DNA of 64,000 nt, from positions 2,320-66,319 of the forward strand of contig CAZRVT010000007.1 in assembly GCA_964603505.1 (NCBI GenBank), read 5' to 3'. This DNA is from an uncultured Holophagales bacterium (GTDB lineage: Bacteria > Acidobacteriota > Thermoanaerobaculia > UBA2201). The notes beneath the pieces were generated by a model. It saw only the letters and a program-made list of their open reading frames with translations. It did not search any database and was not told the origin of the DNA. How positions within the stretch are numbered: the stretch's first letter is position 1; the number at the start of each line of letters is the position of its first letter. The translations under genes were made by a program, and so were the position numbers. Below, piece after piece: positions 1 to 64,000 of the stretch.

Positions 1-1564
1 ACACCGTCATCTTCATGACGCTCCTGACGCCCTTGAGGGCGGCCAGCTTCTCCCCGCCGGCCTTGGCCGCGGCGGTTTTCATCAGCTCGGTCCCCTTGGC
101 CAGCGTGTCGGCCGTGGCCTCCGGAAGGGCCTCCCCCTTGGGCTTGGGGATGGCAATGTCCCAGGCCTGGACCTTGCCCAGACCGTCGAGCGGGGGCTGG
201 ATCTCGGCCCCGTTGCCCACCACGTAAATGATGAACTGCCCGGGGGCCCAGTATTGCTTGGCCACTCGGTTGACGTCGGCCACGGTCACCTTCTCGATCC
301 CGGCCTTGGTCTTGAGGATGAAGTCCTGCGGGAAGCCGTAGAAGGTGTAGACCTGCATGCGGCGGACGATCTGTCCCATGTTGTCGAAGTTGAAGACGAA
401 CTTGTTGAGGTAGCCGTCCTTGGCACGATCCAGCTCCTCCTGCGTGACGCCCCGCTCCATCAGCGCCTTGACCTCGGCCTCGATGGCCCGGACCGCCTCC
501 ACGACGGAGCCCGACTTGGTGAAAGTGAAGATGGTAGTGGTCCCATCGTGCGCGTAGCCGGCCTCGATGCCGCCGAAGATCCCGTAGGTGAGGCCCTTTT
601 CGGTGCGGATGCGCTGCATGAGCCGGCTGGAGAACCCCTCGGTGCCGAAGATCTTGTTCATCACCTCGACGGCAAAGTAGTCGGGGTTGTCCATGCGGAT
701 GCCGCGGTGCCCCAGCACGATGTAGCCCTGGTTGAGGTCGGACTTGTCGGTGAAGTAGACACCGGGGGCGCCCGCGAGGGCGAGGGCAGGGTAGGCGGGG
801 GCGGGGGCGGAGCCCTTTTCCCAGCCGGCGAAGGCGGCCTGCACGGCCTGCCGGACGGCCTCGGCCTGGACATCGCCCCAGACGGCCAGAATGGCGTTCT
901 CGGGATGGAAGAAGGCCCGGTGGAAGGCGGCCAGGTCGTCGCGCATGATGGCGTCGATGGTGGCGTATTCCTCCAGCCGGGTGTAGGGGCTGTCCTTACC
1001 CCACAGGATGCGGGAGAACTCCCGGAACACGATGGACCGGGGCTCGTCGTTGCGGCGGGAGATGCCGCTCTTGAATTGGTCCTTGGCCAGGGCGATTTTG
1101 TCCTCGCGGAAGCCGGGGTCCTGAATGACGCGCCCGAAGAGGGGGAATACCTCGCCGAAATCTTCGGAGAGGCTGTCGAAGAAGACGGTGACGAACTCGG
1201 CCCCGCCGCCGGTCTCGATGGAGGCGGCGCGGTTCTCCAGGAACTCGTCGATCTGGTCCCCGGTCATCGCGGAGGTGCCGCCGGTGCGGAGGACCTCCAT
1301 GGCCACGCCGGAGAGGCCGGCCTTGTCGGCCGGGTCGAAGACCGAGCCGGCGCGCAGCATGAGGCGGCCGGCGACGAGGGGGAGATGGTGGTCCTCGACC
1401 ACCATCACGCGGAGGCCGTTGGGCAGGGTGAACTGCACGACTTCGGGGTGCTTGAGGTCGGCCAACTTGGGGTATTTGAAGCTTTCGTACGGCTTCTTGC
1501 CGCCGGCCGGCGCGAGCGCGGCCAGGGCCAGAAGCGCCAGGACGGTCAGGACGCGTTTGGTCAT
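1..1564 (-). CDS. M16 family peptidase, non-catalytic partner subunit with C-terminal extension (runs off the window edge; not in the ORF track)
   Basis: Manual translation from ATG at 1564 gives MTKRVLTVLALLALAALAPAGG (signal peptide), then FTLPNGLRVMVVEDHHLPLV, RAGSVFDPADKAGLSGVAMEVLRTGG (no HxxEH) and SSRLMQRIRTEKGLTY. ATGA overlap with the upstream M16 gene. Confidence 0.88.
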   Translation of the reverse strand, partial: MTKRVLTVLALLALAALAPAGGKKPYESFKYPKLADLKHPEVVQFTLPNGLRVMVVEDHHLPLVAGRLMLRAGSVFDPADKAGLSGVAMEVLRTGGTSAMTGDQIDEFLENRAASIETGGGAEFVTVFFDSLSEDFGEVFPLFGRVIQDPGFREDKIALAKDQFKSGISRRNDEPRSIVFREFSRILWGKDSPYTRLEEYATIDAIMRDDLAAFHRAFFHPENAILAVWGDVQAEAVRQAVQAAFAGWEKGSAPAPAYPALALAGAPGVYFTDKSDLNQGYIVLGHRGIRMDNPDYFAVEVMNKIFGTEGFSSRLMQRIRTEKGLTYGIFGGIEAGYAHDGTTTIFTFTKSGSVVEAVRAIEAEVKALMERGVTQEELDRAKDGYLNKFVFNFDNMGQIVRRMQVYTFYGFPQDFILKTKAGIEKVTVADVNRVAKQYWAPGQFIIYVVGNGAEIQPPLDGLGKVQAWDIAIPKPKGEALPEATADTLAKGTELMKTAAAKAGGEKLAALKGVRSVMKMTV

Positions 1565-3054
1565 TGGACACCTCCTTCGGCGTGCACGATCTCCGCCACG
1601 GTGCGGTTGGACTCCGTGAACGTGGCCTTGGCCACGCGCATGATGTCGTCGGCGGTGACCTTGTCGATCCGTTCGAGCTGGGCGAAGAGCTTGGGCCAGC
1701 CGCCGGCCACCTTTTCGAAGAAGGCGAGCTGGGTGGCGATGCCCATCGGGTTCTGCATGGAGCGGAGGAGATCGGCCTTGGCGCGGGTCTTGACGCGGGC
1801 CAGCTCCTCCGCGGTCACCGGCTCGTTCTTGAGCTTCTCGATCTCGTCCAACACGGCGGCCTCGTTCTCCGCGTTGGTTTTCCCCTGCATGGGGACGGCG
1901 TAGAAGATGAAGAGGCCGGGATACTTGGCGCCCGGCAGGCCGGTGAAGGCGGCGGCGGCGAGGGCCAGCTTCTCGTCGCGCACGAGGCGCTTGTAGAGGC
2001 GGCTGGTCCGCCCGTTGCCCATGATGTCGGTGATGGCGGAGAAGACGGGGTCGTCGGGGTCGTTGAAGGCCCCCTTGTGGTACCCGAAGATCAAAAAGGG
2101 CTGGGACGGATCCTGGATCCGGACGCGGCGCTCGCCCCGCTGGGGGGGCTCCACCGTGGTGACCGGGGGGGGGACGGGGCGGTCCTGGAGCCGGCCGAAA
2201 TACTTTTCCATCAGGGGCCGGAGCGTCTTCGGGTCCACATCGCCGGCGATCGCCACGACCATGTTGCGCGGAACGTAGTGCTTGCGGAAGAAGGCCAGGG
2301 CGTCGGCGCGGGTCATGTTCTGGATGTCCGACATGTGGCCCACGACGAACGTGGAGTAGGGGTGCGCCCTGTAGGCCAATCCCAGAAACTCTTCGAAAAG
2401 GCGTCCGGTGGGCTGGCTCTCGATGCCCATGCGGCGCTCCTCCGAGATCACGTCGAGCTCGGTGTGGAACTCCCTCAGGACCGGGTCCACGAAACGCTCC
2501 GACTCCATGTAGGCCCACAGCTCAATTTTGTTGGAGGGGAAGCTGTAGAAGTACTGCGTTTCGTCGAAGGAGGTGGAGGCGTTGAGTCCCTCGCACCCCT
2601 CGCGCTCGACGATGCGGGCGAAGGCGTTCCCCTCGACCAGGGCCTTGGCCTCCTCCACGGCGGCCTTGAAGGCGGCCTCGAGCTGCTTGATCTTCTCGGG
2701 GTCGGCCAGGGGGCCCTTGGCCCGCTCGGCCTTCAGGGCGAGGAAGGCGGCCTCTTCCTTCTCGATGGCGGCCTTCTCCTTCTTGTAGTCGAGGGTCCCG
2801 ATGGTCGAGGTGCCCTTGAAGGCCATGTGCTCGAAGATGTGGGCCAGGCCGGTGATGCCCACGTGCTCGTTGACGCTCCCCACGTCCGCGTAGGTGACGG
2901 CGGAAAAGACGGGGCTTGTGTGGTCTTCATAGACGATCACCTTGAGCCCGTTGGAGAGGGTGAAATCGCTCACGTTCTTCTGAAGCTGGTCCAGGGCCCC
3001 GGCGAAGCCGGCGGCGGCCAGCCACAACAAGACGGCGAACAACCGTTTATGCAT
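1561..3054 (-). CDS. M16 family zinc peptidase, catalytic subunit (pitrilysin/insulinase-like)
   Basis: Signal peptide, FTLSNGLKV, inverted zinc motif GLAHIFEHMAFKGT, NASTSFDETQY, SRLYKRLV; AAGGAG RBS. Confidence 0.92.
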   Translation of the reverse strand: MHKRLFAVLLWLAAAGFAGALDQLQKNVSDFTLSNGLKVIVYEDHTSPVFSAVTYADVGSVNEHVGITGLAHIFEHMAFKGTSTIGTLDYKKEKAAIEKEEAAFLALKAERAKGPLADPEKIKQLEAAFKAAVEEAKALVEGNAFARIVEREGCEGLNASTSFDETQYFYSFPSNKIELWAYMESERFVDPVLREFHTELDVISEERRMGIESQPTGRLFEEFLGLAYRAHPYSTFVVGHMSDIQNMTRADALAFFRKHYVPRNMVVAIAGDVDPKTLRPLMEKYFGRLQDRPVPPPVTTVEPPQRGERRVRIQDPSQPFLIFGYHKGAFNDPDDPVFSAITDIMGNGRTSRLYKRLVRDEKLALAAAAFTGLPGAKYPGLFIFYAVPMQGKTNAENEAAVLDEIEKLKNEPVTAEELARVKTRAKADLLRSMQNPMGIATQLAFFEKVAGGWPKLFAQLERIDKVTADDIMRVAKATFTESNRTVAEIVHAEGGVQ

Positions 3055-3117
3055 GAGATCCTCCTTTAGGACTTGACGGGATTAATACGGCCGGGCCGGG
3101 AGAAGGTTGCCCTTCCC

Positions 3118-4533
3118 TCAATCACAGACCTTCACCCGGACGCGGTAGGTCAGGACGGCCTCGCCGTCCCGCTTGACCGGAACCTGGAACTCGCAGGCGA
3201 AGGCGGCGGTCTTTTCGTGGGGGTGGCTGGAGCGGACCATCGTCCACTCGCCGCCCACCGGCTCGATCACCCGCACGACCACGTCCTCGGCCTTGTGGTT
3301 GCGGATCTTGAGCTCATACTCGCTCTCGTAGAGGCAGTTGGAGAGGATGGCGAAGTCCTTCTGCTTCCGCTCGGCCGCCAGGTCGAAGGCGTTGCCCAGG
3401 CGCAGATGGAAGATCTCGTCCTTGGGGGTGTGGTCGAGCCGGTCCTCCCCCACGAACTGGGCGCTGCCGTCGGCGTCGCGCTGATAGACCCGCACGATCC
3501 CCGCCGGGAGGGGCATCCCCAGGCGGTCCGCCTTCCGGTTTTGCAGTTTAAGCCGCACGGCGACCTTGGGCTGGTCGCCGGTGAATTTCTGCCGGTAATA
3601 CCAGGACTGTCCCTCCAGAAGATACTCCCGCGGGGCGGGGACCCCTTCCCCCCGCAGCAGCTCCACCTGCTTCTGTTGGTTTTCGCCCAGGTCGGTCTTC
3701 CGGTCGAGGGTGTAGAGGTGGTATTCGAAGAAGGACTTCTCCTGGAATTGCGGCGCCGGGGCGGCCTTGACCGCCATGGTGCGCATCTCGTGTATTCTAT
3801 CCTCCTCCGGCTGGACCACCTGGATATCCCCGGCGACGAGTTTGAGGTCGGCGTTCCGGAACGCCGCGCCGGAAGTGTTGTTGAGGGTCACCCAGCCGGT
3901 CAGGTCGCCGGCCCGGCCGTCCTCCCCAAGGATGAAGACATAGTCGGCGCTCCAGGTCATCCCGCCGGTGAGGTAGGAGACCTCCACCCGGACCTTTCCC
4001 CCGTCCGACTCCCCCAGCCACACGAGGGTGGGGCGGGCGTAGAGGTTCTCCGGCACCTCGGGGTATTCCAGCCAGGCATACGAGGGGTTCGACAAGATGG
4101 CGCCGCCAGCCTGCCACACCGTGCCGTTGTTGGCGGCCAGGAGTCGGGCGGTGGTGCGGCGGGCCACCGTGGTGGCGTTGTCCTGGTGGAGTTGGACCAG
4201 CACCGCGTCGCGGCCGACGAACTTCTCCAGGAGCTTCTGCGGGGAGATCAGGTCGTATTCGTAGTTCTGCTCCAGGACCCGCAACGATGCCCCGCTCAAT
4301 CCCTTGAGGGCCACGGTCTGCGGCAGGATGGCCGACGGCACCCCCTCGAAGTCGAGCCGGAACCGCCCGGCGGGCAGGACCACCTCCCGGGTCTCGGTGA
4401 TCATGGCGCGGTTGGAGTTATAGACGGTGACGCTCACGCCGGCCCGTTGCTCGGGGGTGGAGGCCACCGTGGGGACCTCCGCGGCCGGAGCCAGGACCGG
4501 GAGACAGGCGAGCAGGATGACTGGGATCTTCAT
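3118..4533 (-). CDS. DUF4139-domain exported protein
   Basis: True start MKIPVILLACL with GGAGG RBS. Motifs VSVTVYNSNRAMITETR, VLEQNYEYDL, SYLTGGMTWSADY, EYHLYTL, LGMPLPAGIVRVY. The upstream extension of the ORF-track call overlaps wzt. Confidence 0.85.
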   Translation of the reverse strand: MKIPVILLACLPVLAPAAEVPTVASTPEQRAGVSVTVYNSNRAMITETREVVLPAGRFRLDFEGVPSAILPQTVALKGLSGASLRVLEQNYEYDLISPQKLLEKFVGRDAVLVQLHQDNATTVARRTTARLLAANNGTVWQAGGAILSNPSYAWLEYPEVPENLYARPTLVWLGESDGGKVRVEVSYLTGGMTWSADYVFILGEDGRAGDLTGWVTLNNTSGAAFRNADLKLVAGDIQVVQPEEDRIHEMRTMAVKAAPAPQFQEKSFFEYHLYTLDRKTDLGENQQKQVELLRGEGVPAPREYLLEGQSWYYRQKFTGDQPKVAVRLKLQNRKADRLGMPLPAGIVRVYQRDADGSAQFVGEDRLDHTPKDEIFHLRLGNAFDLAAERKQKDFAILSNCLYESEYELKIRNHKAEDVVVRVIEPVGGEWTMVRSSHPHEKTAAFACEFQVPVKRDGEAVLTYRVRVKVCD

Positions 4534-4577
4534 GGTCACCTCCACAAATTCTATTCTACGCCTTCGGGGGCCCCGGT

Positions 4578-5759
4578 TCAAATGTCGAGGCGCCATCGGG
4601 TGGGGGGATGGATGATGCCGAAGTATCGGTACCCCTCCGGGGGGACCACCCGAAGGCCGTTGGGCAGCTCCCGGAGGTGGTACACGTGGAGCCCCTCGGG
4701 GTCGGTGACGAAAAAGGCGGGCTTGTACTGCCCCTTGACCAGGGGGAGGGCGTCGAGCTCGAGGCGGCAGCGGTACCGCCCCTTTCCCCGCAGGGGGGGC
4801 TGATCGAAGCTGCCCGCCGTGAAGATCTCCACCTCGTCGTTGCGGAAGAGGACGAACCCCACCCGCAGGGGCCGATCCGGCTCTTGGCATTCCACCTCCA
4901 CCTCCGCGGCGAAGGGCTCGCCGAAGGCGAAGCGCTCCGTTGGGGCGCCGCCGGATCCCAGGAGGCGCACGGAGACGATCCGCGCGGGGGTCGGCTCGGC
5001 CGGCGGCCGCCCGGCGGCCGCCGGCGGGGCCTTGCGGGCGTTGAGGTAGTTCTCGTAGGCCAGGGTCACCTCGCGGGCGTCGCCGGCCATCTCCACGCGC
5101 CCCTCCTTCAGCCACAGGGCCCTCTGGCAGAGGGCGCCCACGTAGTAAAGGGCGTGGCTGCAGAGCAGGATGGTGCGGCCGTCCCCCTGGAGGGCCCGGA
5201 TGGCGTCGATGCACTTCTTCTGGAAGTAGCCGTCCCCGACGGCGAGGGCCTCGTCAATGATGAGGACGTCGGGATTTACATTCACCGCCACGGCGAAGGC
5301 CAGGCGCATGGCCATCCCCGAGGAGTAGGTCTTGAGGGGCTGGTCGATGGCGGGGCCCAGTTCGGCGAACTCGAGGATGCGGGGGAGGGCCGCCCACACC
5401 TCGGCGGGCCCCAGCCCCATAAGCGCGGCGTTGAGGGCGGCGTTGTCGCGGCCGGAGAACTCCCCGTGGAACCCCATCCCCAGCTCCAGGATGGCCGCCA
5501 CCGTCCCCCGCTTCCGCACGGTGCCGCTGGTGGCATAGGCGCAGCCGGTGACGATCTTGAGGAGGGTGGACTTGCCCGCGCCGTTGTCCCCCACGATCCC
5601 CCAACTTTCCCCCCGGGCCACCGTGAAGGAGACCCCATCGAGGGCGCGCACCTCCCGGTGGCGGGGCCGGCGGGTGATCCATTCGGCGAGGCGGGCTTTC
5701 TGGCTGGGGTAGATCCGATAGACCTTGGTGAGGCCGCGGACCTCGAAGACGGGATCCAT
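4578..5759 (-). CDS. wzt: Polysaccharide/glycan ABC exporter ATP-binding subunit with C-terminal carbohydrate-binding (Wzt_C-like) domain
   Basis: Walker A GDNGAGKST, YSSGMAMRLAFAVA, VLIIDEALAVGDGYFQKKC, C-terminal beta domain (IVSVRLL...ERFAFGE). Confidence 0.92.
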   Translation of the reverse strand: MDPVFEVRGLTKVYRIYPSQKARLAEWITRRPRHREVRALDGVSFTVARGESWGIVGDNGAGKSTLLKIVTGCAYATSGTVRKRGTVAAILELGMGFHGEFSGRDNAALNAALMGLGPAEVWAALPRILEFAELGPAIDQPLKTYSSGMAMRLAFAVAVNVNPDVLIIDEALAVGDGYFQKKCIDAIRALQGDGRTILLCSHALYYVGALCQRALWLKEGRVEMAGDAREVTLAYENYLNARKAPPAAAGRPPAEPTPARIVSVRLLGSGGAPTERFAFGEPFAAEVEVECQEPDRPLRVGFVLFRNDEVEIFTAGSFDQPPLRGKGRYRCRLELDALPLVKGQYKPAFFVTDPEGLHVYHLRELPNGLRVVPPEGYRYFGIIHPPTRWRLDI

Positions 5760-5774
5760 CGGAGCATTATAGCA
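5760..5774 (-). promoter_or_regulatory. Extended -10 element directly upstream of the wzt start (likely leaderless mRNA)
   Basis: Minus strand reads TGcTATAAT-gctccg-ATG with no Shine-Dalgarno. Confidence 0.6.
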
Positions 5775-5827
5775 AAGCCCCGCCCCCGGATCGGGGGCGG
5801 GGCCGGGTGCGGCGAAGGGACGGGGCG

Positions 5828-8800
5828 CTACGGCTGGAGGGGTTCGATGTAGATGGGATCGTTGGTGATGTTGTCCACCAAGGAGGCGTAGGCATGGACA
5901 TTGTCACCCCCGACGGTGAGGACGAGGGTGGCCCCCTCGAACGGCCCGGAAACCCCCAGGTCCGCCAGGAGCTGGCCGTTGTCGATCTGCAGCCCCATGC
6001 GGAAGTAGGCGAAGTAGTACTCGTGGGTGCCGAGCACCCCGCCGTAGGTGTTGAGCAACTGGGCGGTGACGAGGGCCGGACCGTCGGTGTCGGCGTTGAT
6101 GATGCCGATGTTGAGCCGGAAGGCATTATTGGAGCCGAGCCCGGTCATGATCAGCTTCCCCCCCCCGCCCGCTCCGCCGGCGTAGTCGGCGGCCGGGATG
6201 TACTGGCCGTAGGTGCTGGGGCCCTTGACGGGGTCCTGGTAGTAGTTGTAGGTCCGGGCCGAGACGAGGGGCTGGGAGGCCACCGCATTCACGGGAACGG
6301 CGACGAGGTAGCCGGACTCGGCGGCGGCAAGGCCGGGGAAGATCGTGAGGACGTCCTCGAGCAGCAGGGTGCCCCGGGCCGGGATGGGATTGAGGCGGAT
6401 GCCCATGGCGAAACCGTCGTAGCCGTAGCGGTAGTAGTTGAGCTGGACGGTGACGGGCTGGGCGTCCGGGTTGTAGATGCTGAGGTCGGTCTTCCAGTTG
6501 GAGCCGGCCGCGCCGGCCGCGTGGGCCACGCCGGGGACGAGGCTCTCCGCGTGGGACCGGATCTGGTCGCTGATGAAGGAGGCGTCGCCGGTCCGGTTGT
6601 CCACGATGGAGGCGTAGGCGACGAAGTCCTTGACGCTGACCGATTCGACCCGGGCCGAGAAGGCCGGAAGGGTGGAGCCGCCGCCGGCCGTCGCCAGGAT
6701 GTCGTCCACTTGGATCATGTTGTAAGGCGCCAGGGTGTAGGCAAGGGTCCCCCCGACCGGGTTGCCCGAGCCGTCATAGAGGGTGATCCGGAGCTCGTTC
6801 CAGAAGGCGGTGACGTTGACCAGTCCGACATTGGAGCGGTAGCGGTCGGTCTTGGCCAGGCCGAAGAGGATCGAGGGGATGTTCCCGGCCGTCCCCCGGG
6901 TGCGGCCGTCCACCGCGATGGCGGGGACGAACTGGCCGTAGGTGCCCAGGGCCCCCTGGTCGTTGTAGACGCGCGAGGAGACGGCGGGCGGGACGCCGCC
7001 GGTGTACTCCAGGAGGAGCGATCCCCGGGAGTACCCCATGAAGGCGGGAAGGCTGGCGTTGTTGAGGACGTCGCGGAAGATCAGGTTCCCGCCCGGACTG
7101 ATGCTGAAGGTGACCTCCGGGGGGATGTCGTTGGCCGCGTTCGACTTGATGAGCTTGAGGGTGTAGCTGGCCGAGGCCGAGGAGCCGTTGTGGATCTGGA
7201 GGTCGGTCTTCCAGTCGGTCCCCTGCGCCCCCGCGGCATGGGCGACGACGGGAATGACCAAGGCGTTCCCCGAGCCCCCGCCCACCGGGACGGTGAAGTC
7301 CCCGTTGGAGACCGTCGCCCCGGCGACGGTAATGCGGAACGGGACGGTGGCGGCGGCGTAGGCCGCGTCCAGGGTGGCCCGGAACTTGACCGTGGCCGTG
7401 GCCCCCGCGGCGGCGGTGAAGAAGGCGTTGGACGAATTGACCGTCACGCCGGAGGCGCCGGTGAACACGAGGGTGGCCAGGGCGTTGTTCAGCGCCGATT
7501 CGCCGGTGTTCTGGAGGGTGACGTAGAGGTCCACCGTCTCCCCGGGCTGCCACTGGTCGTCCCCGGTGAGGTCGTCCACCGTCGTGCCCAGGTAGCTGAG
7601 GGTGGGGGCGGAGGAGGTGCCCACCGTGACGGTGAACGAGGGGTTGGTGACGGAGGCCCCCGCCACGGCGATGGAGAAGGGGACGGTGGCGCCCGCATAG
7701 GAGCCCGAAAGGGTGACGGCGAAGACCGCCGTCCCGATCTTCCCCGCCATGGCGGAGAAGCTGCTCGTCCCGGCGATGGTGACCCCCGAGGCGGAGGTGG
7801 TCAAGGTGGCCGTGGCCCCGTTGATGGCGGTCGAGCTCTCGTTCTTGAGGGCCACCGAGAGGGCGACCGCCTCTCCGGGGTCGAGGATGTGGTCGTTGTC
7901 TCCCGCGGCGTCGTCCACCGAGTAGGACTGGTAAGTCAGCGTCACATCCCCGCCGGCGTTGTAGACCGTCAGGGGGATGGTGCCGGTGAAGGCGCTGGGG
8001 GCGCAGGAGGAGGTGATGGAGACGGGGAAATAGTAGGTGCCGGTGACGGCGTCGCCGGTGAGGTCGAACTTGTAGGTAGTAGTGTTGCGCTTGCTCTGCG
8101 CCGCCGCGATGGTCCCGAAGGACTGGGTGGGGGCCGTAAAGTTGGTGTACTGCGCCTTGTTCGCGTCCTCGCTGACCGTGGCGCTGACGGACGGGGCGTC
8201 GGCCGTGCCGGTGTTCTGGATCTCGATGGTGAACTCCACGTGCTCTCCGGGCTCCGCCTTGCCGTTGCTGTTGGTGTCGGCCGCGATCTGGAGGGAGCCG
8301 GTTTTGTAGGACAGGATGCAGGCGGAGCCGCCGCCGCCCTGGTTCGCCTTGACGGCGAACTGGACGTCGGCCTGGAACCCGTAGTCGGGGATGCCGAGCC
8401 GCAGTTTCAGCGGCGGGCAGGTGCTGTCGTCGCCCGAGCAGTAGGTGTCCTTCAGTTCCACGATGAAGGGCAGGGCGTTATACCCCTCCGCCCCGGCGGC
8501 GAGGGTGTAGGTGGCGGTGTTGGTGGTGATGAGCACGTCCGAGTCGTTGCTGATGTCCAGCAGAGTGGCCGGGATGTCGGTCGCGTTCGAGGTGCCCGTG
8601 TTTTGCAGTTTGAACCAGAAATTGATGCGGGCGGGCCCGGTGGAGGAGCCCTCGTAGATGTCGGGATGGAGGTTCGTGCCGCAGTTGACCCCCACGGCGC
8701 AGTGCTTCTCGTCCTTGTAGGCGAACTGGATGTCGGTAAGGCTGTGGACGAAGTCGTAGGCCCAGCACCCCTGGGCGGAGGCGACGGCGGCCGTGAAGGT

Positions 8801-10786
8801 GACGTTCCCGGTGGTCCCGTCGGGCACCGTGAACTGGGCCGTGCGGGTGACGCTGGCCCCGGCGGCCATGTCCCCGTAGGCCACCGGCATGCCGGTGGTC
8901 CAGGTGAGGGTGCCGAGCGAGGCCGAGAGGGTCGCCGCCACCCCGCCGGCCGCGGCCGTCCCCTGGTTCTTCAGGGTCAGCGTGAGGGTGTACACGCCGG
9001 CGGTCTTGGAGAGCGAGGAGGCGGCGCGCAGGACCATGGGCCGGCCGGCGGTGCCGTTGATTTCCACGTTCACGTCGGCCGGGTCGTTGGCGATGGTAGG
9101 GTCGGTGTTGGCCACGTGGAGGCTGATGAAGTCCACCGGGGCGCACGCGCCGGGGCCGGTGGTGCTGTAGCCGTAGCTCTTGGTCGCCGAAGCCCCCTTG
9201 GCGATGGTCCCGGTGAAGGTCTGCGTCTCCGGGGCGATGGTCACGCCGGCGGTCCAGGGGGTGAGCGTGACCCCGAACGAGCCGCTGTAGTCGGCGTTCC
9301 CGGTGTTCGTGTAGGTCACCAGGATGGCCGCGGTCACGTCCTTGGTGATGGAGCGCACCAGGTTCGGGTGCGGAGCGTTGATGTTGACCACGAAGTCGGC
9401 CGTCCAGGGGCCGCCCCCGGTGCCGGTGATGTCCAGGTGGAAGTTGATGGGCCCCGCCGGGGCGTTCCCCGCCACGGTGATGTTGAAGGTTCGGGACACC
9501 GCCGCCCCGCCCCCCGCGAGCGTGCCGTAGGTCTGGGAGGCGGGCGCCTCCACGGTGACGGAGGCGTGCGTCTCGGAAAGCGTCGCCCCCACCCCGCTCA
9601 CATCCACGTTGCCGGTGTTCTTGAGGGTCACGGTGAGGGGGTAGGTGCCCCCGGGGTCCACGGCCGTGGGGGAGAACGACTGGAGCTGGACGTTGGCGAA
9701 GTCGCCGCAGTTCTCGATTTTGTAGGTCTCCTGCACCGTGAAGGCCGAGCGGAAGAAATAAGAGGTCCCGCTTCCGCCCACCGGGCAGGGGACGAGGTCG
9801 AAGTCCTTGGCGCCTCCACACTCGTGCGGCGTGAAGTCGGCCGGAAGGACGGAGTACATGTTGGCGGGGTCGGTGATGTCCACGATCTCGAACCCGCCCG
9901 TTTGCTGACACCCCCCCAGCCCCAGATAGGCGAACCGGTCGTCCACCCACACGTCGATGGCCTCGGTGAAATTGGCCCCCGTGAAGGCGCCGAGCTCCTG
10001 CCCGTTGGGGACCGAATAGACCCGCAGGCCCCACGGCTTCCCGTCGTTCTTGTTCCGTCCGTTGATGTAGAGCCGTCCGTTGTAGAAGCGGGAGCCCCAC
10101 GACTCGATGTTGGTGGAGAACACCTGGGTCGCGCCGTTGGGGAAGGCCGTCACATCGTAGAGCGAAAACCCGTCGGTGAGGGAGTTCACCGCCAGGTAGT
10201 ATTTTCCATTCCAGTAAAAGCAGTCCATCTGGCTCGGGGTGTCCCCAATGCTGTTCCACCAGTCCCACTGCACCGGGATCTTCTCCGTGGTGGAGGACCC
10301 CAGGTCGGTGAAATCGGTGTAATAGATCTTGTTGCCCACGGCGTTCAGGAGGTACCGCGCGTTGTTGATCTTCAGCGAGGCGATGGCCAGGACGGTGTTG
10401 GCCTTGGCATACCCCTTGCGCGCGGGCGATCCCGGGCTCGAGGCCGTCTCATAGGCGATGATGCCGTGGCACTTGGTGGTCAGGAAGATGACGCTGTCGC
10501 CGGGGAACATGGCAGTGTCGTAGGTGCTCTGCTGGCCGTCCCCGCAGGTGTAGATGAAGTTGTCCGTGTTCCCCACCGCCATCGGCTGGTCGCAGGTGCC
10601 GATGTTGAACACCTTGATGAAGTTCGCCCCGTGGATGTAAAGATACGACCCCCGGATGTGGGCCTTCATCGGCGAGTATCCCCCGCTGACCCCCAAGCTG
10701 GAAAGATAGGTCACCTGGCAGTTCTGGGCCAGGAGGGGGGAGACGGCGAGGACGAGGAGGGCGGCGGCGAGGAATTTTTTGGTCAT
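5828..10786 (-). CDS. Large exported surface protein: N-terminal LVIVD-like propeller region, tandem Ig-like modules, C-terminal fourfold beta module
   Basis: Signal peptide MTKKFLAAALLVLAVSPLLA. Repeats of type DxNxxGxxEPGExVxxxVxLxNxG. C-terminal paired modules (IPVVAHAAGAQGTDWKTDL / VPGVAHAAGAAGSNWKTDL; RYRSNVGLVN / FRLNIGIIN). Strong GC3 bias on this strand. Confidence 0.88.
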   Translation of the reverse strand: MTKKFLAAALLVLAVSPLLAQNCQVTYLSSLGVSGGYSPMKAHIRGSYLYIHGANFIKVFNIGTCDQPMAVGNTDNFIYTCGDGQQSTYDTAMFPGDSVIFLTTKCHGIIAYETASSPGSPARKGYAKANTVLAIASLKINNARYLLNAVGNKIYYTDFTDLGSSTTEKIPVQWDWWNSIGDTPSQMDCFYWNGKYYLAVNSLTDGFSLYDVTAFPNGATQVFSTNIESWGSRFYNGRLYINGRNKNDGKPWGLRVYSVPNGQELGAFTGANFTEAIDVWVDDRFAYLGLGGCQQTGGFEIVDITDPANMYSVLPADFTPHECGGAKDFDLVPCPVGGSGTSYFFRSAFTVQETYKIENCGDFANVQLQSFSPTAVDPGGTYPLTVTLKNTGNVDVSGVGATLSETHASVTVEAPASQTYGTLAGGGAAVSRTFNITVAGNAPAGPINFHLDITGTGGGPWTADFVVNINAPHPNLVRSITKDVTAAILVTYTNTGNADYSGSFGVTLTPWTAGVTIAPETQTFTGTIAKGASATKSYGYSTTGPGACAPVDFISLHVANTDPTIANDPADVNVEINGTAGRPMVLRAASSLSKTAGVYTLTLTLKNQGTAAAGGVAATLSASLGTLTWTTGMPVAYGDMAAGASVTRTAQFTVPDGTTGNVTFTAAVASAQGCWAYDFVHSLTDIQFAYKDEKHCAVGVNCGTNLHPDIYEGSSTGPARINFWFKLQNTGTSNATDIPATLLDISNDSDVLITTNTATYTLAAGAEGYNALPFIVELKDTYCSGDDSTCPPLKLRLGIPDYGFQADVQFAVKANQGGGGSACILSYKTGSLQIAADTNSNGKAEPGEHVEFTIEIQNTGTADAPSVSATVSEDANKAQYTNFTAPTQSFGTIAAAQSKRNTTTYKFDLTGDAVTGTYYFPVSITSSCAPSAFTGTIPLTVYNAGGDVTLTYQSYSVDDAAGDNDHILDPGEAVALSVALKNESSTAINGATATLTTSASGVTIAGTSSFSAMAGKIGTAVFAVTLSGSYAGATVPFSIAVAGASVTNPSFTVTVGTSSAPTLSYLGTTVDDLTGDDQWQPGETVDLYVTLQNTGESALNNALATLVFTGASGVTVNSSNAFFTAAAGATATVKFRATLDAAYAAATVPFRITVAGATVSNGDFTVPVGGGSGNALVIPVVAHAAGAQGTDWKTDLQIHNGSSASASYTLKLIKSNAANDIPPEVTFSISPGGNLIFRDVLNNASLPAFMGYSRGSLLLEYTGGVPPAVSSRVYNDQGALGTYGQFVPAIAVDGRTRGTAGNIPSILFGLAKTDRYRSNVGLVNVTAFWNELRITLYDGSGNPVGGTLAYTLAPYNMIQVDDILATAGGGSTLPAFSARVESVSVKDFVAYASIVDNRTGDASFISDQIRSHAESLVPGVAHAAGAAGSNWKTDLSIYNPDAQPVTVQLNYYRYGYDGFAMGIRLNPIPARGTLLLEDVLTIFPGLAAAESGYLVAVPVNAVASQPLVSARTYNYYQDPVKGPSTYGQYIPAADYAGGAGGGGKLIMTGLGSNNAFRLNIGIINADTDGPALVTAQLLNTYGGVLGTHEYYFAYFRMGLQIDNGQLLADLGVSGPFEGATLVLTVGGDNVHAYASLVDNITNDPIYIEPLQP

Positions 10787-10817
10787 GGCGGGTCTCCTAA
10801 CGGGTCCCTTTATAGGG

Positions 10818-10853
10818 AAAAGGCGGACAGCCTTGGTCCCAAGGCTGTCCGCC
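10818..10853 (-). terminator. Intrinsic terminator of the 489-aa surface-protein gene
   Basis: Perfect 15-nt inverted repeat GGCGGACAGCCTTGG..CCAAGGCTGTCCGCC (10822-10853), followed by TTTT on the minus strand. Confidence 0.85.
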
Positions 10854-10876
10854 GGGTTGAACGATGCGCGGAGCGA

Positions 10877-12346
10877 TTAGTGCGTGGGATACGGAGTAAA
10901 CTGTAGGTTGACGGCATCCCACAGCAGGATGCAGCCGTTGAGGTAAGAGCCGGCGGAGAGCCCGACGGTGTAGCGGTCGAGCGCCTGGTACCGGACGTTC
11001 ACCCAAGCCTGGTCGAACGCGTTGTCGAAGCCGGCGCCGGTGTAGTACTGGTCGGTGTCGAAGGCGATGGCGATCCAGCCGGACTCGTCCACGAGCGGCC
11101 AGTCGGGACTCACGACCTCCACCCGCTGGGTCTCGAGGAAGAGCAGGTCGAAGCCGGCCACCGGGGGCGGGGGCGAGGGGCCGCCGCCGGTCTGGGCGGT
11201 GTTCTCCTCCTCGTCGAAGACGATGAGGGCGGGGCGGGGCAGGCCGAGGGTGCCGTCAAACAGGTTGTAGAGAGCGGTGTACGCGGAGCCGAGGCCGCCC
11301 CACACGCAGGGGCCGCCGGGGACATACCAGTGGTCGAAGATCGGGTGGTGGGAGCGCCACACATCCACCATCGTGCCGCCGTCGAAGGCCGCGTTGCCGA
11401 TGTAGCGGAAGGCCCACCACAGCGGGAGCTGCTCGCGGGCGTCGTTGGGCGGGAACACGCCGCTCTCGAACTTGTAATAGAAGGTGTTGATGCCGAGGGT
11501 GGCGAAGTCGGCGGGGGTCATGCCCCAGGTGTGGCCGGCCAGGGTGTTGTCCTCGCCGAAGGCCTCGATGTGGACCAGCGGCATGCCGTCGGAGACCATG
11601 TCGGCGTTGCTGTAGAAGAAGATGTCGCCGAACATCACGTTGCTGTTCTCGAGGATGCCGTGATCCGGGGTGTTGCCGGCGTCGTTATCGGTGTCGATGT
11701 AGTCGGTCTGGAAGTAGCGCAGAGAACCATCCTGCATGCCGCCGTTGCAGGTGATGGTGTTGTCGATGGTGATGTAGCCGACATAGTTGGCGTTCCAGCC
11801 CTCATAGGAGCCGATGGAGAGCTTGCACTGCCAGTCGGCCAGGGTGGCGGCGGAGATGGTGTCGTAGCAGGCGATGTCCATCGCGTAGCCGGTCACGCTG
11901 AAGAGGCCGTCGTTGAGGGTCCAGGCGTTGTCGAAGTACTGGCCGTTGCCGTTGCAGTCGATGTACCGGGTGGTGAACCGGGACGAGGAGGTGGCGCAGC
12001 CGTTGTTCGGCATGTTGCCGTAGACCAGGATCTGGCGCATGGAGAAGGTGACGACGTCATAGCCGGTCAGGTAGATGTTGAAGTCGAAGACGCCCCAGGA
12101 GTCCACGTTCCAAACCACCACGTGGGCCACGATCGGGTCGTCGTCGGCGTTCACGAGGCCGACCAGGGTGTCCAGGCCGGCGGTGTCGCTGGAATCCACC
12201 TCGAAGTAGGGGACCAGGACGGAGGCGGCCGTGTTGTTGCCGAGGTCGCACAGGGAGCCGACATTGATGACCGGCGGATCGGGCGGGGTCTGGGCGATGC
12301 CCATCGCCGCGATCAGAACCATAATGGCGAACCAAACTTTCTTCAT
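10877..12346 (-). CDS. Exported acidic protein, candidate S-layer/major surface protein
   Basis: Signal peptide MKKVWFAIMVLIAAMGIA, motif CDLGNNTAASVLVPYFEVD, Asp/Asn/Gly/aromatic-rich and Lys-poor; AGGAGG RBS; own consensus promoter and terminator. Confidence 0.8.
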   Translation of the reverse strand: MKKVWFAIMVLIAAMGIAQTPPDPPVINVGSLCDLGNNTAASVLVPYFEVDSSDTAGLDTLVGLVNADDDPIVAHVVVWNVDSWGVFDFNIYLTGYDVVTFSMRQILVYGNMPNNGCATSSSRFTTRYIDCNGNGQYFDNAWTLNDGLFSVTGYAMDIACYDTISAATLADWQCKLSIGSYEGWNANYVGYITIDNTITCNGGMQDGSLRYFQTDYIDTDNDAGNTPDHGILENSNVMFGDIFFYSNADMVSDGMPLVHIEAFGEDNTLAGHTWGMTPADFATLGINTFYYKFESGVFPPNDAREQLPLWWAFRYIGNAAFDGGTMVDVWRSHHPIFDHWYVPGGPCVWGGLGSAYTALYNLFDGTLGLPRPALIVFDEEENTAQTGGGPSPPPPVAGFDLLFLETQRVEVVSPDWPLVDESGWIAIAFDTDQYYTGAGFDNAFDQAWVNVRYQALDRYTVGLSAGSYLNGCILLWDAVNLQFTPYPTH

Positions 12347-12488
12347 ACTTCCTCCTAAGATTTTTCCGTTGATTGAACAGTTGTTGCGGATGCGGCTGTG
12401 GTGCTTGCGGTTCGTTCAGAGTCGGATGACCTCGGTCATCACCCCCTTTGTGGAAATTTGGCATAGAACCAGATTCTTGTCACCGAAT

Positions 12489-12517
12489 AGTATATCCCGA
12501 AAATACCCCCTTGTCAA
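12489..12517 (-). promoter_or_regulatory. Near-consensus sigma70 promoter
   Basis: Minus strand TTGACA (12517-12512), 17-nt spacer, TATACT (12494-12489). Implies a leader of about 135 nt containing the hairpin GATGAC-CGAG-GTCATC. Confidence 0.85.
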
Positions 12518-12566
12518 CCCCCTATGCTGAAAAATCATATTTCATCGGCCAATGCCTGGGATTCCA

Positions 12567-13883
12567 TCATTTAGCGTTCACCAGGTAGGCCTGGAGGGTC
12601 CCGCCCGTTTTTTCGGAGCCGTAGGCGACGGCCAGGTCCGGCGTCCCATCGCCGTTGAGGTCGGCCGCCCCCACCCAGGAGGCGCGCCCCTTGACCACCC
12701 ATCCGGCGGCGTCCGCCCGCTCGAAGGCGCTGCCGTCCCGGTTGAGGAGCAGGTGGAGGGCCCCGTCATCAAAGACGGTGGCGATGTCGGGGAACCCGTT
12801 GCCGTCGTAATCCGCCACGGCCATCCCTCGGAACTGCCTCTTGGTGCTCCCTTCGGCGCGCCGGGCCACATCCCGGACCTCCCACCCTGTGGCCTTGTTG
12901 TAGGCCACCATCACCGTGGCGACCACGGTCTTCTCCTTGTTCTGGCGCGCGGAGGCCGAGCGGTCGAAGACGACCCCCGCGTAGGCGAGGTCGAGGCGCC
13001 CGTCCCGGTCGAAATCCCCGCTCCCGACATGATACAGGTAGGCCAGCCACGGCAGAGCGGCGAGGTCCTCCGCGAAGATCCCATCGGGGCGGTTGTAGAA
13101 CAGCACCTGTTTGACGCTGAAGACATGGCAGGCGGTGGCGAAATCGGTCCGGCCGTCCCCGTCGAAGTCCCCCAGGGCCATCGAGTCGCCGAAGGCCTGC
13201 GGGGGCGGGTTGCCGGGGAAGACCGGGAGCCGGGACCACCGTCCGTCCCGCCAGGCCAGGACGACCTGGCGCAGGTTGTTGAGCTGTTGGCGATCGGCGT
13301 AGACCGGGCTTTCGCCGAGGGCGATGAGTTCGGGGCGGCCGTCCCCCGTGAGGTCTGCGAGGCGGACCATCCGGGACGAGAACGCCGCCGCGGGCGGGAT
13401 GCCGTCCGCCCGGTTCTCGAAGACCCCCGGTTCCGTCTGGAAGAGGGCGGCCATGTCCCGCTCGTGGCAGCCCAAGGCGAGGTCCATGAGCCCGTTGCCG
13501 TCGATGTCGGCCACATCCACCCCGCCGTAGCCGAGCGCAAGCGGGGGGAAGCGGGCCTCGGTCCACTCCCGCCACCCCCCCCACCCGTCGCCCAAAAAGA
13601 TGTAGGGCCTCAGCGATTCGTTGCGCGGGGGGGGCGTCACGAGGTCGATGTTCCCGTCCCCGTTCACGTCGGCCAGGCACATGTTCTGCCGCCACAGCGC
13701 CTCGCGGGCGATGCCGTCGAACACCGGCGTCAGCCGCACGGCGCCCCCTGCGGGGGGCTCCAGGAGGACGGTCGTCTGCTTCGCCGCCACGGGCGGCGGA
13801 GCGGGGGCCGGGACCGCCTGCTTTTCGGCGGTCGAACAGGCGGTCAGGGCGAGGATCAGGAGGGGGAAGAGGATTTGACGCAT
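12567..13883 (-). CDS. FG-GAP/VCBS-repeat lipoprotein
   Basis: Start MRQILFPLLILALTAC (lipobox) with AAGGAG RBS; repeated ADVNGDGNIDL, ADIDGNGLMDL, GDFDGDGRTD, ADLNGDGTPDL motifs. Confidence 0.88.
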   Translation of the reverse strand: MRQILFPLLILALTACSTAEKQAVPAPAPPPVAAKQTTVLLEPPAGGAVRLTPVFDGIAREALWRQNMCLADVNGDGNIDLVTPPPRNESLRPYIFLGDGWGGWREWTEARFPPLALGYGGVDVADIDGNGLMDLALGCHERDMAALFQTEPGVFENRADGIPPAAAFSSRMVRLADLTGDGRPELIALGESPVYADRQQLNNLRQVVLAWRDGRWSRLPVFPGNPPPQAFGDSMALGDFDGDGRTDFATACHVFSVKQVLFYNRPDGIFAEDLAALPWLAYLYHVGSGDFDRDGRLDLAYAGVVFDRSASARQNKEKTVVATVMVAYNKATGWEVRDVARRAEGSTKRQFRGMAVADYDGNGFPDIATVFDDGALHLLLNRDGSAFERADAAGWVVKGRASWVGAADLNGDGTPDLAVAYGSEKTGGTLQAYLVNAK

Positions 13884-13916
13884 GGGAACTCCTTGCAATA
13901 CGGTATTTTCGGAACG

Positions 13917-14708
13917 CTACAGGAGGTCCGCGAACTGGGCGCGCCCCCGACTGAAGGCCCAAAGACCCGCCCATGTTACCACAGCCCCCCCCATGAGGAG
14001 GAGGGCCAGATCCGCCGCGGGGGGGGCCTGACCCCTCAGCAGAACGTCCCGGAAGGCCTCCACGAGGCGCGCCGCGGGGTTCCATGCCAGAAGGGTCCGC
14101 AGGCCCTCCTGATGGACGAGCGACAGCGGATAAACGATGGGGGTGCCGTAGAACAGCACCATCAGGCCGTACCCCACCAGCTGGGCGGTGTCCCGAAAGA
14201 ACACCTGGAGGGCCGCGCAGAGGAAGCACGCCCCGGCGACCAGCAGAACCTGGAGGGCCATCAGGGGAACCAGCCAGAGGGCGGTCCACGCCAGGCGCCC
14301 CATCGCCCCCAGCACGGCCAGGAAGACCGCGGCCGCCAGGGCCTGGTGGACGGCGGCCGACACGAGGGTCCCGGCCACCAGGAGGTGGGGGGGGAAGGCC
14401 AGCTTCTTGACCAGCGCGGACTGGTCCACCAGGACGGTGGTGGAGCGCTGGACCATCTCCTGGACCCCCATCCAGGGGAGGAGGCCGGCGAATAGAAACA
14501 GGGGAAAGCTCTCCCCGCCGCCCCGTTCGCCCGCCAGGGAGATCTTGAGGACGGTGGAAAAGACGAAGGTGAAGAGCAGGAGCTGGAGCAGGGGCTGAAG
14601 GAACGCCCACAGGATCCCCAGGGTGCTCCCGACATACCTGGCGCGGAGGTCCCGCTTGGCCAGTTCCCAAACGAGGTGGATATGATTTTTCACCATACGC
14701 CTTGACAT
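13917..14708 (-). CDS. wzm: Polysaccharide/glycan ABC exporter permease (start 14708 or 14696)
   Basis: ELAKRDLRARYVGSTLGILWAFLQPL, FLFAGLLPW, LVKKLAFP, FFRDTAQL, YGTPIVYP, NPAARLVEAFRDVL. Confidence 0.92.
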   Translation of the reverse strand: MSRRMVKNHIHLVWELAKRDLRARYVGSTLGILWAFLQPLLQLLLFTFVFSTVLKISLAGERGGGESFPLFLFAGLLPWMGVQEMVQRSTTVLVDQSALVKKLAFPPHLLVAGTLVSAAVHQALAAAVFLAVLGAMGRLAWTALWLVPLMALQVLLVAGACFLCAALQVFFRDTAQLVGYGLMVLFYGTPIVYPLSLVHQEGLRTLLAWNPAARLVEAFRDVLLRGQAPPAADLALLLMGGAVVTWAGLWAFSRGRAQFADLL

Positions 14709-14730
14709 TGTGCCATAATCTTCCTAAAAT
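14702..14730 (+). promoter_or_regulatory. Sigma70 promoter of the XRE-TPR operon, overlapping the wzm start region
   Basis: TTGACA (14702-14707), 17-nt spacer, TAAAAT (14725-14730). Confidence 0.8.
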
Positions 14731-14751
14731 ATAAAGTGGAGCTCAAGCAGA

Positions 14752-15105
14752 ATGTCCTCCATCCGTCAGGCCAAGCTGGCCGGGCTGAAGATCCGCAGCC
14801 TCCGCAAGAAGCGCCACTTGACACAGGCCGAGTTGGCCAGTAGAATAGGAGTGCAGCAGTCCGACCTCTCCCGCATGGAAAAGGGGGAGTATCGGGTTTC
14901 CTTGGACACCCTGTTCAAGATCCTCCAGACCTTCGAAATGACGATGGCGGAGTTCTTCGACGAGGTGATCCAGGGCGGGGTCTCGGAGAAGGACCAGGAG
15001 ATCCTGAACGAGTTTCACCGTTTGGACTTGGACGATCAGCGGGAAGTGCGGGAATTCATCCAGTTCAAGCGGCAGCAGCAAGAGAAAGGACCGGAGGGGG
15101 AATGA
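14752..15105 (+). CDS. XRE-family helix-turn-helix transcriptional regulator
   Basis: KIRSLRKKRHLTQAELASRIGVQQSDLSRMEKGEYRVSLDTLFKI. Confidence 0.92.
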   Translation: MSSIRQAKLAGLKIRSLRKKRHLTQAELASRIGVQQSDLSRMEKGEYRVSLDTLFKILQTFEMTMAEFFDEVIQGGVSEKDQEILNEFHRLDLDDQREVREFIQFKRQQQEKGPEGE

Positions 15106-15998
15106 ACCTCAGCCAGCGGTACCACTCGTGGCGCAACAAGGGCAAGCGGGCCATCCAGAAGGGGGACTTCGCCCGGGCCGAGGCGTGCTTCCGGGAGTCC
15201 CTGGCCGTCGCCCGCACCCTCGGAGACGCCCGGCTCCAGGACCTCGCGGTCTGCAACCTCTGCGCCGCGCTCATCGAGCAGAACCGGACGGACGAACCCG
15301 AGATCCTTCAGCTCCGCCCCATCTACATGCGCTCTTCCGACCCCAAGACGGTCCGGTTGAGCGCCTACCACCTGGCCCGCGCCCTCGAGCTCCAGCACGA
15401 TTTCTCCAAGGCCCAGTTCTACGCCCGCATCGCCCTGGACCGGAGCCTTCAGCTCCGCCGGGCCGACTACATCGCCTCCTCCCACAACCAGATGGGCAAC
15501 ATCCTCACCTGCCAGAGCTACTTCACCGAGGCGGCCGCCTGCTACCGAAAGGCCCTGGAGGTCCTGCCCCCGGACTATCCCCTCCTCCGGGCCCTCATCA
15601 CCGACAACCTCGGCTATTGTCGCATCGCCAAGGGCGACGCGGCGGAGGGCGTGGCTTTCTGCGAATCCGCCCTCGACATCCTCGAGACCCACGACGCGGC
15701 CCCCGGGTTCCTCGTCTATCCGCACATGGACCTGTGTCTGGGACGCCTGGAACTGGGGCAGCTGGAGCGGGCCGTCGAGCACGGCAAGATGGCCTTGGAG
15801 ATCGCCCGGTTCCAGGGCAACGCCGAACGGACCAAGAACGCGCTCCTTCTCCTGGGCGAGGCCCACGCCAAACTCGGCGACGTGGACGCCGCCCAGGCCT
15901 ACTACGGAGAGCTGGCCACCTATTATCCGGGGGTCCGTATCGCCGCGGACTTCCTGATGGCCTTCGAGCTCCGAAAGGTGGTGAATTTCCGCCTATGA
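15102..15998 (+). CDS. Stand-alone tetratricopeptide-repeat protein (cytoplasmic)
   Basis: Helical TPR-like repeats (GDFARAEACFRESL, IASSHNQMGNIL...FTEAAACYRKALE, ALLLLGEAHAKLGD); ATGA overlap with the XRE gene; no signal peptide. Confidence 0.85.
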   Translation: MNLSQRYHSWRNKGKRAIQKGDFARAEACFRESLAVARTLGDARLQDLAVCNLCAALIEQNRTDEPEILQLRPIYMRSSDPKTVRLSAYHLARALELQHDFSKAQFYARIALDRSLQLRRADYIASSHNQMGNILTCQSYFTEAAACYRKALEVLPPDYPLLRALITDNLGYCRIAKGDAAEGVAFCESALDILETHDAAPGFLVYPHMDLCLGRLELGQLERAVEHGKMALEIARFQGNAERTKNALLLLGEAHAKLGDVDAAQAYYGELATYYPGVRIAADFLMAFELRKVVNFRL

Positions 15999-16981
15999 GA
16001 CGCCTGCTCCTGCTGTTGAGCCTCCTCGCCTTCGCCGCGGCCGGAACGGCGGCCGACAAGGCCCTCGATCGGGACGGGAACCTTTACTGCGTGGTCCCCG
16101 CCACGGTCGACGAGGCGCCCGTGCTGCAGATGCAGATTCTCTTCTCCTCCGGGGTCAAGACCTTCCTGACCGTCCCGGGGAGCGAGGGGCCCGAGGTCGA
16201 ATCCTCGCCCCAGGTCTACCTCTCCAGCAACGCCCGGAACCTGTACATCGCCTACGAACGCTCCGGCCCCGACTCCGGCGGTATCGTCCTCGCGACCTAC
16301 GCCATCGGCGCGGGGTTCGCCGGCTCCGTGACCCTTGCCGATGGGGGGCCGGGGGTCTTCTGCCGCAATCCGCGCCTGATGCAGACCCACGAGGTCCGCG
16401 TCAATGACGACGGCACCAAGACCATCCTGCAGTTCCTTCACCTGCTTTGGTGGGAGACCGGGACCCGCCCCGGGGCCGTCTATTGCAACATCCCCGTCGT
16501 CCTGGGGATCCTCGACCTCGATTACCGAACGGTCATCCGGCTGAACGACCTCACCGACCCCTCGGGCGTGCCGGGCGACCTCTCCGGCATCTCCCCACAA
16601 CTCTACGAGGCCCCGGCCTTCTACGCCCCGCTCGGCAACCGCAACCACCTCTATGTCCTGTTCGCCGACCTCGGGGCGCTCCAGTACCGCGTGCTCGAGT
16701 TCCGGTACTCCCTCGACGGCGACACCCTCCGCGACCGGGCGCACTTCCCCGACATCGGCGTGAGGAACTCCATCGCCCTTCCCACCCTTCTGTCCCCCAC
16801 CCAGTCGGTCTCCGCGGTCATCGGCCTGGACGCCCGGATCGGCCTCTTCTCCATGGAGCCGAACGGCACCCTCTTCGCCCTCTACTGCGACGCTTGGACC
16901 GCGCCGATGTGGCTGCCGCCGGGGTTCAATCCGCTGGAAGTGGGCAACCTCCTCCGTTCTCTGGTGGACGACCTGCAGTAG
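15995..16981 (+). CDS. Exported hypothetical protein
   Basis: ATGA overlap at 15995; signal peptide MRRLLLLLSLLAFAAAGTAA; strong coding bias; terminator follows. Confidence 0.8.
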   Translation: MRRLLLLLSLLAFAAAGTAADKALDRDGNLYCVVPATVDEAPVLQMQILFSSGVKTFLTVPGSEGPEVESSPQVYLSSNARNLYIAYERSGPDSGGIVLATYAIGAGFAGSVTLADGGPGVFCRNPRLMQTHEVRVNDDGTKTILQFLHLLWWETGTRPGAVYCNIPVVLGILDLDYRTVIRLNDLTDPSGVPGDLSGISPQLYEAPAFYAPLGNRNHLYVLFADLGALQYRVLEFRYSLDGDTLRDRAHFPDIGVRNSIALPTLLSPTQSVSAVIGLDARIGLFSMEPNGTLFALYCDAWTAPMWLPPGFNPLEVGNLLRSLVDDLQ

Positions 16982-17006
16982 CGCCCCCCTCCTTTCCGTT
17001 CCTCCG

Positions 17007-17037
17007 CCGCCCCGGCCCCTCCGGCCGGGGCGGTTTG
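17007..17037 (+). terminator. Intrinsic terminator
   Basis: CCGCCCCGGCC-CCTCC-GGCCGGGGCGG followed by TTTG. Confidence 0.7.
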
Positions 17038-17081
17038 TCGTCCGGGCTCAGGCCGGCCGATCTGGTATGCTAATGGCGGAC

Positions 17082-17801
17082 ATGCGCCTATCGCTCATCG
17101 CCCGAGTGCCCTGCACCGCCTCCACCAACTCCCTCCTGGCCCAACTCCTGGCGGAAGGAGGGGAACTCGGGGGCGGCCTCCCCACGGCTCTCCTCTTCGC
17201 CGACGAGCAAAGCGCCGGCCGGGGCCGCGGCGGCAACGTCTGGGCCTCGCCCCGCGGAGGCCTATATTTCTCCGTCCTCTTCCCGGCGGATCCCCTGCCG
17301 CCCCACCTGCCTCTCACGGCGGGCATCTACCTGGCCCGCTGGCTCTCCAGGACGGCGGGATGCCGGATCGCGGTGCGGTGGCCCAACGACCTGATGCGGG
17401 GGGATCGCAAGCTGGCCGGCATCCTCGGCGAAAGCAAGGCCCCCGGCATCTGCATCCTCGGCGTCGGGGTCAACGTCAACACCGATGTCCCGGCCACGCC
17501 CGACCGCGCCCCGGTCTCCCTGCGCGAATGCCTGGGGAAAGAGATTTCCCTCGACGGCCTGCGCTCCGCAGTCGAGCACTTCGTGGGGGGGGACTTCATC
17601 CCCTTCATCCTCGACGCGGCCAACCTCCGCCTCTGGCCCGATCACTCCTATTTCGTCCCGGGGCAGGGGCTGACCTGCCGGAGCGGGGACCGCGTGGTCG
17701 AGGGAACCTACCGGGGCATCAACGCCCTGGGCCACCTCCGGGTGGAATCGGGCGGCCGGGTCCTGGAACTCGCCAGCGCGGAGGAGGTCCGGCCGACCTG
17801 A
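17082..17801 (+). CDS. birA: Biotin-[acetyl-CoA carboxylase] ligase without N-terminal HTH (start uncertain, 17067-17082)
   Basis: STNS, ADEQSAGRGRGGNVWASPRGGLYFSV, RWPNDL, RKLAGIL, GVGVNV, GINALGHL. Confidence 0.9.
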   Translation: MRLSLIARVPCTASTNSLLAQLLAEGGELGGGLPTALLFADEQSAGRGRGGNVWASPRGGLYFSVLFPADPLPPHLPLTAGIYLARWLSRTAGCRIAVRWPNDLMRGDRKLAGILGESKAPGICILGVGVNVNTDVPATPDRAPVSLRECLGKEISLDGLRSAVEHFVGGDFIPFILDAANLRLWPDHSYFVPGQGLTCRSGDRVVEGTYRGINALGHLRVESGGRVLELASAEEVRPT

Positions 17802-17877
17802 TCGTCCCCCTCAACGGATCGTGCCGGGCTTCCGTTTAGGACCGTAGACCGCACCGTCGAAAGGAGCGGCATCCTTC

Positions 17878-20616
17878 ATGCGCGATTGGGTCGTCCTGGT
17901 TCCCCTTGCCTCCTTGTTGCTGCCCGCCCCCCCGACATTCGCCTCCCACGACAGACCCGCAGACGCTCCGGGGTTCCCGGCCTCCCTCCGCCTGGTCGAA
18001 GACCTCGATCCCTCCGCTCCACCCGTGGACTTCCGGAAAACCTCCGATCTGGTGTCCTTGGGGGCGGCCGCTTATTTCCTCGGCGGGACGGGCGGCGGGA
18101 CCGGCCGCGAGACGGGATTATGGATGACCGACGGCTCGCCCGCAGGAACGCGGCTGGTGCGTTCCCTCTTGATGCCCAACGCCGATGGCGCGGCCTCCGA
18201 ACTGGTCGTCGCGGGCGAGCGGCTATTTTTCGTCGCCGGGAACGGTGGCCCCGGGGTGTATCTCTGGGTCAGCGACGGAACCGCGCAAGGCACCCGTCCC
18301 TTGGTTCCCGTCGTCGGCAGCTGGTTCGAACCGATTCGTCTCATCCCCTTGGACGACCAGGTGTTCTTCATGAACTATCCGAGCGATCCCTCCGCCGTCA
18401 CGGAGCTGTGGACGAGTGATGGAACCGAGTCGGGGACCTGTCGGCTCCGGGTGTTCAGGAATGCAGAGCGCTATTCCGTGGGCGCACTGACCGCCTGTAG
18501 GGGCAAACTCTATTTCCGCGGGTGGGACCAGGACGCAGGGGCCGAGCTTTGGACTAGCGATGGAACGACCTCCGGGACCCGAAGGGTTCGAGATATCCTT
18601 CCGGGACGCTCGGGGAGCTGCCCGACCGACCTGACCGCGTGGGGGGAACGGCTCTGCTTCAGCGCCATGGCGCGCAACGATGGGCTCTACGAATTGTGGG
18701 TCAGCGACGGCACGGAAGCCGGGACGGCGAGGATCCCCGACACGCCGGTGATGCAAAACGGCGATGTCCCGATCTTCGTGGGGGGGGGGTTCCTTTATTT
18801 CTGGGCCTACACGGCCGAACGGATTTACGGCTTCTGGCGGACCGACGGCCGCGCGGGCGGGACGGTATTCCTGAAGGCGATCGAAGTGCCGGGTGGGGAT
18901 CCCGGATACTGGGCCGAGCTCGCCTCGAACATCATCCTGTTCAACGGCTATGACTCGACACGAGGATACGAGTTATGGCGCTCGGACGGCACGCCGGAAG
19001 GGACCAGGCCGGTGGCGGATCTTCTTCCGGGGGCGGGTTCATCGTTTCCCTACGACCTGACCTCTCTGAACGGCCGGGTGTATTTCAGCGCCAGGGGGGC
19101 CTGGACGGGGATCGGTCTGTGGGGCACCGACGGGACGGAGGAGGGCACGGTCCGGCTCGGCGATCCCCCGCACCACCCGCAGAACCCCGAACAAATCCAG
19201 ACGTGGAGCGGCCGGCTCTGGTTCTTGGCCCTGCACAGCGCCTTCGGTGTTGAATTGTGGACCAGCGACGGCACCGACGCGGGGACCCGCCTCTTCGCCA
19301 ACCTCGCTGCGGACGCCGGCTCCTCCGTCATTGTATCCATGATCCCCTGGGGGCCCGGCGGAGCGATGCTGGAGACGGCGCGAACGGAGACGCTCCCTCA
19401 CCGGTTTTGGACCACCGACGGAACCGCGGAGGCGACCGTCCCGTTTTTCGAACTCGATCCCGAGGTGAGCTGGCGTATTTCAACCGATTTTTCTTCGACC
19501 AACGGTGTCGCCTTGTTCACTCTTCAGACCGTGGAGCTGGGGAACGAACTGTGGCGCACCGACGGCACCCCGGCCGGAACACGAGTGGTGTTGGACATCG
19601 TTTCCGGCCCCGCCGATTCCGTGGACTGGTCCTCCGTTCAAGGGGCGTTCCTGGAAACCGATTACTACTTTTCCGCCAGCGACGGCGTCCACGGTCTCGA
19701 GCCTTGGCGCACCGACGGCACCGCGACCGGCACCCGCATGGCGGCCGACGTCTGCACCGGCCCCCAGGAGAACAATCCCACCGCTTCCTCGTGGCCGGGC
19801 GGGTTCATCGCGGGAGGGGGCCGGGTTTTCTTCACCGCCCGGGGCGACGACGGGGACGCAGGGTGGTACGCCACGGACGGCACGGCCCCCGGCACGCGGC
19901 GGCTGGCCTCGTTCCTCGTGCCGTCGGACCGGATTGACATTCAGCCCCTCGCCGTCACCGGCGAAAAGGCCTTCCTGTTCACCCACGCGGAATGGAGCCC
20001 CTTTTGGGAGCTGTGGCGGAGCGACGGCACGCCCCAGGGAACCGAGCCCGTGGCTTTCCTCTATGTCTCCGCTTACCCCTACTGGGCCCCGGGCCCTCTG
20101 TTCGCCTTTCAAGAGCGGGTTTACTTCCAAGCCGCTCCGTATGATGGGGCCGAGCTGTGGGTCAGCGACGGTACGCCCCAGGGAACGGGCCTGCTGAAGG
20201 ACATCCGCGCCGGCGAGGGAGATTCTTCCCCCGCCGATTTCGCTGCGATGGGGGACCGCTTCTATTTCCGCGCCGACGACGGCGTCCACGGCGCGGAGCT
20301 TTGGACGAGCGATGGAACCGAGGCCGGGACCTATATGCTCGCGGACCTCTGTCCCGGCCTCTGCTCCGGCTATCCGATGGGGATGGCCTCTGACGTGGAG
20401 CGGATCCTCTTCGCCGCCACCGACGGGGTGCATGGGCACGAACTTTGGGTGACCGATGGAACGGCGGAGGGAACGGTGATGGTGGCGGACCTCCGGGGCG
20501 GTCCCGGATCCTCCTCCCCGGAGCGGATCACCCCCTCATGGCCGGCGATCTATTTCACCGCGGACGATGGCCGGACCGGGCGGGAACTCTGGCGCTGGGA
20601 CCCGGTCGCCGAATAG
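17878..20616 (+). CDS. ELWxxDGT-repeat exported beta-propeller protein
   Basis: About 17-18 copies of (E/G)LWx(S/T)DGT; signal-like N-terminus; more A/T-ending codons than neighbouring genes. Confidence 0.9.
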   Translation: MRDWVVLVPLASLLLPAPPTFASHDRPADAPGFPASLRLVEDLDPSAPPVDFRKTSDLVSLGAAAYFLGGTGGGTGRETGLWMTDGSPAGTRLVRSLLMPNADGAASELVVAGERLFFVAGNGGPGVYLWVSDGTAQGTRPLVPVVGSWFEPIRLIPLDDQVFFMNYPSDPSAVTELWTSDGTESGTCRLRVFRNAERYSVGALTACRGKLYFRGWDQDAGAELWTSDGTTSGTRRVRDILPGRSGSCPTDLTAWGERLCFSAMARNDGLYELWVSDGTEAGTARIPDTPVMQNGDVPIFVGGGFLYFWAYTAERIYGFWRTDGRAGGTVFLKAIEVPGGDPGYWAELASNIILFNGYDSTRGYELWRSDGTPEGTRPVADLLPGAGSSFPYDLTSLNGRVYFSARGAWTGIGLWGTDGTEEGTVRLGDPPHHPQNPEQIQTWSGRLWFLALHSAFGVELWTSDGTDAGTRLFANLAADAGSSVIVSMIPWGPGGAMLETARTETLPHRFWTTDGTAEATVPFFELDPEVSWRISTDFSSTNGVALFTLQTVELGNELWRTDGTPAGTRVVLDIVSGPADSVDWSSVQGAFLETDYYFSASDGVHGLEPWRTDGTATGTRMAADVCTGPQENNPTASSWPGGFIAGGGRVFFTARGDDGDAGWYATDGTAPGTRRLASFLVPSDRIDIQPLAVTGEKAFLFTHAEWSPFWELWRSDGTPQGTEPVAFLYVSAYPYWAPGPLFAFQERVYFQAAPYDGAELWVSDGTPQGTGLLKDIRAGEGDSSPADFAAMGDRFYFRADDGVHGAELWTSDGTEAGTYMLADLCPGLCSGYPMGMASDVERILFAATDGVHGHELWVTDGTAEGTVMVADLRGGPGSSSPERITPSWPAIYFTADDGRTGRELWRWDPVAE

Positions 20617-20670
20617 AATCCATGGGGGCGGGCCCGGGGCCCGCTCGATCCATCCCCTGCAGCGCCCCCC

Positions 20671-21744
20671 TTACTTGTACTTGATACAGAAGATGCGATA
20701 GGGCTCCTCCGGCTTCGGGGCAAGGTGGAGTTGCGATGTGGTAACGAAGAGGAGACCCTCGGGGCTGAGGGCGATGCTGTCTGGCCACTTCAGGACCGGG
20801 TCCTGCGCAAGGACGGAGAGGTTCCCCTTCGGGTCCACGCGGGTGACGGCGTTCTTTTCGATGGAGGCCAGGTAGAGGTTCCCCTCGGCGTCGGCCGCCA
20901 AGCCGCCGGAGGGGCCCGGCTCGGCGACCTTCTCCACGGCGGCCCCGATGCGGTCGTCGGGGACGAGGGGGTCGCGGAGCAGCCGCGTGGGGACCCGGTA
21001 GAGGGTCCGCCCCGCAAGGGCCTGATAATAGAGCCAGTCCCCCTTGGGAGCCAGGGCGACGGCGTCGGCATGCACCCGCTTCTTGAACTCCCGCCCCTCC
21101 ACGGTCACGACGGTCTCCTCGGCGCGGGTCGAGGGGTGCCCCTCGAGGACCCGCCAGGCGGCCCCCTCCTTCAGGTCCGCCACCAGGATCGCGCCGAGGC
21201 CCGAATCGGTGATGTAGGCGAGCCGCCTCTTCGTGTCGATGCGGACATCGTTCAGGTAGCTGTCGCGGGGGGCGGCGGTCGCGTCGAAGAGGATTTTAAG
21301 GGAGACCCGATTGGTCTTGAGGTCCACGCGGACCAGCTTCGCCCCGCCGGGCACCACCCCTTGGAACTCCGGGTTGGCCGCGTCGAGGACCCACAGCCCC
21401 CCGGCGTCGTCCGCCACGACGCTCTGGACGCAGATGAAATGGTCGGTGGGCGGGAGTCCCGGTTCCCAGCGGTTCCAATCGGCGTCCGGATAGGGCGTGG
21501 TCGCTCCGGACATCGCCACCTCCACCAGGGAGGGGCCGGCGGCGGACCCGCGGGGAAAGGAAGCGAAGAGCCGCCCGTCCGGAGCGATGGCGACGCCGGT
21601 CCATTGCCGATCGGAGCGGGCCACCTCTCGCAGGGACGCGGCCGCCTGGGGGGGCGGCGCGGGGCACAGCACCCCCGGGAGGATGCAGACGAGGATCAGC
21701 GCCATCGCCGCCGACGGGCACGGGAGGGCCTGCCGTGGTTCCAT
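20671..21744 (-). CDS. Yellow/major royal jelly protein (L-dopachrome tautomerase-related) family protein
   Basis: QWTGVAIAPDGRLFASFPR, FICVQSVVADD, LWVLD, SYLNDVRID, AYITDSG, LKWPDS; GGAGG RBS. Confidence 0.88.
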   Translation of the reverse strand: MEPRQALPCPSAAMALILVCILPGVLCPAPPPQAAASLREVARSDRQWTGVAIAPDGRLFASFPRGSAAGPSLVEVAMSGATTPYPDADWNRWEPGLPPTDHFICVQSVVADDAGGLWVLDAANPEFQGVVPGGAKLVRVDLKTNRVSLKILFDATAAPRDSYLNDVRIDTKRRLAYITDSGLGAILVADLKEGAAWRVLEGHPSTRAEETVVTVEGREFKKRVHADAVALAPKGDWLYYQALAGRTLYRVPTRLLRDPLVPDDRIGAAVEKVAEPGPSGGLAADAEGNLYLASIEKNAVTRVDPKGNLSVLAQDPVLKWPDSIALSPEGLLFVTTSQLHLAPKPEEPYRIFCIKYK

Positions 21745-22030
21745 GCGATCACCTCCTGGAGATTCTACGATCTATTGTAGCGCAGACCGGCTCCCACTTC
21801 TGGTCCTCTTCCCGGCAACCGAGTGGAGGCCGGACGCAACCCCGGTGCCCCCCATTCAAGGTCGGGACGACGCGGAATCTCCGAAAATGGGCCGATTTCG
21901 GCCCTCCCGGCCCCCTCGGCAACCCGGCATGCCGCTTGCTTGCGAGGGGAAATGGATCCGCCGGATGAATGAGAAGAGAGGGGGCCTCCTCCTGCCCTAC
22001 GGATCGTCCTTGAAATGATGGGAATCGAAA

Positions 22031-22060
22031 CCCGCCGGTCGACACCCCGCGGCCGGCGGG
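22031..22060 (-). terminator. Probable terminator of the AlkP-TPR gene cluster
   Basis: CCCGCCGGTC..GGCCGGCGGG stem; followed by TTTCGATT on the minus strand. Confidence 0.5.
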
Positions 22061-22062
22061 AT

Positions 22063-22085
22063 GCCCCGCTCCGGCGGGGCTTTTT
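22063..22085 (+). terminator. Intrinsic terminator on the + strand
   Basis: GCCCCGC-TCCG-GCGGGGC-TTTTT. Confidence 0.75.
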
Positions 22086-24817
22086 CATCGGCGCTCGCGG
22101 GCCCGCAACGCTTCGAGTTTCCGCCTCGCCTCGGCGTTCGAGGGCTCCGCGGCCAAGAGCGCATCAAGGACGGCGCGCGCTTCCGCCGTTCGGCCGAGGC
22201 GCTGGTAGGCGTCCGCCAGCGCCAGGTGGAGTTTGGCCCCCTGCAGGCCGCGGTCGCGGGCCTGGAGGAAGAGTTTCAGCGCCTCGCCGGCCCGGCCCGC
22301 CTCCAACAGCGCCGCGCCGTAGTTGAACCGCAGCTGAGCGTTGTCGGGCTGGGAGCGGAGCGCCTGTTCGAACACCGCCCTCGCCTCAGCGTCCCGACCC
22401 TGTGTTTGGAGCGCCACCGCCAGGTTGGCCAGGACGCCGCCGTTGTCGGGGTCGGAGGCCAGCACCTGCCGGAAGATCTCCTCGGCGATGCGGCCCAGGC
22501 CGTGGCGCAGGCAAACGATGCCCAGGGTGTTCATGGTTTGGATGGAGCCGCGGGAGGCGTCCCAGGTCTCCTTCAGCAACCGGGAGATGGCCTCCAGGTC
22601 GCGGCGGGCCGCCAGGCGCTTGAGGATCTCCTCCGCGGCCGCCGCGTTCGAGGGATCCAGTGCCCGGGCCCGTTCGAACCGGCGCATCGCCCCGTCCTCG
22701 TCCCCCTTCGCCGCGAGGAGCATCCCCTCGGCGACGGGCAGGAGGGGCTCCCCCTGCCAGGCTGGCCCCACCGCCGCCAGGACCGCAAGGGCTTCGTCCT
22801 CGGCCCCGATGCGGACGGCCTCCGCGGCCAGTTGGGTGAGCGTCTTCTCCGGCGGCCGGTCGGCCCCCCGGAGGGCCCGTTTGAGCCACGCGTAGGCCTC
22901 CCGGTGGTCGCCCCGCAGACCGTAGCACTGGGCCAGCGAATAGAGGCCGAGGGCGAAGTCGGGGCGGAGGTCGACGGCTCGGCGGTACTGCGCCATGGCC
23001 CCCTCCAGATCGCCGCGTTGGTAGAGGGTGTTCGCGAGGTTGTAGGCCTTGGAGAAGTCGTCGGCGGCGACCGTTTCTGTCGGCGCCCCGGGCCCTTGCG
23101 CGCGGCCGGCCGTCTGCGCGGCGCCGCCGATGTACCCGAGGGCCTGCAGTTCCTTCATCCGCTCCTCATCCAGCGCCACGGGCGCCGGGTCGCGCAGGGG
23201 CGGGGGGAGGAACTCGTAGGTGTCCACCCGGGGGCCCTCCGAACCGAAGGTGAAGGCCTCGGCCAGCGCCCGCCCCTTCATCTCCCGGGAAGCGGGGACG
23301 CCGAGGCAATGGAACAGGGTGGGGATCAGGTCGTAAATGGTGGCGTTTTCCACCTTCCCGGGCCGGACGCCCGGGCCCGCGATGACGAGGACGCCCGTCA
23401 GGCGGTGCCAGTCGGGGGCGCCGGTGCCGAAATCGTCGGGCCGCGAGGAGGGGCGCGCCTCGCCGGTGAAGAAGCCGTGGTCCGAAGCGATGATCCAGAC
23501 GGCGTCCCGAGGCCCTTCGCGCATCATGGCGCCGAGTTCCGCGTCCATCCATCGGTAAAACCGGGGGAGTGTATCGTGAAAGGCCCGGAAGTCCTCCTCG
23601 GACACCCGCGGCCGGCGGGGCGGGAGGAATTCGGCGAACCGGTGGGCCGCCGTGTCGGTCCCCTCGATGTAGTAAGCGAGCACGTCGAAGGGCTCCTTCA
23701 GGAGGACGCGGGTGGTGTTGAGGACGGAATGGGTGGAGGCGAGGATCTTGCGGAGGTGGTTGACGCGATCCCCGTGGAGGTCGCCCGACCGCACCCCCGC
23801 CTCCCACCGCCGCTCCAGCGCCCCACGATCCAGGTCCACGAACCGCCCCACCTCGTCGAAGGGGACCTGCTCGGCGCGCACCATCGCCGGGGCGAGTCGG
23901 GCCTCCGCGTCGGGGGGGTAGGTGTTGCCCGGGACGAGCTTCGGGGGTTCGATGCCGAACAGACTGAAGAAGAGGCGCTCCGTGACCATGGTGCCCCGAA
24001 TCCGCTCGGCCGGAAACGTGGCCCACCACCCCACCACGCTGGTCCGCAGCCGGAAGGCGGAGAGGATGTTCCAGAAGGCCTGCACCTTCCGGTAGTGGGA
24101 GGTGATGGGGGCGTCCTTTCCGGTGGCCGGGTCTCGGACGATGAAGTCCAGGACGCCGTGCTGATCGGGAGGGCGCGAGGTGGCGATGGAGGTCCAGAGC
24201 AGGGGGGAGAGGAGGGGCTTGGCGGAGGCCAGGTCGGCCCAGGCGCCCTCGCGCTTGAGACGGGCGAAGGTGGGCATCCTCCCCTCGCCGATGAGGCGGT
24301 CCACGAGGATCCAGTCCAAGGCGTCCAAGCCGCAGAACACCACCCTCCGTCCCGTGGGGCGGTAGGCGGCCCTCACCGCCTCGGGGAGTTCCCCCTCGAT
24401 GTCGGTGCTCAGCGACAGCACGCGCAGCGGCAGGGAAGCCAGCCGCTCCTCCAACGCCCGCCGCAGACCGCCGTCCGCCGGGTACTCCGTCAGCGCGGTC
24501 AAGGCCTCGCGCGGGGCCTCCGGCGGCACGGGGTTGCGGGCGAGCCGCTCGGGGTCCCAGGCCACCTCCGCCCGCACCTCCCCCTCTTTGCGCGCCCCCT
24601 CGCGGGTGAGCAGGGAGAGCCGGACCGAGACGGCGGCCCGCTCGGGGTAGACCCGGGTCCGGCTCCAGGGGGCCTTGGCATGCCATCCGGGGTCCAGGAC
24701 GCGCCCCCCCGCGACGGCGAACGCCCCCTCGGGGACCCGCGCCACGGAGAGCCAGCCGGCCGCCAGGAGCGCGGCCGCCGCTGCCGGGACGAGCCATCTC
24801 TTCATGTCGGGAGCCAT
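22085..24817 (-). CDS. Membrane-anchored alkaline-phosphatase-superfamily (NPP/phosphodiesterase-like) protein with C-terminal TPRs (start 24817 or 24805)
   Basis: CGLDALDW, LLSPLLWTSIATS, DQHGVLDF, GTDTAAHRF, IIASDHGF, WHRLTGVL, EERMKELQALGYIGG, then many TPRs. Confidence 0.88.
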   Translation of the reverse strand: MAPDMKRWLVPAAAAALLAAGWLSVARVPEGAFAVAGGRVLDPGWHAKAPWSRTRVYPERAAVSVRLSLLTREGARKEGEVRAEVAWDPERLARNPVPPEAPREALTALTEYPADGGLRRALEERLASLPLRVLSLSTDIEGELPEAVRAAYRPTGRRVVFCGLDALDWILVDRLIGEGRMPTFARLKREGAWADLASAKPLLSPLLWTSIATSRPPDQHGVLDFIVRDPATGKDAPITSHYRKVQAFWNILSAFRLRTSVVGWWATFPAERIRGTMVTERLFFSLFGIEPPKLVPGNTYPPDAEARLAPAMVRAEQVPFDEVGRFVDLDRGALERRWEAGVRSGDLHGDRVNHLRKILASTHSVLNTTRVLLKEPFDVLAYYIEGTDTAAHRFAEFLPPRRPRVSEEDFRAFHDTLPRFYRWMDAELGAMMREGPRDAVWIIASDHGFFTGEARPSSRPDDFGTGAPDWHRLTGVLVIAGPGVRPGKVENATIYDLIPTLFHCLGVPASREMKGRALAEAFTFGSEGPRVDTYEFLPPPLRDPAPVALDEERMKELQALGYIGGAAQTAGRAQGPGAPTETVAADDFSKAYNLANTLYQRGDLEGAMAQYRRAVDLRPDFALGLYSLAQCYGLRGDHREAYAWLKRALRGADRPPEKTLTQLAAEAVRIGAEDEALAVLAAVGPAWQGEPLLPVAEGMLLAAKGDEDGAMRRFERARALDPSNAAAAEEILKRLAARRDLEAISRLLKETWDASRGSIQTMNTLGIVCLRHGLGRIAEEIFRQVLASDPDNGGVLANLAVALQTQGRDAEARAVFEQALRSQPDNAQLRFNYGAALLEAGRAGEALKLFLQARDRGLQGAKLHLALADAYQRLGRTAEARAVLDALLAAEPSNAEARRKLEALRARERR

Positions 24818-24836
24818 CCCCGCACGGGGACGGGGG

Positions 24837-25898
24837 TTATCGCTCGGGGGCCGCCGCGCCGGCGGGGGCCTCCGGCTCCGCGGGGGCGGCCGCCGGGGGT
24901 CTGAAAAGATTCAGGAGGTCGAGGGGGAAGTAGGAGATCCCGTTGTAGAAGAGGGTCGGCGTGTGAACCACGCCGAGGTCCACGGCCATCTGCATGGCGG
25001 CGAGGACCGCGTTGATGTTGCCCTCCTTCATGTAGCAGGCCAGAAAGGGCTCCTCCAGCCCCTTCATCTCGGCGAACCCGTAGTTGGTAAGGTCCACCGT
25101 GGCGAACTCGACGTCCTTCCGCAGGGAGTAGAAGTAGTCCATGAACTCGAAGTACAGGCCGTTGCCGCGCTCCAGGTAGCACAGGGACGCGGCGGCCGCC
25201 TTGAACGCCAGGGGGTGCCCCTGCGTGAGGGGAAACTGGAAGAACCCGGCGCGGACGTCGGACCGGGCCTTGAGCAGGGGGAGCAGCTCCTGTTCGAGTT
25301 TGGCGCAGTGGGGGCACTCCAGGTCCAGGAACACCGCCAGCGTGTTGGGCGCGTCCGCGGGGCCGACCACGCCCCCGCGCTGCCACTGGATCCCCCGGAT
25401 CCGCTCGGCCACGGGGTCGGCGTCGAGGGCGTAGGCCTTCCCCATGATGAAGTGGAAACGGCCCACGAGCCAGGCGGAGAGGAGGACCTTTCCATAGCCC
25501 GTCTCCTGAAGGACGCTGAGGGCGGCGGGATCGCTCTTCGGTTCGGTCTGCACCACCTTGACCGCCGAGCCCATGGCGGTGGAGAGGAACTCGGCCACCA
25601 AGGCGGGATCGATGGTCCGGTCCTTGAACCGGCCGAGGTTGAAATAGTCCCCGACCAGGATCCGCTTCTGGGAGGGCTGGAAGATGAGGGTCCGCTGGTC
25701 CGTGGTCTTGCCGTCCGCCCCGGTGCGCTTGGCAAGGTAGACGACAAACCCGGTCCCGGACTCCTTGGTTTCCAGCGCGAGCGTCCCGGGGCGGCGGTCC
25801 ATGACCTTCTCCATCAGCTGGAGGATGCGGCCCTCCTGGGGGTCGGCGGCGAAAACGGCGGCCGCGAGGGCGAGCAACAGGACGGCAAAGCGCTTCAT
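24837..25898 (-). CDS. Exported DsbA/thioredoxin-fold protein
   Basis: Signal peptide; GPADAPNTLAVFLDLECPHC, FFQFPL, LGVVHTPTLFYNG. Confidence 0.88.
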   Translation of the reverse strand: MKRFAVLLLALAAAVFAADPQEGRILQLMEKVMDRRPGTLALETKESGTGFVVYLAKRTGADGKTTDQRTLIFQPSQKRILVGDYFNLGRFKDRTIDPALVAEFLSTAMGSAVKVVQTEPKSDPAALSVLQETGYGKVLLSAWLVGRFHFIMGKAYALDADPVAERIRGIQWQRGGVVGPADAPNTLAVFLDLECPHCAKLEQELLPLLKARSDVRAGFFQFPLTQGHPLAFKAAAASLCYLERGNGLYFEFMDYFYSLRKDVEFATVDLTNYGFAEMKGLEEPFLACYMKEGNINAVLAAMQMAVDLGVVHTPTLFYNGISYFPLDLLNLFRPPAAAPAEPEAPAGAAAPER

Positions 25899-25978
25899 GG
25901 CGGGGTCTCCTTCGTGCGGGGGGGGTCGTAGCAGGGCATTTTATCACACCGCGCCGGCGGTCCCAGCGAACCGGGGAA

Positions 25979-28789
25979 TTACCGCGGGGGACCGCCCAAG
26001 GCGTCCAGCATCTCCCGGACCTCCGGCTGGTCGGGCGCCATGGCGAGAGAGCGTTCGAGCCACTCGGCCGCCTCCCCGCGCTTCCCCAGGCGGAAGGCCA
26101 CCTTCGCAAGGGCGTTGTAGAGGGCCGGGTCCCGCATTCCGTACTGCTCGGCCCGCCGGAGGTGGTCGTGGGCCTCGGTCAAACGCCCCCCGTTCGCCAG
26201 CGCCGCCCCGTAGTTGAAGTGGACCCGCGGATCGAAGGGGCCGGCCACCAGCGCCTTTCGGAACAGCCGCTCCGCCTCCTCCGACCGCCCCCCCTGCTGG
26301 CGGGCCATCGCCGCGTAGAGCAGGAGCTCGGGGTCGCTGTCGTCGGAGGCCAGCGCGCGCGAAAGGAGAGCCTCCGCCTCGGGGACGAGGCCCAGGCGGA
26401 GGCAGGCCTTGCCCAGGTCCCGCAGGGCGCCGAAAGGGACCGCGGGGTCCCGGAGCGCCGCCTGGAGGGCGGCTTCGGCGGGGGTGGGCCGGCCGGTCCG
26501 GGCGGCGAGCCGAAGGTCCTCCTCGATGGCGTAGGGGTCGGTGGGGTCGAGCGCCAGGGCCCGGCCAAAGGCCTCGTGCGCCTCGCTCTCCCGCCGCTGG
26601 TGGAGGAGGGCGATGCCCACGGCGCTGTGGTAGGCCGCGGCCCCCCCGTACTTCCCCTCGAGAGCGCGCAGGTGCTCCAAGGCCTCCGGGACGCGCCCGA
26701 CGAGCCGCGCCTCGTCCACCAGGTGGACGGCCGCGAGGGCGGGGACCTCCCGGCCGACGCGCATGGCCTCATCGAGCCAGCGCACCGCCTCGGCGTGGTT
26801 CCCGCTCCTGGCCTCGAGCGAGGCCAGGTGGAACATCGCCAAACCGAAAGAGGGGTTGGCCCCGAGGGCCTTGAGGAAAAACTCTTTCGCCTTGTCCCCC
26901 TCTCCCCGATACATGGCGGCGTTGGCCAGGTTGTACCAGGCGGTGTAGCTCCCTTCCTCCCCGCCGCCCCCCGGCGCCGCCGGCGCCGGCCCTCCACCCC
27001 CTCCGATGTAGCCCAGGGCCTGCAATTCCTTCATGCGCTCCTCCATTGCGGCGTCGGGGGCCGCGGCGGGTGTGGCGGGGCGGCCGCCGGCTTCCTCGTA
27101 GGTGGCGATGAAGGCGGGGGGACGGTCCGCGAGGGTGGAGGCCTCGAAGACGGCGGGGAGCCGGCCGTCCATGTCCCGCGCCAGGGGCATCCCCTGGAGG
27201 TAGAGGACCAGGGGCGCGAGGTCGAGGATCGAGACGGGCTCGGCTCTGCCGCGCCGGACGCCGGGGCCCGCGAGCATGAAGACCCCGAATTTGCGATGCC
27301 ACTGGGGCGCCCCCAGGACCATGTCCTCGGGGCTCGCCTGCGGGCGCGAGGCCCCGGTCTTGAAGCCGTGGTCGGAGGCGATCAGGACATATCCATCGGC
27401 GGGGAAGGCGCGGACGAGGTCGCCGACCACGCCGTCGATGAGGGCGTAGTAGGCGTCGAGGGTCCCGGAATACCGGGCGAACTCCGACGCGTCCACCCAC
27501 GGGGGGCGGGGCGGCAGGTACTGGGCGAACCGGTGGCCGGCGGTGTCGGTCCCCTCGAAGTAGGGCGCCATCAGATCCCAGGGACCGCGCCGAAGAAGGT
27601 CCAGGGCCAGGTCGCGCACCGTGCCGGTGGAGGCCAGGATGGCGCGCAGGTGGTTGAGCGGGTCGGCGAACGGGTCCTTCGCCCTCGCCCCCTCCTCCCA
27701 GGCGCGGTCGAACTCCGCGCGCGAGACGTTCACGAGGGGCCGCACCCGGTCGAATCCCACGTCGGCGGCCCGCGTCATGCCGGCCGCCGGAGCGGGGGTG
27801 GGAAAGGGGGAGACGAGGCCGGGTGCGTCGGCGAAGGCACCGCTGAGGCCGAAAAGCTGGTAGCCGACACGCTCGGAGACCAGGACGCCGTCCACCCACT
27901 CGGCGGGGTGAGTGGCCCACCACCCCAGCACCGCCGTCCTCCGCCCGAAGGCGCTCAGAATGTTCCACAGCGCTTTCACCCTCCGCTTGTCGGCGGTGAC
28001 CGGCAGTTCCCTGCCGGTGGCCGGATCGCGCGTGGTGAACTCCAGGATGCCGTGCTTCTCGGGCCGCTTTCCCGTGGCGATGGAGGTCCACAGGATGGGG
28101 GAGAGCATCGGCTCCTCCGAGACGATGTCGGCCCATGCCGACCGGGCCTTCAGCGCCGCCAGGTTCGGCAACGCCCCGCGGGCCATGAGGCGGTCCAGGA
28201 TCATCCAGTCGGCCGCGTCCAGCCCGATGAAGAGGACCGGCCTCGGAGGGCGCGTCAGGGCCCGCACCCGCCCCTTTGTCCCCAGGGCCGCGGCCACGGC
28301 CCCCGCGTCCACCTCCCATTCCAAGCGGGAGAGGGCGAACCCCCGCCTCCTGGCGCGGTCGCGGACCCGTTCCTCCACCAGGGGGCGCTTCGCCGGGTCC
28401 GCCCACTCCTCCAGCCGCAGGGTCAGGCCCGCCTCGACGAAGGCGGCGCGGAGGGCCTCCGCGGCCCGTTCGCCCGACACCCGGTCGCCCGCCGGGCGGG
28501 TCTCCAGGAACTCGAGGGTGAACCGCCCAACGCCCCGGGCGGCGAAGGGGAGCGGGACATACTCGCAGGAGTGGAGGGTCCCCTTGGAAGCGGAGGAGAA
28601 CTCGCGGGCCTCCGGCGCCGCCCCCCGGGCCCGGGGGCCGACCCAGTGGAAGCCGGGACCGAGCTTGCGGAAGGCGTCCCCCTCGGCGGCCCACCGCGCC
28701 TTCCCGGGGGGGACCCGGACCAGGCCGATCCAGACGACGACCGCGGCCAGGACGGCCGCGGCGGCGAAACCCCACGCGAGCTTCTTCAT
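25979..28789 (-). CDS. Second AlkP-superfamily/TPR protein, paralog of 22085-24817
   Basis: IGLDAADW, MLSPILWTSIATGK, EKHGILEF, GTDTAGHRF, LIASDHGF, EERMKELQALGYIGG, TPRs. Start placed at MKKLAW, 7 nt after TGcTACAAT. Confidence 0.88.
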   Translation of the reverse strand: MKKLAWGFAAAAVLAAVVVWIGLVRVPPGKARWAAEGDAFRKLGPGFHWVGPRARGAAPEAREFSSASKGTLHSCEYVPLPFAARGVGRFTLEFLETRPAGDRVSGERAAEALRAAFVEAGLTLRLEEWADPAKRPLVEERVRDRARRRGFALSRLEWEVDAGAVAAALGTKGRVRALTRPPRPVLFIGLDAADWMILDRLMARGALPNLAALKARSAWADIVSEEPMLSPILWTSIATGKRPEKHGILEFTTRDPATGRELPVTADKRRVKALWNILSAFGRRTAVLGWWATHPAEWVDGVLVSERVGYQLFGLSGAFADAPGLVSPFPTPAPAAGMTRAADVGFDRVRPLVNVSRAEFDRAWEEGARAKDPFADPLNHLRAILASTGTVRDLALDLLRRGPWDLMAPYFEGTDTAGHRFAQYLPPRPPWVDASEFARYSGTLDAYYALIDGVVGDLVRAFPADGYVLIASDHGFKTGASRPQASPEDMVLGAPQWHRKFGVFMLAGPGVRRGRAEPVSILDLAPLVLYLQGMPLARDMDGRLPAVFEASTLADRPPAFIATYEEAGGRPATPAAAPDAAMEERMKELQALGYIGGGGGPAPAAPGGGGEEGSYTAWYNLANAAMYRGEGDKAKEFFLKALGANPSFGLAMFHLASLEARSGNHAEAVRWLDEAMRVGREVPALAAVHLVDEARLVGRVPEALEHLRALEGKYGGAAAYHSAVGIALLHQRRESEAHEAFGRALALDPTDPYAIEEDLRLAARTGRPTPAEAALQAALRDPAVPFGALRDLGKACLRLGLVPEAEALLSRALASDDSDPELLLYAAMARQQGGRSEEAERLFRKALVAGPFDPRVHFNYGAALANGGRLTEAHDHLRRAEQYGMRDPALYNALAKVAFRLGKRGEAAEWLERSLAMAPDQPEVREMLDALGGPPR

Positions 28790-28847
28790 CGCGCGCATTG
28801 TAGCATACGGGGGAGGACGCTCCCGTTGGAGGGAAGAGGCCGGGGCC

Positions 28848-31022
28848 TCAGGGGGGCGGCAGCGCCTTCACCTTGCGGCGGACCCGTTCCCCCGCGGCCG
28901 CGTCGAGGGGGAGGGCGAGGGCGCGGCCGTAGGCCCGGCGGGCCCCCGCGGCGTCCTGCGCGAGCGCGCACAGGTCCCCCTCCAGCTCCCAGGCCTCGGC
29001 GTTCGACGGGTCGAGGGCGGTGGCGGCCCGGACGAGGGCAAGCGATTCCTCCGGAGGGTCGCCCAGGGTCCGCTTCACCCGGGCGAGGTCGAGCCGGGCC
29101 GGGAGGAGCCCCGGCTCCAAGCGCACGGCCCGCTCCCAGTGCCCCTTCGCCGCTTCGGCGTCCCCCGCCTCCAGGGCGCAGGTCCCCAGCGAGTACCAGG
29201 CGGGGGCGTAGCCGGGCTGGGAGGCCGTCAGCTCGCGGAGGACCGCCTCCGCCTCCCCCCGCCGCCCCAGCGCCAGCAGCGAGAGAGAGCGCCGCCACTC
29301 CAGCTCCGGCGCGTCGTACCCCCGGGCGCGCGCGTCCGCGTAGGCCCGGAGCGCCTCCGCATGCCGTCCCTCTTGGGCGTCGAGGAGGCCGCGGTAGTAG
29401 GCGGCCAGGGGGTCGCCTGGGATGGCGGCGGCGTAGCGCCGGAGCTCCGTCCGCGCCTCCGCCGGCCGCCCCAGCCGGATGAGGACCTGCACCAGCTTGA
29501 TGCGGACCTCGTGAAGGCCCGGCGCCGCGGCCAGCGCGGCCCGGTACCGCTCGAGCGCCGCCGCGTACTTCTTTTCGCGGCGGTCCAGGTCGCCCAGCAC
29601 CTTGAGCGCCTCGGCGTCGCCCGGGTACTTTCGCCGGAGCGCCTCGAGCGCGGTCCGCGCCGCCTCCGGCCGGCCGGCCACGATGAGGCCGAGGGCCTCC
29701 TCCCATCCGTTCAAATAGTCGCGCCGGTCCTTGGGGTCGGGCAGGTCCTTCCACTTCCCCATGGGCGGGATGTCGGGCCGGCCGCCGGTGAGGTAGCCCA
29801 GGGAGAGGAGCGCGTCGCCGTCGTCCGCGCCGGACGGCTTGCGCCCGCCGCCATCGGCGTCCTTGAACGCGCGGGCCAGCGCCGAGCGGAGGCGCCGGGC
29901 CTCGGCCGGCCGCTGTTCGGACAAGTCGCGGGTGAGGCCGGGATCGGCCTGCGTGTCGTAGAGCTCCTCGCGGGGGGCGAGGATGTACCACCCGTTCCCG
30001 TCCACCAAGCCCCGCAACGGCGACAGGCCGTGGTGGAGCCAGGGATAGAGCGTTTCCATGGCGCGGGGACGGGGGGGCGGCGGGGGCTCCGCGAGAAGGT
30101 CGGCGCCGGAGCTCGGCAGGGGCGGAAGGCCGGCGCGCGCCAGGAGCGTGGCGGCCAGGTCGGCTAAGCGGGCGGGCCGGCGGCTCCGCCCCGTGGGGCC
30201 GCCGCCCCGCGGGGGGACGAGGAGGCAGAGGACGCGCATCGTGGAGGGGTAGAGGAACGCCCCGTGGGTGGCCTCTCCGTGGTCGCCCAGCCCCTCGCCG
30301 TGATCGGAGACCACGGCGATCCAGGTGCGCTCCGGGCGCGGCAGGGCGCGCACAAGCTCCGCCAGCCGGGCGTCGGCGCTGGCCACCTCGCCGTCGTAGG
30401 GGTCCTGGAAGGCCGCGTCGAACGGAGGAGGCGGATCATAGGGGGCGTGGGGGTCGTAGAGGTGGACCCAGGCGAAGAAGGGGCGCGGACCCCGCGCCCG
30501 GAGCCACTCCCCCGCCGCCGCCACGGTCTGCGCGGAGGGCCGCTCGGGGACCGCGATCCCGCCGGAGCGGAGGGCGTCGAGCGGGAGCTCGTCGTACCGC
30601 CCGAACCCGCGGGCCAGGCCGAAAGGGGAGGCCAGGACATAGGCGCTGACGAACGCCGCGGTGTCGTAGCCCGCCGCCGCGAGGCGCTCCTGCAGGAGGG
30701 GGAGGTCGGGGGGGACGCTGTAGTTGGCGTTGTCGCGCACCCCGTGCTCCCAGGGCTCCAGGCCCGACAGCAGGGTGGCGTGGGCGGGGAGCGTCAGCGG
30801 GACGGGGCTGAGGGCGTCCGGGAAGAGGAGGCCGCGGCGGGCGAGGGCGTCGATCGACGGGGTGGTCGGCCGCGCGGTGCCGAGGCACCCCACCCGGTCG
30901 GCGCGGAGGGTGTCGATGGAGACCAGAAGGAGGTCCGGGGGCTCCGCCGCCGACGGCGCGGCGGCGGCCGCGGCAAGGGCGCCGGCGGCCAGCGCGGCGA
31001 GGAGGACCCGGTATCGGAACAT
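28848..31022 (-). CDS. Sulfatase-like hydrolase/transferase with C-terminal TPRs
   Basis: LLVSIDTLRADRVG, VPLTLPAHATLLSG (no CxPxR), FFAWVHLYDPHAPY, YDGEV, VSDHGEGLGDHGE, ELYD, LLSLGYL. Start placed at MFRYRV, 7 nt after TACAAT. Confidence 0.88.
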   Translation of the reverse strand: MFRYRVLLAALAAGALAAAAAAPSAAEPPDLLLVSIDTLRADRVGCLGTARPTTPSIDALARRGLLFPDALSPVPLTLPAHATLLSGLEPWEHGVRDNANYSVPPDLPLLQERLAAAGYDTAAFVSAYVLASPFGLARGFGRYDELPLDALRSGGIAVPERPSAQTVAAAGEWLRARGPRPFFAWVHLYDPHAPYDPPPPFDAAFQDPYDGEVASADARLAELVRALPRPERTWIAVVSDHGEGLGDHGEATHGAFLYPSTMRVLCLLVPPRGGGPTGRSRRPARLADLAATLLARAGLPPLPSSGADLLAEPPPPPRPRAMETLYPWLHHGLSPLRGLVDGNGWYILAPREELYDTQADPGLTRDLSEQRPAEARRLRSALARAFKDADGGGRKPSGADDGDALLSLGYLTGGRPDIPPMGKWKDLPDPKDRRDYLNGWEEALGLIVAGRPEAARTALEALRRKYPGDAEALKVLGDLDRREKKYAAALERYRAALAAAPGLHEVRIKLVQVLIRLGRPAEARTELRRYAAAIPGDPLAAYYRGLLDAQEGRHAEALRAYADARARGYDAPELEWRRSLSLLALGRRGEAEAVLRELTASQPGYAPAWYSLGTCALEAGDAEAAKGHWERAVRLEPGLLPARLDLARVKRTLGDPPEESLALVRAATALDPSNAEAWELEGDLCALAQDAAGARRAYGRALALPLDAAAGERVRRKVKALPPP

Positions 31023-31051
31023 CGGGAGCATTGTATTCAATCCAGGAGAAT

Positions 31052-31080
31052 AAAAAAAGGGGGCTCCCGAAGGAGCCCCC
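31052..31080 (-). terminator. Intrinsic terminator of the TonB-dependent receptor gene
   Basis: Minus strand GGGGGCTCC-TTCG-GGAGCCCCC-TTTTTTT. Confidence 0.92.
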
Positions 31081-31103
31081 GTTGGGGCGAGGAACGAGGG
31101 AAC

Positions 31104-34100
31104 TTAGAAGCTGAGGGTGAAGCCCAGGCGGATGGAGCGGGGGGCCTGGTAGACCAGGGGCTCGCCCCAGGTCGGGTTGAGGTAGTCGCAGTAGGCGCTG
31201 CGGCCGGTGTCGCCCTCGGGCAGGTCGCAACCCTGGGGGTCCCACTCGTAGCCGTCCGCCGCGCCATCGCCGTTGACATCCCAGGTGCCGGTGTCGTCGG
31301 TCCACTGGGCGGCGAAGGAGCTCCAGGTCTGCTCGACGACCATCGCGTGCTGGAAGTTGAACACGTTGAAGACGTCGAGGATGATCTTGAACTGCATGGA
31401 GTCGGAGAACTTGATGGGGTAGGCGAGGTGCAGGCTGAAGTCGTAGACGTCCTCGCTGCGGCCGTAGGAACCGCGGGCACCGACGAACCGCTCGTCGTCG
31501 CCGTAGTCGAGGTGGGCGCCGAGCTTGGACCGCGGGGTGCCGGTCATCCACCAGGCGTCATAGCCGGCCACCAGGCCGAACGGGAAGCGGTAGGAGCCGT
31601 AGGTCTTGAACTGGTACTCGCGGTCGTTGGGGAGCAGGCCGCGCGAGCCGGGGAGCAGCTGGGGCAGGTCGTAGAGGGAGGTGATGTAGGGGTCGAGCTG
31701 GCCATTGTCCTGGCGGAAGAGGCCGCCGTAGTTGCCCTCGCTCTTGCTCCACAGGAAGGAGAAGCTGGCCTGCCAGTTGTTGGAGAAGCGCTTGCTGAGG
31801 GAGAGCTCCACCGCGCGGTAGAAGCGGACCGGGGTGACGAAGCAGAAGGTCCGCTCCTCGGGGGTGGCCTCGACGTCGTTGCCGACGGTCACGCAGGCGC
31901 TTTCGACGCCCACCAGGGATCCGGGGTTGCCGATCTCGTAGGAGGAGCCGCCGTCGAAGGAGTAGTCCTCCATGACGTCGGCGATGGAGCGGTAGGTGCC
32001 CTCGAGTCCGACGGAGACATTGGGCATGATCTCGTACTCGCCGCCCATGATGATCTCCTCCTCGTAGGAGGGTTTGATGCCGTCGGCGATGGTGGCGGCG
32101 CCGCCGGAGAGGCGGACGCGCTGCAGCAGGCCGGGATTGCTGGTGGAGGGAAGGGTCGGGTTGCCCTCGGCGTCGGTGGGATACTGGTAGTAGTAGAACC
32201 AGTACTCCTCGAGGCCGAACGCGCGGACGTTGATCTGCAGCGGGATGTCGTTGAAGAACTTGCCGTAGTGGCCGTAGACCTTGGACCGGCCGTTGTTCAT
32301 GAAGTCCCAGATGAAGCCGATGCGGGGGGAGATCATGTCGGAGAAGCCGAAGTCGAGGCCGGGGGAGTAGCCGAGCTCGGTGGCGTTGCCCTCGCTCTTG
32401 GAGCTGTCGGCGCGGACGCCGAGGTTGAGGGTGAAGTTGGGCATGATCTTCCACGAGGCCTGGGCGAACAGCGCCGTCGAGGTGGTCTGGCCGACGGAGT
32501 TGTTCTGGTAGTTGCGGTTGTAGTAGTCGAAGTAGGAGGAGAAGCCCTGGTTGTAGAGGTACCAGCGGTTGCCGTGGCGCGCCTCGACCATGAAGCCGGG
32601 CTGGCCGTCCTCGGTGGTGCAGGCGCGGCCGGTGGCCTCCGCGAGGTCCGCCATGCTCATGCCGGTGGGATGGAAGTCCTCATCGTACCAGTTGGTGACT
32701 CCGTCGCCGTCCTCGTCGCCCCAGTAGTCGTAGCCCGCGTTGGCGCGGATGTCGCCGATGGGGGCGCAGAAAGCCTCGCTGGAGCCGTTGACGCCCGCGA
32801 GGTCGGTGAACTCGAGCTCCTTGTAGTCCACGCCGAACTTCATCTCGAGAGGGCCGACGAACCAGGAGAGGGAGGCCTTGGCCTGGTCGCGGAAGCGCTC
32901 GGTGTTCATCTCGTCGAAGCCCGCGCCGCCGAAGGAGATGCCGTTGCCGCAGTCCACGCCGAAGGTGGTGTGGTTGCCGTAGCAGGTCCAGTCGCCGTTC
33001 CAGTCCACCCAGGTCTCCTGGTTGAGCGTCGGGCGGCGGTCCACCTTGGTCTCGTGGTGGCCGAACTTCAGCTCGAGCAGGAGGGAGGGGGAGAGGATGG
33101 AGTTCCACACGGCGCCGTAGTTGTAGCCGCCGGTCTCGTAGCTCCGGTCGAAATCGGTGACGATGGGCTCGCCGGGGTTCTTGGGGTTGGCGTAGTCATA
33201 GCCCGCGTCGGAGACGTCGATGAAGTAGTCGCCGTACAGGTCGTTGCCGTCGCGCGGGTCCATGATCACGTTGGCGACGACGCTGTTGGAGGGGTTGATG
33301 GCCCAGTTGAGCTTGAGGGCGCCGTAGCCCGGGTCGCCTTCCCGCTTCTCGGTGAAGGTGCCGTATCCCTCGATCGGAAGGAGGTAGGTGTCCTCGCGGT
33401 AGACGGGGTTGAGGGCCACGAAGTACCACAGCTTGTCCTCGATGATCTTGCCGCCAAGGGACAGGCCGTAATCGTACTCCTTGAAGGACTCCAGGGAGGA
33501 GCCGCCGACGGGGGTCTCGCCCTCGTCGGTGAGGGAGTCGTCGGTGAAGTAGCCGAAGGCCTCGCCCTGGAACTCGTTGGAGCCGGACTTGGTGACGACG
33601 TTGACGATGCCGCCCATGGCGCCGCCGTACTCGGCCTCGTAGCCGCCGGTCTTGACCTCGACCTCCTGCACGAAGTTGAAGGTGACGTTCGTGCCGATGG
33701 TCCCGAAGGCGGGATCGGAGGTGTCGATGCCGTCGACCAGGTAGCGGTTCTCGGCGCCGGAGGCGCCGCCGATGGAGGCGTTGTTGCCGAGCTCACCGTT
33801 CACCGCGCTGGGCGCCAGGAAGGAGAGGCTCTGGTAGGAGCGGCCCGCCGGCAGGTCCTGGATCAGTTCCTGCGTCAGGTTCACGCCGCCCGTGGTGGAG
33901 GAGACGTCGACCAGGGGGGACTCCCCGGTGACCGTGATCTTCTCCTCGAACGCCGGCTGCAGGTTCACCTGGAGGGTGACCGTGCGGCCCAGGCCGACCT
34001 GGATGCCGACCTGCTCGAGGTCCGCGAAGCCGCTCATCCGGGCGGTGAGCTTGTAGTCGCCGATCGGAAGGACCTTCGCGATGAATTTGCCGTTGACGTC

Positions 34101-34271
34101 GGTCTGGACCACGCGGGCGCCCTGCAGCGCCGGAGAGGTCAGCTCGACGGTGACGCCGGGAAGGGGCTGTTTGTTGTTGTCATAGACCGTCCCTTCGATG
34201 GCGCCGGTCGTCTGGGCCAGCGCCATCGCGGTCACGAAGAGCGCGGCCAAGAAGAACTTCAGATACTTCAT
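31104..34271 (-). CDS. TonB-dependent outer-membrane receptor, Oar-like, with N-terminal carboxypeptidase-regulatory-like domain
   Basis: Signal peptide, TTGAIEGTV...LPGVTVELTS, plug GGASGAENRYLVDG / EVEVKTGGYEAEYGGAMGGIVNVVTKSG, terminal PRSIRLGFTLSF. Confidence 0.93.
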   Translation of the reverse strand: MKYLKFFLAALFVTAMALAQTTGAIEGTVYDNNKQPLPGVTVELTSPALQGARVVQTDVNGKFIAKVLPIGDYKLTARMSGFADLEQVGIQVGLGRTVTLQVNLQPAFEEKITVTGESPLVDVSSTTGGVNLTQELIQDLPAGRSYQSLSFLAPSAVNGELGNNASIGGASGAENRYLVDGIDTSDPAFGTIGTNVTFNFVQEVEVKTGGYEAEYGGAMGGIVNVVTKSGSNEFQGEAFGYFTDDSLTDEGETPVGGSSLESFKEYDYGLSLGGKIIEDKLWYFVALNPVYREDTYLLPIEGYGTFTEKREGDPGYGALKLNWAINPSNSVVANVIMDPRDGNDLYGDYFIDVSDAGYDYANPKNPGEPIVTDFDRSYETGGYNYGAVWNSILSPSLLLELKFGHHETKVDRRPTLNQETWVDWNGDWTCYGNHTTFGVDCGNGISFGGAGFDEMNTERFRDQAKASLSWFVGPLEMKFGVDYKELEFTDLAGVNGSSEAFCAPIGDIRANAGYDYWGDEDGDGVTNWYDEDFHPTGMSMADLAEATGRACTTEDGQPGFMVEARHGNRWYLYNQGFSSYFDYYNRNYQNNSVGQTTSTALFAQASWKIMPNFTLNLGVRADSSKSEGNATELGYSPGLDFGFSDMISPRIGFIWDFMNNGRSKVYGHYGKFFNDIPLQINVRAFGLEEYWFYYYQYPTDAEGNPTLPSTSNPGLLQRVRLSGGAATIADGIKPSYEEEIIMGGEYEIMPNVSVGLEGTYRSIADVMEDYSFDGGSSYEIGNPGSLVGVESACVTVGNDVEATPEERTFCFVTPVRFYRAVELSLSKRFSNNWQASFSFLWSKSEGNYGGLFRQDNGQLDPYITSLYDLPQLLPGSRGLLPNDREYQFKTYGSYRFPFGLVAGYDAWWMTGTPRSKLGAHLDYGDDERFVGARGSYGRSEDVYDFSLHLAYPIKFSDSMQFKIILDVFNVFNFQHAMVVEQTWSSFAAQWTDDTGTWDVNGDGAADGYEWDPQGCDLPEGDTGRSAYCDYLNPTWGEPLVYQAPRSIRLGFTLSF

Positions 34272-34396
34272 ACAACCTCCTTAAAGGGTTTTGGATAGTT
34301 GCCGTTGCCTTGAAATTCCGAGATCGGGAAATCGCGCGTTTCGTGGGTCACCGGTCCGCGACCACCCCCTTTCTGGACTTTCACGCCGTAACTATG

Positions 34397-34412
34397 AGCA
34401 AGTTTCGTGCCA
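34397..34412 (-). promoter_or_regulatory. Sigma54 (-24/-12) promoter
   Basis: Minus strand TGGCACG-AAAC-TTGCT, matching the RpoN consensus, about 125 nt upstream of the receptor ATG. Confidence 0.85.
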
Positions 34413-34497
34413 ACCCATTATGTCCCAGGCAGGAGGATATGAGCGTCACTTGTCCACATTTTTGAATATTCCGTCCAATTTGTTTATCCCCCCCGGG

Positions 34498-34526
34498 TGG
34501 ACATCCCGGGGGCGTTTTGGTATCGT
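34498..34526 (+). promoter_or_regulatory. Sigma70-type promoter giving a leaderless tldD transcript
   Basis: TGGACA, 17-nt spacer, TATCGT (extended TG), then 6 nt to ATG 34533. Confidence 0.55.
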
Positions 34527-34532
34527 GGGGCC

Positions 34533-35681
34533 ATGGTCGCCGGCCGCGTGGCGCAGATCGCCCTGGAGGAGTGGGAGACCTCGTGGAGCTTCGGCCCGCG
34601 GGGGATGGATCTGCGCGCTCGGGCCGAGGGGGGGCGGGCCGAGCACCGCTACGAGGGGGAGCGTATCGCCGTCCAGTCCGCCTCCCTGGCCCCCGACCCG
34701 GCCCCCCCCGAGCACCCGGCGCCGGCGGCCGTTTGGTGGCGCTTCGCCCGGCGGTGCGGGGCGCGGGCGATGGAACTGACCGTGACGGTCCAACGGTACC
34801 GCCACGCTTTTCAGCCCGGCCCGGCCCGCCTCGACCACCGCCGCTCGTGCGTCCTCAGAATCCACCTGGGGTCGGAGAGCGCCGTGTTCCATTTCGCCCA
34901 CCCGGCGGCGCACCACCGGGCCGCCGTGGAGCGCCACCTCCGTGAGCTCGAGTGGATGCGGAGCCAGCCCCCGCGAGAGCTCCCCGGCCGCCTCCCCGTC
35001 GTCTTCGGGCGCGGCACGGGGGGCATCCTGATGCACGAGGCGCTGGGGCATTTCCTCGAGGCCGACCTCGGCCACATCCCCATCCTGTGGAAGCGGATCG
35101 GGAGCCAGGCGGCCCACCCGCGGCTCACGGTGGCGGACGACCCGCGCGCCCCCGGTCTCCCCGCCTGCCGGCGGTGGGACGACGAGGGGCAGCCGGCGGT
35201 GCGGCGCACCCTGGTGGAGGACGGCGTGCTCCGGGACCTGCTGTGCGACCTGCGCGGCGCGGAGAAGTATTTCCTCCACCCGGGCTGCGCCCGCACCGCC
35301 TCGTTCGTCGAGGCCCCCTCGCCGCGGATGACCAACCTGGTGGTCGGGCCCGTCCCGGGCGGGCCCGCCGACCCGGGGCGTCTCTTCACCCGCTTCCTAT
35401 GGGTGACGGGGGTGGCCTCGGCCCGCTCCCTCCCCCCCGACCGGCTGGAGCTCGAGGCGGGACCGGCGTTCGTGGTGGCGGGGGGGCGGGCGGTGTCGGG
35501 CCATCCGCGCGTCCTCGTTCGAGGCCGGGAGGAGCTCTTCCTCCACGGGCTCGCCGCCATCGGCCCGCGGACGGAGGCGTGCATCACCTTCGGCTTCTGC
35601 ACCAAAGACGGCCGTCCGCTCCCGTCCGGGGCGGCATCGCCCTATCTGGCCTACCCCGAAATGGAGGTCTCCCCCCTGTGA
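34533..35681 (+). CDS. tldD: TldD-like metalloprotease (short form)
   Basis: GILMHEALGHFLEAD (HExxGH), TVADDP, WDDEG, LVEDGVL, SPRMTNL. Confidence 0.8.
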   Translation: MVAGRVAQIALEEWETSWSFGPRGMDLRARAEGGRAEHRYEGERIAVQSASLAPDPAPPEHPAPAAVWWRFARRCGARAMELTVTVQRYRHAFQPGPARLDHRRSCVLRIHLGSESAVFHFAHPAAHHRAAVERHLRELEWMRSQPPRELPGRLPVVFGRGTGGILMHEALGHFLEADLGHIPILWKRIGSQAAHPRLTVADDPRAPGLPACRRWDDEGQPAVRRTLVEDGVLRDLLCDLRGAEKYFLHPGCARTASFVEAPSPRMTNLVVGPVPGGPADPGRLFTRFLWVTGVASARSLPPDRLELEAGPAFVVAGGRAVSGHPRVLVRGREELFLHGLAAIGPRTEACITFGFCTKDGRPLPSGAASPYLAYPEMEVSPL

Positions 35682-36850
35682 GCGAGCGCGAGCGGACGAT
35701 CAAATGGGGCGCGTCGGTGGCGCTGGCGACCCGTTTCGATGGGGTGGTGGAACGCCGCCGGGGCCGGGCGATCGGATATGCCGTCCGCCGCCTCGACGGC
35801 CCCCGAGTGCGGTTCGCCGCCGGAACGGGCCCCGTGGACCTCGCGGGTTTTCCGCCGGAGGGCGACGGACCCGCGGTGCCGCCCCTGCCTGGAACCTGGG
35901 GCTCCTTCGCCCCCCCCGAGGGGTGCGCCCTCCCCTCGCCGGCTCTCCTGGAGGAGACCGCCCGCGGGCTGGCCAACGCCCTGCGGGACCGGAGCCGCGG
36001 CCGGGTGAAGCTGGCGGCGGCCCTCCTCGAGGCGGGCGCGGCCTGGCACCGGCTGGAGAACAGCGCCGGGGCGCGGGTGGAGTGGGGCGCCTCCCTCTTC
36101 TCGGCGGGGCTCCACTTGGAGACCCCGGGCGGGCCCTTGGATCTCCCCCTGGCTCGCCGCGGCCTGCACGGGTTCCGCCCGGAGGAGTGCCTGGAGGCGC
36201 TGGAGCCGTACTTCCACCTCCCGCTCCCCGAGGAGCCGGCGCCCGCCGGCCGGTTTCCCGCGGCATGGTTCCCCTTCGTCGGAGCGTTCGTGGCGGCGCG
36301 CCTGGGGCGCCGCCTCCTGGAAGGGGCCGCCCCGCCGCGTCTGCCGCCCGGGTTCGCCCTCGCGGACGACCCGATCCACCCGCAGGGACTGGCTTGGGCG
36401 CCGGTGGACGGGGAGGGGCGCCGCACCCGGTTGTGGAGGGCGGGGGAGACCCCTCCGGCCGACACCGTGACGGCCCGGCGCCTGGGGACCCCGGCCACCG
36501 GACACGCCGTGCGCGTGTCCATTTTCCACCCGCCGTGCACGGGGTTCCACAACCTCCACTTCACGGGCCCCGACACCCGACCCGCCGGGGCCGACGACGG
36601 CCTGTGCCTGACCCTCCCCCTCCGAATGGACTGGCACGGGGGGGGGAAGTTCACCCTCTTCGCCCAGGCGTTCCGCTTTCGCGGCGGGGTGCCGGAGACC
36701 TTCCTCCCCTGCGTGCGCGTCCGCTCCTCCGTGGGCGACTGCCTCGCCTCGCTCGCCGGGTGCCGCCCCCCGGTCCATTTCTTCCCCCTCGAAGGGTCCG
36801 CAGGGGCTCCGCTGCTGTTCTTCAAAGGGCTCAATTTCGTCCCTTGGTAG
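35678..36850 (+). CDS. PmbA/TldE-like non-catalytic partner (divergent)
   Basis: GTGA overlap with tldD; LADDPIHPQGLAWAPVDGEG motif; no HExxH. Confidence 0.65.
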   Translation: MSERERTIKWGASVALATRFDGVVERRRGRAIGYAVRRLDGPRVRFAAGTGPVDLAGFPPEGDGPAVPPLPGTWGSFAPPEGCALPSPALLEETARGLANALRDRSRGRVKLAAALLEAGAAWHRLENSAGARVEWGASLFSAGLHLETPGGPLDLPLARRGLHGFRPEECLEALEPYFHLPLPEEPAPAGRFPAAWFPFVGAFVAARLGRRLLEGAAPPRLPPGFALADDPIHPQGLAWAPVDGEGRRTRLWRAGETPPADTVTARRLGTPATGHAVRVSIFHPPCTGFHNLHFTGPDTRPAGADDGLCLTLPLRMDWHGGGKFTLFAQAFRFRGGVPETFLPCVRVRSSVGDCLASLAGCRPPVHFFPLEGSAGAPLLFFKGLNFVPW

Positions 36851-36890
36851 GGGTGCATCCCTCCCCCGTTTCGGGTAGAATGGGATTTCG

Positions 36891-38351
36891 ATGAATCCCT
36901 GTTCCCCTCTCGGATTGGAGATGGCCGCCCGCCCGGTTCTGGCGGTTCTTCTCGTTCTGCTGGCGGCGGCATGCGGCCGCGCCCCCGCCACGGTGCACAT
37001 CGCCCTGAGCACCCCCGTGCTCGACCTGGAGCCGTGCTCCGAGGACCACGAAACCAACCTGGTGCTGGGGAACGTCTACGAGCCGCTCGTGGAGTACGAC
37101 CGGGACTTCGGCCTGCGCCCGTGCCTGGCCGAATCGTGGGAGACCCCGGGCCCCAACGCCTGGGTGTTCCGCCTCCGCTCCGGCGTGAGGTTCCACGACG
37201 GGGCTCCCCTCACCGCCGCCGATGCGGCCGCCTCGCTGCTGCGCGCCCGCGACCACTCCGAGAGCCTCCTGGCCTCGCACTTCGCCCCGGTCGCGTCCGT
37301 GACGGCCCCCGACGCGCGGACGGTCGCCATCGCCACCCGCTCGCCCATCGCGGACCTCCCCCACTTCCTCACCGCGGCCGGCATCGTTCCCGCGGGGCGC
37401 GAGCCGGACGGCGTCGGCACGGGCCCCTACCGGCTGGTCTCCCGCACGGAGGAGGCCGTCGCGCTGTCCGCCTTCGACGGCTACTGGGGCGGGCGCCCCG
37501 CGATGAGGGAACTGCGCTTTTTCCTCGTCCGCCCCGACGATCCCATCGAAACCCTCGTCCGAAACCGGCCTCTCTTGATCCTCCGCGACGCCGCGCGCTT
37601 CGCCGAACTCGCCCGCCGCGGCTTCCGCGTGGAGAAACGCCCCGGGATGTCGGTGGCCTACCTGGGGTTCAACCTGGAGGCACCCCCCTTCGACGACGCG
37701 CGGGTTCGCCGCGCCGTCGCCCGGGCGGTGCGGGCGGAGCGCATCGTCGAGGAGCGCCTTCTGGGCAACGGCCGCGTGGCCTGCCAGGTCACCCCCGTCG
37801 GGGCCTTCGGCCATCACCCGTCGCTCGCCTGCGCCCCCGACCCCGCCGCGGCCCGGGCCGAACTGGCCGCCACGGGCCTCCCCCTGCCGGTGGCGGTGAC
37901 CCTGCTGACCGCCCCCAAAGGGGAGCGGACGGTCCGCCTCGTGGCCGCGGACCTGGAGGCCGCCGGCTTCGCCGTGACGGTGGAGGCGCGCCCCTGGCCC
38001 GAGGTGGTCGAGCGGATGCTCCGGCGCGAAGCGCCCTTCTACTTCTCCGGCTACATGAGCTCCTTCGGGAACGCCCTCCCCACGCTCGAGACCCTGTTCG
38101 CCTCCTGGGGCTCCTCCAACACCTTCCAGTACCGCAGCCCCGCGATGGACGACCTCCTGCGCCGCGCGGCCGCCGCGGCGGACGACACCGTCCGCCTGCC
38201 CCTGCTCCACCGGGCGGCCGAGACCGCCGCGGAGGACCTGCCCCTGGTCCCCCTCTACAACGCCTTCGAGACCTACGCCTTCACCCCCCGCCTGCGCTGG
38301 GAGCCCCGCGCCGACGGGCGCATCCTGGGCAAGGAACTGCGGCTACAATAA
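36891..38351 (+). CDS. ABC transporter substrate-binding lipoprotein, family 5 (OppA/DppA-like); start 36891 or 36921
   Basis: LLAAAC lipobox, NVYEPLV, LAESWE, FRLRSGVRFHDG, GTGPY, FDDARVRRAV; no adjacent permease genes. Confidence 0.88.
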   Translation: MNPCSPLGLEMAARPVLAVLLVLLAAACGRAPATVHIALSTPVLDLEPCSEDHETNLVLGNVYEPLVEYDRDFGLRPCLAESWETPGPNAWVFRLRSGVRFHDGAPLTAADAAASLLRARDHSESLLASHFAPVASVTAPDARTVAIATRSPIADLPHFLTAAGIVPAGREPDGVGTGPYRLVSRTEEAVALSAFDGYWGGRPAMRELRFFLVRPDDPIETLVRNRPLLILRDAARFAELARRGFRVEKRPGMSVAYLGFNLEAPPFDDARVRRAVARAVRAERIVEERLLGNGRVACQVTPVGAFGHHPSLACAPDPAAARAELAATGLPLPVAVTLLTAPKGERTVRLVAADLEAAGFAVTVEARPWPEVVERMLRREAPFYFSGYMSSFGNALPTLETLFASWGSSNTFQYRSPAMDDLLRRAAAAADDTVRLPLLHRAAETAAEDLPLVPLYNAFETYAFTPRLRWEPRADGRILGKELRLQ

Positions 38352-38595
38352 TGGCGGACCCGGCCAAGCCGGAAACGGGGGGGGAGAGCGGTCATCGTGA
38401 CCGGTGCCGGGATGGGGTGGATGGGGACGGGTCTGTCCCTGACCCCCGCCATGATGATTCTTCCACGGGCGCAGCCGAAAGGCGCCAAGCGGCAACTTGC
38501 CCTTCGATGCCACCATCCGCCTTGTCTTTCCGTGTAGAGTATAATTTCGGGATGCCTCGTCATGGTGCCACTGCGGCGCACAGCGCGAGGGCGGT

Positions 38596-39231
38596 ATGAT
38601 CATCGCCCTCGTGAACCAGAAGGGGGGGCCGGGCAAGACCGCCTTGGCCTACAACCTCGCCGGCATACTCTCGGAGCTGGAGCCGGTCGCGGTCCTCGAC
38701 ACCGACCCCCAGGGCTCCCTGATGGCCGCCTGGTCCCTGCGCGCCCGCGACCTCCCGGTCACGGTGAAGGCCGACCCGGCCTTCCCTCTCGACCACCCGC
38801 TCCTCTCGGCCCCGCTGTGCCTGGTGGACACCCCGCCGGGCCACGAGAAGCACGCGCGCAAGGCCCTGGCCCTGGCCAACCTCGTCCTGGTGCCCCTCAC
38901 GCCGTCTCCACTCGACCTGATGGCCTCGCTCCCCCTGCGGGCCATGGCGGCCGAGGCGCGGCGCGTGAATCCCGGGCTCAAGATGCTGGCGGTCCTCAAC
39001 CAGGTGAAGGCCAACGCCACCCTGCGGGAGACCATCGCGTCGATGGCTCGGGAGCAGGGGTTGGCGGTGGCCCAGAGCTGGGTCCCCCACACGGTGGCCG
39101 TCTCGGAGGCCTTCCTGGAGGGCCTGCCGCTCAACTACGCCCGCCCGCGCCACCCGGCCGTGGAGTTCTTCCGGGAGCTGGCGCGCGAGGCGATGGAGGT
39201 GATGGCCTATGGCCCGGACCAGAGCGGATAG
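38596..39231 (+). CDS. parA: Short ParA-family ATPase (type Ib-like)
   Basis: NQKGGPGKT deviant Walker A, DTDPQGS, DTPP, LVLVPLTPSPLDL; 211 aa; no N-terminal HTH. Confidence 0.85.
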   Translation: MIIALVNQKGGPGKTALAYNLAGILSELEPVAVLDTDPQGSLMAAWSLRARDLPVTVKADPAFPLDHPLLSAPLCLVDTPPGHEKHARKALALANLVLVPLTPSPLDLMASLPLRAMAAEARRVNPGLKMLAVLNQVKANATLRETIASMAREQGLAVAQSWVPHTVAVSEAFLEGLPLNYARPRHPAVEFFRELAREAMEVMAYGPDQSG

Positions 39232-39541
39232 GCGCAAGGCCCTGGAGGCCTTCGTCGAACACGGCGCCGGCTTCTATCCCGCCGGCCCCCCGGCCGGGGA
39301 CGCTGCGGCCCCCGAGCCGCCGGACGGCCGCCCCTCGCCGGGGGCGGAATGGCTGGGGGGCGCGGCGTGGTTCCGTCCCGGCGAGGACGGCACGGAGCGG
39401 CTGACGGTGCCCCTTCCCCGGAAGATCGCTGCGGGGGCGAAGGCGGCGGCGGCGCGCCGGGGAATGACCCTGGCGGAGTTCACCGCCCGGGCCCTCAAGC
39501 GCGAGATCAAGCGGACGCACAAGAAGTTGGACGACGCGTGA
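39209..39541 (+). CDS. Small ribbon-helix-helix protein, probable ParA partner
   Basis: Overlaps the parA 3' end; flexible N-terminus, then RLTVPLPRKIAAGAKAAAARRGMTLAEFTARAL (beta-helix-helix pattern). Confidence 0.65.
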   Translation: MARTRADRRKALEAFVEHGAGFYPAGPPAGDAAAPEPPDGRPSPGAEWLGGAAWFRPGEDGTERLTVPLPRKIAAGAKAAAARRGMTLAEFTARALKREIKRTHKKLDDA

Positions 39542-40161
39542 GGCGCGGGTTCCGGACCGCCGGGCTGGCGCTCCTGCTGGCCGGGTGCGGGGGCCCCTCC
39601 GTGGAGGTCGTCCGCAACCTCGACGGCCCGCCCGTGGAGCGCATCGCCGCCTTCGGCGACTCCCTCACCGAGGGGACGGGGGTGGAGCGGGAACGGGCCT
39701 GGCCGGCCCTGCTGGAGACGCTCGTCGGCCTTCCGGTGGAGAACCTCGGCCGCGCCGGCGACACCACGGCCTCGGGGCTGGCCCGCCTGGGCGAGGTGCT
39801 GGATTCGGAGGCCCGCCTCGTCCTCGTGGGGTTGGGGGGCAACGACTTCCTCGGGCAGGTTCCCCGGGAGGAGACGGAGCGAAACCTGGACGCCATCGTG
39901 GAGCGCCTGCAGGCCAACGGGCGGGTGGTGGTGCTCCTCGGGATGAACCTCGGGCTCTTCACCGACGAGTATTCGCCGATCTACAGGCGGGTGGCGGAGG
40001 CGAAGGGGGCCTGGTTGGTCCCCAAGGTCCTGGACGGCGTCCTGGACGATCCGTCGAAGCGCCAGGAGGACCGCATCCACCCCAACGCCGCGGGGCACCG
40101 GATGATGGCGGAGCGGATCGCGGAGGGGCTGGGCCCCCTGCTGGAGCGCCTGAACCCCTGA
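39538..40161 (+). CDS. GDSL/SGNH arylesterase (TesA-like) lipoprotein
   Basis: GTG start overlapping the previous stop; LLLAGC lipobox; FGDSLTEG, GDTT, GGNDFL, DRIHPN. Confidence 0.88.
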   Translation: MRRGFRTAGLALLLAGCGGPSVEVVRNLDGPPVERIAAFGDSLTEGTGVERERAWPALLETLVGLPVENLGRAGDTTASGLARLGEVLDSEARLVLVGLGGNDFLGQVPREETERNLDAIVERLQANGRVVVLLGMNLGLFTDEYSPIYRRVAEAKGAWLVPKVLDGVLDDPSKRQEDRIHPNAAGHRMMAERIAEGLGPLLERLNP

Positions 40162-40242
40162 CCCCGGCCGATCACGGGCGGCGAACGGACCGCAATCCCG
40201 GCATGACAAGGATCTCCCCACGGGTGTAGAATCGGACCGTCC

Positions 40243-41241
40243 ATGATGACCTTCGTCTTCCTCATCATCGCCCTGGCCCTGTTGTTCGATTTCTTCAACG
40301 GGATGAATGACGCCGCCAATTCCATCGCCACCGTGGTGGCCACCCGCGTCCTGTCGCCGACCCTGGCGGTGGCCTGGGCCGCGTTCTTCAATTTCGCCGC
40401 CGCCTTCTTCTTCGGCGTCCATGTCGCCAGCACCATCGGGAAGGGGATCGTGCGCCCCGATGTGGTGGATGCTCCCCTGATCTTCGCGGCGGTGATGGCC
40501 GGGGTCGTTTTCACGGCCCTCGCCACCCACTGGGGCCTTCCCGTTTCCGTCTCCCACGCCCTCATCGGAGGGCTGGCGGGCTCGGCCGTCGCCAAGCTCG
40601 GGGGGCTGGACGGCCTCGTGTGGAAGGGGATCGCCAGGACCGGCGCGTTCATCTTTCTGGCCCCGCTCCTCGGGTTCACCGCCGCCGCCCTCTTCATCGT
40701 CGCCACGACCTGGATCGTCCGCCGCCGGGCGCCGTCCCGGGTGGACCGCTGGTTCAGGATCCTTCAGCTGGGCTCCGCCGCGGCGTACAGCCTCGGGCAC
40801 GGAACCAACGACGCTCAGAAGACCATGGGGATCATCGCCATCCTGCTCTTTTCCCAGGGAATGCTGGGGTCCGAGTTCCACGTGCCGATGTGGCTGGTTT
40901 TGCTCTGCCACCTGGTCATCGCGCTGGGGACTTTCATCGGCGGCTGGAAGGTCATCCGGACCCTGGGCGTCCGCATCGCCAAATTGCGCCCCATCGACGG
41001 GTTCTGCGCGGAGACGGCCTCGGCGCTCACCCTGTTCGGGACGGCCGCCGCGGGGATCCCCGCCTCCACCACCCACACCATCACCGGGGCCATCGTGGGC
41101 GTGGGTTCGGTCAAGCGCCTGTCGGCCGTCCGCTGGGGGGTTGCGGGCAATATCATCGCCGCCTGGGTCCTCACCATCCCTTTCACCACCGCCATCGGCT
41201 GGCTCGTCTATCGGCTCGTCGCCCTGCTGAGCCCGGCTTGA
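40243..41241 (+). CDS. pit: Inorganic phosphate transporter, PiT family
   Basis: FNGMNDAANSIATVV, GLPVSVSHALIGG, GHGTNDAQKTMG, GIPASTTH. Confidence 0.93.
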   Translation: MMTFVFLIIALALLFDFFNGMNDAANSIATVVATRVLSPTLAVAWAAFFNFAAAFFFGVHVASTIGKGIVRPDVVDAPLIFAAVMAGVVFTALATHWGLPVSVSHALIGGLAGSAVAKLGGLDGLVWKGIARTGAFIFLAPLLGFTAAALFIVATTWIVRRRAPSRVDRWFRILQLGSAAAYSLGHGTNDAQKTMGIIAILLFSQGMLGSEFHVPMWLVLLCHLVIALGTFIGGWKVIRTLGVRIAKLRPIDGFCAETASALTLFGTAAAGIPASTTHTITGAIVGVGSVKRLSAVRWGVAGNIIAAWVLTIPFTTAIGWLVYRLVALLSPA

Positions 41242-41257
41242 TCGCCGGGCCTTCCGC

Positions 41258-41926
41258 TCAGTCCGTCCGGTCCTCCGGGTGCAGGTGGCGCACCCATTTC
41301 CCCTCGACAAGGTAGATGACCATCTCGCCGATGTTGGTGGCGTGGTCGGCCAGCCGCTCCAGATATTTGGCCACGTAGGTGATGCGGGTGGCGCGGGGGA
41401 TGATGGTGGGATCCTGGACCATGAAGATCATCAGCTCGTTGAAGATCTGCACCGTCAAGGCGTCCACCTCGTCGTCCCGGCCGATGACCTCCCGGGCGAG
41501 GGCGGCGTCGCCGCGGACGAAGGCGTCGAGGGCGTCCCGCACCATCCGCCGGGCCGCCCCGGCCATGCGGGGAACGTCGATGTAGGGCTTGATGGGCGGC
41601 TCGGCCGCCAGTTCCACCGCCCGCTCGGCGATGTCCACCGCCAGGTCCCCCATCCGTTCCAGATCGGTGTTGATCTTCATCGCGGTGGTGATCAGCCGCA
41701 GGTCCCCCGCCTTGGGCTGGCGGCGGGCCAGGAGGCGGATGCACTCCTCGTCGATCTCGTTCTCGAGGGCGTTGACGGCGGCATCCTCCTCGATGACCCG
41801 GCGGGCCAGGGCCTCGTCCCGATCGGTGAGGGAGCGCACCGCCTCGCGCACGGCGGACTCCACCAGCCCCGCCTGCCGCAGGAGCATCTCCTTCAGGTGC
41901 GTCAGTTCAGCGTCGAATACCGTCAT
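41258..41926 (-). CDS. phoU: Phosphate signalling complex protein PhoU
   Basis: QPKAGDLRLI, DLERMGDLAVDIA, DDEVDAL, YLERLADHATNIGE; GGAGG RBS places the start near 41926. Confidence 0.95.
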   Translation of the reverse strand: MTVFDAELTHLKEMLLRQAGLVESAVREAVRSLTDRDEALARRVIEEDAAVNALENEIDEECIRLLARRQPKAGDLRLITTAMKINTDLERMGDLAVDIAERAVELAAEPPIKPYIDVPRMAGAARRMVRDALDAFVRGDAALAREVIGRDDEVDALTVQIFNELMIFMVQDPTIIPRATRITYVAKYLERLADHATNIGEMVIYLVEGKWVRHLHPEDRTD

Positions 41927-41996
41927 CATTGCCTCCGGCGGATGGCCGTTCCAGATTTCGCCGCCCCATGCCCGTCCCTCCTCTCCCATCCCTCTT

Positions 41997-42905
41997 CTAA
42001 CCGAATCTCCCCGTAATATACTCCTCCGTCAATTTCTGCGCCGGATTGGTGAAGATCCGGTCGGTGGCGTCGTACTCGATCAGCTTGCCCAGGTAGAAGA
42101 AGGCCGTGGTGTCGCTGACGCGGGCTGCCTGCTGCATGTTGTGGGTGACGATGACGACGGTGTAGTCGCTCTTGAGCTCCATGATCAGCTCCTCGATCTT
42201 CCCCGTGGCGATGGGGTCGAGGGCGGAGCACGGCTCGTCGAAGAGGATCACGTCGGGGCGGATGGCGATGGCGCGGGCGATGCAGAGCCGCTGCTGCTGG
42301 CCGCCCGACAGCGACAGGGCCGAGGCGAAGAGGCGGTCCTGGACCTCCTCCCACAGCCCCGCCTTCCTCAAACTGCTTTCCACCACCGCGTCCAGGACCT
42401 CCCGCTTCGACGTGCCGTTGATGCGGAGGCCGTAGGCGATGTTCTCGTAAATGGACTTGGGGAAGGGGTTGGGTTTCTGGAACACCATCCCGATGCGGCG
42501 CCGCACCTCGATGACGTCGGTGCCCTTCCCGTAGAGGTCGGTCCCCTCGTGGAGGATGCTGCCGGTCACCCGGAAGGAGGGGATGAGGTCGTTCATCCGG
42601 TTGAGGCAGCGGATGAAGGTGCTCTTGCCGCACCCCGAGGGGCCGATCATGGCCGTCACCGACTTCGGGGCGATGTCCAGGGTCACCCCGAAGAGGGCCT
42701 GTTTCTCGCCGTAGAAAACGTCGACGCCCCGGACGACGAACGCGGGCCCGGCGGGGCCCGGTTCGGGGGTTCCGGCGGAGACGGAGAGGGGGGCCTCCCC
42801 TTCCGACCGGCTTGAGGGAGCCTGGGTTTCCGGGCCGCCCGGGCCCGCCACGGCGGACGGGGGTAGGGGCGTGGGGACCGTCGGACCCGTCATCAATTGC
42901 ATCAT
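41997..42905 (-). CDS. pstB: Phosphate ABC transporter ATP-binding protein
   Basis: [63 protein letters not shown]. Confidence 0.96.
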
Positions 42906-42909
42906 GGCT

Positions 42910-43797
42910 TCACCACCTTATTTTCTTGCGGAAATGGTTGCGGACGAGGATGGCGACCCCGTTCATCACGAAGACGATGCCCAGGAGGACGATGATCCCC
43001 GCCGCCGCGTTGTAGGAGAAGGCCCGCTGGGGCCTCGACACCCAGTTGAACACCTGGATGGGGAGGGCCGTGAACGGGTCGAACAGCCCCTTGGCGGAGA
43101 GGAAGGGGAATTCCGCCGTCACCGGGTGCGCGGGGAGGAACGCGATGTAGGTCAGCGCCCCGATGGTGATGAGGGGGGCCGACTCCCCGATAGCCCGCGA
43201 CATGGCCAGGATGGTCCCGGTGAGGATCCCGGGCAGGGCCGCCGGCACGACCTGGTGGCGGACGGTCTGCCACTTGGTGGCCCCCACGGCCAAGGAGGCC
43301 TCGCGGATGGAAGGGGGGATGGCCCGCAGGGACTCGCGCGTGGCCATGACGATGACCGGGAGGACCAGGAGGGCCAGCGTCAGGCCGCCCGCCAGCACGC
43401 TCCGGCCCATGTGGAGGGTGCGGACGAAGATCCCCAGCCCCAGGAGACCGTAAATGATGGAGGGGACGGCGGCCAGGTTGGCGATGTTCATCTCGATCCA
43501 CCCGGCCAGACGGTTCTTTTTCCCGTATTCCTCCAGGTAGGTCCCCGCGGCGACGCCGAGGGGGAAGGCCACGAGGGCCGTGACCGCCATCAGCCACACC
43601 GTCCCCACCCAGGCGGAGAGGATGCCGGCCTCCTCGGGCTTCCGGGAGGGGAAGGTGGTCAGGAAGGTCCAGGAGAGGCGGGCGAAGCCGTCCTGGAAGA
43701 CGGTGTACAGCAGCCAGCCCAGGACGAACAGCCCCGCGATCGTGGCGACGAAGCCCACGACCTGGAACGAGCGGTCGAAGAACTTACTCGCGCGCAC
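42910..43797 (-). CDS. pstA: Phosphate ABC transporter permease
   Basis: GTG start after GGAGGAGG; [38 protein letters not shown]. Confidence 0.94.
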
Positions 43798-43820
43798 GGT
43801 TCCCTCCCTCCTCCGCTCCC

Positions 43821-43932
43821 CGTTCCTGGTTCCGGGTTCCGGGTTCCGGGTTGAAGAAATCCAGCCTGCCCGTCGCCAACGTATTCGAGGGGCGCGGGAA
43901 CCAGGAACAAGGAACTCGGAACTCGGAAACGG
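43821..43932. repeat. Inverted heptamer-repeat array in the pstC-pstA spacer
   Basis: GTTCCTG-GTTCCGG-GTTCCGG-GTTCCGG, about 45 nt of unique sequence, then GGGAACC-AGGAACA-AGGAACT-CGGAACT-CGGAAAC. Confidence 0.85.
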
Positions 43933-43934
43933 CA

Positions 43935-44828
43935 TTAATCATATTCTTCCCTGAACTTCTTCTTCAGCCAGTAGGAGAACATGTTGAAGACGAGGGTGAT
44001 AATGAACAAACTCATCCCGGCGGCGAAGATGGTGCGGTACTCGATGGTGCCGTAGGGGGTGTCGCCCAGGGAGACCTGGACGATGTAGGCGGTCACGGTC
44101 TCGACGCTGGCCAAGGGGTTGAGGGTCATCCGCGGCTGCTGGCCGGCGGCGATGGCCACGACCATCGTCTCGCCGACGGCGCGGGAGATCCCCAGGATAA
44201 AGGCCGAGCCCACGCCGGAAAGGGCGGCGGGGAGGACCACGCGGAGGGCGGTCTGCAGGCGGGTGGCCCCCACGGCCAACGAGCCCTCGCGCAGGGCCAC
44301 CGGGACGGCGGTGAGGGCGTCTTCGGAGAGGGAGGCGATGATGGGGATGATCATCACCCCCATCACCACGCCGGCGGAGAGGGCGTTGAACCCCGCCAGC
44401 TCGGGAATGAACTTCCGCAGGAAGGGGGTCACGGTCAGGAGGGCGAAATAGCCGTAGACGACCGTGGGGATGGCCGCCAGCACCTCGAGGGCGGGCTTGA
44501 TCGTGTTGCGCACCCGCGGCGGGGCGTATTCGGAGAGGTAGATGGCGCTCACCAGGCCCAGGGGGCCGGCCACCGCCATGGCGATCACGGAGGTGAGGAA
44601 GGTGCCGCAGAGCAGGGGGAGGATGCCGAAGTGCTTGTCCTCGAACAGCGGGGTCCACTGCGTCCCGGTGAGGAACTCCCACGGGGAGACCTCCCGGAAG
44701 AACTCGACCGTCTCGAACAGCAGGACGCCGACGATCCCGAAGGTGACGAGAACGGTCGCGAGGGCGCTCGCCAGGAGCGCCCCCTCGATCGTCCGTTCCC
44801 GAAACCGCTGGATGGTGCGTGCCGTCAT
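43935..44828 (-). CDS. pstC: Phosphate ABC transporter permease
   Basis: FGILPLLCGT, AIYLSEYA, LEVLAAIPTVVYGYFA, LSEDAL, ISRAVGETM. Confidence 0.95.
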   Translation of the reverse strand: MTARTIQRFRERTIEGALLASALATVLVTFGIVGVLLFETVEFFREVSPWEFLTGTQWTPLFEDKHFGILPLLCGTFLTSVIAMAVAGPLGLVSAIYLSEYAPPRVRNTIKPALEVLAAIPTVVYGYFALLTVTPFLRKFIPELAGFNALSAGVVMGVMIIPIIASLSEDALTAVPVALREGSLAVGATRLQTALRVVLPAALSGVGSAFILGISRAVGETMVVAIAAGQQPRMTLNPLASVETVTAYIVQVSLGDTPYGTIEYRTIFAAGMSLFIITLVFNMFSYWLKKKFREEYD

Positions 44829-44830
44829 AT

Positions 44831-44900
44831 GTTCAGGGTTCAGGGTTCAGAGAAAAAACCGGCATCCTTCACGCCTTTCTCTGAACGCTCAACTGTCTAC
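44831..44900. repeat. Second heptamer-repeat array in the pstS-pstC spacer
   Basis: GTTCAGG-GTTCAGG-GTTCAGA, then a degenerate inverted arm TCTGAAC-GCTCAAC-TGTCTAC. Confidence 0.7.
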
Positions 44901-44984
44901 TCCTTCGTTCATGGCGCGGAGGTTCGGAGTGGGGCCCCCCGGACCGGCGGGGCCCCTTCCCCGAACGCCGCAAACCGTTCAATC

Positions 44985-45971
<987 letters not shown>

Positions 45972-45993
45972 GCGTTCCTCCTTATAATTTAGT

Positions 45994-46048
45994 AAGTTAG
46001 TGCCGTTCCATGAAGCGAGCGTTAAGAAACGGTTAAGATTGCGTTAAG
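45994..46048 (-). promoter_or_regulatory. Pho-box-like array and -10 upstream of pstS
   Basis: Minus strand CTTAAC, CTTAAC, CTTAAC, CTTCAT (plus-strand copies start at 46043, 46032, 46021, 46010; 11-bp period), 10-nt gap, TAACTT. Confidence 0.8.
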
Positions 46049-46078
46049 ACGGGGGCGGCCCCAAAGGCCGCCCCCGTC
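46048..46078 (-). terminator. Hairpin after the porin gene, abutting the pstS boxes
   Basis: GACGGGGGCGGCC-N5-GGCCGCCCCCGTC, 13-bp stem, weak U-tract. Confidence 0.6.
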
Positions 46079-46085
46079 GGGACGG

Positions 46086-47234
46086 TTAGATCTTGACGAT
46101 GAAGTCGATCTGGAACCGGGTCAGGTCCTTGTAGGCGTCGGTGGGATCTTCGATCCGGTCGGTGAGATAGACGGTGGCGCCGAGCGTGCTCCACTTGGTC
46201 GTGGCGTAGGTGAAGTCGAAGCGGTGGGACTCGCTGTTGGTGCCGATGGTGCAGTCGGACTGCACATAGGCGTAGAAGAGAGCTTCGGCCTCCATGTAGT
46301 AGTAGGTGTAGCGAACTTCCCATCCGCCCTTATCCTTGGTCCCTCCATACGAAGTCCGGAGCATGTAGGCGGTGTCCTCGTCGTTATAGGCGCCGTTGTT
46401 GACAAAGTAATGGCCGAAGAGGCCGAACTTGCCGGTCTTAAAGTGGATGAACCCCTCGACGATCTCGAAGTCGCTCTTGAGGGCCTCGAACTTGCCGTCG
46501 GCGGTCTTGGTGTAGGCGTTGGTCAGCGGGTTGCCCCCCATAATCTTTTCGTAGGTCAACCGGGCGAGCGCGTCGGGATTCTGGTATTCCTCGTAGGAGC
46601 CCCCGATGATAAAGCTCATGGAGTCGCTTTTCATCTCGTAGTAGGGCTGGAGGCCGAAAAGATAGGTCTCGTTGGCGGCGCTCTGCTCGCGCATCACGTA
46701 CTGGAACAGATTGACTTTGAGACGGTGCTCCGCCAATCCTGGGGCCTTCCCGGAGGAAAAGGCCAGGGATTCGGCGAGGCCTTCGACGTTCAGGTCGTCG
46801 TCCCACTCCATGTCGGCGTTGATCCTCGCCTTGTTGATGGGGAATTTTCCGGCATGCAGGGCGAAGAGCCCGGAGGGGGTCCAATCCACAAAGGCCTCGG
46901 CGATGCCGATGAACTTCTTGTTCGAGCCGCCGGTCAGGGTGGTGTTGTCCGACACGGGATCGCCATCCTGCTCGCCGGAGCGCAACCCGAGCGTGAAATT
47001 GGTGTTGTCGGAGAGCTTGGCGGAGAGCTTCAGACGGAGGCGGAACCGCTCGCGGAACCGGTCATCCTTTCCGTCCTGCATGAACCCCTCGTAGCGCAGA
47101 CGGAAGTCGCCGCCGAGCTTGATCTTCTCGTACCACTCCTTCTTCTTGGGCTCTTCCTTCTTGGGGGCCGGGGCCTGCGCCCACGCCAGGGAGCCGATGA
47201 TCAGGATCGCTGCGATGCTCAGAAAACGCTTCAT
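46086..47234 (-). CDS. Putative outer-membrane porin (likely phosphate/anion uptake)
   Basis: Signal peptide, IKLGGDFRLRYE, RERFRLRL, alternating beta strands, C-terminal FQIDFIVKI; directly upstream of pstS. Confidence 0.8.
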   Translation of the reverse strand: MKRFLSIAAILIIGSLAWAQAPAPKKEEPKKKEWYEKIKLGGDFRLRYEGFMQDGKDDRFRERFRLRLKLSAKLSDNTNFTLGLRSGEQDGDPVSDNTTLTGGSNKKFIGIAEAFVDWTPSGLFALHAGKFPINKARINADMEWDDDLNVEGLAESLAFSSGKAPGLAEHRLKVNLFQYVMREQSAANETYLFGLQPYYEMKSDSMSFIIGGSYEEYQNPDALARLTYEKIMGGNPLTNAYTKTADGKFEALKSDFEIVEGFIHFKTGKFGLFGHYFVNNGAYNDEDTAYMLRTSYGGTKDKGGWEVRYTYYYMEAEALFYAYVQSDCTIGTNSESHRFDFTYATTKWSTLGATVYLTDRIEDPTDAYKDLTRFQIDFIVKI

Positions 47235-47267
47235 ACAACCTCCTCATGGATTTTTAATTTTCGCGGC

Positions 47268-47322
47268 AGTGTACGGGCCCCCCGTTAAGAAATGATGAAG
47301 ATTTCATGAAGGGTCGGTGAAG
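47268..47322 (-). promoter_or_regulatory. Pho-box-like array and -10 upstream of the porin gene
   Basis: Minus strand CTTCAC, CTTCAT, CTTCAT, CTTAAC (plus-strand copies start at 47317, 47306, 47295, 47284), 10-nt gap, TACACT. Confidence 0.8.
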
Positions 47323-47356
47323 AAAGACCCGGGCCCGGCCGCCCGGTATCCCGGCC

Positions 47357-47584
47357 ATGCCCGCCCCTTCCCCCCGCACCGCCGGGAATGCCCGTGACCG
47401 GTTGCCCCTCGCCGCCTCCCTCGCTGGTTCCGCCCTCCCCTTCTACTCGGAGTTCGGCTTGGACACCCTCGGCGTGCTCATAGAGGCGGCGGTGGCCGCC
47501 ACCGTCGCGGCCCACGCGGCCAACACCCTCTTCAAGCAGGCGGTGCAGGCGCTGGCCGGCGCCATCCTGCCGGCCCTGGGCTAG
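47357..47584 (+). CDS. Possible small hydrophobic protein or gene remnant
   Basis: 75-aa ORF with an Ala/Leu-rich C-terminal half and GC3-biased codons; no clear RBS. Confidence 0.3.
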   Translation: MPAPSPRTAGNARDRLPLAASLAGSALPFYSEFGLDTLGVLIEAAVAATVAAHAANTLFKQAVQALAGAILPALG

Positions 47585-47613
47585 GGGATGCGGTAAGGCC
47601 CCCTCCCAAGCGG

Positions 47614-47668
47614 CTTCACCGATTCTGAACACGCCCTTCATCAAACCCTAACCGTCCTCCCGTACCGT
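47614..47668 (+). promoter_or_regulatory. Pho-box-like array and -10 upstream of olsB
   Basis: CTTCAC (47614), CTGAAC (47625), CTTCAT (47636), CCTAAC (47647), 10-nt gap, TACCGT. Confidence 0.72.
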
Positions 47669-47715
47669 TGTGTGAGCGCCCCCGGGCGCCCAATCTGCGA
47701 AGACGAGGAGGCCCC

Positions 47716-48573
47716 ATGTGGCTTGACTCCGCCCTGCGACCCTTCCCCGGCCTGTTCCGTCCCCGGCCCCAGCCGCCCCTGCGCCTCCCCACCAAGCTCA
47801 ACGCGTTCCAGCCCCGCATCCAGTTCAATCTCGCCAAAGGGCGCTATGCCGTCCGCACCGCCGGCGACCCGTCCGACCTGGCCCGCGTGCTCCGGCTTCG
47901 GCACGAGGTGTTCTATGAGGAGCTGCTCCACCGCGCCACGCGCACGGGCCTCGATTGGGACCGCTACGACCTAAAGGCCGATCACCTGATGGTGGAGGAC
48001 CAGGTCACCGGGCGGCTCATCGGCACCTACCGGGTCATCACCTCGCTCCATTCGAACACCTTTTACTCCCAGAGCGAGTTCAAGATGCGGTCCATGCTGG
48101 CGCTGCCCGGCGTGAAGATGGAGCTGGGGCGCGCCTGCGTCCACCCCGACCACCGCAACGGCGCCACCATCCTCCTGCTTTGGCGCGGGATCAGCGCGTA
48201 CCTGAAGGCCTGCGGCGCCCGATGGCTTTTCGGCTGTTCCTCCCTCAAGGCCGTGGACCCCGTGACGGTGAATCTGGTCTATCGCTACCTGCACCAGAAC
48301 CATGCGGTCGGCCCGAGGATGCGGGTGCGCCCCCGGCGGAAGTTCCGCTACCCCGGGCTGGACCGGGCCCCCGAGGCGCGGTCGCTGACCGAGGCCGAGA
48401 CGGCGCAGGCCCGGGAGCGGATCCCCTCCCTGCTCCAGGCCTACCTGCGGGCGGGGGCGGTGGTCGGTGGGGAGCCCGCCTTGGACCGCGACTTCCAGTG
48501 CGTGGATTTTTTCACCCTCCTCGACGTCTCCCGGCTCGACGCCGCCGTGGAGCGGAAGTACCAAGTATGCTGA
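47716..48573 (+). CDS. olsB: GNAT-family N-acyltransferase, OlsB-like (aminolipid/ornithine lipid synthesis)
   Basis: GAGGAGG RBS; LRLRHEVFYEE, DWDRYD, HLMVED, IGTYRV, FYSQSEF, MELGRACVHPDHRNG, LFGCSS, PSLLQAYLRAGA, DRDFQCVDF. Confidence 0.78.
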   Translation: MWLDSALRPFPGLFRPRPQPPLRLPTKLNAFQPRIQFNLAKGRYAVRTAGDPSDLARVLRLRHEVFYEELLHRATRTGLDWDRYDLKADHLMVEDQVTGRLIGTYRVITSLHSNTFYSQSEFKMRSMLALPGVKMELGRACVHPDHRNGATILLLWRGISAYLKACGARWLFGCSSLKAVDPVTVNLVYRYLHQNHAVGPRMRVRPRRKFRYPGLDRAPEARSLTEAETAQARERIPSLLQAYLRAGAVVGGEPALDRDFQCVDFFTLLDVSRLDAAVERKYQVC

Positions 48574-49394
48574 GGGCCCTCTGGAGGGGGCCGCTCCTGG
48601 CGGTCCTGATCGCGGCCTTCCTGGCCTCGGGCGCCGCGGTCCGCCTTCTGTCTCCGGCCCGGTCCCGGCGGGGACGGCAGGCGCGGCTGACGGGCTTCTT
48701 CGCCCGGCAGGCCCTCGCGCTCCTGGGGGTCCGGGTCGTCCGTGCCGGCCGCCCCATGGCCCGGGGGGGGCTGCTGGTGGCGAACCACCTCTCCTATCTG
48801 GACATCTTGGTCTGGGCGTCGCTGCGTCCCGTTCTGTTCGTGACCTCCATGGAGGTGGGGGCCGACCCCTTCCTGGGCCTCCTGGCCCGTTTGGGGGGGA
48901 GCGAGTTCGTGGAGCGGCGCCGCCCGTCGGGCCTGCGGGGCGAGATCGACCGCCTCTCCCGCCGGCTGTCGGACGGGAACACGGTGATGCTCTTTCCGGA
49001 GGGGACCTCCACGGACGGCTCCCGCATCCTCCCTTTCAAAGCGGGCCTGATGGAATCGGCCCTGCGGGCGGGCGTCCTGATCCAGCCCGCGTGTCTGAGG
49101 GTCGTCGCGGTCGGCGGGCGCCCCTTCGTCCCCGGGGCGGACGACCGGTGGTGCTGGCACGGCCGGATGCGCTTCCTCCCCCACCTCCTCCGCGTCCTCT
49201 CCACCTCCTCGTTTGAGGTTTCCGCCCGGTTCCTGCCCCTTCTCCGCCCCTCCGAGGAGGCCTCCCGCAAGGACGCGGCCGAGGCCGCCCACTTCTTCGT
49301 GGCCCTGGCGTACGAAGCCGGCCGATGCGCCGACCCGGCGGCCGGAGGGCCGGCCCCGTCCGCATGCGCCGAGGCGGGCACGGGGGCGGCCTGA
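48567..49394 (+). CDS. olsA: PlsC/OlsA-family lysophospholipid O-acyltransferase
   Basis: Overlaps olsB; ANHLSYLDI (HX4D), FPEGTSTDG, FKAGL, IQPACL. Confidence 0.78.
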   Translation: MLRALWRGPLLAVLIAAFLASGAAVRLLSPARSRRGRQARLTGFFARQALALLGVRVVRAGRPMARGGLLVANHLSYLDILVWASLRPVLFVTSMEVGADPFLGLLARLGGSEFVERRRPSGLRGEIDRLSRRLSDGNTVMLFPEGTSTDGSRILPFKAGLMESALRAGVLIQPACLRVVAVGGRPFVPGADDRWCWHGRMRFLPHLLRVLSTSSFEVSARFLPLLRPSEEASRKDAAEAAHFFVALAYEAGRCADPAAGGPAPSACAEAGTGAA

Positions 49395-49454
49395 ACGGTC
49401 CGTAAGACCCGCCCCCCCGGACCTTCCCATTCGATTCGATCGCAGGAGGTTCTC

Positions 49455-49733
49455 GTGAAGAAGAAGCCCTCTCCCCCGCAGAAGAGCCCCCGCCGCGTCG
49501 GCGCGCCAGGCGCCCGCCGCCCAGCGGGGCCCTCCATGGCGGAGGTGCGGAGCCGGGCCCGGGCCCACGGCATCCCCATCCTCCGGCGCACCAAGCAGGA
49601 CCTGATCCGCGCGATCCAGATCGCCGAAGGCAACTTCGACTGTTTCGGCACCGCCTTGAGCGGGGAGTGCGACCAGGAGAACTGCTCATGGAGGGGGGCC
49701 TGCCTGGACCGGCCGCACAGGACGAGCCCATAG
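49455..49733 (+). CDS. Small SAP/Rho-N-like domain protein with a four-cysteine C-terminal motif
   Basis: AGGAGG RBS, GTG start; TKQDLIRAIQIAEGNFDCFGTALSGECDQENCSWRGAC. Confidence 0.75.
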   Translation: MKKKPSPPQKSPRRVGAPGARRPAGPSMAEVRSRARAHGIPILRRTKQDLIRAIQIAEGNFDCFGTALSGECDQENCSWRGACLDRPHRTSP

Positions 49734-49788
49734 CCCCGTTGGGGCCCCCGCGGCCCCTGGACTTCCCTCCCCGTCCCCAACGCCCGGC

Positions 49789-51621
49789 TCAGAGTTCCAT
49801 GCAGGCCAGGTGATCCTGTGAATGTTTGGCCCGCCGCTTGAGCTCGGCCAGCAGGCCGCCGACCGCGTCCGGGGACAAGGCGGGCCCGGCGGCGCGGACG
49901 AAGAGGATGGCCGCGGAGGCCTCCAAGGTCCGATAGCGTTGGAAACGGCCGCGCCGGTCAAGGGCCCGGAATCCGCCGGACTCCAACGCCGCCCGGGAAT
50001 GGAAGGCCAGGGCATCGCCCCGGAACTTTTCCAGAAGACCGCGCACGAACGCCACCACCCCCTCCGGCCCGGCCTCGTCCATCGGGACGGAAACGATGAA
50101 GTCGTCCCCGCCGATATGACCCAGAAAACAATCCCGGCCCGCCGAAGCGGCGCGCAATAGGTCGGCCATCAAGAGGAGGATGCGGTCGCCGACCCGGAAG
50201 CCGTGCACGTCGTTGAACGGCTTGAAATGGTCGATGTCGAGATAGATCAAGGCCCGCCCCTCCCGCCGGGTGAGCACATCGGAAAGATGCTCGTGGATGG
50301 TGCGGTTTCCCGGGAGGCGGGTGAGGGGGTTCTGCTCGCGGGCGAGGGCGAGGTTCTTTTCGTTCATGGCGTGGAGAAGGGCCCGGGCCGAGAGGAATCC
50401 GGCGTAGGCCCCTTCGTGCGTGAGCAGGACCCCCTCCGCCGCCGGGTCCAAGGCCAGCATTTCCAGGATGGACTCCACCCGCGATTCGAGGGGGGCGACG
50501 GGGGCGGGGGAAACGAAGTCCGCCACCCGCTTCCCTAAGGAACGGTTCATCAGGAGGTCGCGGCCGTAGGGGGAATAGACATACTCCTTCAGGTCCCGCT
50601 CGGTGAGGAGGCCGAGCGGCCGCCGCTGGGCATCGACCACGGGGAAGTGGCTGCGGTCCTTGTTCCGGCGGAAGATTTCGAACACGTCCCGCAGGGAGGA
50701 GGCGGGGAATTGGATGGGTTCGGGAGTTTCCATCCAGCCCCGGAGAAGGTCTCGGTCGTGGCCGCGGGTCCGGCGGTCCGCCGCCACCAGGCGCCCCACC
50801 GCCTCGTAACGGGCGAGGACCTCTTCCGGGGCCATCGTCGGCCGGGCCACCCAGAACCCCTGCACATAGTCGCAGCCGATCTCCCGGCAGACCCTGAATT
50901 CCGTCTCGGTCTCCACCCCCTCGGCGATGACCTGGATGCCCAGCGTATGCGCCAGGCTGACCACGGTGGAAATGAAGAGCGCCTTCTTGGGCTCGCGGTC
51001 CACGCCGCGCACGAAGAACTTGTCCAATTTCAGGTAGTCGGGCTCGAGCCGGTAGAGCAGTTGGAGACCCGCGTAGCCGGAGCCGAAATCGTCCACGGCC
51101 ACCCGGTAGCCCTGCTGGCGGTACAGGGCGAGGAGGTCGCCGTCCTCCGTCCGGTCGTAGAACCGCTGGTGCTCGGAGATCTCGAAGCACACCGCCCCCA
51201 GCGGCAGGCCCTGCGCTCCGAGAAGGGATTGGGTCATGCCCGGAGTGAAGTCGGGCATGGAGGAGACGCGGGGGTCGACGTTGAGGAACAGGAGCTGGCG
51301 CTCATGCCCCGGCAATCGGACGAACCGTTCCACGGCCCGGCGCCGGAGGTGGAGCTCGAGGCGGAACAGCGTCCCCTCCTTCACGGCGGCGTCCAGCAGG
51401 GCGTGGACCGTCGGAAAGCCGGCCTGCTCTTGGCGCCGGGCCAGCGCCTCCACCCCGAGGCACACCCCCGTGTGGACGTTGACGATGGGCTGAAAGGCCA
51501 CTTCCAGGATTTCGACGATCCTGCTCCATCGCTCGTCGGACCCTTCGGCTTCCCGACGAGGAGGCGGCGCGGCGTTCCCGTCGTCGGAGGGACAGAGGAA
51601 CCGATCGCCGGCAGGGGGCAT
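49789..51621 (-). CDS. EAL-CBS-GGDEF c-di-GMP turnover protein (start approximate)
   Basis: AFQPIV, VEALAR, DDFGSGY, YLKLDK, IAEGVET, QGF; CBS-like HFPVVD; NPLTRLPGN, DIDHFKPFND, GHIGGDDF. Confidence 0.88.
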   Translation of the reverse strand: MPPAGDRFLCPSDDGNAAPPPRREAEGSDERWSRIVEILEVAFQPIVNVHTGVCLGVEALARRQEQAGFPTVHALLDAAVKEGTLFRLELHLRRRAVERFVRLPGHERQLLFLNVDPRVSSMPDFTPGMTQSLLGAQGLPLGAVCFEISEHQRFYDRTEDGDLLALYRQQGYRVAVDDFGSGYAGLQLLYRLEPDYLKLDKFFVRGVDREPKKALFISTVVSLAHTLGIQVIAEGVETETEFRVCREIGCDYVQGFWVARPTMAPEEVLARYEAVGRLVAADRRTRGHDRDLLRGWMETPEPIQFPASSLRDVFEIFRRNKDRSHFPVVDAQRRPLGLLTERDLKEYVYSPYGRDLLMNRSLGKRVADFVSPAPVAPLESRVESILEMLALDPAAEGVLLTHEGAYAGFLSARALLHAMNEKNLALAREQNPLTRLPGNRTIHEHLSDVLTRREGRALIYLDIDHFKPFNDVHGFRVGDRILLLMADLLRAASAGRDCFLGHIGGDDFIVSVPMDEAGPEGVVAFVRGLLEKFRGDALAFHSRAALESGGFRALDRRGRFQRYRTLEASAAILFVRAAGPALSPDAVGGLLAELKRRAKHSQDHLACMEL

Positions 51622-51650
51622 ACGGGGGGACGCGCCGGAGGACGACGCGG

Positions 51651-52190
51651 TCAGCTGTACAGGACGGCCGTCACCACGGCCGTGGCGGCCGCCCCGTCCT
51701 CGCTCTCCAGGACCAGCCGATACCAGGCGAATAGAAGGAGGACCGGGTCCCCCCGGAGGTACGCCCATTCCGTCTCGCCTTCCAATGCCCCTCCCTGGGA
51801 ACGCCAGGAACGGGCGAACACCATGCGGCGGAAGCGCCGGTCCAACTGACCGGCTTCCACCCCTGCGGGACGCACCGCGCGCCAAAGGTGTTGCCGCCCA
51901 TCGGCCCAGTGGAGGATGGCCGGACCCCGGACCGGGAATTCCATCCGGGCCAGATCGGCCGTCGCTCCCGCCACACGGACGGTCAATTGAGGCCGGAAGA
52001 ACCCCACCCGTTTGAAGGTCCAGAGGCCCTCCGCCGTCGTCCCCTGCGCGAGCGAGCCGCCGGAGGAACGGAACTCGAGATGGGCCAGTGCCCCCTCCTC
52101 ATCCCGGAGCAGCCAGGCCCGCCCCTCTTCGGGGACCCAGCGGCACGGCTTTTCCGAACGAGGGGGAAGGGGGCGGAGGGAGAGTTTCAT
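51651..52190 (-). CDS. Hypothetical protein
   Basis: ATGA overlap with the upstream gene; Trp-rich beta-type sequence (GLWTFKRVGFFRPQLTVR). Confidence 0.65.
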   Translation of the reverse strand: MKLSLRPLPPRSEKPCRWVPEEGRAWLLRDEEGALAHLEFRSSGGSLAQGTTAEGLWTFKRVGFFRPQLTVRVAGATADLARMEFPVRGPAILHWADGRQHLWRAVRPAGVEAGQLDRRFRRMVFARSWRSQGGALEGETEWAYLRGDPVLLLFAWYRLVLESEDGAAATAVVTAVLYS

Positions 52191-52840
52191 CGGGCCCCTC
52201 CGGCTTTGCTGCCTTCCCCGCCACCCTTGCGCACAAACAGGGCGGGGTCATCGAGGGCTTCGATGACCCCCGTCAACCCCAGTCGGTCCATCGAGCGCCT
52301 CTCCGCGACCCGATAGAGAGTGAAGGTGAGATCGTACTTCTGGCCGGAAACCATGCGGGTGACGGGAGTGCCGAGCAACCAGGGGACATAGAGGTTCAAG
52401 TCCACCTTGAAGGGCTTTCCCTGAGAAGGGGCCGACGGGGCGGTCCAGGGGAACTCCCCGAACTCCCGGGCGAGGACGATGTACACGGGGTAGGGCACCA
52501 CTTGCTCCGGAAGGGCGTAGAACCGGTCCACCCCGCCCAAAATGTTCTGCGGGTTCGAGTCCTTCATCCAGAAGATGTAGGAATACTCGGCTTGGGCCGG
52601 GAACCGGTTCCGCTCGTGCTTGGACAGATAGAGGAAAACGGCGCCCTCGACGCGGAATTGTTTCTTGAAGGTGGACGCCATGAACTCGCGGTTCAGCGCC
52701 TCGTCCTCCCCGGGGGATTGGGCGCGGCGGACCTGAAGGGAGGCGTAAGTCCGGAGGAGGTCGCCGAGACCGGCCACTTCGGCCGGCGCGCCGGCGGCCA
52801 GCAGGACGACGGCCAAGAGGCTGAGGCGCACGATGCCCAT
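52187..52840 (-). CDS. Exported hypothetical protein
   Basis: GGAGGG RBS; signal peptide MGIVRLSLLAVVLLAAGAPA; normal codon bias. Confidence 0.7.
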   Translation of the reverse strand: MGIVRLSLLAVVLLAAGAPAEVAGLGDLLRTYASLQVRRAQSPGEDEALNREFMASTFKKQFRVEGAVFLYLSKHERNRFPAQAEYSYIFWMKDSNPQNILGGVDRFYALPEQVVPYPVYIVLAREFGEFPWTAPSAPSQGKPFKVDLNLYVPWLLGTPVTRMVSGQKYDLTFTLYRVAERRSMDRLGLTGVIEALDDPALFVRKGGGEGSKAGGAR

Positions 52841-52851
52841 CCCGCCCTCCC

Positions 52852-53223
52852 TCAATCCCTTCCCCCGGCGGGGGCGCCGGGGTCCGGCTCCAGGGCCAAC
52901 AGGGCGCGGCGGACCTCCCGATAGACCAGGAGGGCGAAGAACCCGGCGACCGCCGATCCGAGGAGAAGCCAGCCCGCCGGGTCGTCCGGGACCGCGCGGA
53001 TGCTGCGGAATCCGCCCGCGGCGGCCGCCCCGGCCCCCGCCAGGAACAGGGCGGGGGTCCATGGGCTCTTCGCGGCCATTCCCAAGGAGGCGAGGGTCAT
53101 CCACCCCGCGATGACCCAGGCCCCCCCTCCCACCGGATTGGAGGGGCTCGCCCGGTAGGCCGCCGAGAGGGCGATCAGGGACGAGAGCAGGGAGGGAAAG
53201 GTGCAGAGCAGGAACCGCGTCAT
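52852..53223 (-). CDS. Small membrane protein (about four TM helices)
   Basis: GGAGG RBS; hydrophobic segments throughout. Confidence 0.65.
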   Translation of the reverse strand: MTRFLLCTFPSLLSSLIALSAAYRASPSNPVGGGAWVIAGWMTLASLGMAAKSPWTPALFLAGAGAAAAGGFRSIRAVPDDPAGWLLLGSAVAGFFALLVYREVRRALLALEPDPGAPAGGRD

Positions 53224-53328
53224 GGGAGGACCTCCATCCGCTCCGGGTTCTTCGCCCGGGAAAACCGGGCCGGCGCGGGGCCTGGACGGCCCCGCGTCGG
53301 CCTTGCCACAGGTAAGGAGGGTGTATGT

Positions 53329-54024
53329 TTAACGGCCATGGGCCGTTTCCGGCGTTCCGCGGGAGGCGGCCCGCACGAACCGTCCCGTCCAGGAACGGCC
53401 TTCCGTCAGGGAGATGCCGGAGAGCTCCGTCCCTCCCCGGCGCCGGGGAACCGCCGTCGCTCCGGGGCAGTCCCGGCACTCCCATCCATCCAGGACCACC
53501 GACACGGGCACCTGCCGGCGCCCGGCGGTGGTCCGGTCGGCCACGAGGATCTCCAGCGCCTCTCCGGAAGGAAGGGGGGCCTCCAGCACCACGGTGCCTT
53601 CGATGCGCTCGTGCCCCCGGACCGGACCGTCCGATCCGGAGGAGGAAAGGGCGGTGCGGCGCAGTTCCGGGACCGCCCCGTTGCACTGGATGCGCAGGTC
53701 CTTGAGGATGAGCGCCGACAGGTGCTCCTCCAATTCCCTCCGCTCTTCCTCCTCCAGCCCTCCGCTCCCGTCCCGGTCGAACCGTTCCCGCAGAGGCCCG
53801 GTCTCGTCCCCGTGGTCGAGGACGAGGGTCAGGATCACGCGCACCCGGTCCGGCAGGACCTCCAGCCGGTCCTGCTTGGGATACTGCACCCAATGGCCGA
53901 AGGCCCCGCCGGCGGCGAGGACCAGGGCAATGAGAAGGAACAACCCCTCGATGGAAAAAGGGACCCGCCCCCCGGCGGGCGCGGCCGGGGGCGGGTCGAG
54001 GGGAGAGTATTGATGGGCCGTCAT
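53329..54024 (-). CDS. Membrane-anchored hypothetical protein
   Basis: Start MTAHQY; TM segment GLFLLIALVLAAGGAFG; EF-hand-like FDRDGSGGLEEEE. Confidence 0.65.
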   Translation of the reverse strand: MTAHQYSPLDPPPAAPAGGRVPFSIEGLFLLIALVLAAGGAFGHWVQYPKQDRLEVLPDRVRVILTLVLDHGDETGPLRERFDRDGSGGLEEEERRELEEHLSALILKDLRIQCNGAVPELRRTALSSSGSDGPVRGHERIEGTVVLEAPLPSGEALEILVADRTTAGRRQVPVSVVLDGWECRDCPGATAVPRRRGGTELSGISLTEGRSWTGRFVRAASRGTPETAHGR

Positions 54025-54037
54025 GCCGTTGCCTTGC

Positions 54038-57000
54038 TCAGGGACAGGTGCAGGAGACGGGGGCGGAGGCGCTGTTGCGCGGGGGGTTGGGCTCCGCAGC
54101 CGTCTGATTGATGGTCGCAAAATCCGAGTTGTTGTTGTTTGTTTCCGTGCAACCGGCGGTCTTGCGGTCGTCCGCGGTGGTGTTGGACGGCGCCGGGGCG
54201 GGTCCGGCCCCTTCATAGCAGTTGGCTGTCCCGAACCCCACGAAATCCTTGATCTGCGCCCCGGTGGGACAGGCCCCGGAGAGGGCCGTGGTCGAGGCCA
54301 CCAGCGCCACCTTGCCGGCGGTGGAGGACATGGCGATGGAGCCGACGGCGTCGGCGGAGGGGAGGTCGGCGGTCCCGCCGGAGCCCTGCGCCTCCCAGAC
54401 GAGGTAATAGCCGCCGGAGGGGATGGAACCGGAAAGGTTCGTCACCTGCCAGGTGGTCCCGGTGGCGGAGGCGTATTGCACCGACCAGCCGGCGAGGTCC
54501 TGCGAGGAGCCGCCGCGATTGTGGAGTTCGATGTAATCCCGCTTCCAGTAGGCGCCGGAGTTCCCGCCGCCGCCGTAGACCCGGCTGATGACCACCAGCG
54601 GGTCGCAGGCGGAGCCGGCCTCGACGGTGACGGGCACGGTGTCGAGGGCCGTCTGCGCCCCGCCGGGGCAGGCGTCGGTGACGCGGATGGCGGCGGTGTA
54701 GGAACCGGCGGACGGGTAGGTGTAGGTTGTCGAGGCGCCGGTGGCCTCCGCGGCGAAACTCCCGTCGTAGTGGAAGTCCCATTCATAGGTGAGGGCGCCC
54801 TCCCCGCTACCCGTCCCCGCGAAGGTCTGCGCGGTTCCAAGCAGGACGGTGGTGTCGGGGTCCACGTTGACGATGGAGGCGGAGACGCCGGCGCAGACGA
54901 CGGCGCCGCAGCCGATGGCCGTCGGGGCCGTCCGATCGGCGTCGCGGACCGCGTAAGCGCCGTCGGAGGTGTAGCCGTAGGGCCCCTCCACCCCCCCCGC
55001 CTCGGCGACGACGCGGTAGAAGCCGTCCGGGAGCTGGGCGATGTTTCCGAGGGTCCATTGAATGTAGGTGGCGTTGTCGGTGGACCAGGACCCCTCGGCA
55101 TTATTCTTGAGATCGCAGGCCTTGACCCCGTAGGCCCCGGCGTCGATGGCGTCCTTCCCCGAGGCGCCGTAAAGGTGGTACCGGTAGGCGCTTCCCTTGT
55201 AGTCGGCGCGCACCACCAGGCCGCCCCCCGCCTTGGTCAGGGTGAAGGGGACGGCGGCCCCCGCGGGGCTCACTTCGGGGGGGGAGGAGACGGGAAGGGG
55301 GGTGTTGAACTGCCCATCGACGGAGCGGAAGGTTCCGCCGCCGCAGGCGGCGGAGACGCTCTCCACCTGGAAGTGATAGGTGGTTCCGGGGGCAAGCCCC
55401 GACAGGGTGGCGTAGTGGTGGCGCGTGCCGGAGGGGCCGGTGACGGTGGTCCCATAGGCCGTGGAGGTCCCGTACCGGACCGTGGAGGTGGAGGCGAGGT
55501 CGGTGTCCCACACGATCTGCACCGTGGCGGCGTCCACGAACTGAACCACGGGACCGTAGGTCGCCTGCGGGACGATCCCGGCGGCCGTGGTGAAGGTGAA
55601 GTCCCCCGAAACGATCCCGTCGGTCGTCACCCGATAGTGGTAGAGCGTGCCGGCCGCGAGGCCGCTCAGCGAAACGACATGCTGGTTCACGCTCGAGGCG
55701 CCGGTGGCCTGCGACCCGTAGGCGGAGGTGGGGCCGTAATCCACCACGCTCGTTCCCGGCTTCGTGGTGTACCAGGTGACGGTGGCGCCGCACGCGGTGA
55801 CCGGCCAGGCGGCGGGACCATGGAGGATGCGGTTGGGATGGCCCGATTCGATGATGTCGATCCGCTGGCGCGGCAGGAGCTGATAGCTGTCGCGGTAGGG
55901 GCTGGCGGGGTCGTATTGCCCCAGGACCGCAATGACGTCGAAGGTCCCGACGGGCGCCGGCGTCCCGTCGATATCGGTGTCGGAATCGATCCGCATGGTC
56001 ATGTAATTGGCGCCGTCGTTGACCGTGATGTTGGCACTGTTGCCGTAGGCGGGCCAGGTGCCGCCGGTGATGGTGAGGTTGTTGACCCGCACCAGCATCC
56101 CCTCCCACTGGTCGGCGTTGGCCCAGGTCCAGAGGTCGTACACGGTCCGGACCGAGGGCTCGGGGACGGGGCGCCCCTCGTCCAGCAGTTCGATGGAGAC
56201 GCCCGAGAGTTCGAGCAGGCCGTTGTAGTTGGTGATCGTCCCGGTGGCCTGGATGTAATCGCCGGGGTACAGCTCCGGCTTGATGAGGCCGTACTGGTAG
56301 ATGGTGGTCCCGCCGGAGCGCTTGTTGACCGTGTCGATGCTGTCGTCCTGGAAATAGACGGTGTTGGAGCGGTGGTCGAAGGTCCAGGAGCCGGCGGTGA
56401 CGGTCCCCTGGACGGTGACCACCTCGTTCAGGCGCGTGTACTGGTAATTGGCGTCCACCGGCCGAATCTGGCTGATGGGCTCCACCCGAAGGCCGGCGTT
56501 GCCCGGGGCGTCGAAGAGGCCGTTGTTGTTGAAATCGGCGTAGTGCGGGTTGGTGTGGGCGTAGGGGCACACCGGGTCGGTGCCGTACATGGGGGGAAGG
56601 AGGGGATCGAGCCGGCCCGGACAGCCGGGGGTGATGCAGACATTGGAGGCATCGGTCTCGCACTGCCCTCCCTTGACTTCCACCGCCACCCACGCGTCGC
56701 GCGAGAGGGTGAGCGGGTAGGTCTGGTCCAGCCGGACCACGGTGCCGGTGGCGGGGACGATGGAGACGGTTTGGACCGTTTCGCCGTTGACGATGATGTT
56801 CAGTGTGTCCACCGTCATCCAGGCGGGGGCCTGGATCCGCACCCGGAGGGTGGCGGCGCCGGAGGGGGCGCTCACCAGGGCCCCCATGGGCTGGCCGTCC
56901 AGCCAGGTCTCCACGAAGGGGCCGTTGGTGAGGACCACGCGCCCGCTTCGGACCGCGTCGCGGAAGGCGGCCTCGGTGATCGCCGCCGGCGCGTCCGTCC

Positions 57001-59032
57001 CCGTATAGACATAATTGCGGGGATAGCCGATCTCCTGGGAGAAGATTTGGTGGGTGTCGGTGTTCCCCACCCCCACCACCCGGTGGCCGGCGTTGAGGAG
57101 GTTGTACCAGTCGTTGAGGACCTGGGCCACCTGGTAGAGCCGCTTGCCGTTGACCACCTCCACGGCGTCGTAATCGTCGGAGTAGGCGGGGTCGCCGGGT
57201 TCCGCCGTGACGGGGTTGAGGGCGCAGAGGTCGAAGTAGCCCAGCCCTCCGGCCCTGGGGTGGTTCACCTGCACCACCGGGTCCTTCGGGTCGGACCGCA
57301 GGGCGCTGAAGATCTGCTGGGGGGAGAGGCCCGCGTGGTCCAGGGCCCCGTTGCGGGGGGCGCCGGGGTCCCGTGTGAGCGGGTAGCCGTTGTGGTGGCC
57401 CCAGGTGTTGGTCGTCACTTCATCCCCGGAGAACGCATTGACATGCGCCCCCATCCCCGTCGCGGCGATGGCGGTGTTCATCTCGGAGATGTAGTCGTGG
57501 TCGGTGACCACCACGATCTCCAGCCCCTCGGCCGCGGACTGGACGGCGCGGTCCTCCCACGCAATGGCCGAGTCGGCCGATCCGGCCCCGTGGACGTGCA
57601 TGTCCCCGGAGACATAGCCCGCGGTGTCCACCACCTTCTGCAGGACGGCGTTGAAGACGGCGGTCCCCGCCTCGGCCACCGTGAGGGTCTGGACCGCCGG
57701 CTCATACTCGACGCCCCGGGTGGCCCATACCTGGTAGGTGCCCGGCGGGACGATGGTGGAGCCCGGCCCGGAGCCCGAGAGGATGGCGTACCCGCCGATG
57801 AGGCTGCGGCTGTCCCCCAGCGTGGGCCCCTCCCACTTGGCGGTCAGGGGGGAGTAGAGGACGGAGATCTTGGCGGGCAGGGGCCCGCCCAGGGCGTCCC
57901 GGATGTCCCACGCGAGGGTGCCGGGCCGCGACATCGTCTGGTTCAGCGTCGTGGTGCTGCCGGCGGCGACGGCGACCGTCTGGCAGGCGGTGGTGGTGCG
58001 CCCCACGGCCTTGAACAGGACGTAATAGGTCCCCGGCTCAAGGTCGGCCGAATAGGCGCCGGAGGCGTTGGTGCGGGCGATGGTGTAGGACTTGGAGCCG
58101 GAGGCGCCCAGGCAGGCGCCGGTGTTGATGACCACCGAGGCCCCCGACACGGGGTTGCCGGTGACATTCTCCACCACGGCCCCCGCCAGCGTCCCGGTGA
58201 AGGTCCCGCTGAGGTGGAAGGCCTCGTCCGAGACCGAAGCGATGGAGCCGGTCCCCACGATGAAGTATCGCGTATACGCCCCCGTCCCCCCCCCGGCCGG
58301 GAGGTTCAGGTAGATGAAATTGGTGTCCGACCACGTGGAGCCGTTGGACATCTCGATGAGAGGATTGCCCGCGGGCCGGCCCACGCCGTAGGCCGATCCC
58401 TGTCCGTCCCCGGCCACCCAAGGACAGTCGAGGGTCTTGCCGCCGATGTCGTAGCCGTCGCCAAGGATGTTGCGGTTCAGGTTGGCCCACCCCGGGGCGA
58501 AGTGGGTGGTGAGCCCCCACTGCACCGCATCCCCCACCTGCAATTGCTGGATGTCGGACGGGCCTTGGTTGGTCAAGGTGGTGGTAACGGTCACGAACCG
58601 GTCGCCGGGCGCCAGCGTGTAGTCCGTGACCACCGCGATCTCGGGGTTTTCCGAGTCCACCCCCGTGCAGCGGATGTGCGCGGTCTGGCCGCCCCCGCCG
58701 GGATTGACGACGGCCAGGGTCGTGTAGTTGGCCTGCCGGCCGAAGTGGTTGTCGAACATGGTGAACATCGAGGCGAACCGGTCCTCGCCGGCGGCGTCGG
58801 CCGCGTCGATGATGTTGCCGCCGGTGTTGGCGAAGCCGTGGGGATGGTCGATGGCGTCGATGATCACCCGGATCTGCCCGTTCGAAAGCAGATAGTCGCC
58901 GATCTGACCGTCGGCCGTGACGCCGGGGATGAGCTGGGCGGACGACGTGATGGGGACCGCGGTGGCTTGGGCGGTCAACCGCAGAGGGGCCAGCACGAGG
59001 AGCAACAGGGCCAACATCCGGATGGATCGCAT
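54038..59032 (-). CDS. Giant exported PHP-domain metallohydrolase (CehA/McbA-like) with OB-fold, FN3/purple-acid-phosphatase-N-like, PKD and lamin-tail domains
   Basis: AAGGAGG RBS, signal peptide; PHP motifs GDMHVH, TDHD, HHNGY, NHPR, GNTDTH; OB-like VVTVQGTVT..YFQDD; two VxYGxxxxYG...LxGLxxGTxYHY/F repeats; PKD TYEWDF...YTAAIRVTD; LTD VISRVYGGGGNSG..DYIELHN. Confidence 0.88.
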   Translation of the reverse strand: MRSIRMLALLLLVLAPLRLTAQATAVPITSSAQLIPGVTADGQIGDYLLSNGQIRVIIDAIDHPHGFANTGGNIIDAADAAGEDRFASMFTMFDNHFGRQANYTTLAVVNPGGGGQTAHIRCTGVDSENPEIAVVTDYTLAPGDRFVTVTTTLTNQGPSDIQQLQVGDAVQWGLTTHFAPGWANLNRNILGDGYDIGGKTLDCPWVAGDGQGSAYGVGRPAGNPLIEMSNGSTWSDTNFIYLNLPAGGGTGAYTRYFIVGTGSIASVSDEAFHLSGTFTGTLAGAVVENVTGNPVSGASVVINTGACLGASGSKSYTIARTNASGAYSADLEPGTYYVLFKAVGRTTTACQTVAVAAGSTTTLNQTMSRPGTLAWDIRDALGGPLPAKISVLYSPLTAKWEGPTLGDSRSLIGGYAILSGSGPGSTIVPPGTYQVWATRGVEYEPAVQTLTVAEAGTAVFNAVLQKVVDTAGYVSGDMHVHGAGSADSAIAWEDRAVQSAAEGLEIVVVTDHDYISEMNTAIAATGMGAHVNAFSGDEVTTNTWGHHNGYPLTRDPGAPRNGALDHAGLSPQQIFSALRSDPKDPVVQVNHPRAGGLGYFDLCALNPVTAEPGDPAYSDDYDAVEVVNGKRLYQVAQVLNDWYNLLNAGHRVVGVGNTDTHQIFSQEIGYPRNYVYTGTDAPAAITEAAFRDAVRSGRVVLTNGPFVETWLDGQPMGALVSAPSGAATLRVRIQAPAWMTVDTLNIIVNGETVQTVSIVPATGTVVRLDQTYPLTLSRDAWVAVEVKGGQCETDASNVCITPGCPGRLDPLLPPMYGTDPVCPYAHTNPHYADFNNNGLFDAPGNAGLRVEPISQIRPVDANYQYTRLNEVVTVQGTVTAGSWTFDHRSNTVYFQDDSIDTVNKRSGGTTIYQYGLIKPELYPGDYIQATGTITNYNGLLELSGVSIELLDEGRPVPEPSVRTVYDLWTWANADQWEGMLVRVNNLTITGGTWPAYGNSANITVNDGANYMTMRIDSDTDIDGTPAPVGTFDVIAVLGQYDPASPYRDSYQLLPRQRIDIIESGHPNRILHGPAAWPVTACGATVTWYTTKPGTSVVDYGPTSAYGSQATGASSVNQHVVSLSGLAAGTLYHYRVTTDGIVSGDFTFTTAAGIVPQATYGPVVQFVDAATVQIVWDTDLASTSTVRYGTSTAYGTTVTGPSGTRHHYATLSGLAPGTTYHFQVESVSAACGGGTFRSVDGQFNTPLPVSSPPEVSPAGAAVPFTLTKAGGGLVVRADYKGSAYRYHLYGASGKDAIDAGAYGVKACDLKNNAEGSWSTDNATYIQWTLGNIAQLPDGFYRVVAEAGGVEGPYGYTSDGAYAVRDADRTAPTAIGCGAVVCAGVSASIVNVDPDTTVLLGTAQTFAGTGSGEGALTYEWDFHYDGSFAAEATGASTTYTYPSAGSYTAAIRVTDACPGGAQTALDTVPVTVEAGSACDPLVVISRVYGGGGNSGAYWKRDYIELHNRGGSSQDLAGWSVQYASATGTTWQVTNLSGSIPSGGYYLVWEAQGSGGTADLPSADAVGSIAMSSTAGKVALVASTTALSGACPTGAQIKDFVGFGTANCYEGAGPAPAPSNTTADDRKTAGCTETNNNNSDFATINQTAAEPNPPRNSASAPVSCTCP

Positions 59033-59079
59033 GACAACCTCCTTGCATTCAATCAGCGGGCGGCGCACGCCGCACGGGC

Positions 59080-59134
59080 AGTGTCGGGCATTCGTGTAAA
59101 TATTGACTAAGGATTCGGTTTGGATTGCGTTAAT
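59080..59134 (-). promoter_or_regulatory. Degenerate Pho-box-like array facing the PHP hydrolase gene
   Basis: Minus strand ATTAAC, CCAAAC, CCTTAG, ATTTAC at 11-bp period, 10-nt gap, GACACT. Confidence 0.4.
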
Positions 59135-59166
59135 TTGGCCCCGCTCAAACATGCCCGCGCCGCCGA

Positions 59167-59234
59167 CTTCCGGCCGGCTTCATCGGAACTTTACCCATTC
59201 TTAGCCCAAACCGAACAATCGTGGATGATATTAT
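59167..59234 (+). promoter_or_regulatory. Pho-box-like array and extended -10 upstream of the SPFH gene
   Basis: CTTCCG (59167), CTTCAT (59178), CTTTAC (59189), CTTAGC (59200), CCGAAC (59211), then TGaTATTAT. Confidence 0.6.
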
Positions 59235-59389
59235 TGTTGCAAAGTGCTCGCCTTCCATTCCTGCATGGGCACCGGGACGGCTTCCTTTCAGCGCTTCAGA
59301 GCCGACCCGGGAGTTTCGCTGGTGGGGCGGACCCAGCCCCCGCGGCGGCCTTATTCCCGCCGGGCATCTCTATTTTTTAGGAGGAGACG

Positions 59390-60268
59390 ATGATGATCAT
59401 TGTCGGTTTGTTGATGGGCGTTCTCACCGCCGCGGCATGGTGGCTGGCCTCCATGGTCCGCGGCCGCGGGCCGGTCCCGGTCCGCCGTCTGGCCGCGGTG
59501 GCGGCGGCCTGGTTGGCCTTCGGCCTGGCCGCCGCCGCGGTCCGCATCGTCCCAGCGGGCCATGTCGGCGTTTTGGATTTGTTCGGCCGCATCAGCCCCC
59601 AGCCCCTCGCTTCGGGGCTGCACCTGGTGAATCCGCTGAGGCAGGTCCACCGCATGGACATCCGTACCCAGGAGGTCAAGGAGACCGCCGATTCCCCTTC
59701 CCAGGAGGGGCTCAACATCCACTTGGAGGTCTCCCTCTGGCTCCAGGTCATCCCGGAGCAGGCGCCGGAGGTGTACCGGACCATCGGGACGGATTACCTT
59801 CAAAAGATCGTCATTCCCTCGTTCCGATCGGCTCTGCGCAACACCACCGCCCGACACGAGGCCAAGGCGCTGTACACGGGGGCCCGCGAATTGATCGCCG
59901 AGGAGGTGCAGGGAACGCTGAAGCCCCTGCTGAAGGCCCGGGGGATCGAGGTCCAAAGCGTGATGCTTCGCAAGGTGGAACTCCCGCCGCGCGTCGCCGA
60001 AGCGGTCAACCAGAAGCTGGCCGCGGAGCAGGAGGCGGAGCGGATGAAGTTCGTCCTCCAGAAAGAGCGGCTGGAAGCCGAGCGCAAGGCGATCGAGGCG
60101 GAGGGGATCGCTCAGTTCCAGCGCATCGTCTCCCAGGGGATCACCCCGACCTACCTGGAGTGGAAGGGGATCGAGGCGACCCTGAAATTGGCCGAGTCGG
60201 CCAACGCCAAAACGGTCGTGGTCGGCAATCCCAAAAACGGCCTGCCCCTCATCCTCTCGGGGCAATGA
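59390..60268 (+). CDS. SPFH/prohibitin (band 7) family membrane protein
   Basis: AGGAGG RBS; IVPAGHVGV, SGLHLVNP, SQEGLNI, AVNQKLAAEQEAERM, AIEAEGIA, YLEWKGIEA. Confidence 0.92.
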   Translation: MMIIVGLLMGVLTAAAWWLASMVRGRGPVPVRRLAAVAAAWLAFGLAAAAVRIVPAGHVGVLDLFGRISPQPLASGLHLVNPLRQVHRMDIRTQEVKETADSPSQEGLNIHLEVSLWLQVIPEQAPEVYRTIGTDYLQKIVIPSFRSALRNTTARHEAKALYTGARELIAEEVQGTLKPLLKARGIEVQSVMLRKVELPPRVAEAVNQKLAAEQEAERMKFVLQKERLEAERKAIEAEGIAQFQRIVSQGITPTYLEWKGIEATLKLAESANAKTVVVGNPKNGLPLILSGQ

Positions 60269-60364
60269 GGCGCTTCCAGGCCCCCATCGAGGGGCGATGC
60301 CCGCGGAGCAGGAGTGCAGGGGAGCGCCTTCTCCAGAGGGAGGCCATCGATGGGCCGATTTGAA

Positions 60365-61762
60365 ATGACCGCCAGGCCCCGGGATCGGCAGCCCGATCGG
60401 GCGGGGCGGACCGCGCTTGCCGGCATCCTCCTGTGGATCGTCGCCGCCGGGGGGGCGGGGGTTGACCTGCAGGTGCAATTCGACGTGCCCGGGGGGCCCC
60501 TGAGAAACCTCAACGGCGTGAACAACGGGCCGCGCTGTTTGACGGCCGTGGGGGACTGCGATTACTGCGAAGCCCACCGGGCCATGGGGATCCCGGCCGT
60601 GCGCACGCACGATTTATACGGGCCCACGGATTGGGACCATATCTTCCCCGATTTCTCCCGCGATCCGGACGATCCCGCCAGCTACAATTTTTCGGATTCC
60701 GACCCCTACCTGCTGGCCATCTCCGCGTGCGGGGAGGAAATCTTTTTTCGGATGGGCGTTTCCTGGGGAGGCAGTCCGATTCCGCCGGCCGACCCCGCCA
60801 AGTGGGCGCGGATCGCCGTCCGGATCCTTCAGCACTACAATGACGGCTGGGCGGACGGGTTTCATTTAGGGATCCGGGAGGTGGAGATTTGGAACGAGCC
60901 CGACATCTCGTTGTTCTGGCGGGGAACGCCGCGACAGTATTTTGCGATGTACGAGCGGGCCGCCCGAGCCATTAAGTCCTACGATCCCGCCATCCGGGTC
61001 GGGGGGCCCGGGCTGTGCTGCGACCTCGGCTTCCTGAGGGAGTTTCTCGAGACCTGCCGGAAGGAATCGATTCCCCTGGATTTCGTCTCCTGGCACCACT
61101 ACAGCTCCCAAAGCGAGGCGTATGATCCTTCCGCGCTGAAGAAGTGGGGCCTTTACATCAAGTCCTTGCTGACCAACGCGTATGGTTTTCCGGACACGGG
61201 GAACTATCTGACCGAGTTCAATCGCTCCCTAAAAGACGACGAATTGGAGAACAACTTGAATCTGACGGGAGCGGCCTGGAGCGCGGCCGCCCTCATCCAC
61301 TTGCAGGACGGCGCGGTGGACGCGGCCTTCCGCTACCGGGGGGATGTCCATCCCCTGGGAATGTGGTGGCCGGCCGACCGCGCCTGGCCCGTCCAAGAGG
61401 CATACGCCGCGATGGCCGGAATGCACCGCCTCTCGATGCGCGCATCGATCCGGGGGCTCGGCCGCTGGGTCCCGGAGTCGGCCTTGGCGGGATGCGACGC
61501 CGGAGGACGGGAGTGCCGGATCCTCCTGGCGGATCCGGCGGCGGGCCCTGGAAATCACATCCTCCGCCTGTCGGGCCTGGCCCACGGCCCTTGGGCGGTC
61601 ACCGTCAAGCGTCTGTCGGAAAGCGGCTGGAGGGTGCTGCGCGAGGAGGTCCACCCCGGACCGGAATTCACTTTAGATTTTTCCGCCCCAGCGCCCTTCA
61701 CCGCCGTAGTGGAGTTGCACGGGCCCGGCTCGGAGCACACCCGCCCCACGCCTCCCCCCTGA
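60365..61762 (+). CDS. GH39-like glycoside hydrolase (start uncertain)
   Basis: GVNNGP, VRTHD, EIWNEPD (acid/base), RVGGP, DFVSWHHY, LTEFN (nucleophile). Confidence 0.8.
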   Translation: MTARPRDRQPDRAGRTALAGILLWIVAAGGAGVDLQVQFDVPGGPLRNLNGVNNGPRCLTAVGDCDYCEAHRAMGIPAVRTHDLYGPTDWDHIFPDFSRDPDDPASYNFSDSDPYLLAISACGEEIFFRMGVSWGGSPIPPADPAKWARIAVRILQHYNDGWADGFHLGIREVEIWNEPDISLFWRGTPRQYFAMYERAARAIKSYDPAIRVGGPGLCCDLGFLREFLETCRKESIPLDFVSWHHYSSQSEAYDPSALKKWGLYIKSLLTNAYGFPDTGNYLTEFNRSLKDDELENNLNLTGAAWSAAALIHLQDGAVDAAFRYRGDVHPLGMWWPADRAWPVQEAYAAMAGMHRLSMRASIRGLGRWVPESALAGCDAGGRECRILLADPAAGPGNHILRLSGLAHGPWAVTVKRLSESGWRVLREEVHPGPEFTLDFSAPAPFTAVVELHGPGSEHTRPTPPP

Positions 61763-62021
61763 CGCTATTCCGTTCCATCGGGGACCAGGGGCCCGTGAAG
61801 ACGCATCCTGATGGGCCCTGACGCCTGGACGCTCCGGGTCAACGGAGCGGTCCGCGCCTTCGCCACCGTCAAGACGGGTCCGTTCCAGCCCTCCCCCGGC
61901 TCTGCTTCCACCGGGCAACGGGCCGCCGGCTTCCGGGGAGGCCCGGTCGCACCGGCGGAGGAGACCCGCCACGGACTCGAAGCGTAAAGGCGAGGAGCGG
62001 TTCGGATTGGGAGGATCCCGT

Positions 62022-64000
62022 TCAGGCCTCGGTGGGTTGGGGCGCCAGCCGTGGGAACGGCCAAGGGGCCCAGGCCGCCGCCTCCTCCGGGTCCGGTTCC
62101 GGCTTGGGGTCATGCTCCGGGTCGGGGGGATCGGGCCACAGGCGGAAGGGGGGGATCCGCTGCGGCTCGCAAAGCTCGGCCAGGGCACGATCCCAGCCGC
62201 AACGCTCCACGGCCCGGTCCCGGGCGGCCTGCCGCATGGCCGCCATCGCTTCAGGGCGCTCCACCTCCATCCGCTCCATGTCGAGGAGCGCCCCGACCCA
62301 TGCCTTGAGGTCCCCGGCCGGCAGGATGTACCCCGTCCGCGCATGATCCACCAGGTCCTGCGGCCCGCCCCGATCGGACACCAGGGCCGGCACGCCGCAG
62401 GCCATCGCTTCGGCCACCGCCATGCCGAAGGTGTCGGTGGTGCTGGGGAACACGAACGCGTCGGCGGCCGAGTACCATTCGGGCAGGTCCTCCCACGGCA
62501 GGCGTCCGGCGAAGAGGACGCGGGAAAGGCCGCCCACTTTGCGGCGGAATTCCTCCAGATCCGGGCCATCTCCGGCGAGGATGAGGTTGACGGCGGGCAG
62601 GCGCCGGGCCAGCTCCCGGTAGACCTGGATCAGGAAGCCGATCCCCTTGTCCTCGGAGATCCGCCCGGCGTAGAGGAGCGTGAAGCCCGCCGGCAGGCCC
62701 GTGCGCTGTCGCAGGCGCTTGGAGGCGCCCTCGCGCGGGGTGAACAGTCCGGTGTCCAACCCGTGAGGGAACAGAGCGATGCGTTCGGTGCGGTAGCCCC
62801 GCTCCCGGAGGAGGCGGGCGTAGTGGGGGGTGGCGACCCGCACCTCGTCCATCGCCCCGTAGAACCAGCGGAGTCCCGCCTCGAGCGTCGCGAGCAGCGA
62901 CTCGTCGCCGGTGATGGCCCGGGCCTGGAGGGTGAAATCGGTGTGATAGAACCCGACCGCGGGGACGTTCAGAAGGCGGGCGTAGAGGAGGCCGAGGAGC
63001 CCCACGGGCCCGGGGGTGGAGATGTAGACGATGTCAGCCTCGGAGGCCTGGAGGCGGTCCAACGCTCCAAGGACCGACGGCACCCGGAGAAGGTATCGCT
63101 CGTAGTAGGGCAGGGGGAACACATGGATGGCCGGCAGGTCCTCCACACGGGCGGAGGGCAGGTCCGCCGGCAGCGGCCTGTTCAGGGAAGTAACCAGACG
63201 CAACTCCATCCCCCGGGCCTCGGCCGCCCGAAGGATCCCCTGGAGCGTCACTCCGACCCCGTTGAGGTCGGTCAGGGTGTCGGTGAACCAGAGGATCCGC
63301 TTCCCCTGCTTTTCGGCGGGCGCTTTCAGGGCCCGGCCGGCCTCCTCCAGGAGCTCGCGCCCCTGGAACAGGTGCCGCAGGGTGGTGAAGAACGGGACGC
63401 AGAGGAAGATGCCGGGCAGGGCCCCGGCGATATTGCGCACCATGCCCGCCAGGTCGCCTTCCTTGACGTGGCGCTCGGCGGAGCGGAGGAGCGCCTTGAG
63501 GAACTCGTCGCTGACGCGGGTCAGGCCCGGGTAGAGGTGTTCCAGCCGGTCCGCCACCGGGGCCCCCGTGCCGGCCTTGACCTGGTCCACCAGGTCCAGC
63601 CAGGCCGATTGGAGGCCCTCCTCCCTCCCCTTGCCGAGGAGGCGGAGGCGCGCCACCTTCCAGCGGTTCTGGATGCTCATGGACTTCCGTTCGAAGAGAG
63701 AAGCGGCCAGCTGGTCGATCAGGGTCCCGGCCGCCGATCCGGCCTTGGTTTTGGAGAAGTCGTAGGCGACCTTGTAGACCGTGAAGGCGAGGGCCTTGAA
63801 GTCGCTCGACCGCCCGGCCGGTTCGGACCGCTTCGCTCGGATCGCCTCCAGAAAGGCGGCCATCCCCTCCCCTTCGGCCACGGTGTGCGCCCGCCCGACG
63901 AACAGACCGCCGTGGTCGTCCGAGCCGCCCGTCAACCCCTTGACCCAGGGGGTTTCGGGGGTGGGTTCGATCCGGTGGCGGCGCCGGAGGTCCTCGATCT
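62022..64000 (-). CDS. PHP-domain/GT4 glycosyltransferase fusion (N-terminus outside the window)
   Basis: Frame is open to the window edge. PHP end motif GLTGGSDDH; GT-B motifs FTDTLTDLNGV, STPGPVG, YHTDF, LYAGRISEDKG, FPSTTDTFGMAVAEAMACGVP. Confidence 0.85.
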   Translation of the reverse strand, partial: IEDLRRRHRIEPTPETPWVKGLTGGSDDHGGLFVGRAHTVAEGEGMAAFLEAIRAKRSEPAGRSSDFKALAFTVYKVAYDFSKTKAGSAAGTLIDQLAASLFERKSMSIQNRWKVARLRLLGKGREEGLQSAWLDLVDQVKAGTGAPVADRLEHLYPGLTRVSDEFLKALLRSAERHVKEGDLAGMVRNIAGALPGIFLCVPFFTTLRHLFQGRELLEEAGRALKAPAEKQGKRILWFTDTLTDLNGVGVTLQGILRAAEARGMELRLVTSLNRPLPADLPSARVEDLPAIHVFPLPYYERYLLRVPSVLGALDRLQASEADIVYISTPGPVGLLGLLYARLLNVPAVGFYHTDFTLQARAITGDESLLATLEAGLRWFYGAMDEVRVATPHYARLLRERGYRTERIALFPHGLDTGLFTPREGASKRLRQRTGLPAGFTLLYAGRISEDKGIGFLIQVYRELARRLPAVNLILAGDGPDLEEFRRKVGGLSRVLFAGRLPWEDLPEWYSAADAFVFPSTTDTFGMAVAEAMACGVPALVSDRGGPQDLVDHARTGYILPAGDLKAWVGALLDMERMEVERPEAMAAMRQAARDRAVERCGWDRALAELCEPQRIPPFRLWPDPPDPEHDPKPEPDPEEAAAWAPWPFPRLAPQPTEA

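What the first reader, a model, noticed from the sequence alone, without database searches (positions are those of the whole stretch)
21785..22085. Orphan + strand terminator reveals a ~300-nt structured transcript with no ORF
Seen: both flanking genes are on the minus strand, yet a canonical + strand terminator sits at 22063-22085, next to a separate minus-strand hairpin (22031-22060). The interval contains long-range complementarity (GTGGAGGCCGG with CCGGTCGACAC; CCCATTCAAGG with CCTTGAAATGATGGG) enclosing local hairpins. The 22035-22045 segment can pair in two alternative ways. I could not fit tRNA, tmRNA, RNase P or SRP consensus motifs. Inferred: an unannotated ncRNA, perhaps a divergent 6S-like or RNA-polymerase-binding RNA, or a new class.
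Basis: partly seen in the sequence, partly recalled or inferred. Interest (0 to 1): 0.62.

Follow-up and report, generated by a model that had tools for sequence, protein, structure and literature searches.

The report
Sigma-54-driven small RNA gene in Holophagales
The gap between two minus-strand genes holds a previously undescribed small RNA gene of about 135 bases with its own enhancer sites, sigma-54 promoter and terminator; it is conserved in one uncultured Acidobacteria genus and is not the 300-base 6S-like RNA first proposed.

Summary
The + strand terminator (22063-22085) and the hairpin beside it (22031-22060) are real. The proposed 300-nt structured transcript is not supported.

Eight full homologues and one partial were collected from a Holophagales genus and from metagenomes. 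They share one architecture:
- two dyad sites (GCAAC-N3-GNTGC-like) at fixed positions, 21815-21827 and 21836-21848;
- a sigma-54 -24/-12 element, GGCATGCCGCTTGCT, at 21926-21940;
- a transcribed unit of 128-147 nt, here 21951-22085.

The unit has a weakly structured 5' half with a conserved AGAGAG...UUUCCUCCCGCC motif. This is followed by a covarying hairpin whose 8-nt loop ACACCCCG is identical in seven of eight copies, then an intrinsic terminator.

Conservation follows these boundaries: spacer 0.28, promoter 0.70, RNA 3' half 0.84, downstream 0.31. The "long-range pairings" join untranscribed enhancer or spacer DNA to the RNA and are not conserved.

rpoN, about 15 enhancer-binding proteins, Hfq and a canonical 6S RNA are all encoded elsewhere in the genome. 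Rfam has no matching family.

Best reading: a new enhancer-dependent, trans-acting sRNA with a C-rich seed, analogous to Qrr or GlmY in its control and to 6C, sX13 or RsaE in its seed. Targets and the activator remain unknown.

The parts
21815..21827 (.). Upstream activator site 1 (GCAAC-CGA-GTGGA), a degenerate dyad. It starts 111 bp before the -24 GG, about -136 from the predicted start.
   Evidence: A GCAAC-N3-G.T.. site starts at -111 to -114 from the -24 GG in all 9 homologous loci.
21836..21848 (.). Upstream activator site 2 (GCAAC-CCC-GGTGC), a dyad. It starts 90 bp before the -24 GG, about -115 from the predicted start.
   Evidence: Found at -90 or -91 in all 9 loci. The combined two-site pattern occurs once in the 3.04-Mb genome.
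21926..21940 (+). Sigma-54 type -24/-12 promoter element GGCATGCCGCTTGCT.
   Evidence: GGCAY-N5-WTGCW is kept in all 9 loci with a variable spacer. There are 28 such sites in the whole genome and 2 in the window against 0.52 expected. Identity of the promoter block is 0.70 against 0.22-0.31 for its surroundings.
21951..22085 (+). Predicted small RNA, 135 nt. The start is inferred as 12 nt after the C of the -12 GC; the end is the U-tract.
   Evidence: The unit is 128-147 nt in 8 homologues. Model R1 scores 75-132 bits on the four homologues it was not built from (L084, L092, L093, L095). In four loci the conserved UCGGAU starts within 1 nt of the predicted +1. There is no conserved ORF.
21985..21997 (+). 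C-rich motif CCUCCUCCUGCCC, the window's version of the conserved UUUCCUCCCGCC. It is complementary to a Shine-Dalgarno sequence.
   Evidence: Conserved in the alignments. The 5' halves do not fold better than shuffles in 6 of 7 copies.
22031..22060 (+). Stem-loop 3: an 11-bp stem with the 8-nt loop ACACCCCG (22042-22049).
   Evidence: UCGACACCCCGCG is identical in 7 of 8 copies; the eighth reads CACCCCCCCG. Three stem pairs show compensatory changes and 98.7% of cells are paired.
22063..22085 (+). Intrinsic terminator GCCCCGC-UCCG-GCGGGGC followed by U5.
   Evidence: It is conserved in all 8 full copies with 5-8 U and with G-U pairs at its base on the + strand.

Best explanation
The interval is a complete, self-contained gene for an enhancer-dependent small regulatory RNA.

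Control (inferred). An enhancer-binding protein (bEBP) that has not been identified binds two dyad sites about 136 and 115 bp upstream of the start. It activates sigma-54 RNA polymerase at the -24/-12 element at 21926-21940.

Transcript (inferred). Transcription starts near 21951 and stops at the intrinsic terminator at 22085, giving an RNA of about 135 nt.

Action (inferred, less certain). The RNA probably acts in trans by base pairing, likely with Hfq. It would pair through its invariant C-rich hairpin loop (ACACCCCG), possibly also through the CCUCCCGCC motif in its loosely folded 5' half. Targets would be G-rich stretches such as ribosome-binding sites, repressing their translation.

Shown here: the conserved architecture, the covarying hairpin, the strand, and the presence of rpoN, bEBPs and Hfq.

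Inferred: that transcription occurs, the exact start, the activator, the mode of action and the targets.
For: 1. Homologues. Eight full copies and one partial copy come from the same-genus genome G001 ('Holophagales bacterium UBA2201') and from metagenome or Logan contigs.
2. Promoter. All nine keep GGCAY-N5-WTGCW at a fixed distance from the hairpin, while the 5-nt spacer varies. Only 28 such sites exist in 3.04 Mb counted on both strands.
3. Enhancer sites. All nine keep two GCAAC dyads, at -111 to -114 and at -90 or -91 from the -24 GG.
4. Conservation profile. Mean pairwise identity is 0.35 further upstream, 0.47 for the enhancer sites, 0.28 for the spacer, 0.70 for the promoter, 0.22 for -11 to -1, 0.42 for the RNA 5' half, 0.84 for the RNA 3' half and 0.31 downstream.
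5. Structure of the 3' domain. 97.3% of cells are paired against 39-50% in the slid controls. Four pairs have compensatory changes. None of 500 shuffles reaches the covariation score.
6. Strand. G-U pairs and the U-tract are on the + strand only.
7. Independence from neighbours. Flanking genes differ between loci, and the downstream gene is convergent in most of them.
8. Supporting genes. rpoN, about 15 bEBP genes and Hfq are present in G000 and G001.
9. Coding. There is no conserved ORF. L034 and L092 are nearly identical but differ by a 1-nt indel in the 5' half.
Against:
- The homologues come from one narrow clade, so covariation rests on a few changes.
- The 5' halves fold no better than shuffles in 6 of 7 copies (z from +0.87 to -1.11, one at -2.77), and their helices are not in a consistent register.
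- The window's -24 element reads CGGCAT rather than TGGCAC.
- A crude target scan showed no enrichment of loop-complementary sites at translation starts over internal controls.
- No bEBP gene lies on this contig, and none has the dyad motif nearby.
- An invariant 13-nt loop could equally be a protein-binding site.
Confidence: 0.72

Rival explanations
1. One reading: a structured non-coding RNA of about 300 nt spanning 21785-22085, perhaps a divergent 6S-like or polymerase-binding RNA.
For: The 301-nt stretch folds somewhat better than shuffles (z -2.14). Long-range complementarity exists in this one sequence (I4).
Against: - The upstream 165 nt contains a conserved sigma-54 promoter and positionally fixed dyad sites. 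Apart from these it is about 28-35% identical between homologues.
- The long-range arms are not conserved.
- There is no Rfam 6S hit here.
- A canonical 6S RNA is at G000:C1:94062-94240 (60.7 bits).
Confidence: 0.04
2. The same sigma-54-driven RNA is made, but it works by binding or sequestering a protein through its invariant 13-nt hairpin loop rather than by pairing with mRNAs.
For: UCGACACCCCGCG is identical in 7 of 8 copies, including the closing pairs. This is more conserved than a typical seed. No enrichment of complementary sites was found at translation starts.
Against: - There is a single copy of the motif per RNA, unlike the multi-site sponges CsrB and RsmX/Y/Z.
- By my hand count from the sequences, GGA motifs number 2-5 per RNA, about what chance gives.
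- The rsmX hit scores only 18.8 bits against a gathering score of 56.
- L093 tolerates a loop change that keeps the C-run, as expected for a C-rich seed.
Confidence: 0.15
3. There is no independent RNA. The conserved hairpin and terminator are a bidirectional termination module for the convergent genes, and the sigma-54-like motif is coincidental.
For: In most loci the downstream gene is convergent. In this window the minus-strand version of the hairpin is followed by UUUCGAUU.
Against: - The convergent genes differ between loci, and in G001 the downstream gene is co-oriented.
- The minus-strand U-rich tail is absent in the other homologues.
- The G-U pairs and the U-tract are specific to the + strand.
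- Conservation extends 135 nt and includes a promoter and enhancer sites at fixed distances in 9 of 9 loci.
Confidence: 0.04
4. The sigma-54 promoter drives a cis-acting leader or attenuator, or a small protein gene, rather than a trans-acting sRNA.
For: In G001 a co-oriented TPR-thioredoxin gene starts about 113 nt after the terminator.
Against: - In the window, L084, L092, L093 and L095 no co-oriented gene follows.
- The G001 gene has its own TACAAT box after the terminator.
- ORFs within the unit differ in frame and start, and a 1-nt indel separates near-identical copies.
Confidence: 0.05

Closest known systems
Qrr sRNAs of Vibrio (LuxO, sigma-54)
   Same: - A sigma-54 promoter with dyad activator sites upstream of a short, terminator-ended sRNA gene. 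One dedicated bEBP controls the sRNA (PMC10162802, PMC3730234).
- Hfq is encoded in the genome.
   Different: - No sequence or structure similarity: there is no Rfam hit.
- Single copy, whereas Qrr has 1-5 copies.
- The dyad here is GCAAC-N3-GNTGC. From my own knowledge, the LuxO site is TTGCA-N3-TGCAA.
- The phylum is Acidobacteriota.
GlmY/GlmZ (GlrR, sigma-54) of Enterobacteriaceae
   Same: Enhancer-dependent sRNA genes with activator sites about 100-240 bp upstream, and an sRNA of 150-200 nt with a terminator (PMC3045617).
   Different: - No homology.
- GlmY acts as a protein decoy and GlmZ activates glmS. Nothing here links this RNA to glmS.
NcS25 of Burkholderia cenocepacia
   Same: A sigma-54-dependent trans-acting sRNA that represses a target at the translation start (PMC10117139).
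   Different: No Rfam or sequence relation. Its host is a betaproteobacterium.
C-rich-loop sRNAs: 6C (Actinobacteria), sX13 (Xanthomonas), RsaE/RoxS (Firmicutes)
   Same: An unpaired C-run displayed in a hairpin loop, used in those RNAs to pair with G-rich ribosome-binding regions (PMC6486639, PMC2790875, PMC5419742). The host genome is also GC-rich.
   Different: - sX13 scores only 19.8 bits against a gathering score of 50, and the alignment is driven by the terminator. There are no 6C or RsaE hits at E<=10.
- This RNA has one conserved C-rich loop rather than two to four.
- Those RNAs are not known to be sigma-54 dependent.

Membership tests
Any Rfam 15 family | Score at or above the family's gathering threshold | tested here: not met
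   No matches in the window or in seven homologous loci. The best sub-threshold hit is isrB, 21.7 bits against 35, and it is driven by the terminator.
6S RNA (RF00013) | Covariance-model match: an RNA of about 180 nt with closing stems around a central bubble | tested here: not met
   No 6S hit in 21600-22250 at E<=10. The genome's 6S RNA is at C1:94062-94240, 60.7 bits.
Sigma-54-dependent promoter | GG at -24 and GC at -12 with exact spacing, within the TGGCAC-N5-TTGCW consensus | tested here: met
   GGCATGCCGCTTGCT at 21926-21940. The element is conserved in 9 of 9 loci.
Sigma-54-dependent promoter | rpoN and enhancer-binding proteins encoded in the genome | tested here: met
   Sigma54_DBD scores 196.7 bits. 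About 15 strong Sigma54_activat loci are present.
Sigma-54-dependent promoter | Upstream activator sites about 80-150 bp from the promoter | tested here: met
   Two dyads at fixed positions, -111 to -114 and -90 or -91 from the -24 GG, in 9 of 9 loci.
Sigma-54-dependent promoter | Transcription depends on RpoN and on an activator | not testable with these tools
   This needs genetics or in-vitro transcription.
Intrinsic (Rho-independent) terminator | GC-rich hairpin followed by a U-tract on the transcribed strand | tested here: met
   Seven G-C pairs, a 4-nt loop and U5. It is conserved with 5-8 U in 8 copies.
Hfq-dependent trans-acting sRNA | Hfq present; terminator hairpin with a 3' U-tail; single-stranded seed | tested here: inconclusive
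   Hfq is encoded (78.5 bits), and the U-tail and an unpaired loop are present. Binding was not tested, and no targets were found.
sX13 / 6C / RsaE C-rich sRNA families | Homology to the family model | tested here: not met
   sX13 scores 19.8 bits against 50. There is no 6C or RsaE hit. Only the C-rich loop principle is shared.
CsrA/RsmA-sequestering RNAs (RsmX/Y/Z, CsrB) | Many GGA motifs in loops; model match | tested here: not met
   rsmX scores 18.8 bits against 56. By hand count on the sequences there are 2-5 GGA per RNA, near chance.

The most novel reading that the evidence does not exclude
This is the first sigma-54/enhancer-controlled sRNA circuit described in Acidobacteriota. A dedicated bEBP would have this sRNA gene as its only strong binding target in the genome: the two-site pattern is unique in 3.04 Mb. 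That would make it a one-regulator, one-sRNA relay like LuxO-Qrr or GlrR-GlmY. It would feed a single environmental signal into post-transcriptional control through a C-rich seed directed at Shine-Dalgarno-like sequences.
Probability: 0.5. Interest if true: 0.5.

Novelty: new member of a known kind. Interest (0 to 1): 0.4.

Why it matters
Almost nothing is known about riboregulation in Acidobacteriota. The literature searches returned no paper on sRNAs of Holophagae or on sigma-54-dependent sRNAs of this phylum. Here a complete regulatory unit can be read from sequence alone: enhancer sites, sigma-54 promoter, sRNA and terminator. This gives a defined handle for finding the activator and the signal, and for testing whether C-rich anti-Shine-Dalgarno seeds are a general solution in GC-rich bacteria. 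The practical importance is modest, because the RNA is confined to one uncultured genus and belongs to a known type of regulator.

Tried and rejected
1. Rfam, at gathering and permissive thresholds, on the window and on homologous loci. Nothing real was found.
2. Folding of the full 301 nt. Only modest z-scores on both strands.
3. Model R1 searched over 400 genomes of the class. Only G000 and G001 are real. All other hits align just the common terminator CCCCGCUCCGGCGGGG.
4. The enhancer-plus-promoter pattern searched over the same 400 genomes. Hits were at or below the reversed-pattern control.
5. Pattern scans:
   - Genome contigs gave G001 plus two chance hits.
   - Metagenome contigs gave 43 hits, of which two were true, L034 and L036.
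6. Consensus structure for the 5' domain. MAFFT with RNAalifold gave only a weak helix, per-sequence minimum-energy helices are not in register, and z-scores are near zero. The 5' structure is left open.
7. Target prediction with RNAduplex on crude ORF calls. There was no enrichment at translation starts over internal windows, and many of the ORFs are spurious in this 67.5% GC genome. Exact-complement scans were uninformative.
8. Search for the dyad motif near the genome's bEBP genes. None was found.
9. A second genomic copy of the 13-mer loop sequence, at C35:13620, lies inside a coding region and is a chance match.
10. Sequencing-run look-up.
11. Small-ORF hypothesis. Rejected.

Full report
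**The sequence.** The window comes from a 3.04-Mb, 67.5% GC metagenome-assembled genome. Its only genus mate in the reference set is 'Holophagales bacterium UBA2201' (G001). The interval 21745-22084 lies between two minus-strand ORFs. One is an MRJP/SGL beta-propeller (20671-21744). The other is a type-I phosphodiesterase fused to TPR repeats (22085-24817). So is the neighbouring 11-bp hairpin at 22031-22060. Rfam 15 has nothing at gathering score in the whole window. With permissive settings only terminator-driven hits appear: isrB 21.7 bits against 35, sX13 19.8 against 50, rsmX 18.8 against 56. The 301-nt stretch folds only slightly better than shuffles (z -2.14 on +, -1.41 on -).

**Homologues.**
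- In G001 the MRJP orthologue (67% identity) is followed by an intergenic region. That region keeps the hairpin loop and the terminator although the next gene is different and co-oriented.
- A pattern built on the loop and terminator found only G001 among 185,579 species genomes, plus two chance hits.
- The same kind of pattern found two true copies among 43 metagenome hits, L034 and L036.
- Orthologues of the MRJP protein at 61-70% identity led to four more full copies (L084, L092, L093 which equals L094, and L095) and one copy cut by a contig end (L083).
- A covariance model built from the first four sequences scores the new ones at 75-128 bits.
- L085, a 62%-identical MRJP locus, lacks the element.
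- L036 has the element but no MRJP gene. There it follows the ELWxxDGT-repeat gene that in the window lies one gene further away (58% identity).
- The downstream gene differs between loci and is convergent in most of them.

The element therefore behaves as a unit of its own.

**Promoter and enhancer.** When the nine loci are anchored on one motif they all show GGCA(C/T)-N5-(T/A)TGC(T/A) with a variable 5-nt spacer. This is the -24/-12 signature of sigma-54 promoters; the consensus TGGCAC-N5-TTGCW is established knowledge. In the window the motif is GGCATGCCGCTTGCT at 21926-21940. The motif occurs 28 times in the genome on both strands. Most of the other occurrences have the look of true sigma-54 promoters. 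It occurs twice in the window against 0.52 expected. The other site, at 34397-34411 on the minus strand, is the TonB-receptor promoter noted earlier in this scan.

Upstream, every locus has two GCAAC-N3-G.T..-type dyads at fixed positions: -111 to -114 and -90 or -91 from the -24 GG. In the window these are 21815-21827 and 21836-21848, about -136 and -115 from the predicted start. From my own knowledge this geometry resembles the NtrC sites of glnAp2. The two-site pattern is unique in the genome. rpoN and about 15 enhancer-binding proteins are encoded in G000 and G001.

**The RNA.** I placed +1 twelve nucleotides after the C of the -12 GC, which gives 21951. The units are then 128-147 nt long. 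In four loci the conserved 5' sequence UCGGAU begins within one nucleotide of that point, while the 11 nt before it are unconserved.

Mean pairwise identity by segment:

| Segment | Identity |
|---|---|
| Further upstream | 0.35 |
| Enhancer sites | 0.47 |
| Spacer | 0.28 |
| Promoter | 0.70 |
| -11 to -1 | 0.22 |
| RNA 5' half | 0.42 |
| RNA 3' half | 0.84 |
| Downstream of terminator | 0.31 |

Conservation thus starts and stops where the model says the transcript starts and stops.

The 3' domain consists of a stem-loop and the terminator. The 8-nt loop ACACCCCG and its closing UCG/CGA are identical in seven of eight copies. L093 reads CACCCCCCCG and keeps the C-run. On the eight-sequence alignment 97.3% of pair cells are standard pairs, against 39-50% when partners are slid by 1-3 columns. 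Four pairs show changes on both sides, and none of 500 shuffles reaches the observed covariation score (earlier). G-U pairs at the terminator base and in the hairpin, and the U-tract, mark the + strand as the RNA strand.

The 5' half carries conserved AGAGAG and UUUCCUCCCGCC motifs. It has no helix in a consistent register, and it folds no better than shuffles in six of seven copies. I leave its structure open.

No ORF is conserved. The nearly identical L034 and L092 differ by a 1-nt indel in the 5' half.

GTGGAGGCCGG (21824-21834) overlaps enhancer site 1. CCCATTCAAGG (21853-21863) lies in the unconserved spacer. Both are upstream of the promoter, so they are not expected to be in the RNA. 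The 'minus-strand hairpin' is stem-loop 3 of the + strand RNA. Its U-rich minus-strand tail is present only in this window. In the window it may incidentally help to terminate the TPR gene.

**Distribution.** The covariance model found the RNA once each in G000 and G001 and nowhere else among 400 genomes sampled from the class. The other hits align only the common terminator. The enhancer-plus-promoter pattern is at control level outside the genus. The family mates G002 and G003 and the order mate G004 lack both the RNA and the MRJP orthologue.

**Mechanism.** The architecture is that of the enhancer-dependent sRNA genes qrr (LuxO) and glmY/glmZ (GlrR) (PMC10162802, PMC3730234, PMC3045617) and of NcS25 (PMC10117139). 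An unpaired C-run in a hairpin loop is how 6C, RsaE/RoxS and sX13 pair with G-rich ribosome-binding regions (PMC6486639, PMC2790875, PMC5419742). Hfq is encoded, and the RNA ends in the hairpin plus U-tail that Hfq-dependent sRNAs share. I therefore propose a trans-acting, probably Hfq-assisted, repressor that pairs through the loop and perhaps through the CCUCCCGCC motif.

This last step is inference. A crude duplex scan found no enrichment at translation starts. The invariant 13-nt loop could instead bind a protein, and I keep that as a rival at 0.15. A 6S-like role is not supported, since the canonical 6S RNA is elsewhere.

**Limits.** All copies come from one narrow clade. The activator, the signal and the targets are unknown.

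**Verdict.** This is a real, previously undescribed sRNA gene of a known regulatory kind.

Noticed in passing
window 34397-34411 (-): A second sigma-54 -24/-12 element, GGCACGAAACTTGCT. It corresponds to the TonB-receptor promoter noted earlier in this scan.
   Followed up: partly
window 21773-21779: TATTGTA on the + strand, which reads TACAATA on the minus strand. It lies about 25 nt upstream of the MRJP start codon and is conserved in win, L002, L034, L084, L093 and L083. It is a likely -10 box of the divergent MRJP gene, close to enhancer site 1, so the activator might also affect MRJP transcription.
   Followed up: no
L085:1160-1240 (- strand): This MRJP locus lacks the sRNA. In its place is a TATAAT box followed by a C-rich stretch of about 65 nt that ends in a terminator-like hairpin (CCCCCCGCGCCCUCC...GGAGGCGACGCGGGGGAUUUCU). 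It may be an unrelated C-rich sRNA in the same position.
   Followed up: no
G000:C1:94062-94240 (+), locus L110: Canonical 6S RNA of this genome (RF00013, 60.7 bits). G001 has one as well.
   Followed up: yes
window 21949-21965 and 22070-22086: The 5' end of the predicted RNA is 76% complementary to the 3' half of the terminator plus the U-tract (17 nt). By eye this is not conserved in L084, so it is probably incidental.
   Followed up: partly
window 17878-20616 (+): A 912-aa ELWxxDGT-repeat protein (TIGR04534, 16 repeats). Its 58%-identical orthologue directly precedes the sRNA in L036, where the MRJP gene is absent.
   Followed up: partly
L034 vs L092: Two metagenome contigs from different collections carry almost identical copies of the locus. 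The copies differ by a 1-nt indel (GGCGACG vs GGCGGACG) in the RNA 5' half.
   Followed up: yes

Follow-up and report, generated by a model that had tools for sequence, protein, structure and literature searches.

The segment between positions 40243 and 64000 of the analysed DNA (a stretch of 64 kb, hereafter the window) is, as judged from its sequence, a real island of phosphate-starvation genes with one common Pho-box-type promoter design. Overall, it is very probably best explained as a Pho regulon island of ~32 kb, of which ~24 kb lie inside the window, under PhoB/SphR-type control. The host is an uncultured freshwater bacterium, probably of the Acidobacteriota. The analysis establishes what the genes encode, that the arrays are present, statistically exceptional and kept in relatives, that the promoter geometry is fixed, and that the giant gene and PHP-GT4 repeatedly occur with phosphate genes.

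Gene content of the island

The genes named in the first-pass annotation (pit, phoU, pstSCAB, a porin, an olsB/olsA-like pair, a giant PHP gene, SPFH, GH39 and PHP-GT4) are all in place according to profile matches (Table 1). The SPFH gene and the GH39-like gene likely form one operon. A GH39 relative that is 50% identical has no SPFH neighbour and no array.

The olsB/olsA-like pair matches Pfam PF13444 and PF01553, and the olsA-like product carries the HX4D (NHLSYLD) and PEGT motifs. As in the OlsB/OlsA ornithine-lipid pathway, a GNAT-type N-acyltransferase and a PlsC-type O-acyltransferase are encoded by adjacent, overlapping genes, whereas the scores obtained here are below the equivalog cut-offs and therefore the amino-acid head group is not assignable. 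The predicted product of the pair is a phosphorus-free acyloxyacyl aminolipid. In several bacteria, low phosphate is known to induce the ornithine-lipid pathway (PMC12186959, PMC12971839).

The island extends further on the source contig, where the start of the PHP-GT4 gene, its Pho-box array and a divergent ppx operon are placed just past the window end. The array facing PHP-GT4 scores 21.5 and a two-unit array faces ppx, which is followed by two thymidylate-kinase-like genes, CHAD and PPK2.

Table 1. Genes and Pho-box arrays of the island (window coordinates)
Feature	Position	Strand	Evidence and remarks
pit	40243-41241	+	Low-affinity phosphate transporter (PHO4 family); Pfam PF01384, E 8e-88
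pstS-pstC-pstA-pstB-phoU operon	41258-45971	-	NCBIfam equivalog or subfamily models, all five above cut-offs
phoU	41258-41989	-	PhoU 229 vs cut-off 130
pstB	41997-42905	-	PstB 402 vs cut-off 343
pstA	42910-43935	-	PstA 280 vs cut-off 193
pstC	43935-44828	-	PstC 282 vs cut-off 196
pstS	44985-45971	-	PstS family 311 vs cut-off 207
Array before pstS	46005-46048	-	CTTAAC-N5 three times, then CTTCAT-N5; -10 TAACTT, 5 nt past fourth unit
Outer-membrane porin (Porin_5)	46086-47234	-	Pfam PF16930, E 6e-23; signal peptide; own Pho-box promoter
Array before porin	47279-47322	-	CTTCAC, CTTCAT, CTTCAT, CTTAAC; -10 TACACT at +5
Array before olsB	47614-47657	+	CTTCAC, CTGAAC, CTTCAT, CCTAAC; -10 TACCGT at +5
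olsB-like N-acyltransferase	47716-48573	+	Best NCBIfam match OlsB, E 3.5e-40, 138 vs equivalog cut-off 350
olsA-like O-acyltransferase	48567-49394	+	Best NCBIfam match OlsA, E 1.5e-42, 146 vs equivalog cut-off 300
Small Cys-rich protein, 65 aa	49536-49733	+	After olsA; in other lineages, homologues directly follow PHP-GT4 genes
EAL-CBS-GGDEF protein	49789-51621	-	Last gene of likely giant-gene operon; EAL and DDFGSG intact, GGDEF degenerate (GGDDF)
hyp179	51651-52190	-	Frame plot, ORFs, JGI gene calls
hyp217	52187-52840	-	Signal peptide; frame plot, ORFs, JGI gene calls
hyp123	52852-53223	-	Membrane protein; frame plot, ORFs, JGI gene calls
hyp231	53329-54024	-	Conserved partner of giant gene; follows it in 5 other genomes; frame plot, ORFs, JGI gene calls
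Giant exported protein, 1,664 aa	54038-59032	-	CehA/McbA PHP-type metallohydrolase, 181 bits vs cut-off 80
Weak array facing giant gene	59091-59134	-	ATTAAC, CCAAAC, CCTTAG, ATTTAC; -10 GACACT at +5
Array before SPFH	59178-59221	+	CTTCAT, CTTTAC, CTTAGC, CCGAAC; -10 GATATT at +5, then ~150-nt leader
SPFH/Band-7 membrane protein	59390-60268	+	Pho-box array upstream
GH39-like glycosidase	60350-61762	+	Membrane-anchored; adjoins SPFH
PHP-GT4 fusion	62022-64000	-	C-terminal 658 aa in window; full length 836 aa, N-terminal PHP domain

Pho-box arrays and promoter geometry

Four strong arrays, each composed of four direct 11-bp repeats (CTTMAY-N5), precede pstS, the porin gene, olsB and the SPFH gene, and are the only such arrays on both strands of the 64 kb. 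A position weight matrix was trained on the pstS, porin and olsB arrays. The SPFH array, which was left out of the training, is recovered with a score of 26 against a best background of 4.3 (both strands, 64 kb). A search for the three-unit pattern with up to three mismatches gave 8 matches in 4 places, compared with 0.13 expected. The array scans found no array upstream of pit.

A -10 hexamer of the TAnnnT type begins exactly 5 nt past the fourth unit of each array (TAACTT, TACACT, TACCGT, GATATT, GACACT or TACGAT). The array-bearing intergenic regions contain no canonical -35/-10 promoter. In sequence terms, repeats that stand in for a -35 element at constant spacing to the -10 are the PhoB/SphR layout. 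The core CTTAAC is the same as that of the Synechocystis SphR box, CTTAACCT, which consists of at least three tandem 8-bp repeats with 3-bp linkers (PMC1906773), and the arrays match the 11-nt unit structure of the general Pho box (PMC4415409). The literature search found no described Pho box for Acidobacteriota, the probable host phylum.

The array facing the giant gene has a background-level score in the window (2.4-7.1). The main support for it comes from its position, the -10 hexamer that follows it and a strong homologous array in a relative with ~90% protein identity (L014). Matrix and pattern scans resolve the shared 11-bp-period boxes, which had been proposed for up to five promoters, into four strong arrays and a weak fifth. 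In the same relative, most of the 490-bp intergenic region cannot be aligned with the window, yet four-unit arrays with identical -10 spacing persist at both divergent promoters (scores 25.8 and 25.6).

The giant phosphoesterase and the PHP-GT4 fusion

The giant protein contains a signal peptide, a conserved N-terminal domain, a CarboxypepD_reg domain and a PHP/CehA-type metallohydrolase domain (residues 472-832) with conserved H/D metal ligands. These are followed by a DUF5689 or ExeM-NucH-like region, two fn3-like purple-acid-phosphatase-N domains, a PKD domain and a lamin-tail domain, the latter with ~50% identity to the tails of exo/endonuclease and 5'-nucleotidase proteins. The structural model (pLDDT 86) resembles the PHP phosphoesterases BVU_3505, TM0559 and Cv1693 and the PHP domains of RNase AM, PolC and Pol III. 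The protein shares with the extracellular nucleases of the ExeM/NucH type its export, the multi-domain architecture, the lamin tail and the ExeM/NucH-like putative nucleic-acid-binding domain (PMC6085458). On the other hand, catalysis would rely on a PHP/CehA metallohydrolase domain in place of the exonuclease-endonuclease-phosphatase domain, and the protein is twice the size, with a conserved 470-aa N-terminal region that has no assigned function. Its nuclease role is putative.

Because the genes downstream of the giant gene share its strand and follow one another closely or without a gap, the giant gene, four hypothetical genes and the EAL gene likely form a single six-gene operon. The four hypothetical genes have no Pfam match even at E<=1. 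The first-pass annotation had overlooked these four genes (51651-54024, minus strand), the EAL-CBS-GGDEF gene and two to three small ORFs. From its motifs, the EAL-CBS-GGDEF protein is likely a c-di-GMP phosphodiesterase. RapA of Pseudomonas fluorescens is an EAL-domain c-di-GMP phosphodiesterase under Pho control that ties phosphate limitation to surface behaviour. The protein described here differs from it in the additional CBS and degenerate GGDEF domains, and its Pho control is suggested by operon position only.

Relatives of the giant gene adjoin a 5'-nucleotidase gene and olsBA, or PhoD, or a PHP-GT4 homologue together with a PstS-OmpA fusion and PhnY/PhnZ-like genes. In L007 and L009, three-unit CGTSAC arrays occur nowhere in 25 kb except at the orthologue promoters, where a -10 again follows at +5, and a similar array is seen by eye in L100. 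Within 10 kb of several relatives (L005, L011, L100), phosphate genes are lacking.

The PHP-GT4 family has more than 2,400 members in many phyla, often adjacent to pst or ppx. A metagenome scan retained 80 loci, which together with two further loci (L017, L018) provided 69 distinct upstream regions. Arrays with 11-bp spacing (score of at least 13) occur in 17 of these, versus 0-2 at spacings of 7-10 and 12-15 bp. The region upstream of PHP-GT4 is top-ranked in its locus in 19 of 74 loci (1.35 expected), and at least two pst genes are found within 8 kb in six loci, against ~0.4 expected. A 44%-identical member lies opposite His_Phos, two thymidylate-kinase-like genes, ppx, pstCAB and phoU. About three quarters of the loci have no array by this matrix; their hosts may rely on boxes of another type, or Pho control of the gene may be absent in them.

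The fusion is similar to the PlcP-Agt system of lipid renovation, in which a phosphoesterase and a glycosyltransferase are also encoded behind a Pho box and near other phosphate-starvation genes (PMC4796936, PMC8528852). However, a single 836-aa protein combines both predicted activities here, with a PHP domain as the phosphoesterase instead of PlcP; the resemblance does not imply that GT4 and Agt are orthologous, and a lipid product is putative. For PHP-GT4 only, it is possible, if somewhat doubtful, that the protein is a bifunctional glycoside-phosphate synthase and phosphatase and not a lipid-remodelling enzyme. The GT4 domain would then glycosylate a small acceptor carrying a phosphate, which the PHP domain would remove, following the logic of sucrose-phosphate synthase/phosphatase or MshA/MshA2, to release a neutral sugar and free phosphate from sugar-phosphate pools. 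The nearest solved GT4 relatives by sequence and fold, which use small or phosphorylated acceptors (sucrose-phosphate synthase 6kih, maltose-1-phosphate synthase GlgM 6tvp, MshA and BshA), point in this direction. So does the model, whose linker is a soluble-looking helical bundle and in which no transmembrane segment was noted (no dedicated search). However, the fold matches also include the lipid-acceptor enzymes PimA and PimB', one relative is linked to olsBA (L068), and phosphate-starvation glycolipid synthases are commonly paired with a diacylglycerol-supplying phosphoesterase and with Pho boxes, as in PlcP-Agt.

Proposed phosphate-starvation response

The proposed mechanism involves an OmpR-family response regulator of the PhoB/SphR type, whose gene would lie elsewhere and which would occupy three or four direct 11-bp repeats (each CTTMAY and five variable bases) in head-to-tail order. 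The repeats would take the -35 position at six or more promoters, with the -10 hexamer beginning 5 nt past the last unit. Phosphate limitation would then switch on pstSCAB-phoU for high-affinity uptake, the outer-membrane porin, olsBA with the small protein for a phosphorus-free aminolipid, the SPFH and GH39-like proteins and the PHP-GT4 fusion. The giant phosphoesterase would be expressed together with hyp231, three more hypothetical genes and the EAL phosphodiesterase, and probably ppx, the two thymidylate-kinase-like genes and CHAD would be induced for polyphosphate turnover. The giant enzyme would free phosphate from phosphoester polymers outside the cell, for instance DNA or RNA, and the EAL protein would decrease c-di-GMP. 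PHP-GT4 would spare or recycle phosphorus, and may either carry out the whole conversion of phospholipid into glycolipid as a single polypeptide or form and dephosphorylate a glycoside phosphate.

As had been noted, phoB and phoR are absent from the window, and no response regulator or histidine kinase is found among the scanned window genes. Because of this absence, PhoB as the regulator and low phosphate as the signal are deduced from the box similarity and the pstS target. It is improbable that the arrays are real sites of another OmpR-family regulator, responding to envelope stress, another nutrient or growth phase, in a co-regulated envelope or nutrient island that is not a Pho regulon. 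The lack of a regulator gene would suit such an island, many regulators of this family bind direct repeats phased at ~11 bp, and the SPFH, GH39 and EAL proteins have no intrinsic phosphate link. However, it is pstS, of all PhoB targets the most universal, that has the strongest array, the core fits the SphR box as defined by experiment, boxes also precede units with olsBA, a phosphoesterase gene and ppx, and the same array type precedes PHP-GT4 genes adjoining pst-phoU in other lineages. Still less probable is that only pstS and the porin gene are functional Pho targets among weak or vestigial arrays and genes gathered by chance or island assembly without shared regulation, as the degenerate giant-gene array, the distance of ~170 nt from the SPFH array to the start codon and the different block order in a close relative might suggest, since the olsB and SPFH arrays are far above background, the -10 offset is identical for all arrays, both divergent promoters in L014 keep arrays despite diverged surrounding DNA, and arrays recur before orthologues in other genomes.

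The Pho regulon reading agrees with the PhoB/PhoR (SphR/SphS) regulon in the direct 11-nt repeats replacing the -35 at a fixed distance upstream of the -10, and in targets that include pstS, porin, phosphoesterase and polyphosphate genes. It differs in the location of the regulator genes outside the window, in the four-unit arrays and in several targets from uncharacterised families. A clustered Pho regulon that recruits uncharacterised genes had been suggested from the window, and every sequence-level test run favours it (box statistics, SphR-box match, -10 spacing, conservation in L014, ppx/CHAD/PPK2 beyond the window and recurrent linkage). As to synteny, the giant gene and PHP-GT4 recur with phosphate genes elsewhere, but relatives of the giant gene are mostly not beside pst, and block order is unconserved even at ~90% protein identity, PHP-GT4 being followed by PGA_cap and not GH39 in one relative (L015).

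To call the island an undescribed system was an overstatement, as phosphate-related genomic islands are already described (PMC10734472). The flexible islands of HIMB59 reach 18.5 kb and likewise cluster a pst operon with variable phosphorus cargo (phosphatase, ppk/ppx and lipid-related genes), with content that varies between close relatives. The present island differs in its ~32 kb, the lack of phoBR, the shared boxes shown at each promoter and a cargo of olsBA, giant PHP exo-enzyme, SPFH-GH39, PHP-GT4, CHAD and PPK2. Phosphate islands and Pho regulons are known kinds, and the new content is the cargo. The giant exported PHP phosphoesterase and the PHP-GT4 fusion, both from uncharacterised families, are likely recurring members of the bacterial phosphate-starvation response.

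Gene content and extent of the island

The island belongs to a 74-kb freshwater metagenome contig (JGI Ga0484935_000224), in which the window position equals the record position minus 2391. The DNA runs that were checked are freshwater metagenomes. The G+C content of the region is 63-76% by base composition, and the real genes were therefore picked via third-position G+C and frame plots. Profile matches and the resulting gene map show that all the genes listed in the first-pass annotation are present, and reveal an EAL protein and four hypothetical genes that it had overlooked. The products of the olsB-like and olsA-like genes score below the equivalog cut-offs and contain the HX4D motif NHLSYLD and the motif PEGT. 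The hypothetical genes and small ORFs have no family match in Pfam or NCBIfam, even at E<=1. Both the EAL and the DDFGSG motif of the EAL protein are intact; its GGDEF motif has degenerated to GGDDF. From these motifs and its position, it is probably a c-di-GMP phosphodiesterase co-transcribed with the giant gene, which encodes a 1,664-aa exported protein. Among the window genes scanned, there was neither a response regulator nor a histidine kinase, in line with the earlier remark that phoB and phoR are absent from the window.

Features of the phosphate island and its surroundings (window positions; array units and -10-like hexamers in gene direction)
Feature	Position	Strand	Assignment or remark	Array	-10-like hexamer
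Gene run	22085-34280	-	TonB-dependent-receptor-like outer-membrane protein, sulfatase-TPR, two PF01663 phosphodiesterase/pyrophosphatase-TPR proteins, thioredoxin-like protein
ParA/MinD-like ATPase	38596-39231	+	upstream of pit	none
GDSL lipase/acylhydrolase	39349-40161	+	directly upstream of pit	none
pit	from 40243	+	PHO4	none
phoU-pstB-pstA-pstC-pstS		-	5/5 above NCBIfam equivalog/subfamily cut-offs, operon order	CTTAACgcaat CTTAACcgttt CTTAACgctcg CTTCATggaac	TAACTT
Porin		-	Porin_5	CTTCACcgacc CTTCATgaaat CTTCATcattt CTTAACggggg	TACACT
Stretch in the 290 bp separating the porin and olsB arrays	47357-47584	+	coding-like third-position G+C (0.90)
Candidate 41-aa gene	47459-47584		JGI gene call, inside the preceding stretch
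olsB-like gene and overlapping olsA-like gene		+	top NCBIfam matches OlsB, OlsA	CTTCACcgatt CTGAACacgcc CTTCATcaaac CCTAACcgtcc	TACCGT
Small 65-aa Cys-rich protein	49536-49733	+	after olsA
EAL-CBS-GGDEF gene		-	in one run with the next two rows, gaps short or absent
hyp231, hyp123, hyp217, hyp179	51651-54024	-	hypothetical genes
Giant gene	54038-59032	-	exported PHP/CehA protein	weak, 59134..59091	GACACT
SPFH gene		+	followed by GH39-like gene	59178-59221	GATATT
SPFH transcript leader	59222-59389		~150 nt predicted (~160 nt in L014, a contig of a close relative); G+C-rich, sequence unconserved
GH39-like gene		+
PHP-GT4 gene	62022 onward	-	incomplete in window	beyond window: ACTCAC, CTTAAC, CCTGAC, CCTTAC	TACGAT

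Beyond the window, the contig contains the remaining part of the GT4 gene, a divergent operon (ppx/GppA-HD, two thymidylate-kinase-like genes, a hypothetical gene and CHAD) and then PPK2. With ppx, CHAD and PPK2, the phosphate theme therefore covers ~32 kb and includes polyphosphate turnover. An independent Logan contig (L002) covers SPFH, GH39, PHP-GT4 and ppx, which makes a chimeric join between GH39 and PHP-GT4 in the assembly unlikely. The two tandem thymidylate-kinase-like genes that adjoin ppx (16878-18247 of L001, the source contig, just past the window) are found in a distant organism (contig L018, 5227-6635) between a His_Phos gene and ppx-pstCAB-phoU. The tandem pair is a conserved module linked to polyphosphate/phosphate genes. 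Away from the island, the run of genes at 22085-34280 may constitute a second scavenging unit, for organic phosphorus or sulfur; no CTTMAY array was found in this block.

Tandem arrays and promoter geometry

The arrays consist of tandem direct 11-bp repeats, each formed by a CTTMAY core and five further nucleotides. A matrix derived from the 12 units of the pstS, porin and olsB arrays was used to scan both strands of all 64 kb. The SPFH array, which is absent from the training set, is recovered at a score of 26.2, and the runner-up anywhere in the 64 kb scores 4.3. A three-unit IUPAC pattern with <=3 mismatches gives 8 matches, all placed at the four arrays, compared with a mean of 0.13 matches and a maximum of 1 in dinucleotide-preserving shuffles. 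The strongest array is that of the pstS promoter. The first-pass annotation had counted boxes at up to five promoters: the matrix and pattern scans establish four strong four-unit arrays in the window, and the fifth, facing the giant gene, is weak. One to two more are placed just outside, namely the array of the PHP-GT4 promoter (score 21.5) and a two-unit array that faces the divergent ppx operon. For pit, none was found at the two-, three- or four-unit level.

A -10-like hexamer of the type TAnnnT or GAnnnT, predicted at the sequence level, is placed exactly 5 nt past the fourth unit in 6/6 promoters. A consensus scan found no canonical -35/-10 promoter in the array-bearing intergenic regions. 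Activator-dependent PhoB promoters are built in this way, with arrays in place of the -35 element and a -10 element at a fixed distance. The Pho box is generally defined by 11-nt units (PMC4415409), and the window shares with Pho regulons the direct 11-nt repeats, the boxes in place of the -35 element and the box before pstS. In Synechocystis, the experimentally defined SphR box, CTTAACCT, is made of 8-bp repeats, three or more in tandem, separated by 3-bp linkers (PMC1906773); the core of the window unit is identical to this box. The listed metatranscriptome runs hold only 5-6% of the pstS words and therefore derive from other organisms.

Short contigs (L014-L016) represent a close relative whose proteins are about 81-93% identical. 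Its contig L014 contains GH39, SPFH and the divergent giant gene in the same layout as the window. The 490-bp intergenic region is barely alignable to the window, and both divergent promoters keep strong four-unit arrays (scores 25.8 and 25.6), followed at the same offset by the hexamers GACACT and TAATAT. The weak giant-gene array of the window aligns to a strong array in L014. The PHP-GT4/ppx intergenic region in L015 and L016 is 97% identical to that of the window and therefore too close for footprinting. In both contigs, PHP-GT4 is followed by PGA_cap in place of GH39; in L015, PGA_cap and DMP19 genes (5814-7446) stand where the window has GH39 and SPFH. Even close relatives therefore differ in how the island's blocks are arranged. 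SPFH and the GH39-like gene are paired in the close relative; around a 50%-identical GH39 relative (L099), neither SPFH nor a convincing array was found.

The giant PHP/CehA protein and the PHP-GT4 fusion

From its N-terminus, the giant protein comprises a signal peptide, a conserved ~470-aa region, a CarboxypepD_reg domain and a CehA/McbA PHP-type metallohydrolase. Next come a DUF5689 / ExeM-NucH-like domain, two fn3-like purple-acid-phosphatase-N domains, a PKD and a lamin-tail domain. The catalytic domain is a CehA/McbA PHP-type metallohydrolase by model score (NF038032, 181 bits against a cut-off of 80), invariant metal-ligand positions (D-x-H-x-H, DH, E, H, NHP, D-T-H) and fold match. When this region is modelled (pLDDT 86, pTM 0.86), Foldseek matches it to PHP phosphoesterases with nucleotide or nucleic-acid substrates: BVU_3505, RNase AM, TM0559, the PHP domains of PolC and Pol III, and Cv1693. 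A sequence search of the giant protein against solved structures gave no match. The C-terminal tail shares ~50% identity with those of proteins that carry exo/endonuclease, 5'-nucleotidase or NS-endonuclease domains. ExeM combines a lamin-tail domain, an OB-fold region and a nuclease domain (PMC6085458), and the giant protein has a related layout in which the lamin-tail domain is present. The exonuclease-endonuclease-phosphatase (EEP) catalytic domain of ExeM/NucH nucleases is absent from it, and the model NF033681 matches only over its positions 1-116, at 26 bits (cut-off 300).

Full-length relatives are rare, with only ~12 among 5.8 billion proteins, from Acidobacteriota and Binatia genome bins. 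A homologue of hyp231 lies after the giant gene in five other genomes. The gene is accompanied by a divergent 5'-nucleotidase and olsBA in L004/L007 and by PhoD in L006/L012. In a Binatia bin (L010, 2447-5849), its neighbours are a PstS-like domain fused to OmpA (642 aa), HD and PhyH proteins, and a PHP-GT4 homologue; we take the HD and PhyH proteins to resemble the phosphonate-oxidation pair PhnZ/PhnY. In three other relatives, no phosphate genes were found within 10 kb of the giant gene. The window matrix found no array in the distant relatives, and a consensus-free periodicity search detected a CGTSAC-type unit in them; CGTCAC differs by one base from the CTTCAC of the window. In L007 and L009, the sole three-unit CGTSAC arrays in 25 kb precede the giant gene and comprise five units, followed by TATAAC or TAAAAC at +5. 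A similar array is seen by eye before the giant gene of L100.

The PHP-GT4 fusion is very widespread. More than 2,400 proteins of ~800 aa from many phyla share the full architecture at 43-52% identity, and are annotated as glycosyltransferase only. The complete 836-aa protein has an N-terminal PHP domain, in which D6, H8, H10, H89, H128 and D205-D206-H207 do not vary across the family. In its model (pLDDT 84, pTM 0.82), residues 1-245 form a PHP barrel and residues 410-790 a GT-B fold, joined by a long helical linker (245-400). Among solved GT4 enzymes, BshA, MshA, sucrose-phosphate synthase, HepE, GlgM and PimB' are the closest, and these matches to the predicted fold do not discriminate a lipid from a soluble acceptor. 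A sequence search of the PHP domain against solved structures gave no match, and no relevant description of a PHP-glycosyltransferase fusion emerged from a literature search.

The surroundings of the fusion were analysed in 80 loci obtained from a scan of metagenome contigs. Genuine pst/phoU genes are placed <=8 kb from PHP-GT4 in 10/80 loci, and at least two pst genes lie within 8 kb in six loci, against ~0.4 expected. Other neighbours are ppx or CHAD (three loci), olsBA (one) and EAL-GGDEF homologues (four). One 44%-identical PHP-GT4 sits opposite His_Phos, two thymidylate-kinase-like genes, ppx, pstCAB and phoU. The best window-matrix score of the locus falls in the 300 bp before PHP-GT4 in 19/74 loci (1.35 expected). 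A score >=13 at 11-bp spacing is reached by 17/69 distinct upstream regions, compared with 0-2 at spacings of 7-10 and 12-15 and with 6 on the opposite strand. As evidence at the sequence level, this spacing control is decisive for the PHP-GT4 arrays. In the high-scoring regions, TAnnnT peaks 5 nt past the third or fourth unit. One 4.3-Mb contig has a single strong array in 18 kb, CTTCAT, CTTCAC, CTTCAT, which is placed 124 nt before PHP-GT4. PHP-GT4 thus appears tied to phosphate starvation across lineages in the present analysis.

The small 65-aa protein (MAEVRSRARAHGIPILRRTKQDL...CFG...C...C...C) has homologues among the neighbours of PHP-GT4 in L094 (~4450), L098 (~3312) and L079 (~10015), and is directly 3' of PHP-GT4 in two loci. 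It may be a small partner or regulator.

Proposed response and significance

Under low phosphate, the signal that we infer, a PhoB-type regulator encoded elsewhere would be activated. The putative regulator would bind the arrays and bring RNA polymerase to promoters that have no -35 element. The porin and the Pst transporter would then be opened, and the large PHP phosphoesterase would be secreted and free phosphate from organic polymers that contain phosphorus, probably nucleic acids. Phospholipids would be swapped for an aminolipid, the presumed product of OlsBA, and possibly for a glycolipid made by PHP-GT4. Polyphosphate would be mobilised by Ppx, PPK2 and CHAD, and the levels of c-di-GMP would be lowered.

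Phosphate-related genomic islands have already been described (PMC10734472), and the pst operon is here likewise clustered with a variable phosphorus-related cargo that differs in the close relative. The induction of OlsBA by low phosphate (PMC12186959, PMC12971839) and the PlcP-Agt pathway with Pho boxes (PMC4796936, PMC8528852) are known. Given that Pho regulons, boxes, islands, OlsBA induction and PlcP-Agt are all established, the island type is not new. The new part is the cargo, namely the rare giant PHP exo-enzyme with its conserved partner and the PHP-GT4 fusion. PHP-GT4 is not a member of the PlcP-Agt pathway, as its phosphoesterase domain is of the PHP type and not a PlcP-family phospholipase C; it may work similarly.

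It is conceivable, if on balance doubtful, that the PHP-GT4 and giant PHP/CehA families are widespread arms of the bacterial response to phosphate starvation that have so far gone unrecognised. If so, PHP-GT4 would be controlled by PhoB and would spare phosphorus as a single polypeptide. Its PHP domain would remove the phosphate head group of a phospholipid, and the GT4 domain would glycosylate the resulting diacylglycerol. The giant enzyme and its conserved 200-230-aa partner would represent a new class of Pho-regulated extracellular nuclease/phosphodiesterase in Acidobacteriota and Binatia.

For abundant, uncultured bacteria of soil and fresh water, Acidobacteriota among them, the response to phosphorus scarcity is largely inferred from model Proteobacteria and cyanobacteria. 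The island yields a readable Pho-box grammar, a short list of putatively co-regulated genes and two testable enzyme candidates. The regulon itself is unsurprising to a specialist; the two enzyme families are worth testing. The recurrence of PHP-GT4 beside Pho-box-like arrays, pst and ppx makes its function directly testable, and the giant PHP exo-enzyme may be an overlooked route to phosphate from extracellular organic phosphorus.

Follow-up and report, generated by a model that had tools for sequence, protein, structure and literature searches.

Conserved 11-bp hexamer arrays predicted to act as Pho boxes at phosphate-acquisition and phosphate-sparing genes of an uncultured bacterium

The stretch of 64,000 nucleotides analysed here (hereafter the window) carries tandem arrays of CTTMAY-like hexamers upstream of pstS and a few other genes. 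The question that this locus raises is whether the arrays are the operators of a phosphate-starvation (Pho) regulon and, if so, whether their motif is peculiar to this lineage, as a preliminary description of the sequence had proposed. We confirmed the four-hexamer arrays that it had reported at pstS, the porin gene and olsB, coordinates and sequences included (Table 1), as well as their exact 11-bp period: same-strand CTTMAY hexamers lie 11 bp apart six times, 22 bp five times and 33 bp twice, so that these spacings dominate, and any other spacing up to 50 bp occurs at most twice in the window. All three arrays also end, as described, exactly 10 nt before a TAnnnT box. CTTMAY-N5-CTTMAY has six matches in the window against 0.01 expected, and none of 100 shuffles reached six.

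Table 1. Arrays, promoter elements and genes of the window discussed in the text
Feature	Coordinates	Strand	Description
Predicted pstS Pho-box array	46010..46048	-	CTTAAC gcaat CTTAAC cgttt CTTAAC gctcg CTTCAT; PWM 43-45 bits
pstS -10 box TAACTT	45994..45999	-	exactly 10 nt past the last hexamer; no -35 box
GC-rich hairpin	46050..46078	-	3' of the porin gene and immediately next to the pstS array; read from the sequence
Predicted porin Pho-box array	47284..47322	-	CTTCAC cgacc CTTCAT gaaat CTTCAT cattt CTTAAC; PWM ~42 bits
porin -10 box TACACT	47268..47273	-	10 nt past the array
Predicted olsB Pho-box array	47614..47652	+	CTTCAC cgatt CTGAAC acgcc CTTCAT caaac CCTAAC; PWM ~35 bits
olsB -10 box TACCGT	47663..47668	+	10 nt past the array
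SPFH-side array	59167..59216	+	CTTCCG / CTTCAT / CTTTAC / CTTAGC / CCGAAC; conservation covers the last four units
SPFH -10-like box GATATT	59227..59232	+	10 nt past the array
Weak hydrolase-side array	59096..59134	-	ATTAAC gcaat CCAAAC cgaat CCTTAG tcaat ATTTAC; 5.7 bits alone
hydrolase -10-like box GACACT	59080..59085	-	10 nt past the array; identical in relative L212
pstS (SphX-type)-pstC-pstA-pstB-phoU operon	41258..45971	-	Pfam, NCBIfam
Porin_5 family outer-membrane porin	46086..47234	-	Pfam PF16930; candidate phosphate-starvation porin
olsBA	47716..49394	+	Pfam Acetyltransf_5/Acyltransferase
olsB	47716-48573	+	best NCBIfam model OlsB equivalog, below cut-off
olsA	48567-49394	+	best NCBIfam model OlsA equivalog, below cut-off
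SPFH/Band 7 (prohibitin-like) gene	59390..60268	+	Pfam; leader of ~155 nt ahead
Secreted multidomain protein, 1,664 aa	54038..59032	-	signal peptide, CehA/McbA family metallohydrolase domain, ExeM/NucH-like segment

Across 48 units, the base counts at hexamer positions 1-6 are C45, T46, T46, A/C44, A48 and C/T45, with CTTCAT and CTTCAC each as frequent as CTTAAC, and the 5-nt linker that completes the 11-bp unit tends to have an A/T-rich end. Sixteen of the 20 arrays listed from the window and its relatives are followed after 10 nt by TAnnnT, and the remaining four by nAnnnT at the same offset. A pattern scan of the array-bearing intergenic regions found no sigma-70 promoter with a -35 box. 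The three strong window arrays show the layout by which Pho promoters are recognised, namely two or more direct repeats of 11-bp period, the last ending 10 bp before a -10 TAN3T and no -35 consensus, located at pstS and at genes for phosphate acquisition or sparing; in E. coli, too, Pho boxes lie 10 bp upstream of TAN3T/A (PMC1906773). Since the GC-rich hairpin, also present in a relative (L083), separates the porin gene from the pstS array, pstS appears to have its own promoter.

A four-unit position weight matrix (PWM), with 50 Markov shuffles as the null, recovered the array ahead of the SPFH gene, which was not in its training set (59178-59216; 24.9 bits versus a shuffle maximum of 16.6). 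The preliminary description had suggested a PWM scan of the genome and of relatives, and on the relatives' contigs every array of at least 20 bits sits at a promoter. A search for two units plus a -10 box across the window matched only the pstS, porin and olsB promoters. We found no arrays at the window's three phosphodiesterase/sulfatase-TPR genes, its TonB-dependent receptor, its SBP_bac_5 operon or its PiT gene, the last of which has an ordinary promoter instead.

PstS of the window belongs to the cyanobacterial SphX-type subfamily, and sphX is the annotation given to some of its close homologues. Against GTDB representative genomes it reaches 66% identity at best among the matches listed, which are spread over many phyla; the pst operon as a whole is most similar to that of Nitrospirota, at only 60-70% identity, and the named top matches of PstS, porin and SPFH protein disagree (Thermodesulfobacteriota, Deferrimicrobia, Nitrospirota, Thermoanaerobaculia and Gemmatimonadales). 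Close homologues of the porin number only about 14, all of them metagenomic. The olsBA genes serve the synthesis of ornithine lipid, a P-free membrane lipid; in other bacteria Pho boxes have been predicted before olsB, and ornithine-lipid synthesis is reported to be PhoB-regulated (PMC7814305). The window contains no tRNA genes or Rfam matches; the leader of the SPFH gene, considered as a riboswitch or structured RNA, had no Rfam match and a fold z-score of +0.5.

The 1,664-aa secreted protein also carries DUF5689, Pur_ac_phosph_N, PKD and lamin-tail domains and is a candidate extracellular phosphoesterase or nuclease. Pfam detects no PHP domain in its N-terminal 354 aa, and a sequence comparison of residues 1-900 with the PDB gave no match. 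Its earlier label of PHP hydrolase is nevertheless acceptable on account of the CehA/McbA domain (residues 472-832), a family that we take to be a member of the PHP superfamily.

Relatives taken from metagenomes, with pstS 70-92% and porin 55-71% identical, have retained this arrangement. The four-hexamer array, the 10 nt and the TAnnnT box were present at all five non-redundant pstS promoters (L081, L082, L083, L084 and L089) and at all five non-redundant porin promoters (L083, L086, L087, L089 and L090). Within orthologous arrays the hexamers are 88-90% identical versus 45-52% for the spacers. The hexamers of the olsB array are identical in L083, and a weaker array stands in the same register in L087. 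Further arrays precede a PiT transporter 80% identical to that of the window (L090) and a further pstS (L089).

There is no phoB or phoR within the 64-kb window. In a relative whose pstS is 86% identical (L081), phoR and phoB adjoin pstSCAB-phoU, beside phoU. The best NCBIfam models of this pair are PhoB and PnpS/PhoR, both below their curated cut-offs (249 bits for the PhoB candidate versus an equivalog cut-off of 296). The regulator also scores well against the BaeR, CreB and MtrA models, and the best PDB match of its DNA-binding domain is E. coli PhoB (1GXP). Considering their position, periodicity, gene set and conservation, together with the linked phoBR pair in the relative, we conclude that the arrays are very probably PhoB-type operators (Pho boxes) of phosphate-starvation promoters.

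The idea that the arrays are non-regulatory, arising from a short tandem repeat, a mobile-element remnant or chance, draws on the abundance in metagenomes of perfect 11-bp tandem repeats that fit CTTMAY-N5. Such satellites made up most of the at least 80 loci returned by our strict four-hexamer scan of metagenomes and swamped it, so that it gave no usable measure of enrichment. Only 13 of the loci listed have variable spacers, the genes downstream of eight of these being mixed (ABC ATPase, TonB-dependent receptor, KaiC-like regulator, SpoU methylase and others); at another of the eight (L161) the array precedes a Na/Pi cotransporter, with TATACT at 10 nt. A non-regulatory origin is nonetheless effectively refuted, since the spacers vary within arrays and between orthologues while the hexamers are kept, each array points at a gene and has its -10 box at one constant distance, and chance would supply only about 0.01 matches. 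We also regard it as very unlikely that the arrays serve another OmpR/PhoB-family regulator, for instance one of envelope or porin genes, that is insensitive to phosphate and only incidentally linked to pstS. OmpR-family regulators do generally bind direct repeats that recur every 10-11 bp or so, the targets include a porin and an SPFH membrane protein, and the L081 candidate falls below the PhoB cut-off and scores well with BaeR, CreB and MtrA models too. However, the strongest and most widely conserved arrays are at pstS, the canonical Pho target, with others at PiT and olsBA; the candidate pair adjoins the pst operon, the solved structure nearest to the regulator's DNA-binding domain is that of E. 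coli PhoB, and the hexamer core is that of the SphR Pho box.

It is rather unlikely, in our judgement, that only the three strong arrays function and that those on the SPFH and hydrolase sides are decaying or fortuitous near-matches that confer no phosphate-dependent transcription. Such a division would account for several observations: of the SPFH array's five units a single one fits CTTMAY strictly, the -10-like boxes GATATT and GACACT both lack the initial T of TAnnnT (an alternative SPFH -10, TATTAT at 59229-59234, would sit 12 nt from the array), a 63% SPFH homologue in another context (L214) has no array, and the score of the hydrolase-side array equals the null mean and is not significant from the window alone. 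To our knowledge, there is also no link between SPFH proteins and phosphate. Against it, the SPFH array scores above every shuffle, the hydrolase could plausibly scavenge phosphorus, and in an 85% relative (L212/L213) both arrays persist with unchanged register and 10-nt offset, although its intergenic sequence has otherwise diverged and differs in length. In L212 the SPFH array reads CTTAAC/ATTAAC/CTTCAT/GCCAAC, with TAATAT after 10 nt, and the hydrolase-side array CTTAAC/CTGAAC/CCTTAA/ATTCAC (20.4 bits), its third unit shifted by one base as in the window. It is from this conservation that the hydrolase-side array, weak as the preliminary description had called it, gains its support. The five-unit SPFH array of that description stands in its coordinates, but the relative lacks a counterpart of its first unit, CTTCCG (59167). 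The predicted regulon is small as seen here, comprising pst-phoU, the porin and olsBA, with PiT in a relative; the secreted hydrolase and the SPFH gene probably belong to it as well.

As to which kind of Pho box this would be, the cyanobacterial box, bound by the PhoB orthologue SphR, consists of at least three direct repeats of CTTAACCT with a 3-bp linker (PMC1906773, Su et al. 2007; Suzuki et al. 2004), and phoA-nucH is an SphR target in Synechocystis (PMC1906773). The window shares with it the tandem direct repeats of 11-bp period, the core CTTAAC at positions 1-6, the position of the array, with its four tandem units, ahead of an SphX-type pstS, and an extracellular-nuclease-like gene among the targets. 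The agreement with the 8-bp consensus ends at position 6: the CT that cyanobacteria have at positions 7-8 is replaced here by variable bases, mostly G or C, and in the three strong window arrays (12 units) position 7 is G, C or A and position 8 is C, G or A. Moreover, the four units here lie strictly 10 nt from the -10 box, whereas the distance between site and gene varies among the published cyanobacterial cases, and nothing in the window, with its 68.6% G+C and different gene content, points to a cyanobacterium.

The E. coli PhoB box is CTGTCAT-N4-CTGTCAT, with two 11-bp units per box (Makino 1988, Blanco 2002; review PMC4415409). The window arrays resemble it in their 11-bp period, head-to-tail repeats, replacement of the -35, end 10 bp before TAN3T, presence of two boxes (four units) at pstS and T[C/A]A[T/C] core. 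They differ in that the hexamer starts with CTT instead of TGT in the same register, and the guanine contacted by Arg201 in E. coli is missing, that position being T in 46 of 48 units. In Bacillus subtilis, the core binding region of PhoP reportedly consists of four TT(A/T/C)ACA-like repeats, one every 11 bp, according to Hulett and co-workers. It would share with our arrays the four repeats just upstream of the -10 and a TTAAC-type core, but would differ in register and in the flanking base, since the sequence there is TTAACA, whereas here CTTAAC is followed by G or C, and the organism here has an outer membrane.

Our literature search found nothing relevant on Pho boxes in Deltaproteobacteria, Nitrospira or Acidobacteria, and for CTTAAC and Pho regulon together only the cyanobacterial paper (PMC1906773). 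The motif is not lineage-specific, contrary to the earlier proposal: its CTTAAC core is the published SphR core, the 10 bp to TAN3T is the published E. coli geometry, and genomes of Chloroflexota, Nitrospirota, Thermodesulfobacteriota and Syntrophobacteraceae have similar T-type arrays (xTTAAC, likewise offset by 10 nt) ahead of related pstS genes. Of the claim that a Pho operator and regulon had been defined for a lineage, the functional part has strong comparative support and the lineage-specific framing falls.

From the observed anatomy, statistics, conservation and gene set, we infer which regulator acts here, that it binds the arrays and that the promoters respond to phosphate. Each 11-bp unit, CTTMAY plus its 5-nt linker, would bind one winged-helix domain of a phosphorylated PhoB/SphR-like regulator, and four units would seat two dimers, arranged head to tail along a single face of the DNA helix. 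The unit nearest the promoter would take the place of the -35, ending 10 bp before the -10 box, and the bound regulator would recruit sigma-70 RNA polymerase to a promoter devoid of a -35 element. Phosphate limitation would then switch on pstSCAB-phoU for high-affinity uptake, the outer-membrane porin, and olsBA, ornithine lipid replacing phospholipid; the secreted PHP/NucH-like hydrolase and the divergent SPFH gene would be induced more weakly.

The recognition helix of the L081 regulator reads HIKNLRE, versus HIRRLRK in E. coli PhoB. It has Asn at the position of Arg201 and Lys at that of Arg200 (E. coli PhoB numbering), and the regulator keeps the equivalents of Thr194, Val197, Arg203 and the wing Arg219. 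In E. coli PhoB, Arg201 hydrogen-bonds a guanine (PMC3973317), and CTT in place of TGT in the repeat fits the change from Arg201 to Asn. Among 24 pst-linked regulators, 20 have Arg201, and G is the commonest base at hexamer position 2 in 16 of these 20, with a G/T tie in one more. The regulators lacking Arg201 go with T (L081, Asn; L035, Trp) or C (L026, Gly) at that position; one with His (L068) has no usable array, which leaves only three usable cases.

We tentatively consider, as possible though somewhat doubtful, a joint reading in which residue 201 of PhoB is a specificity switch across phyla and the regulon includes the Porin_5 porin, the 1,664-aa hydrolase and the SPFH protein. Arg may go with xGTCAY boxes, and Asn, Trp and others with xTTAAY or xCTAAY boxes. 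The three protein classes, which are not established Pho targets, may belong to the regulon, and the porin may be a functional analogue of PhoE/OprP, unrelated to them in sequence.

Altogether, these arrays represent a real, conserved and well-supported annotation of a Pho regulon of an already known kind, and they leave the current understanding of Pho regulation unchanged. They provide a clean and conserved model of the operator (four CTTMAY units with an 11-bp period, ending 10 nt before the -10 box), with which genes of the phosphate-starvation response can be annotated in an uncultured, poorly sampled lineage of soil or peat with high G+C. They also suggest a likely role, induction by phosphate starvation, for a rare porin family and for a very large, functionally uncharacterised secreted hydrolase. 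The change from Arg201 to Asn, matching the loss of the guanine, offers a small, testable case of co-evolution between a PhoB-family regulator and its operator. If the switch at residue 201 were true, the Pho-box flavour of any uncultured lineage would be predictable from its PhoB sequence.

We consider it very likely that the hexamer arrays preceding pstS, the porin gene and olsB are Pho operators, judging from their geometry and their conservation in relatives, while the hydrolase and SPFH arrays are only probable ones. The preliminary description had read all of them as operators of a lineage-specific Pho box, and the sequence read in the window agrees with the arrays and coordinates that it reported. 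In the proposed mechanism, four 11-bp units on one DNA face would hold two PhoB-like dimers, the proximal unit would substitute for the -35 element, and sigma-70 polymerase would be recruited to the -10 box lying 10 bp downstream. This arrangement matches the published geometry of the E. coli Pho promoter, where the Pho box, defined in 11-bp units (PMC4415409), sits 10 bp upstream of a -10 TAN3T/A (PMC1906773). Furthermore, no sigma-70 promoter with a -35 box was detected in the pstS-porin-olsB intergenic regions. The linker 3' ends tend to be A/T-rich (aat, ttt, att) despite a genome of 68.6% G+C (the value of the window), in agreement with the A/T-rich linker described for the E. coli Pho box.

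Features of the window and of related contigs (genes from Pfam and NCBIfam; arrays written 5' to 3')
Feature	Coordinates	Strand	Description
pstS array	46048-46010	-	CTTAAC gcaat CTTAAC cgttt CTTAAC gctcg CTTCAT, 10 nt, TAACTT
porin array	47322-47284	-	CTTCAC cgacc CTTCAT gaaat CTTCAT cattt CTTAAC, 10 nt, TACACT
olsB array	47614-47652	+	CTTCAC cgatt CTGAAC acgcc CTTCAT caaac CCTAAC, 10 nt, TACCGT
SPFH array	59178-59216
L084 pstS array			CTTAAC gcaat CTTCAC aaatc CTTCAT cagac CTTAAG, 10 nt, TACACT
L086 porin array			CTTCAC cgttc CTTCAC cccaa CTTCAT catcc CTTAAC, 10 nt, TACTCT
L212/L213 SPFH-side array			CTTAAC/ATTAAC/CTTCAT/GCCAAC, 10 nt, TAATAT
L212/L213 hydrolase-side array			CTTAAC/CTGAAC/CCTTAA/ATTCAC, 10 nt, GACACT; 20.4 bits
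phoU, pstB, pstA, pstC, SphX-type pstS	41258-45971	-
Porin_5 porin	46086-47234	-
olsB, olsA	47716-49394	+	product ornithine lipid, phosphorus-free
Secreted protein, 1,664 aa	54038-59032	-	CehA/McbA family metallohydrolase, ExeM/NucH-like segment, Pur_ac_phosph_N, PKD, lamin-tail
SPFH/Band 7 gene	59390-60268	+
SPFH leader	59233-59389	+
SPFH leader, L212	~5409-5571
PiT/PHO4 gene	40243-41241
PiT/PHO4 upstream promoter	40195-40242	+	sigma-70-like: ATGACA, 18 nt ending TG, TAGAAT
TauE/SafE-family permease gene remnant	47321-47583	+	small ORF between porin and olsB promoters
Phosphodiesterase cluster	22085-34271	-	three large phosphodiesterase/sulfatase-TPR proteins, thioredoxin-like protein, CarboxypepD_reg TonB-dependent receptor
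CARDB/MG2-domain protein, 1,652 aa	5828-10786	-	alpha-2-macroglobulin-like
EAL-CBS-GGDEF signalling protein	49789-51885	-	syntenic with olsA in L083
Polyphosphate-related cluster, L084	8545-12903		CHAD protein, two thymidylate-kinase-like genes, Ppx/GppA; pst/porin neighbourhood
Polyphosphate-related cluster, L086	1-4319		as in L084
L087 operon	747-3268	-	Rrf2 regulator, OprO/OprP-type porin, PstS-like binding protein; near olsBA and a Porin_5 gene

CTTMAY-N5-CTTMAY dimers occur six times in the window against 0.01 expected, a count reached in no shuffle. Same-strand CTTMAY spacings of up to 50 bp fall at 11 bp (six times), 22 bp (five) and 33 bp (two), any other value occurring at most twice. 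With a four-unit PWM trained on the pstS, porin and olsB arrays, the SPFH array, which lay outside the training set, scored 24.9 bits compared with a maximum of 16.6 bits in 50 shuffles; the hydrolase-facing array scored 5.7 bits, equal to the null mean.

The lineage is poorly sampled, the nearest PstS relatives (70-92%) being all metagenomic and metagenomes being the source of all close porin relatives (55-71%; ~14 proteins). All four hexamers at the 11-bp period, a gap of exactly 10 nt and TAnnnT are found without exception in the orthologous pstS promoters (L081, L082, L083, L084, L089) and in the porin promoters (L083, L086, L087, L089, L090). Identity among non-redundant orthologues is 88-90% at hexamer positions versus 45-52% at spacer positions, a contrast that marks the hexamers as being under selection. 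The olsB array is retained in L083, and the 55% relative L087 retains a weaker one that is likewise in register. Moreover, unselected arrays were found before a second pstS in L089 and, at 30 bits, before the L090 PiT transporter (80% identical to the window PiT). No hexamer array was found upstream of the window PiT/PHO4 gene, unlike its L090 orthologue, and PiT thus appears to lie inside the regulon in one close relative and outside it in another.

In L212/L213, which carry an 85% SPFH relative, the divergent hydrolase/SPFH region still has its two arrays. The hydrolase-side array there shares with the window its GACACT box and the one-base shift in the third unit, and the remaining intergenic sequence has diverged. 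L214, a 63% SPFH homologue in a different genomic context, is without an array. The SPFH leader is long (~155-170 nt) and G+C-rich in the window and in L212, with a hairpin and T-run directly ahead of the ribosome-binding site. Rfam gave no match to this leader, which is predicted to fold no more stably than its shuffles (z +0.5). The hydrolase had been called a PHP hydrolase, a label that is acceptable because the CehA/McbA family (domain match 181 bits, cut-off 80) is one that we take to belong to the PHP superfamily.

The claim of lineage specificity was overstated. The Synechocystis SphR box, CTTAACCT, which is repeated three or more times with linkers of 3 bp (PMC1906773), has the six-base core CTTAAC in common with the arrays here and differs from them at positions 7-8. 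Among the matches listed, we examined 80 representative genomes with related SphX-type pstS genes, in which the layout of four units, 10 nt and TAnnnT recurs with first bases that vary by lineage: TGTCAC or CGTAAC in Betaproteobacteria and Elusimicrobia, GTTAAC in Chloroflexota, TTTAAC or CTTAAT in Nitrospirota and Syntrophobacteraceae, and CTTCAC-CTTAAC-TGTAAC-TGTAAC in a Thermodesulfobacteriota MAG. Since the layout recurs across these phyla, the architecture is universal and the CTT flavour is a variant in common with cyanobacteria, not a private invention of this lineage. A strict period-11 pattern search of metagenomes (at least 80 loci, L092-L171) was dominated by perfect 11-bp tandem satellites; such satellites, with units including CTTAATGACAA, CTTCACTTCTT and CTTAATAATAT, are common and will dominate any search of this kind.

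Neither phoB nor phoR was found in the 64-kb window with Pfam and NCBIfam. In L081, the genes after phoU encode a histidine kinase and a regulator of the OmpR family, with PnpS/PhoR and PhoB as top NCBIfam models, each under its curated cut-off, and DNA-bound E. coli PhoB (1GXP) is the nearest solved structure to the regulator's DNA-binding domain. Its recognition helix reads DRTVDVHIKNLREKL versus DRTVDVHIRRLRKAL in E. coli. Asn takes the place of Arg201, and the regulator keeps Thr194, Val197, Arg203 and the wing arginine. According to the passage of PMC3973317 citing Blanco et al. 2002, PhoB Arg201 hydrogen-bonds a guanine specifically, and Thr194 and Val197 contact thymines. When the E. 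coli unit TGTCAT is set in common register with CTTCAT/CTTAAC, this guanine is precisely the base absent here. Across 24 pst-linked regulators from the fetched loci, position 201 is Arg in 20; in 16 of these the well-formed units have G more often than any other base at hexamer position 2, and in one more G ties with T. The four without Arg201 are L081 (Asn201; CTTAAC, T), the Chloroflexota locus L035 (Trp201; GTTAAC, T), L026 (Gly201; CCTAAC, C) and L068 (His201), where a usable array is absent. These few cases are suggestive of covariation between residue 201 and hexamer position 2.

The regulon is drawn from the ~64-kb window and ~90 kb of relatives' contigs. In other bacteria, olsB is preceded by predicted Pho boxes, and several are reported to have ornithine-lipid synthesis under PhoB control (PMC7814305). 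Several other phosphorus-related genes of the window have no array upstream; the phosphodiesterase cluster resembles a phosphoester-scavenging locus, yet an upstream Pho-box array is absent. Likewise, no array of at least 9 bits was found at the polyphosphate-related cluster of L084/L086, nor any CTTMAY array at the operon of the distant relative L087, which may represent a second, differently regulated phosphate-porin system. The TauE/SafE permease is intact (260 aa) at the matching position in L083; in the window remnant ~50 N-terminal and the last ~10 residues are recognisable, implying an internal deletion of ~540 nt.

In the searchable literature, only the cyanobacterial paper pairs "CTTAAC" with "Pho regulon", and therefore a CTTAAC Pho box in this non-cyanobacterial lineage appears to be undescribed. 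Two by-products are the most useful: one is the correlation between Arg201Asn and loss of the guanine, and the other is a putative role in the phosphate-starvation response for two proteins, a rare porin and a very large secreted hydrolase.
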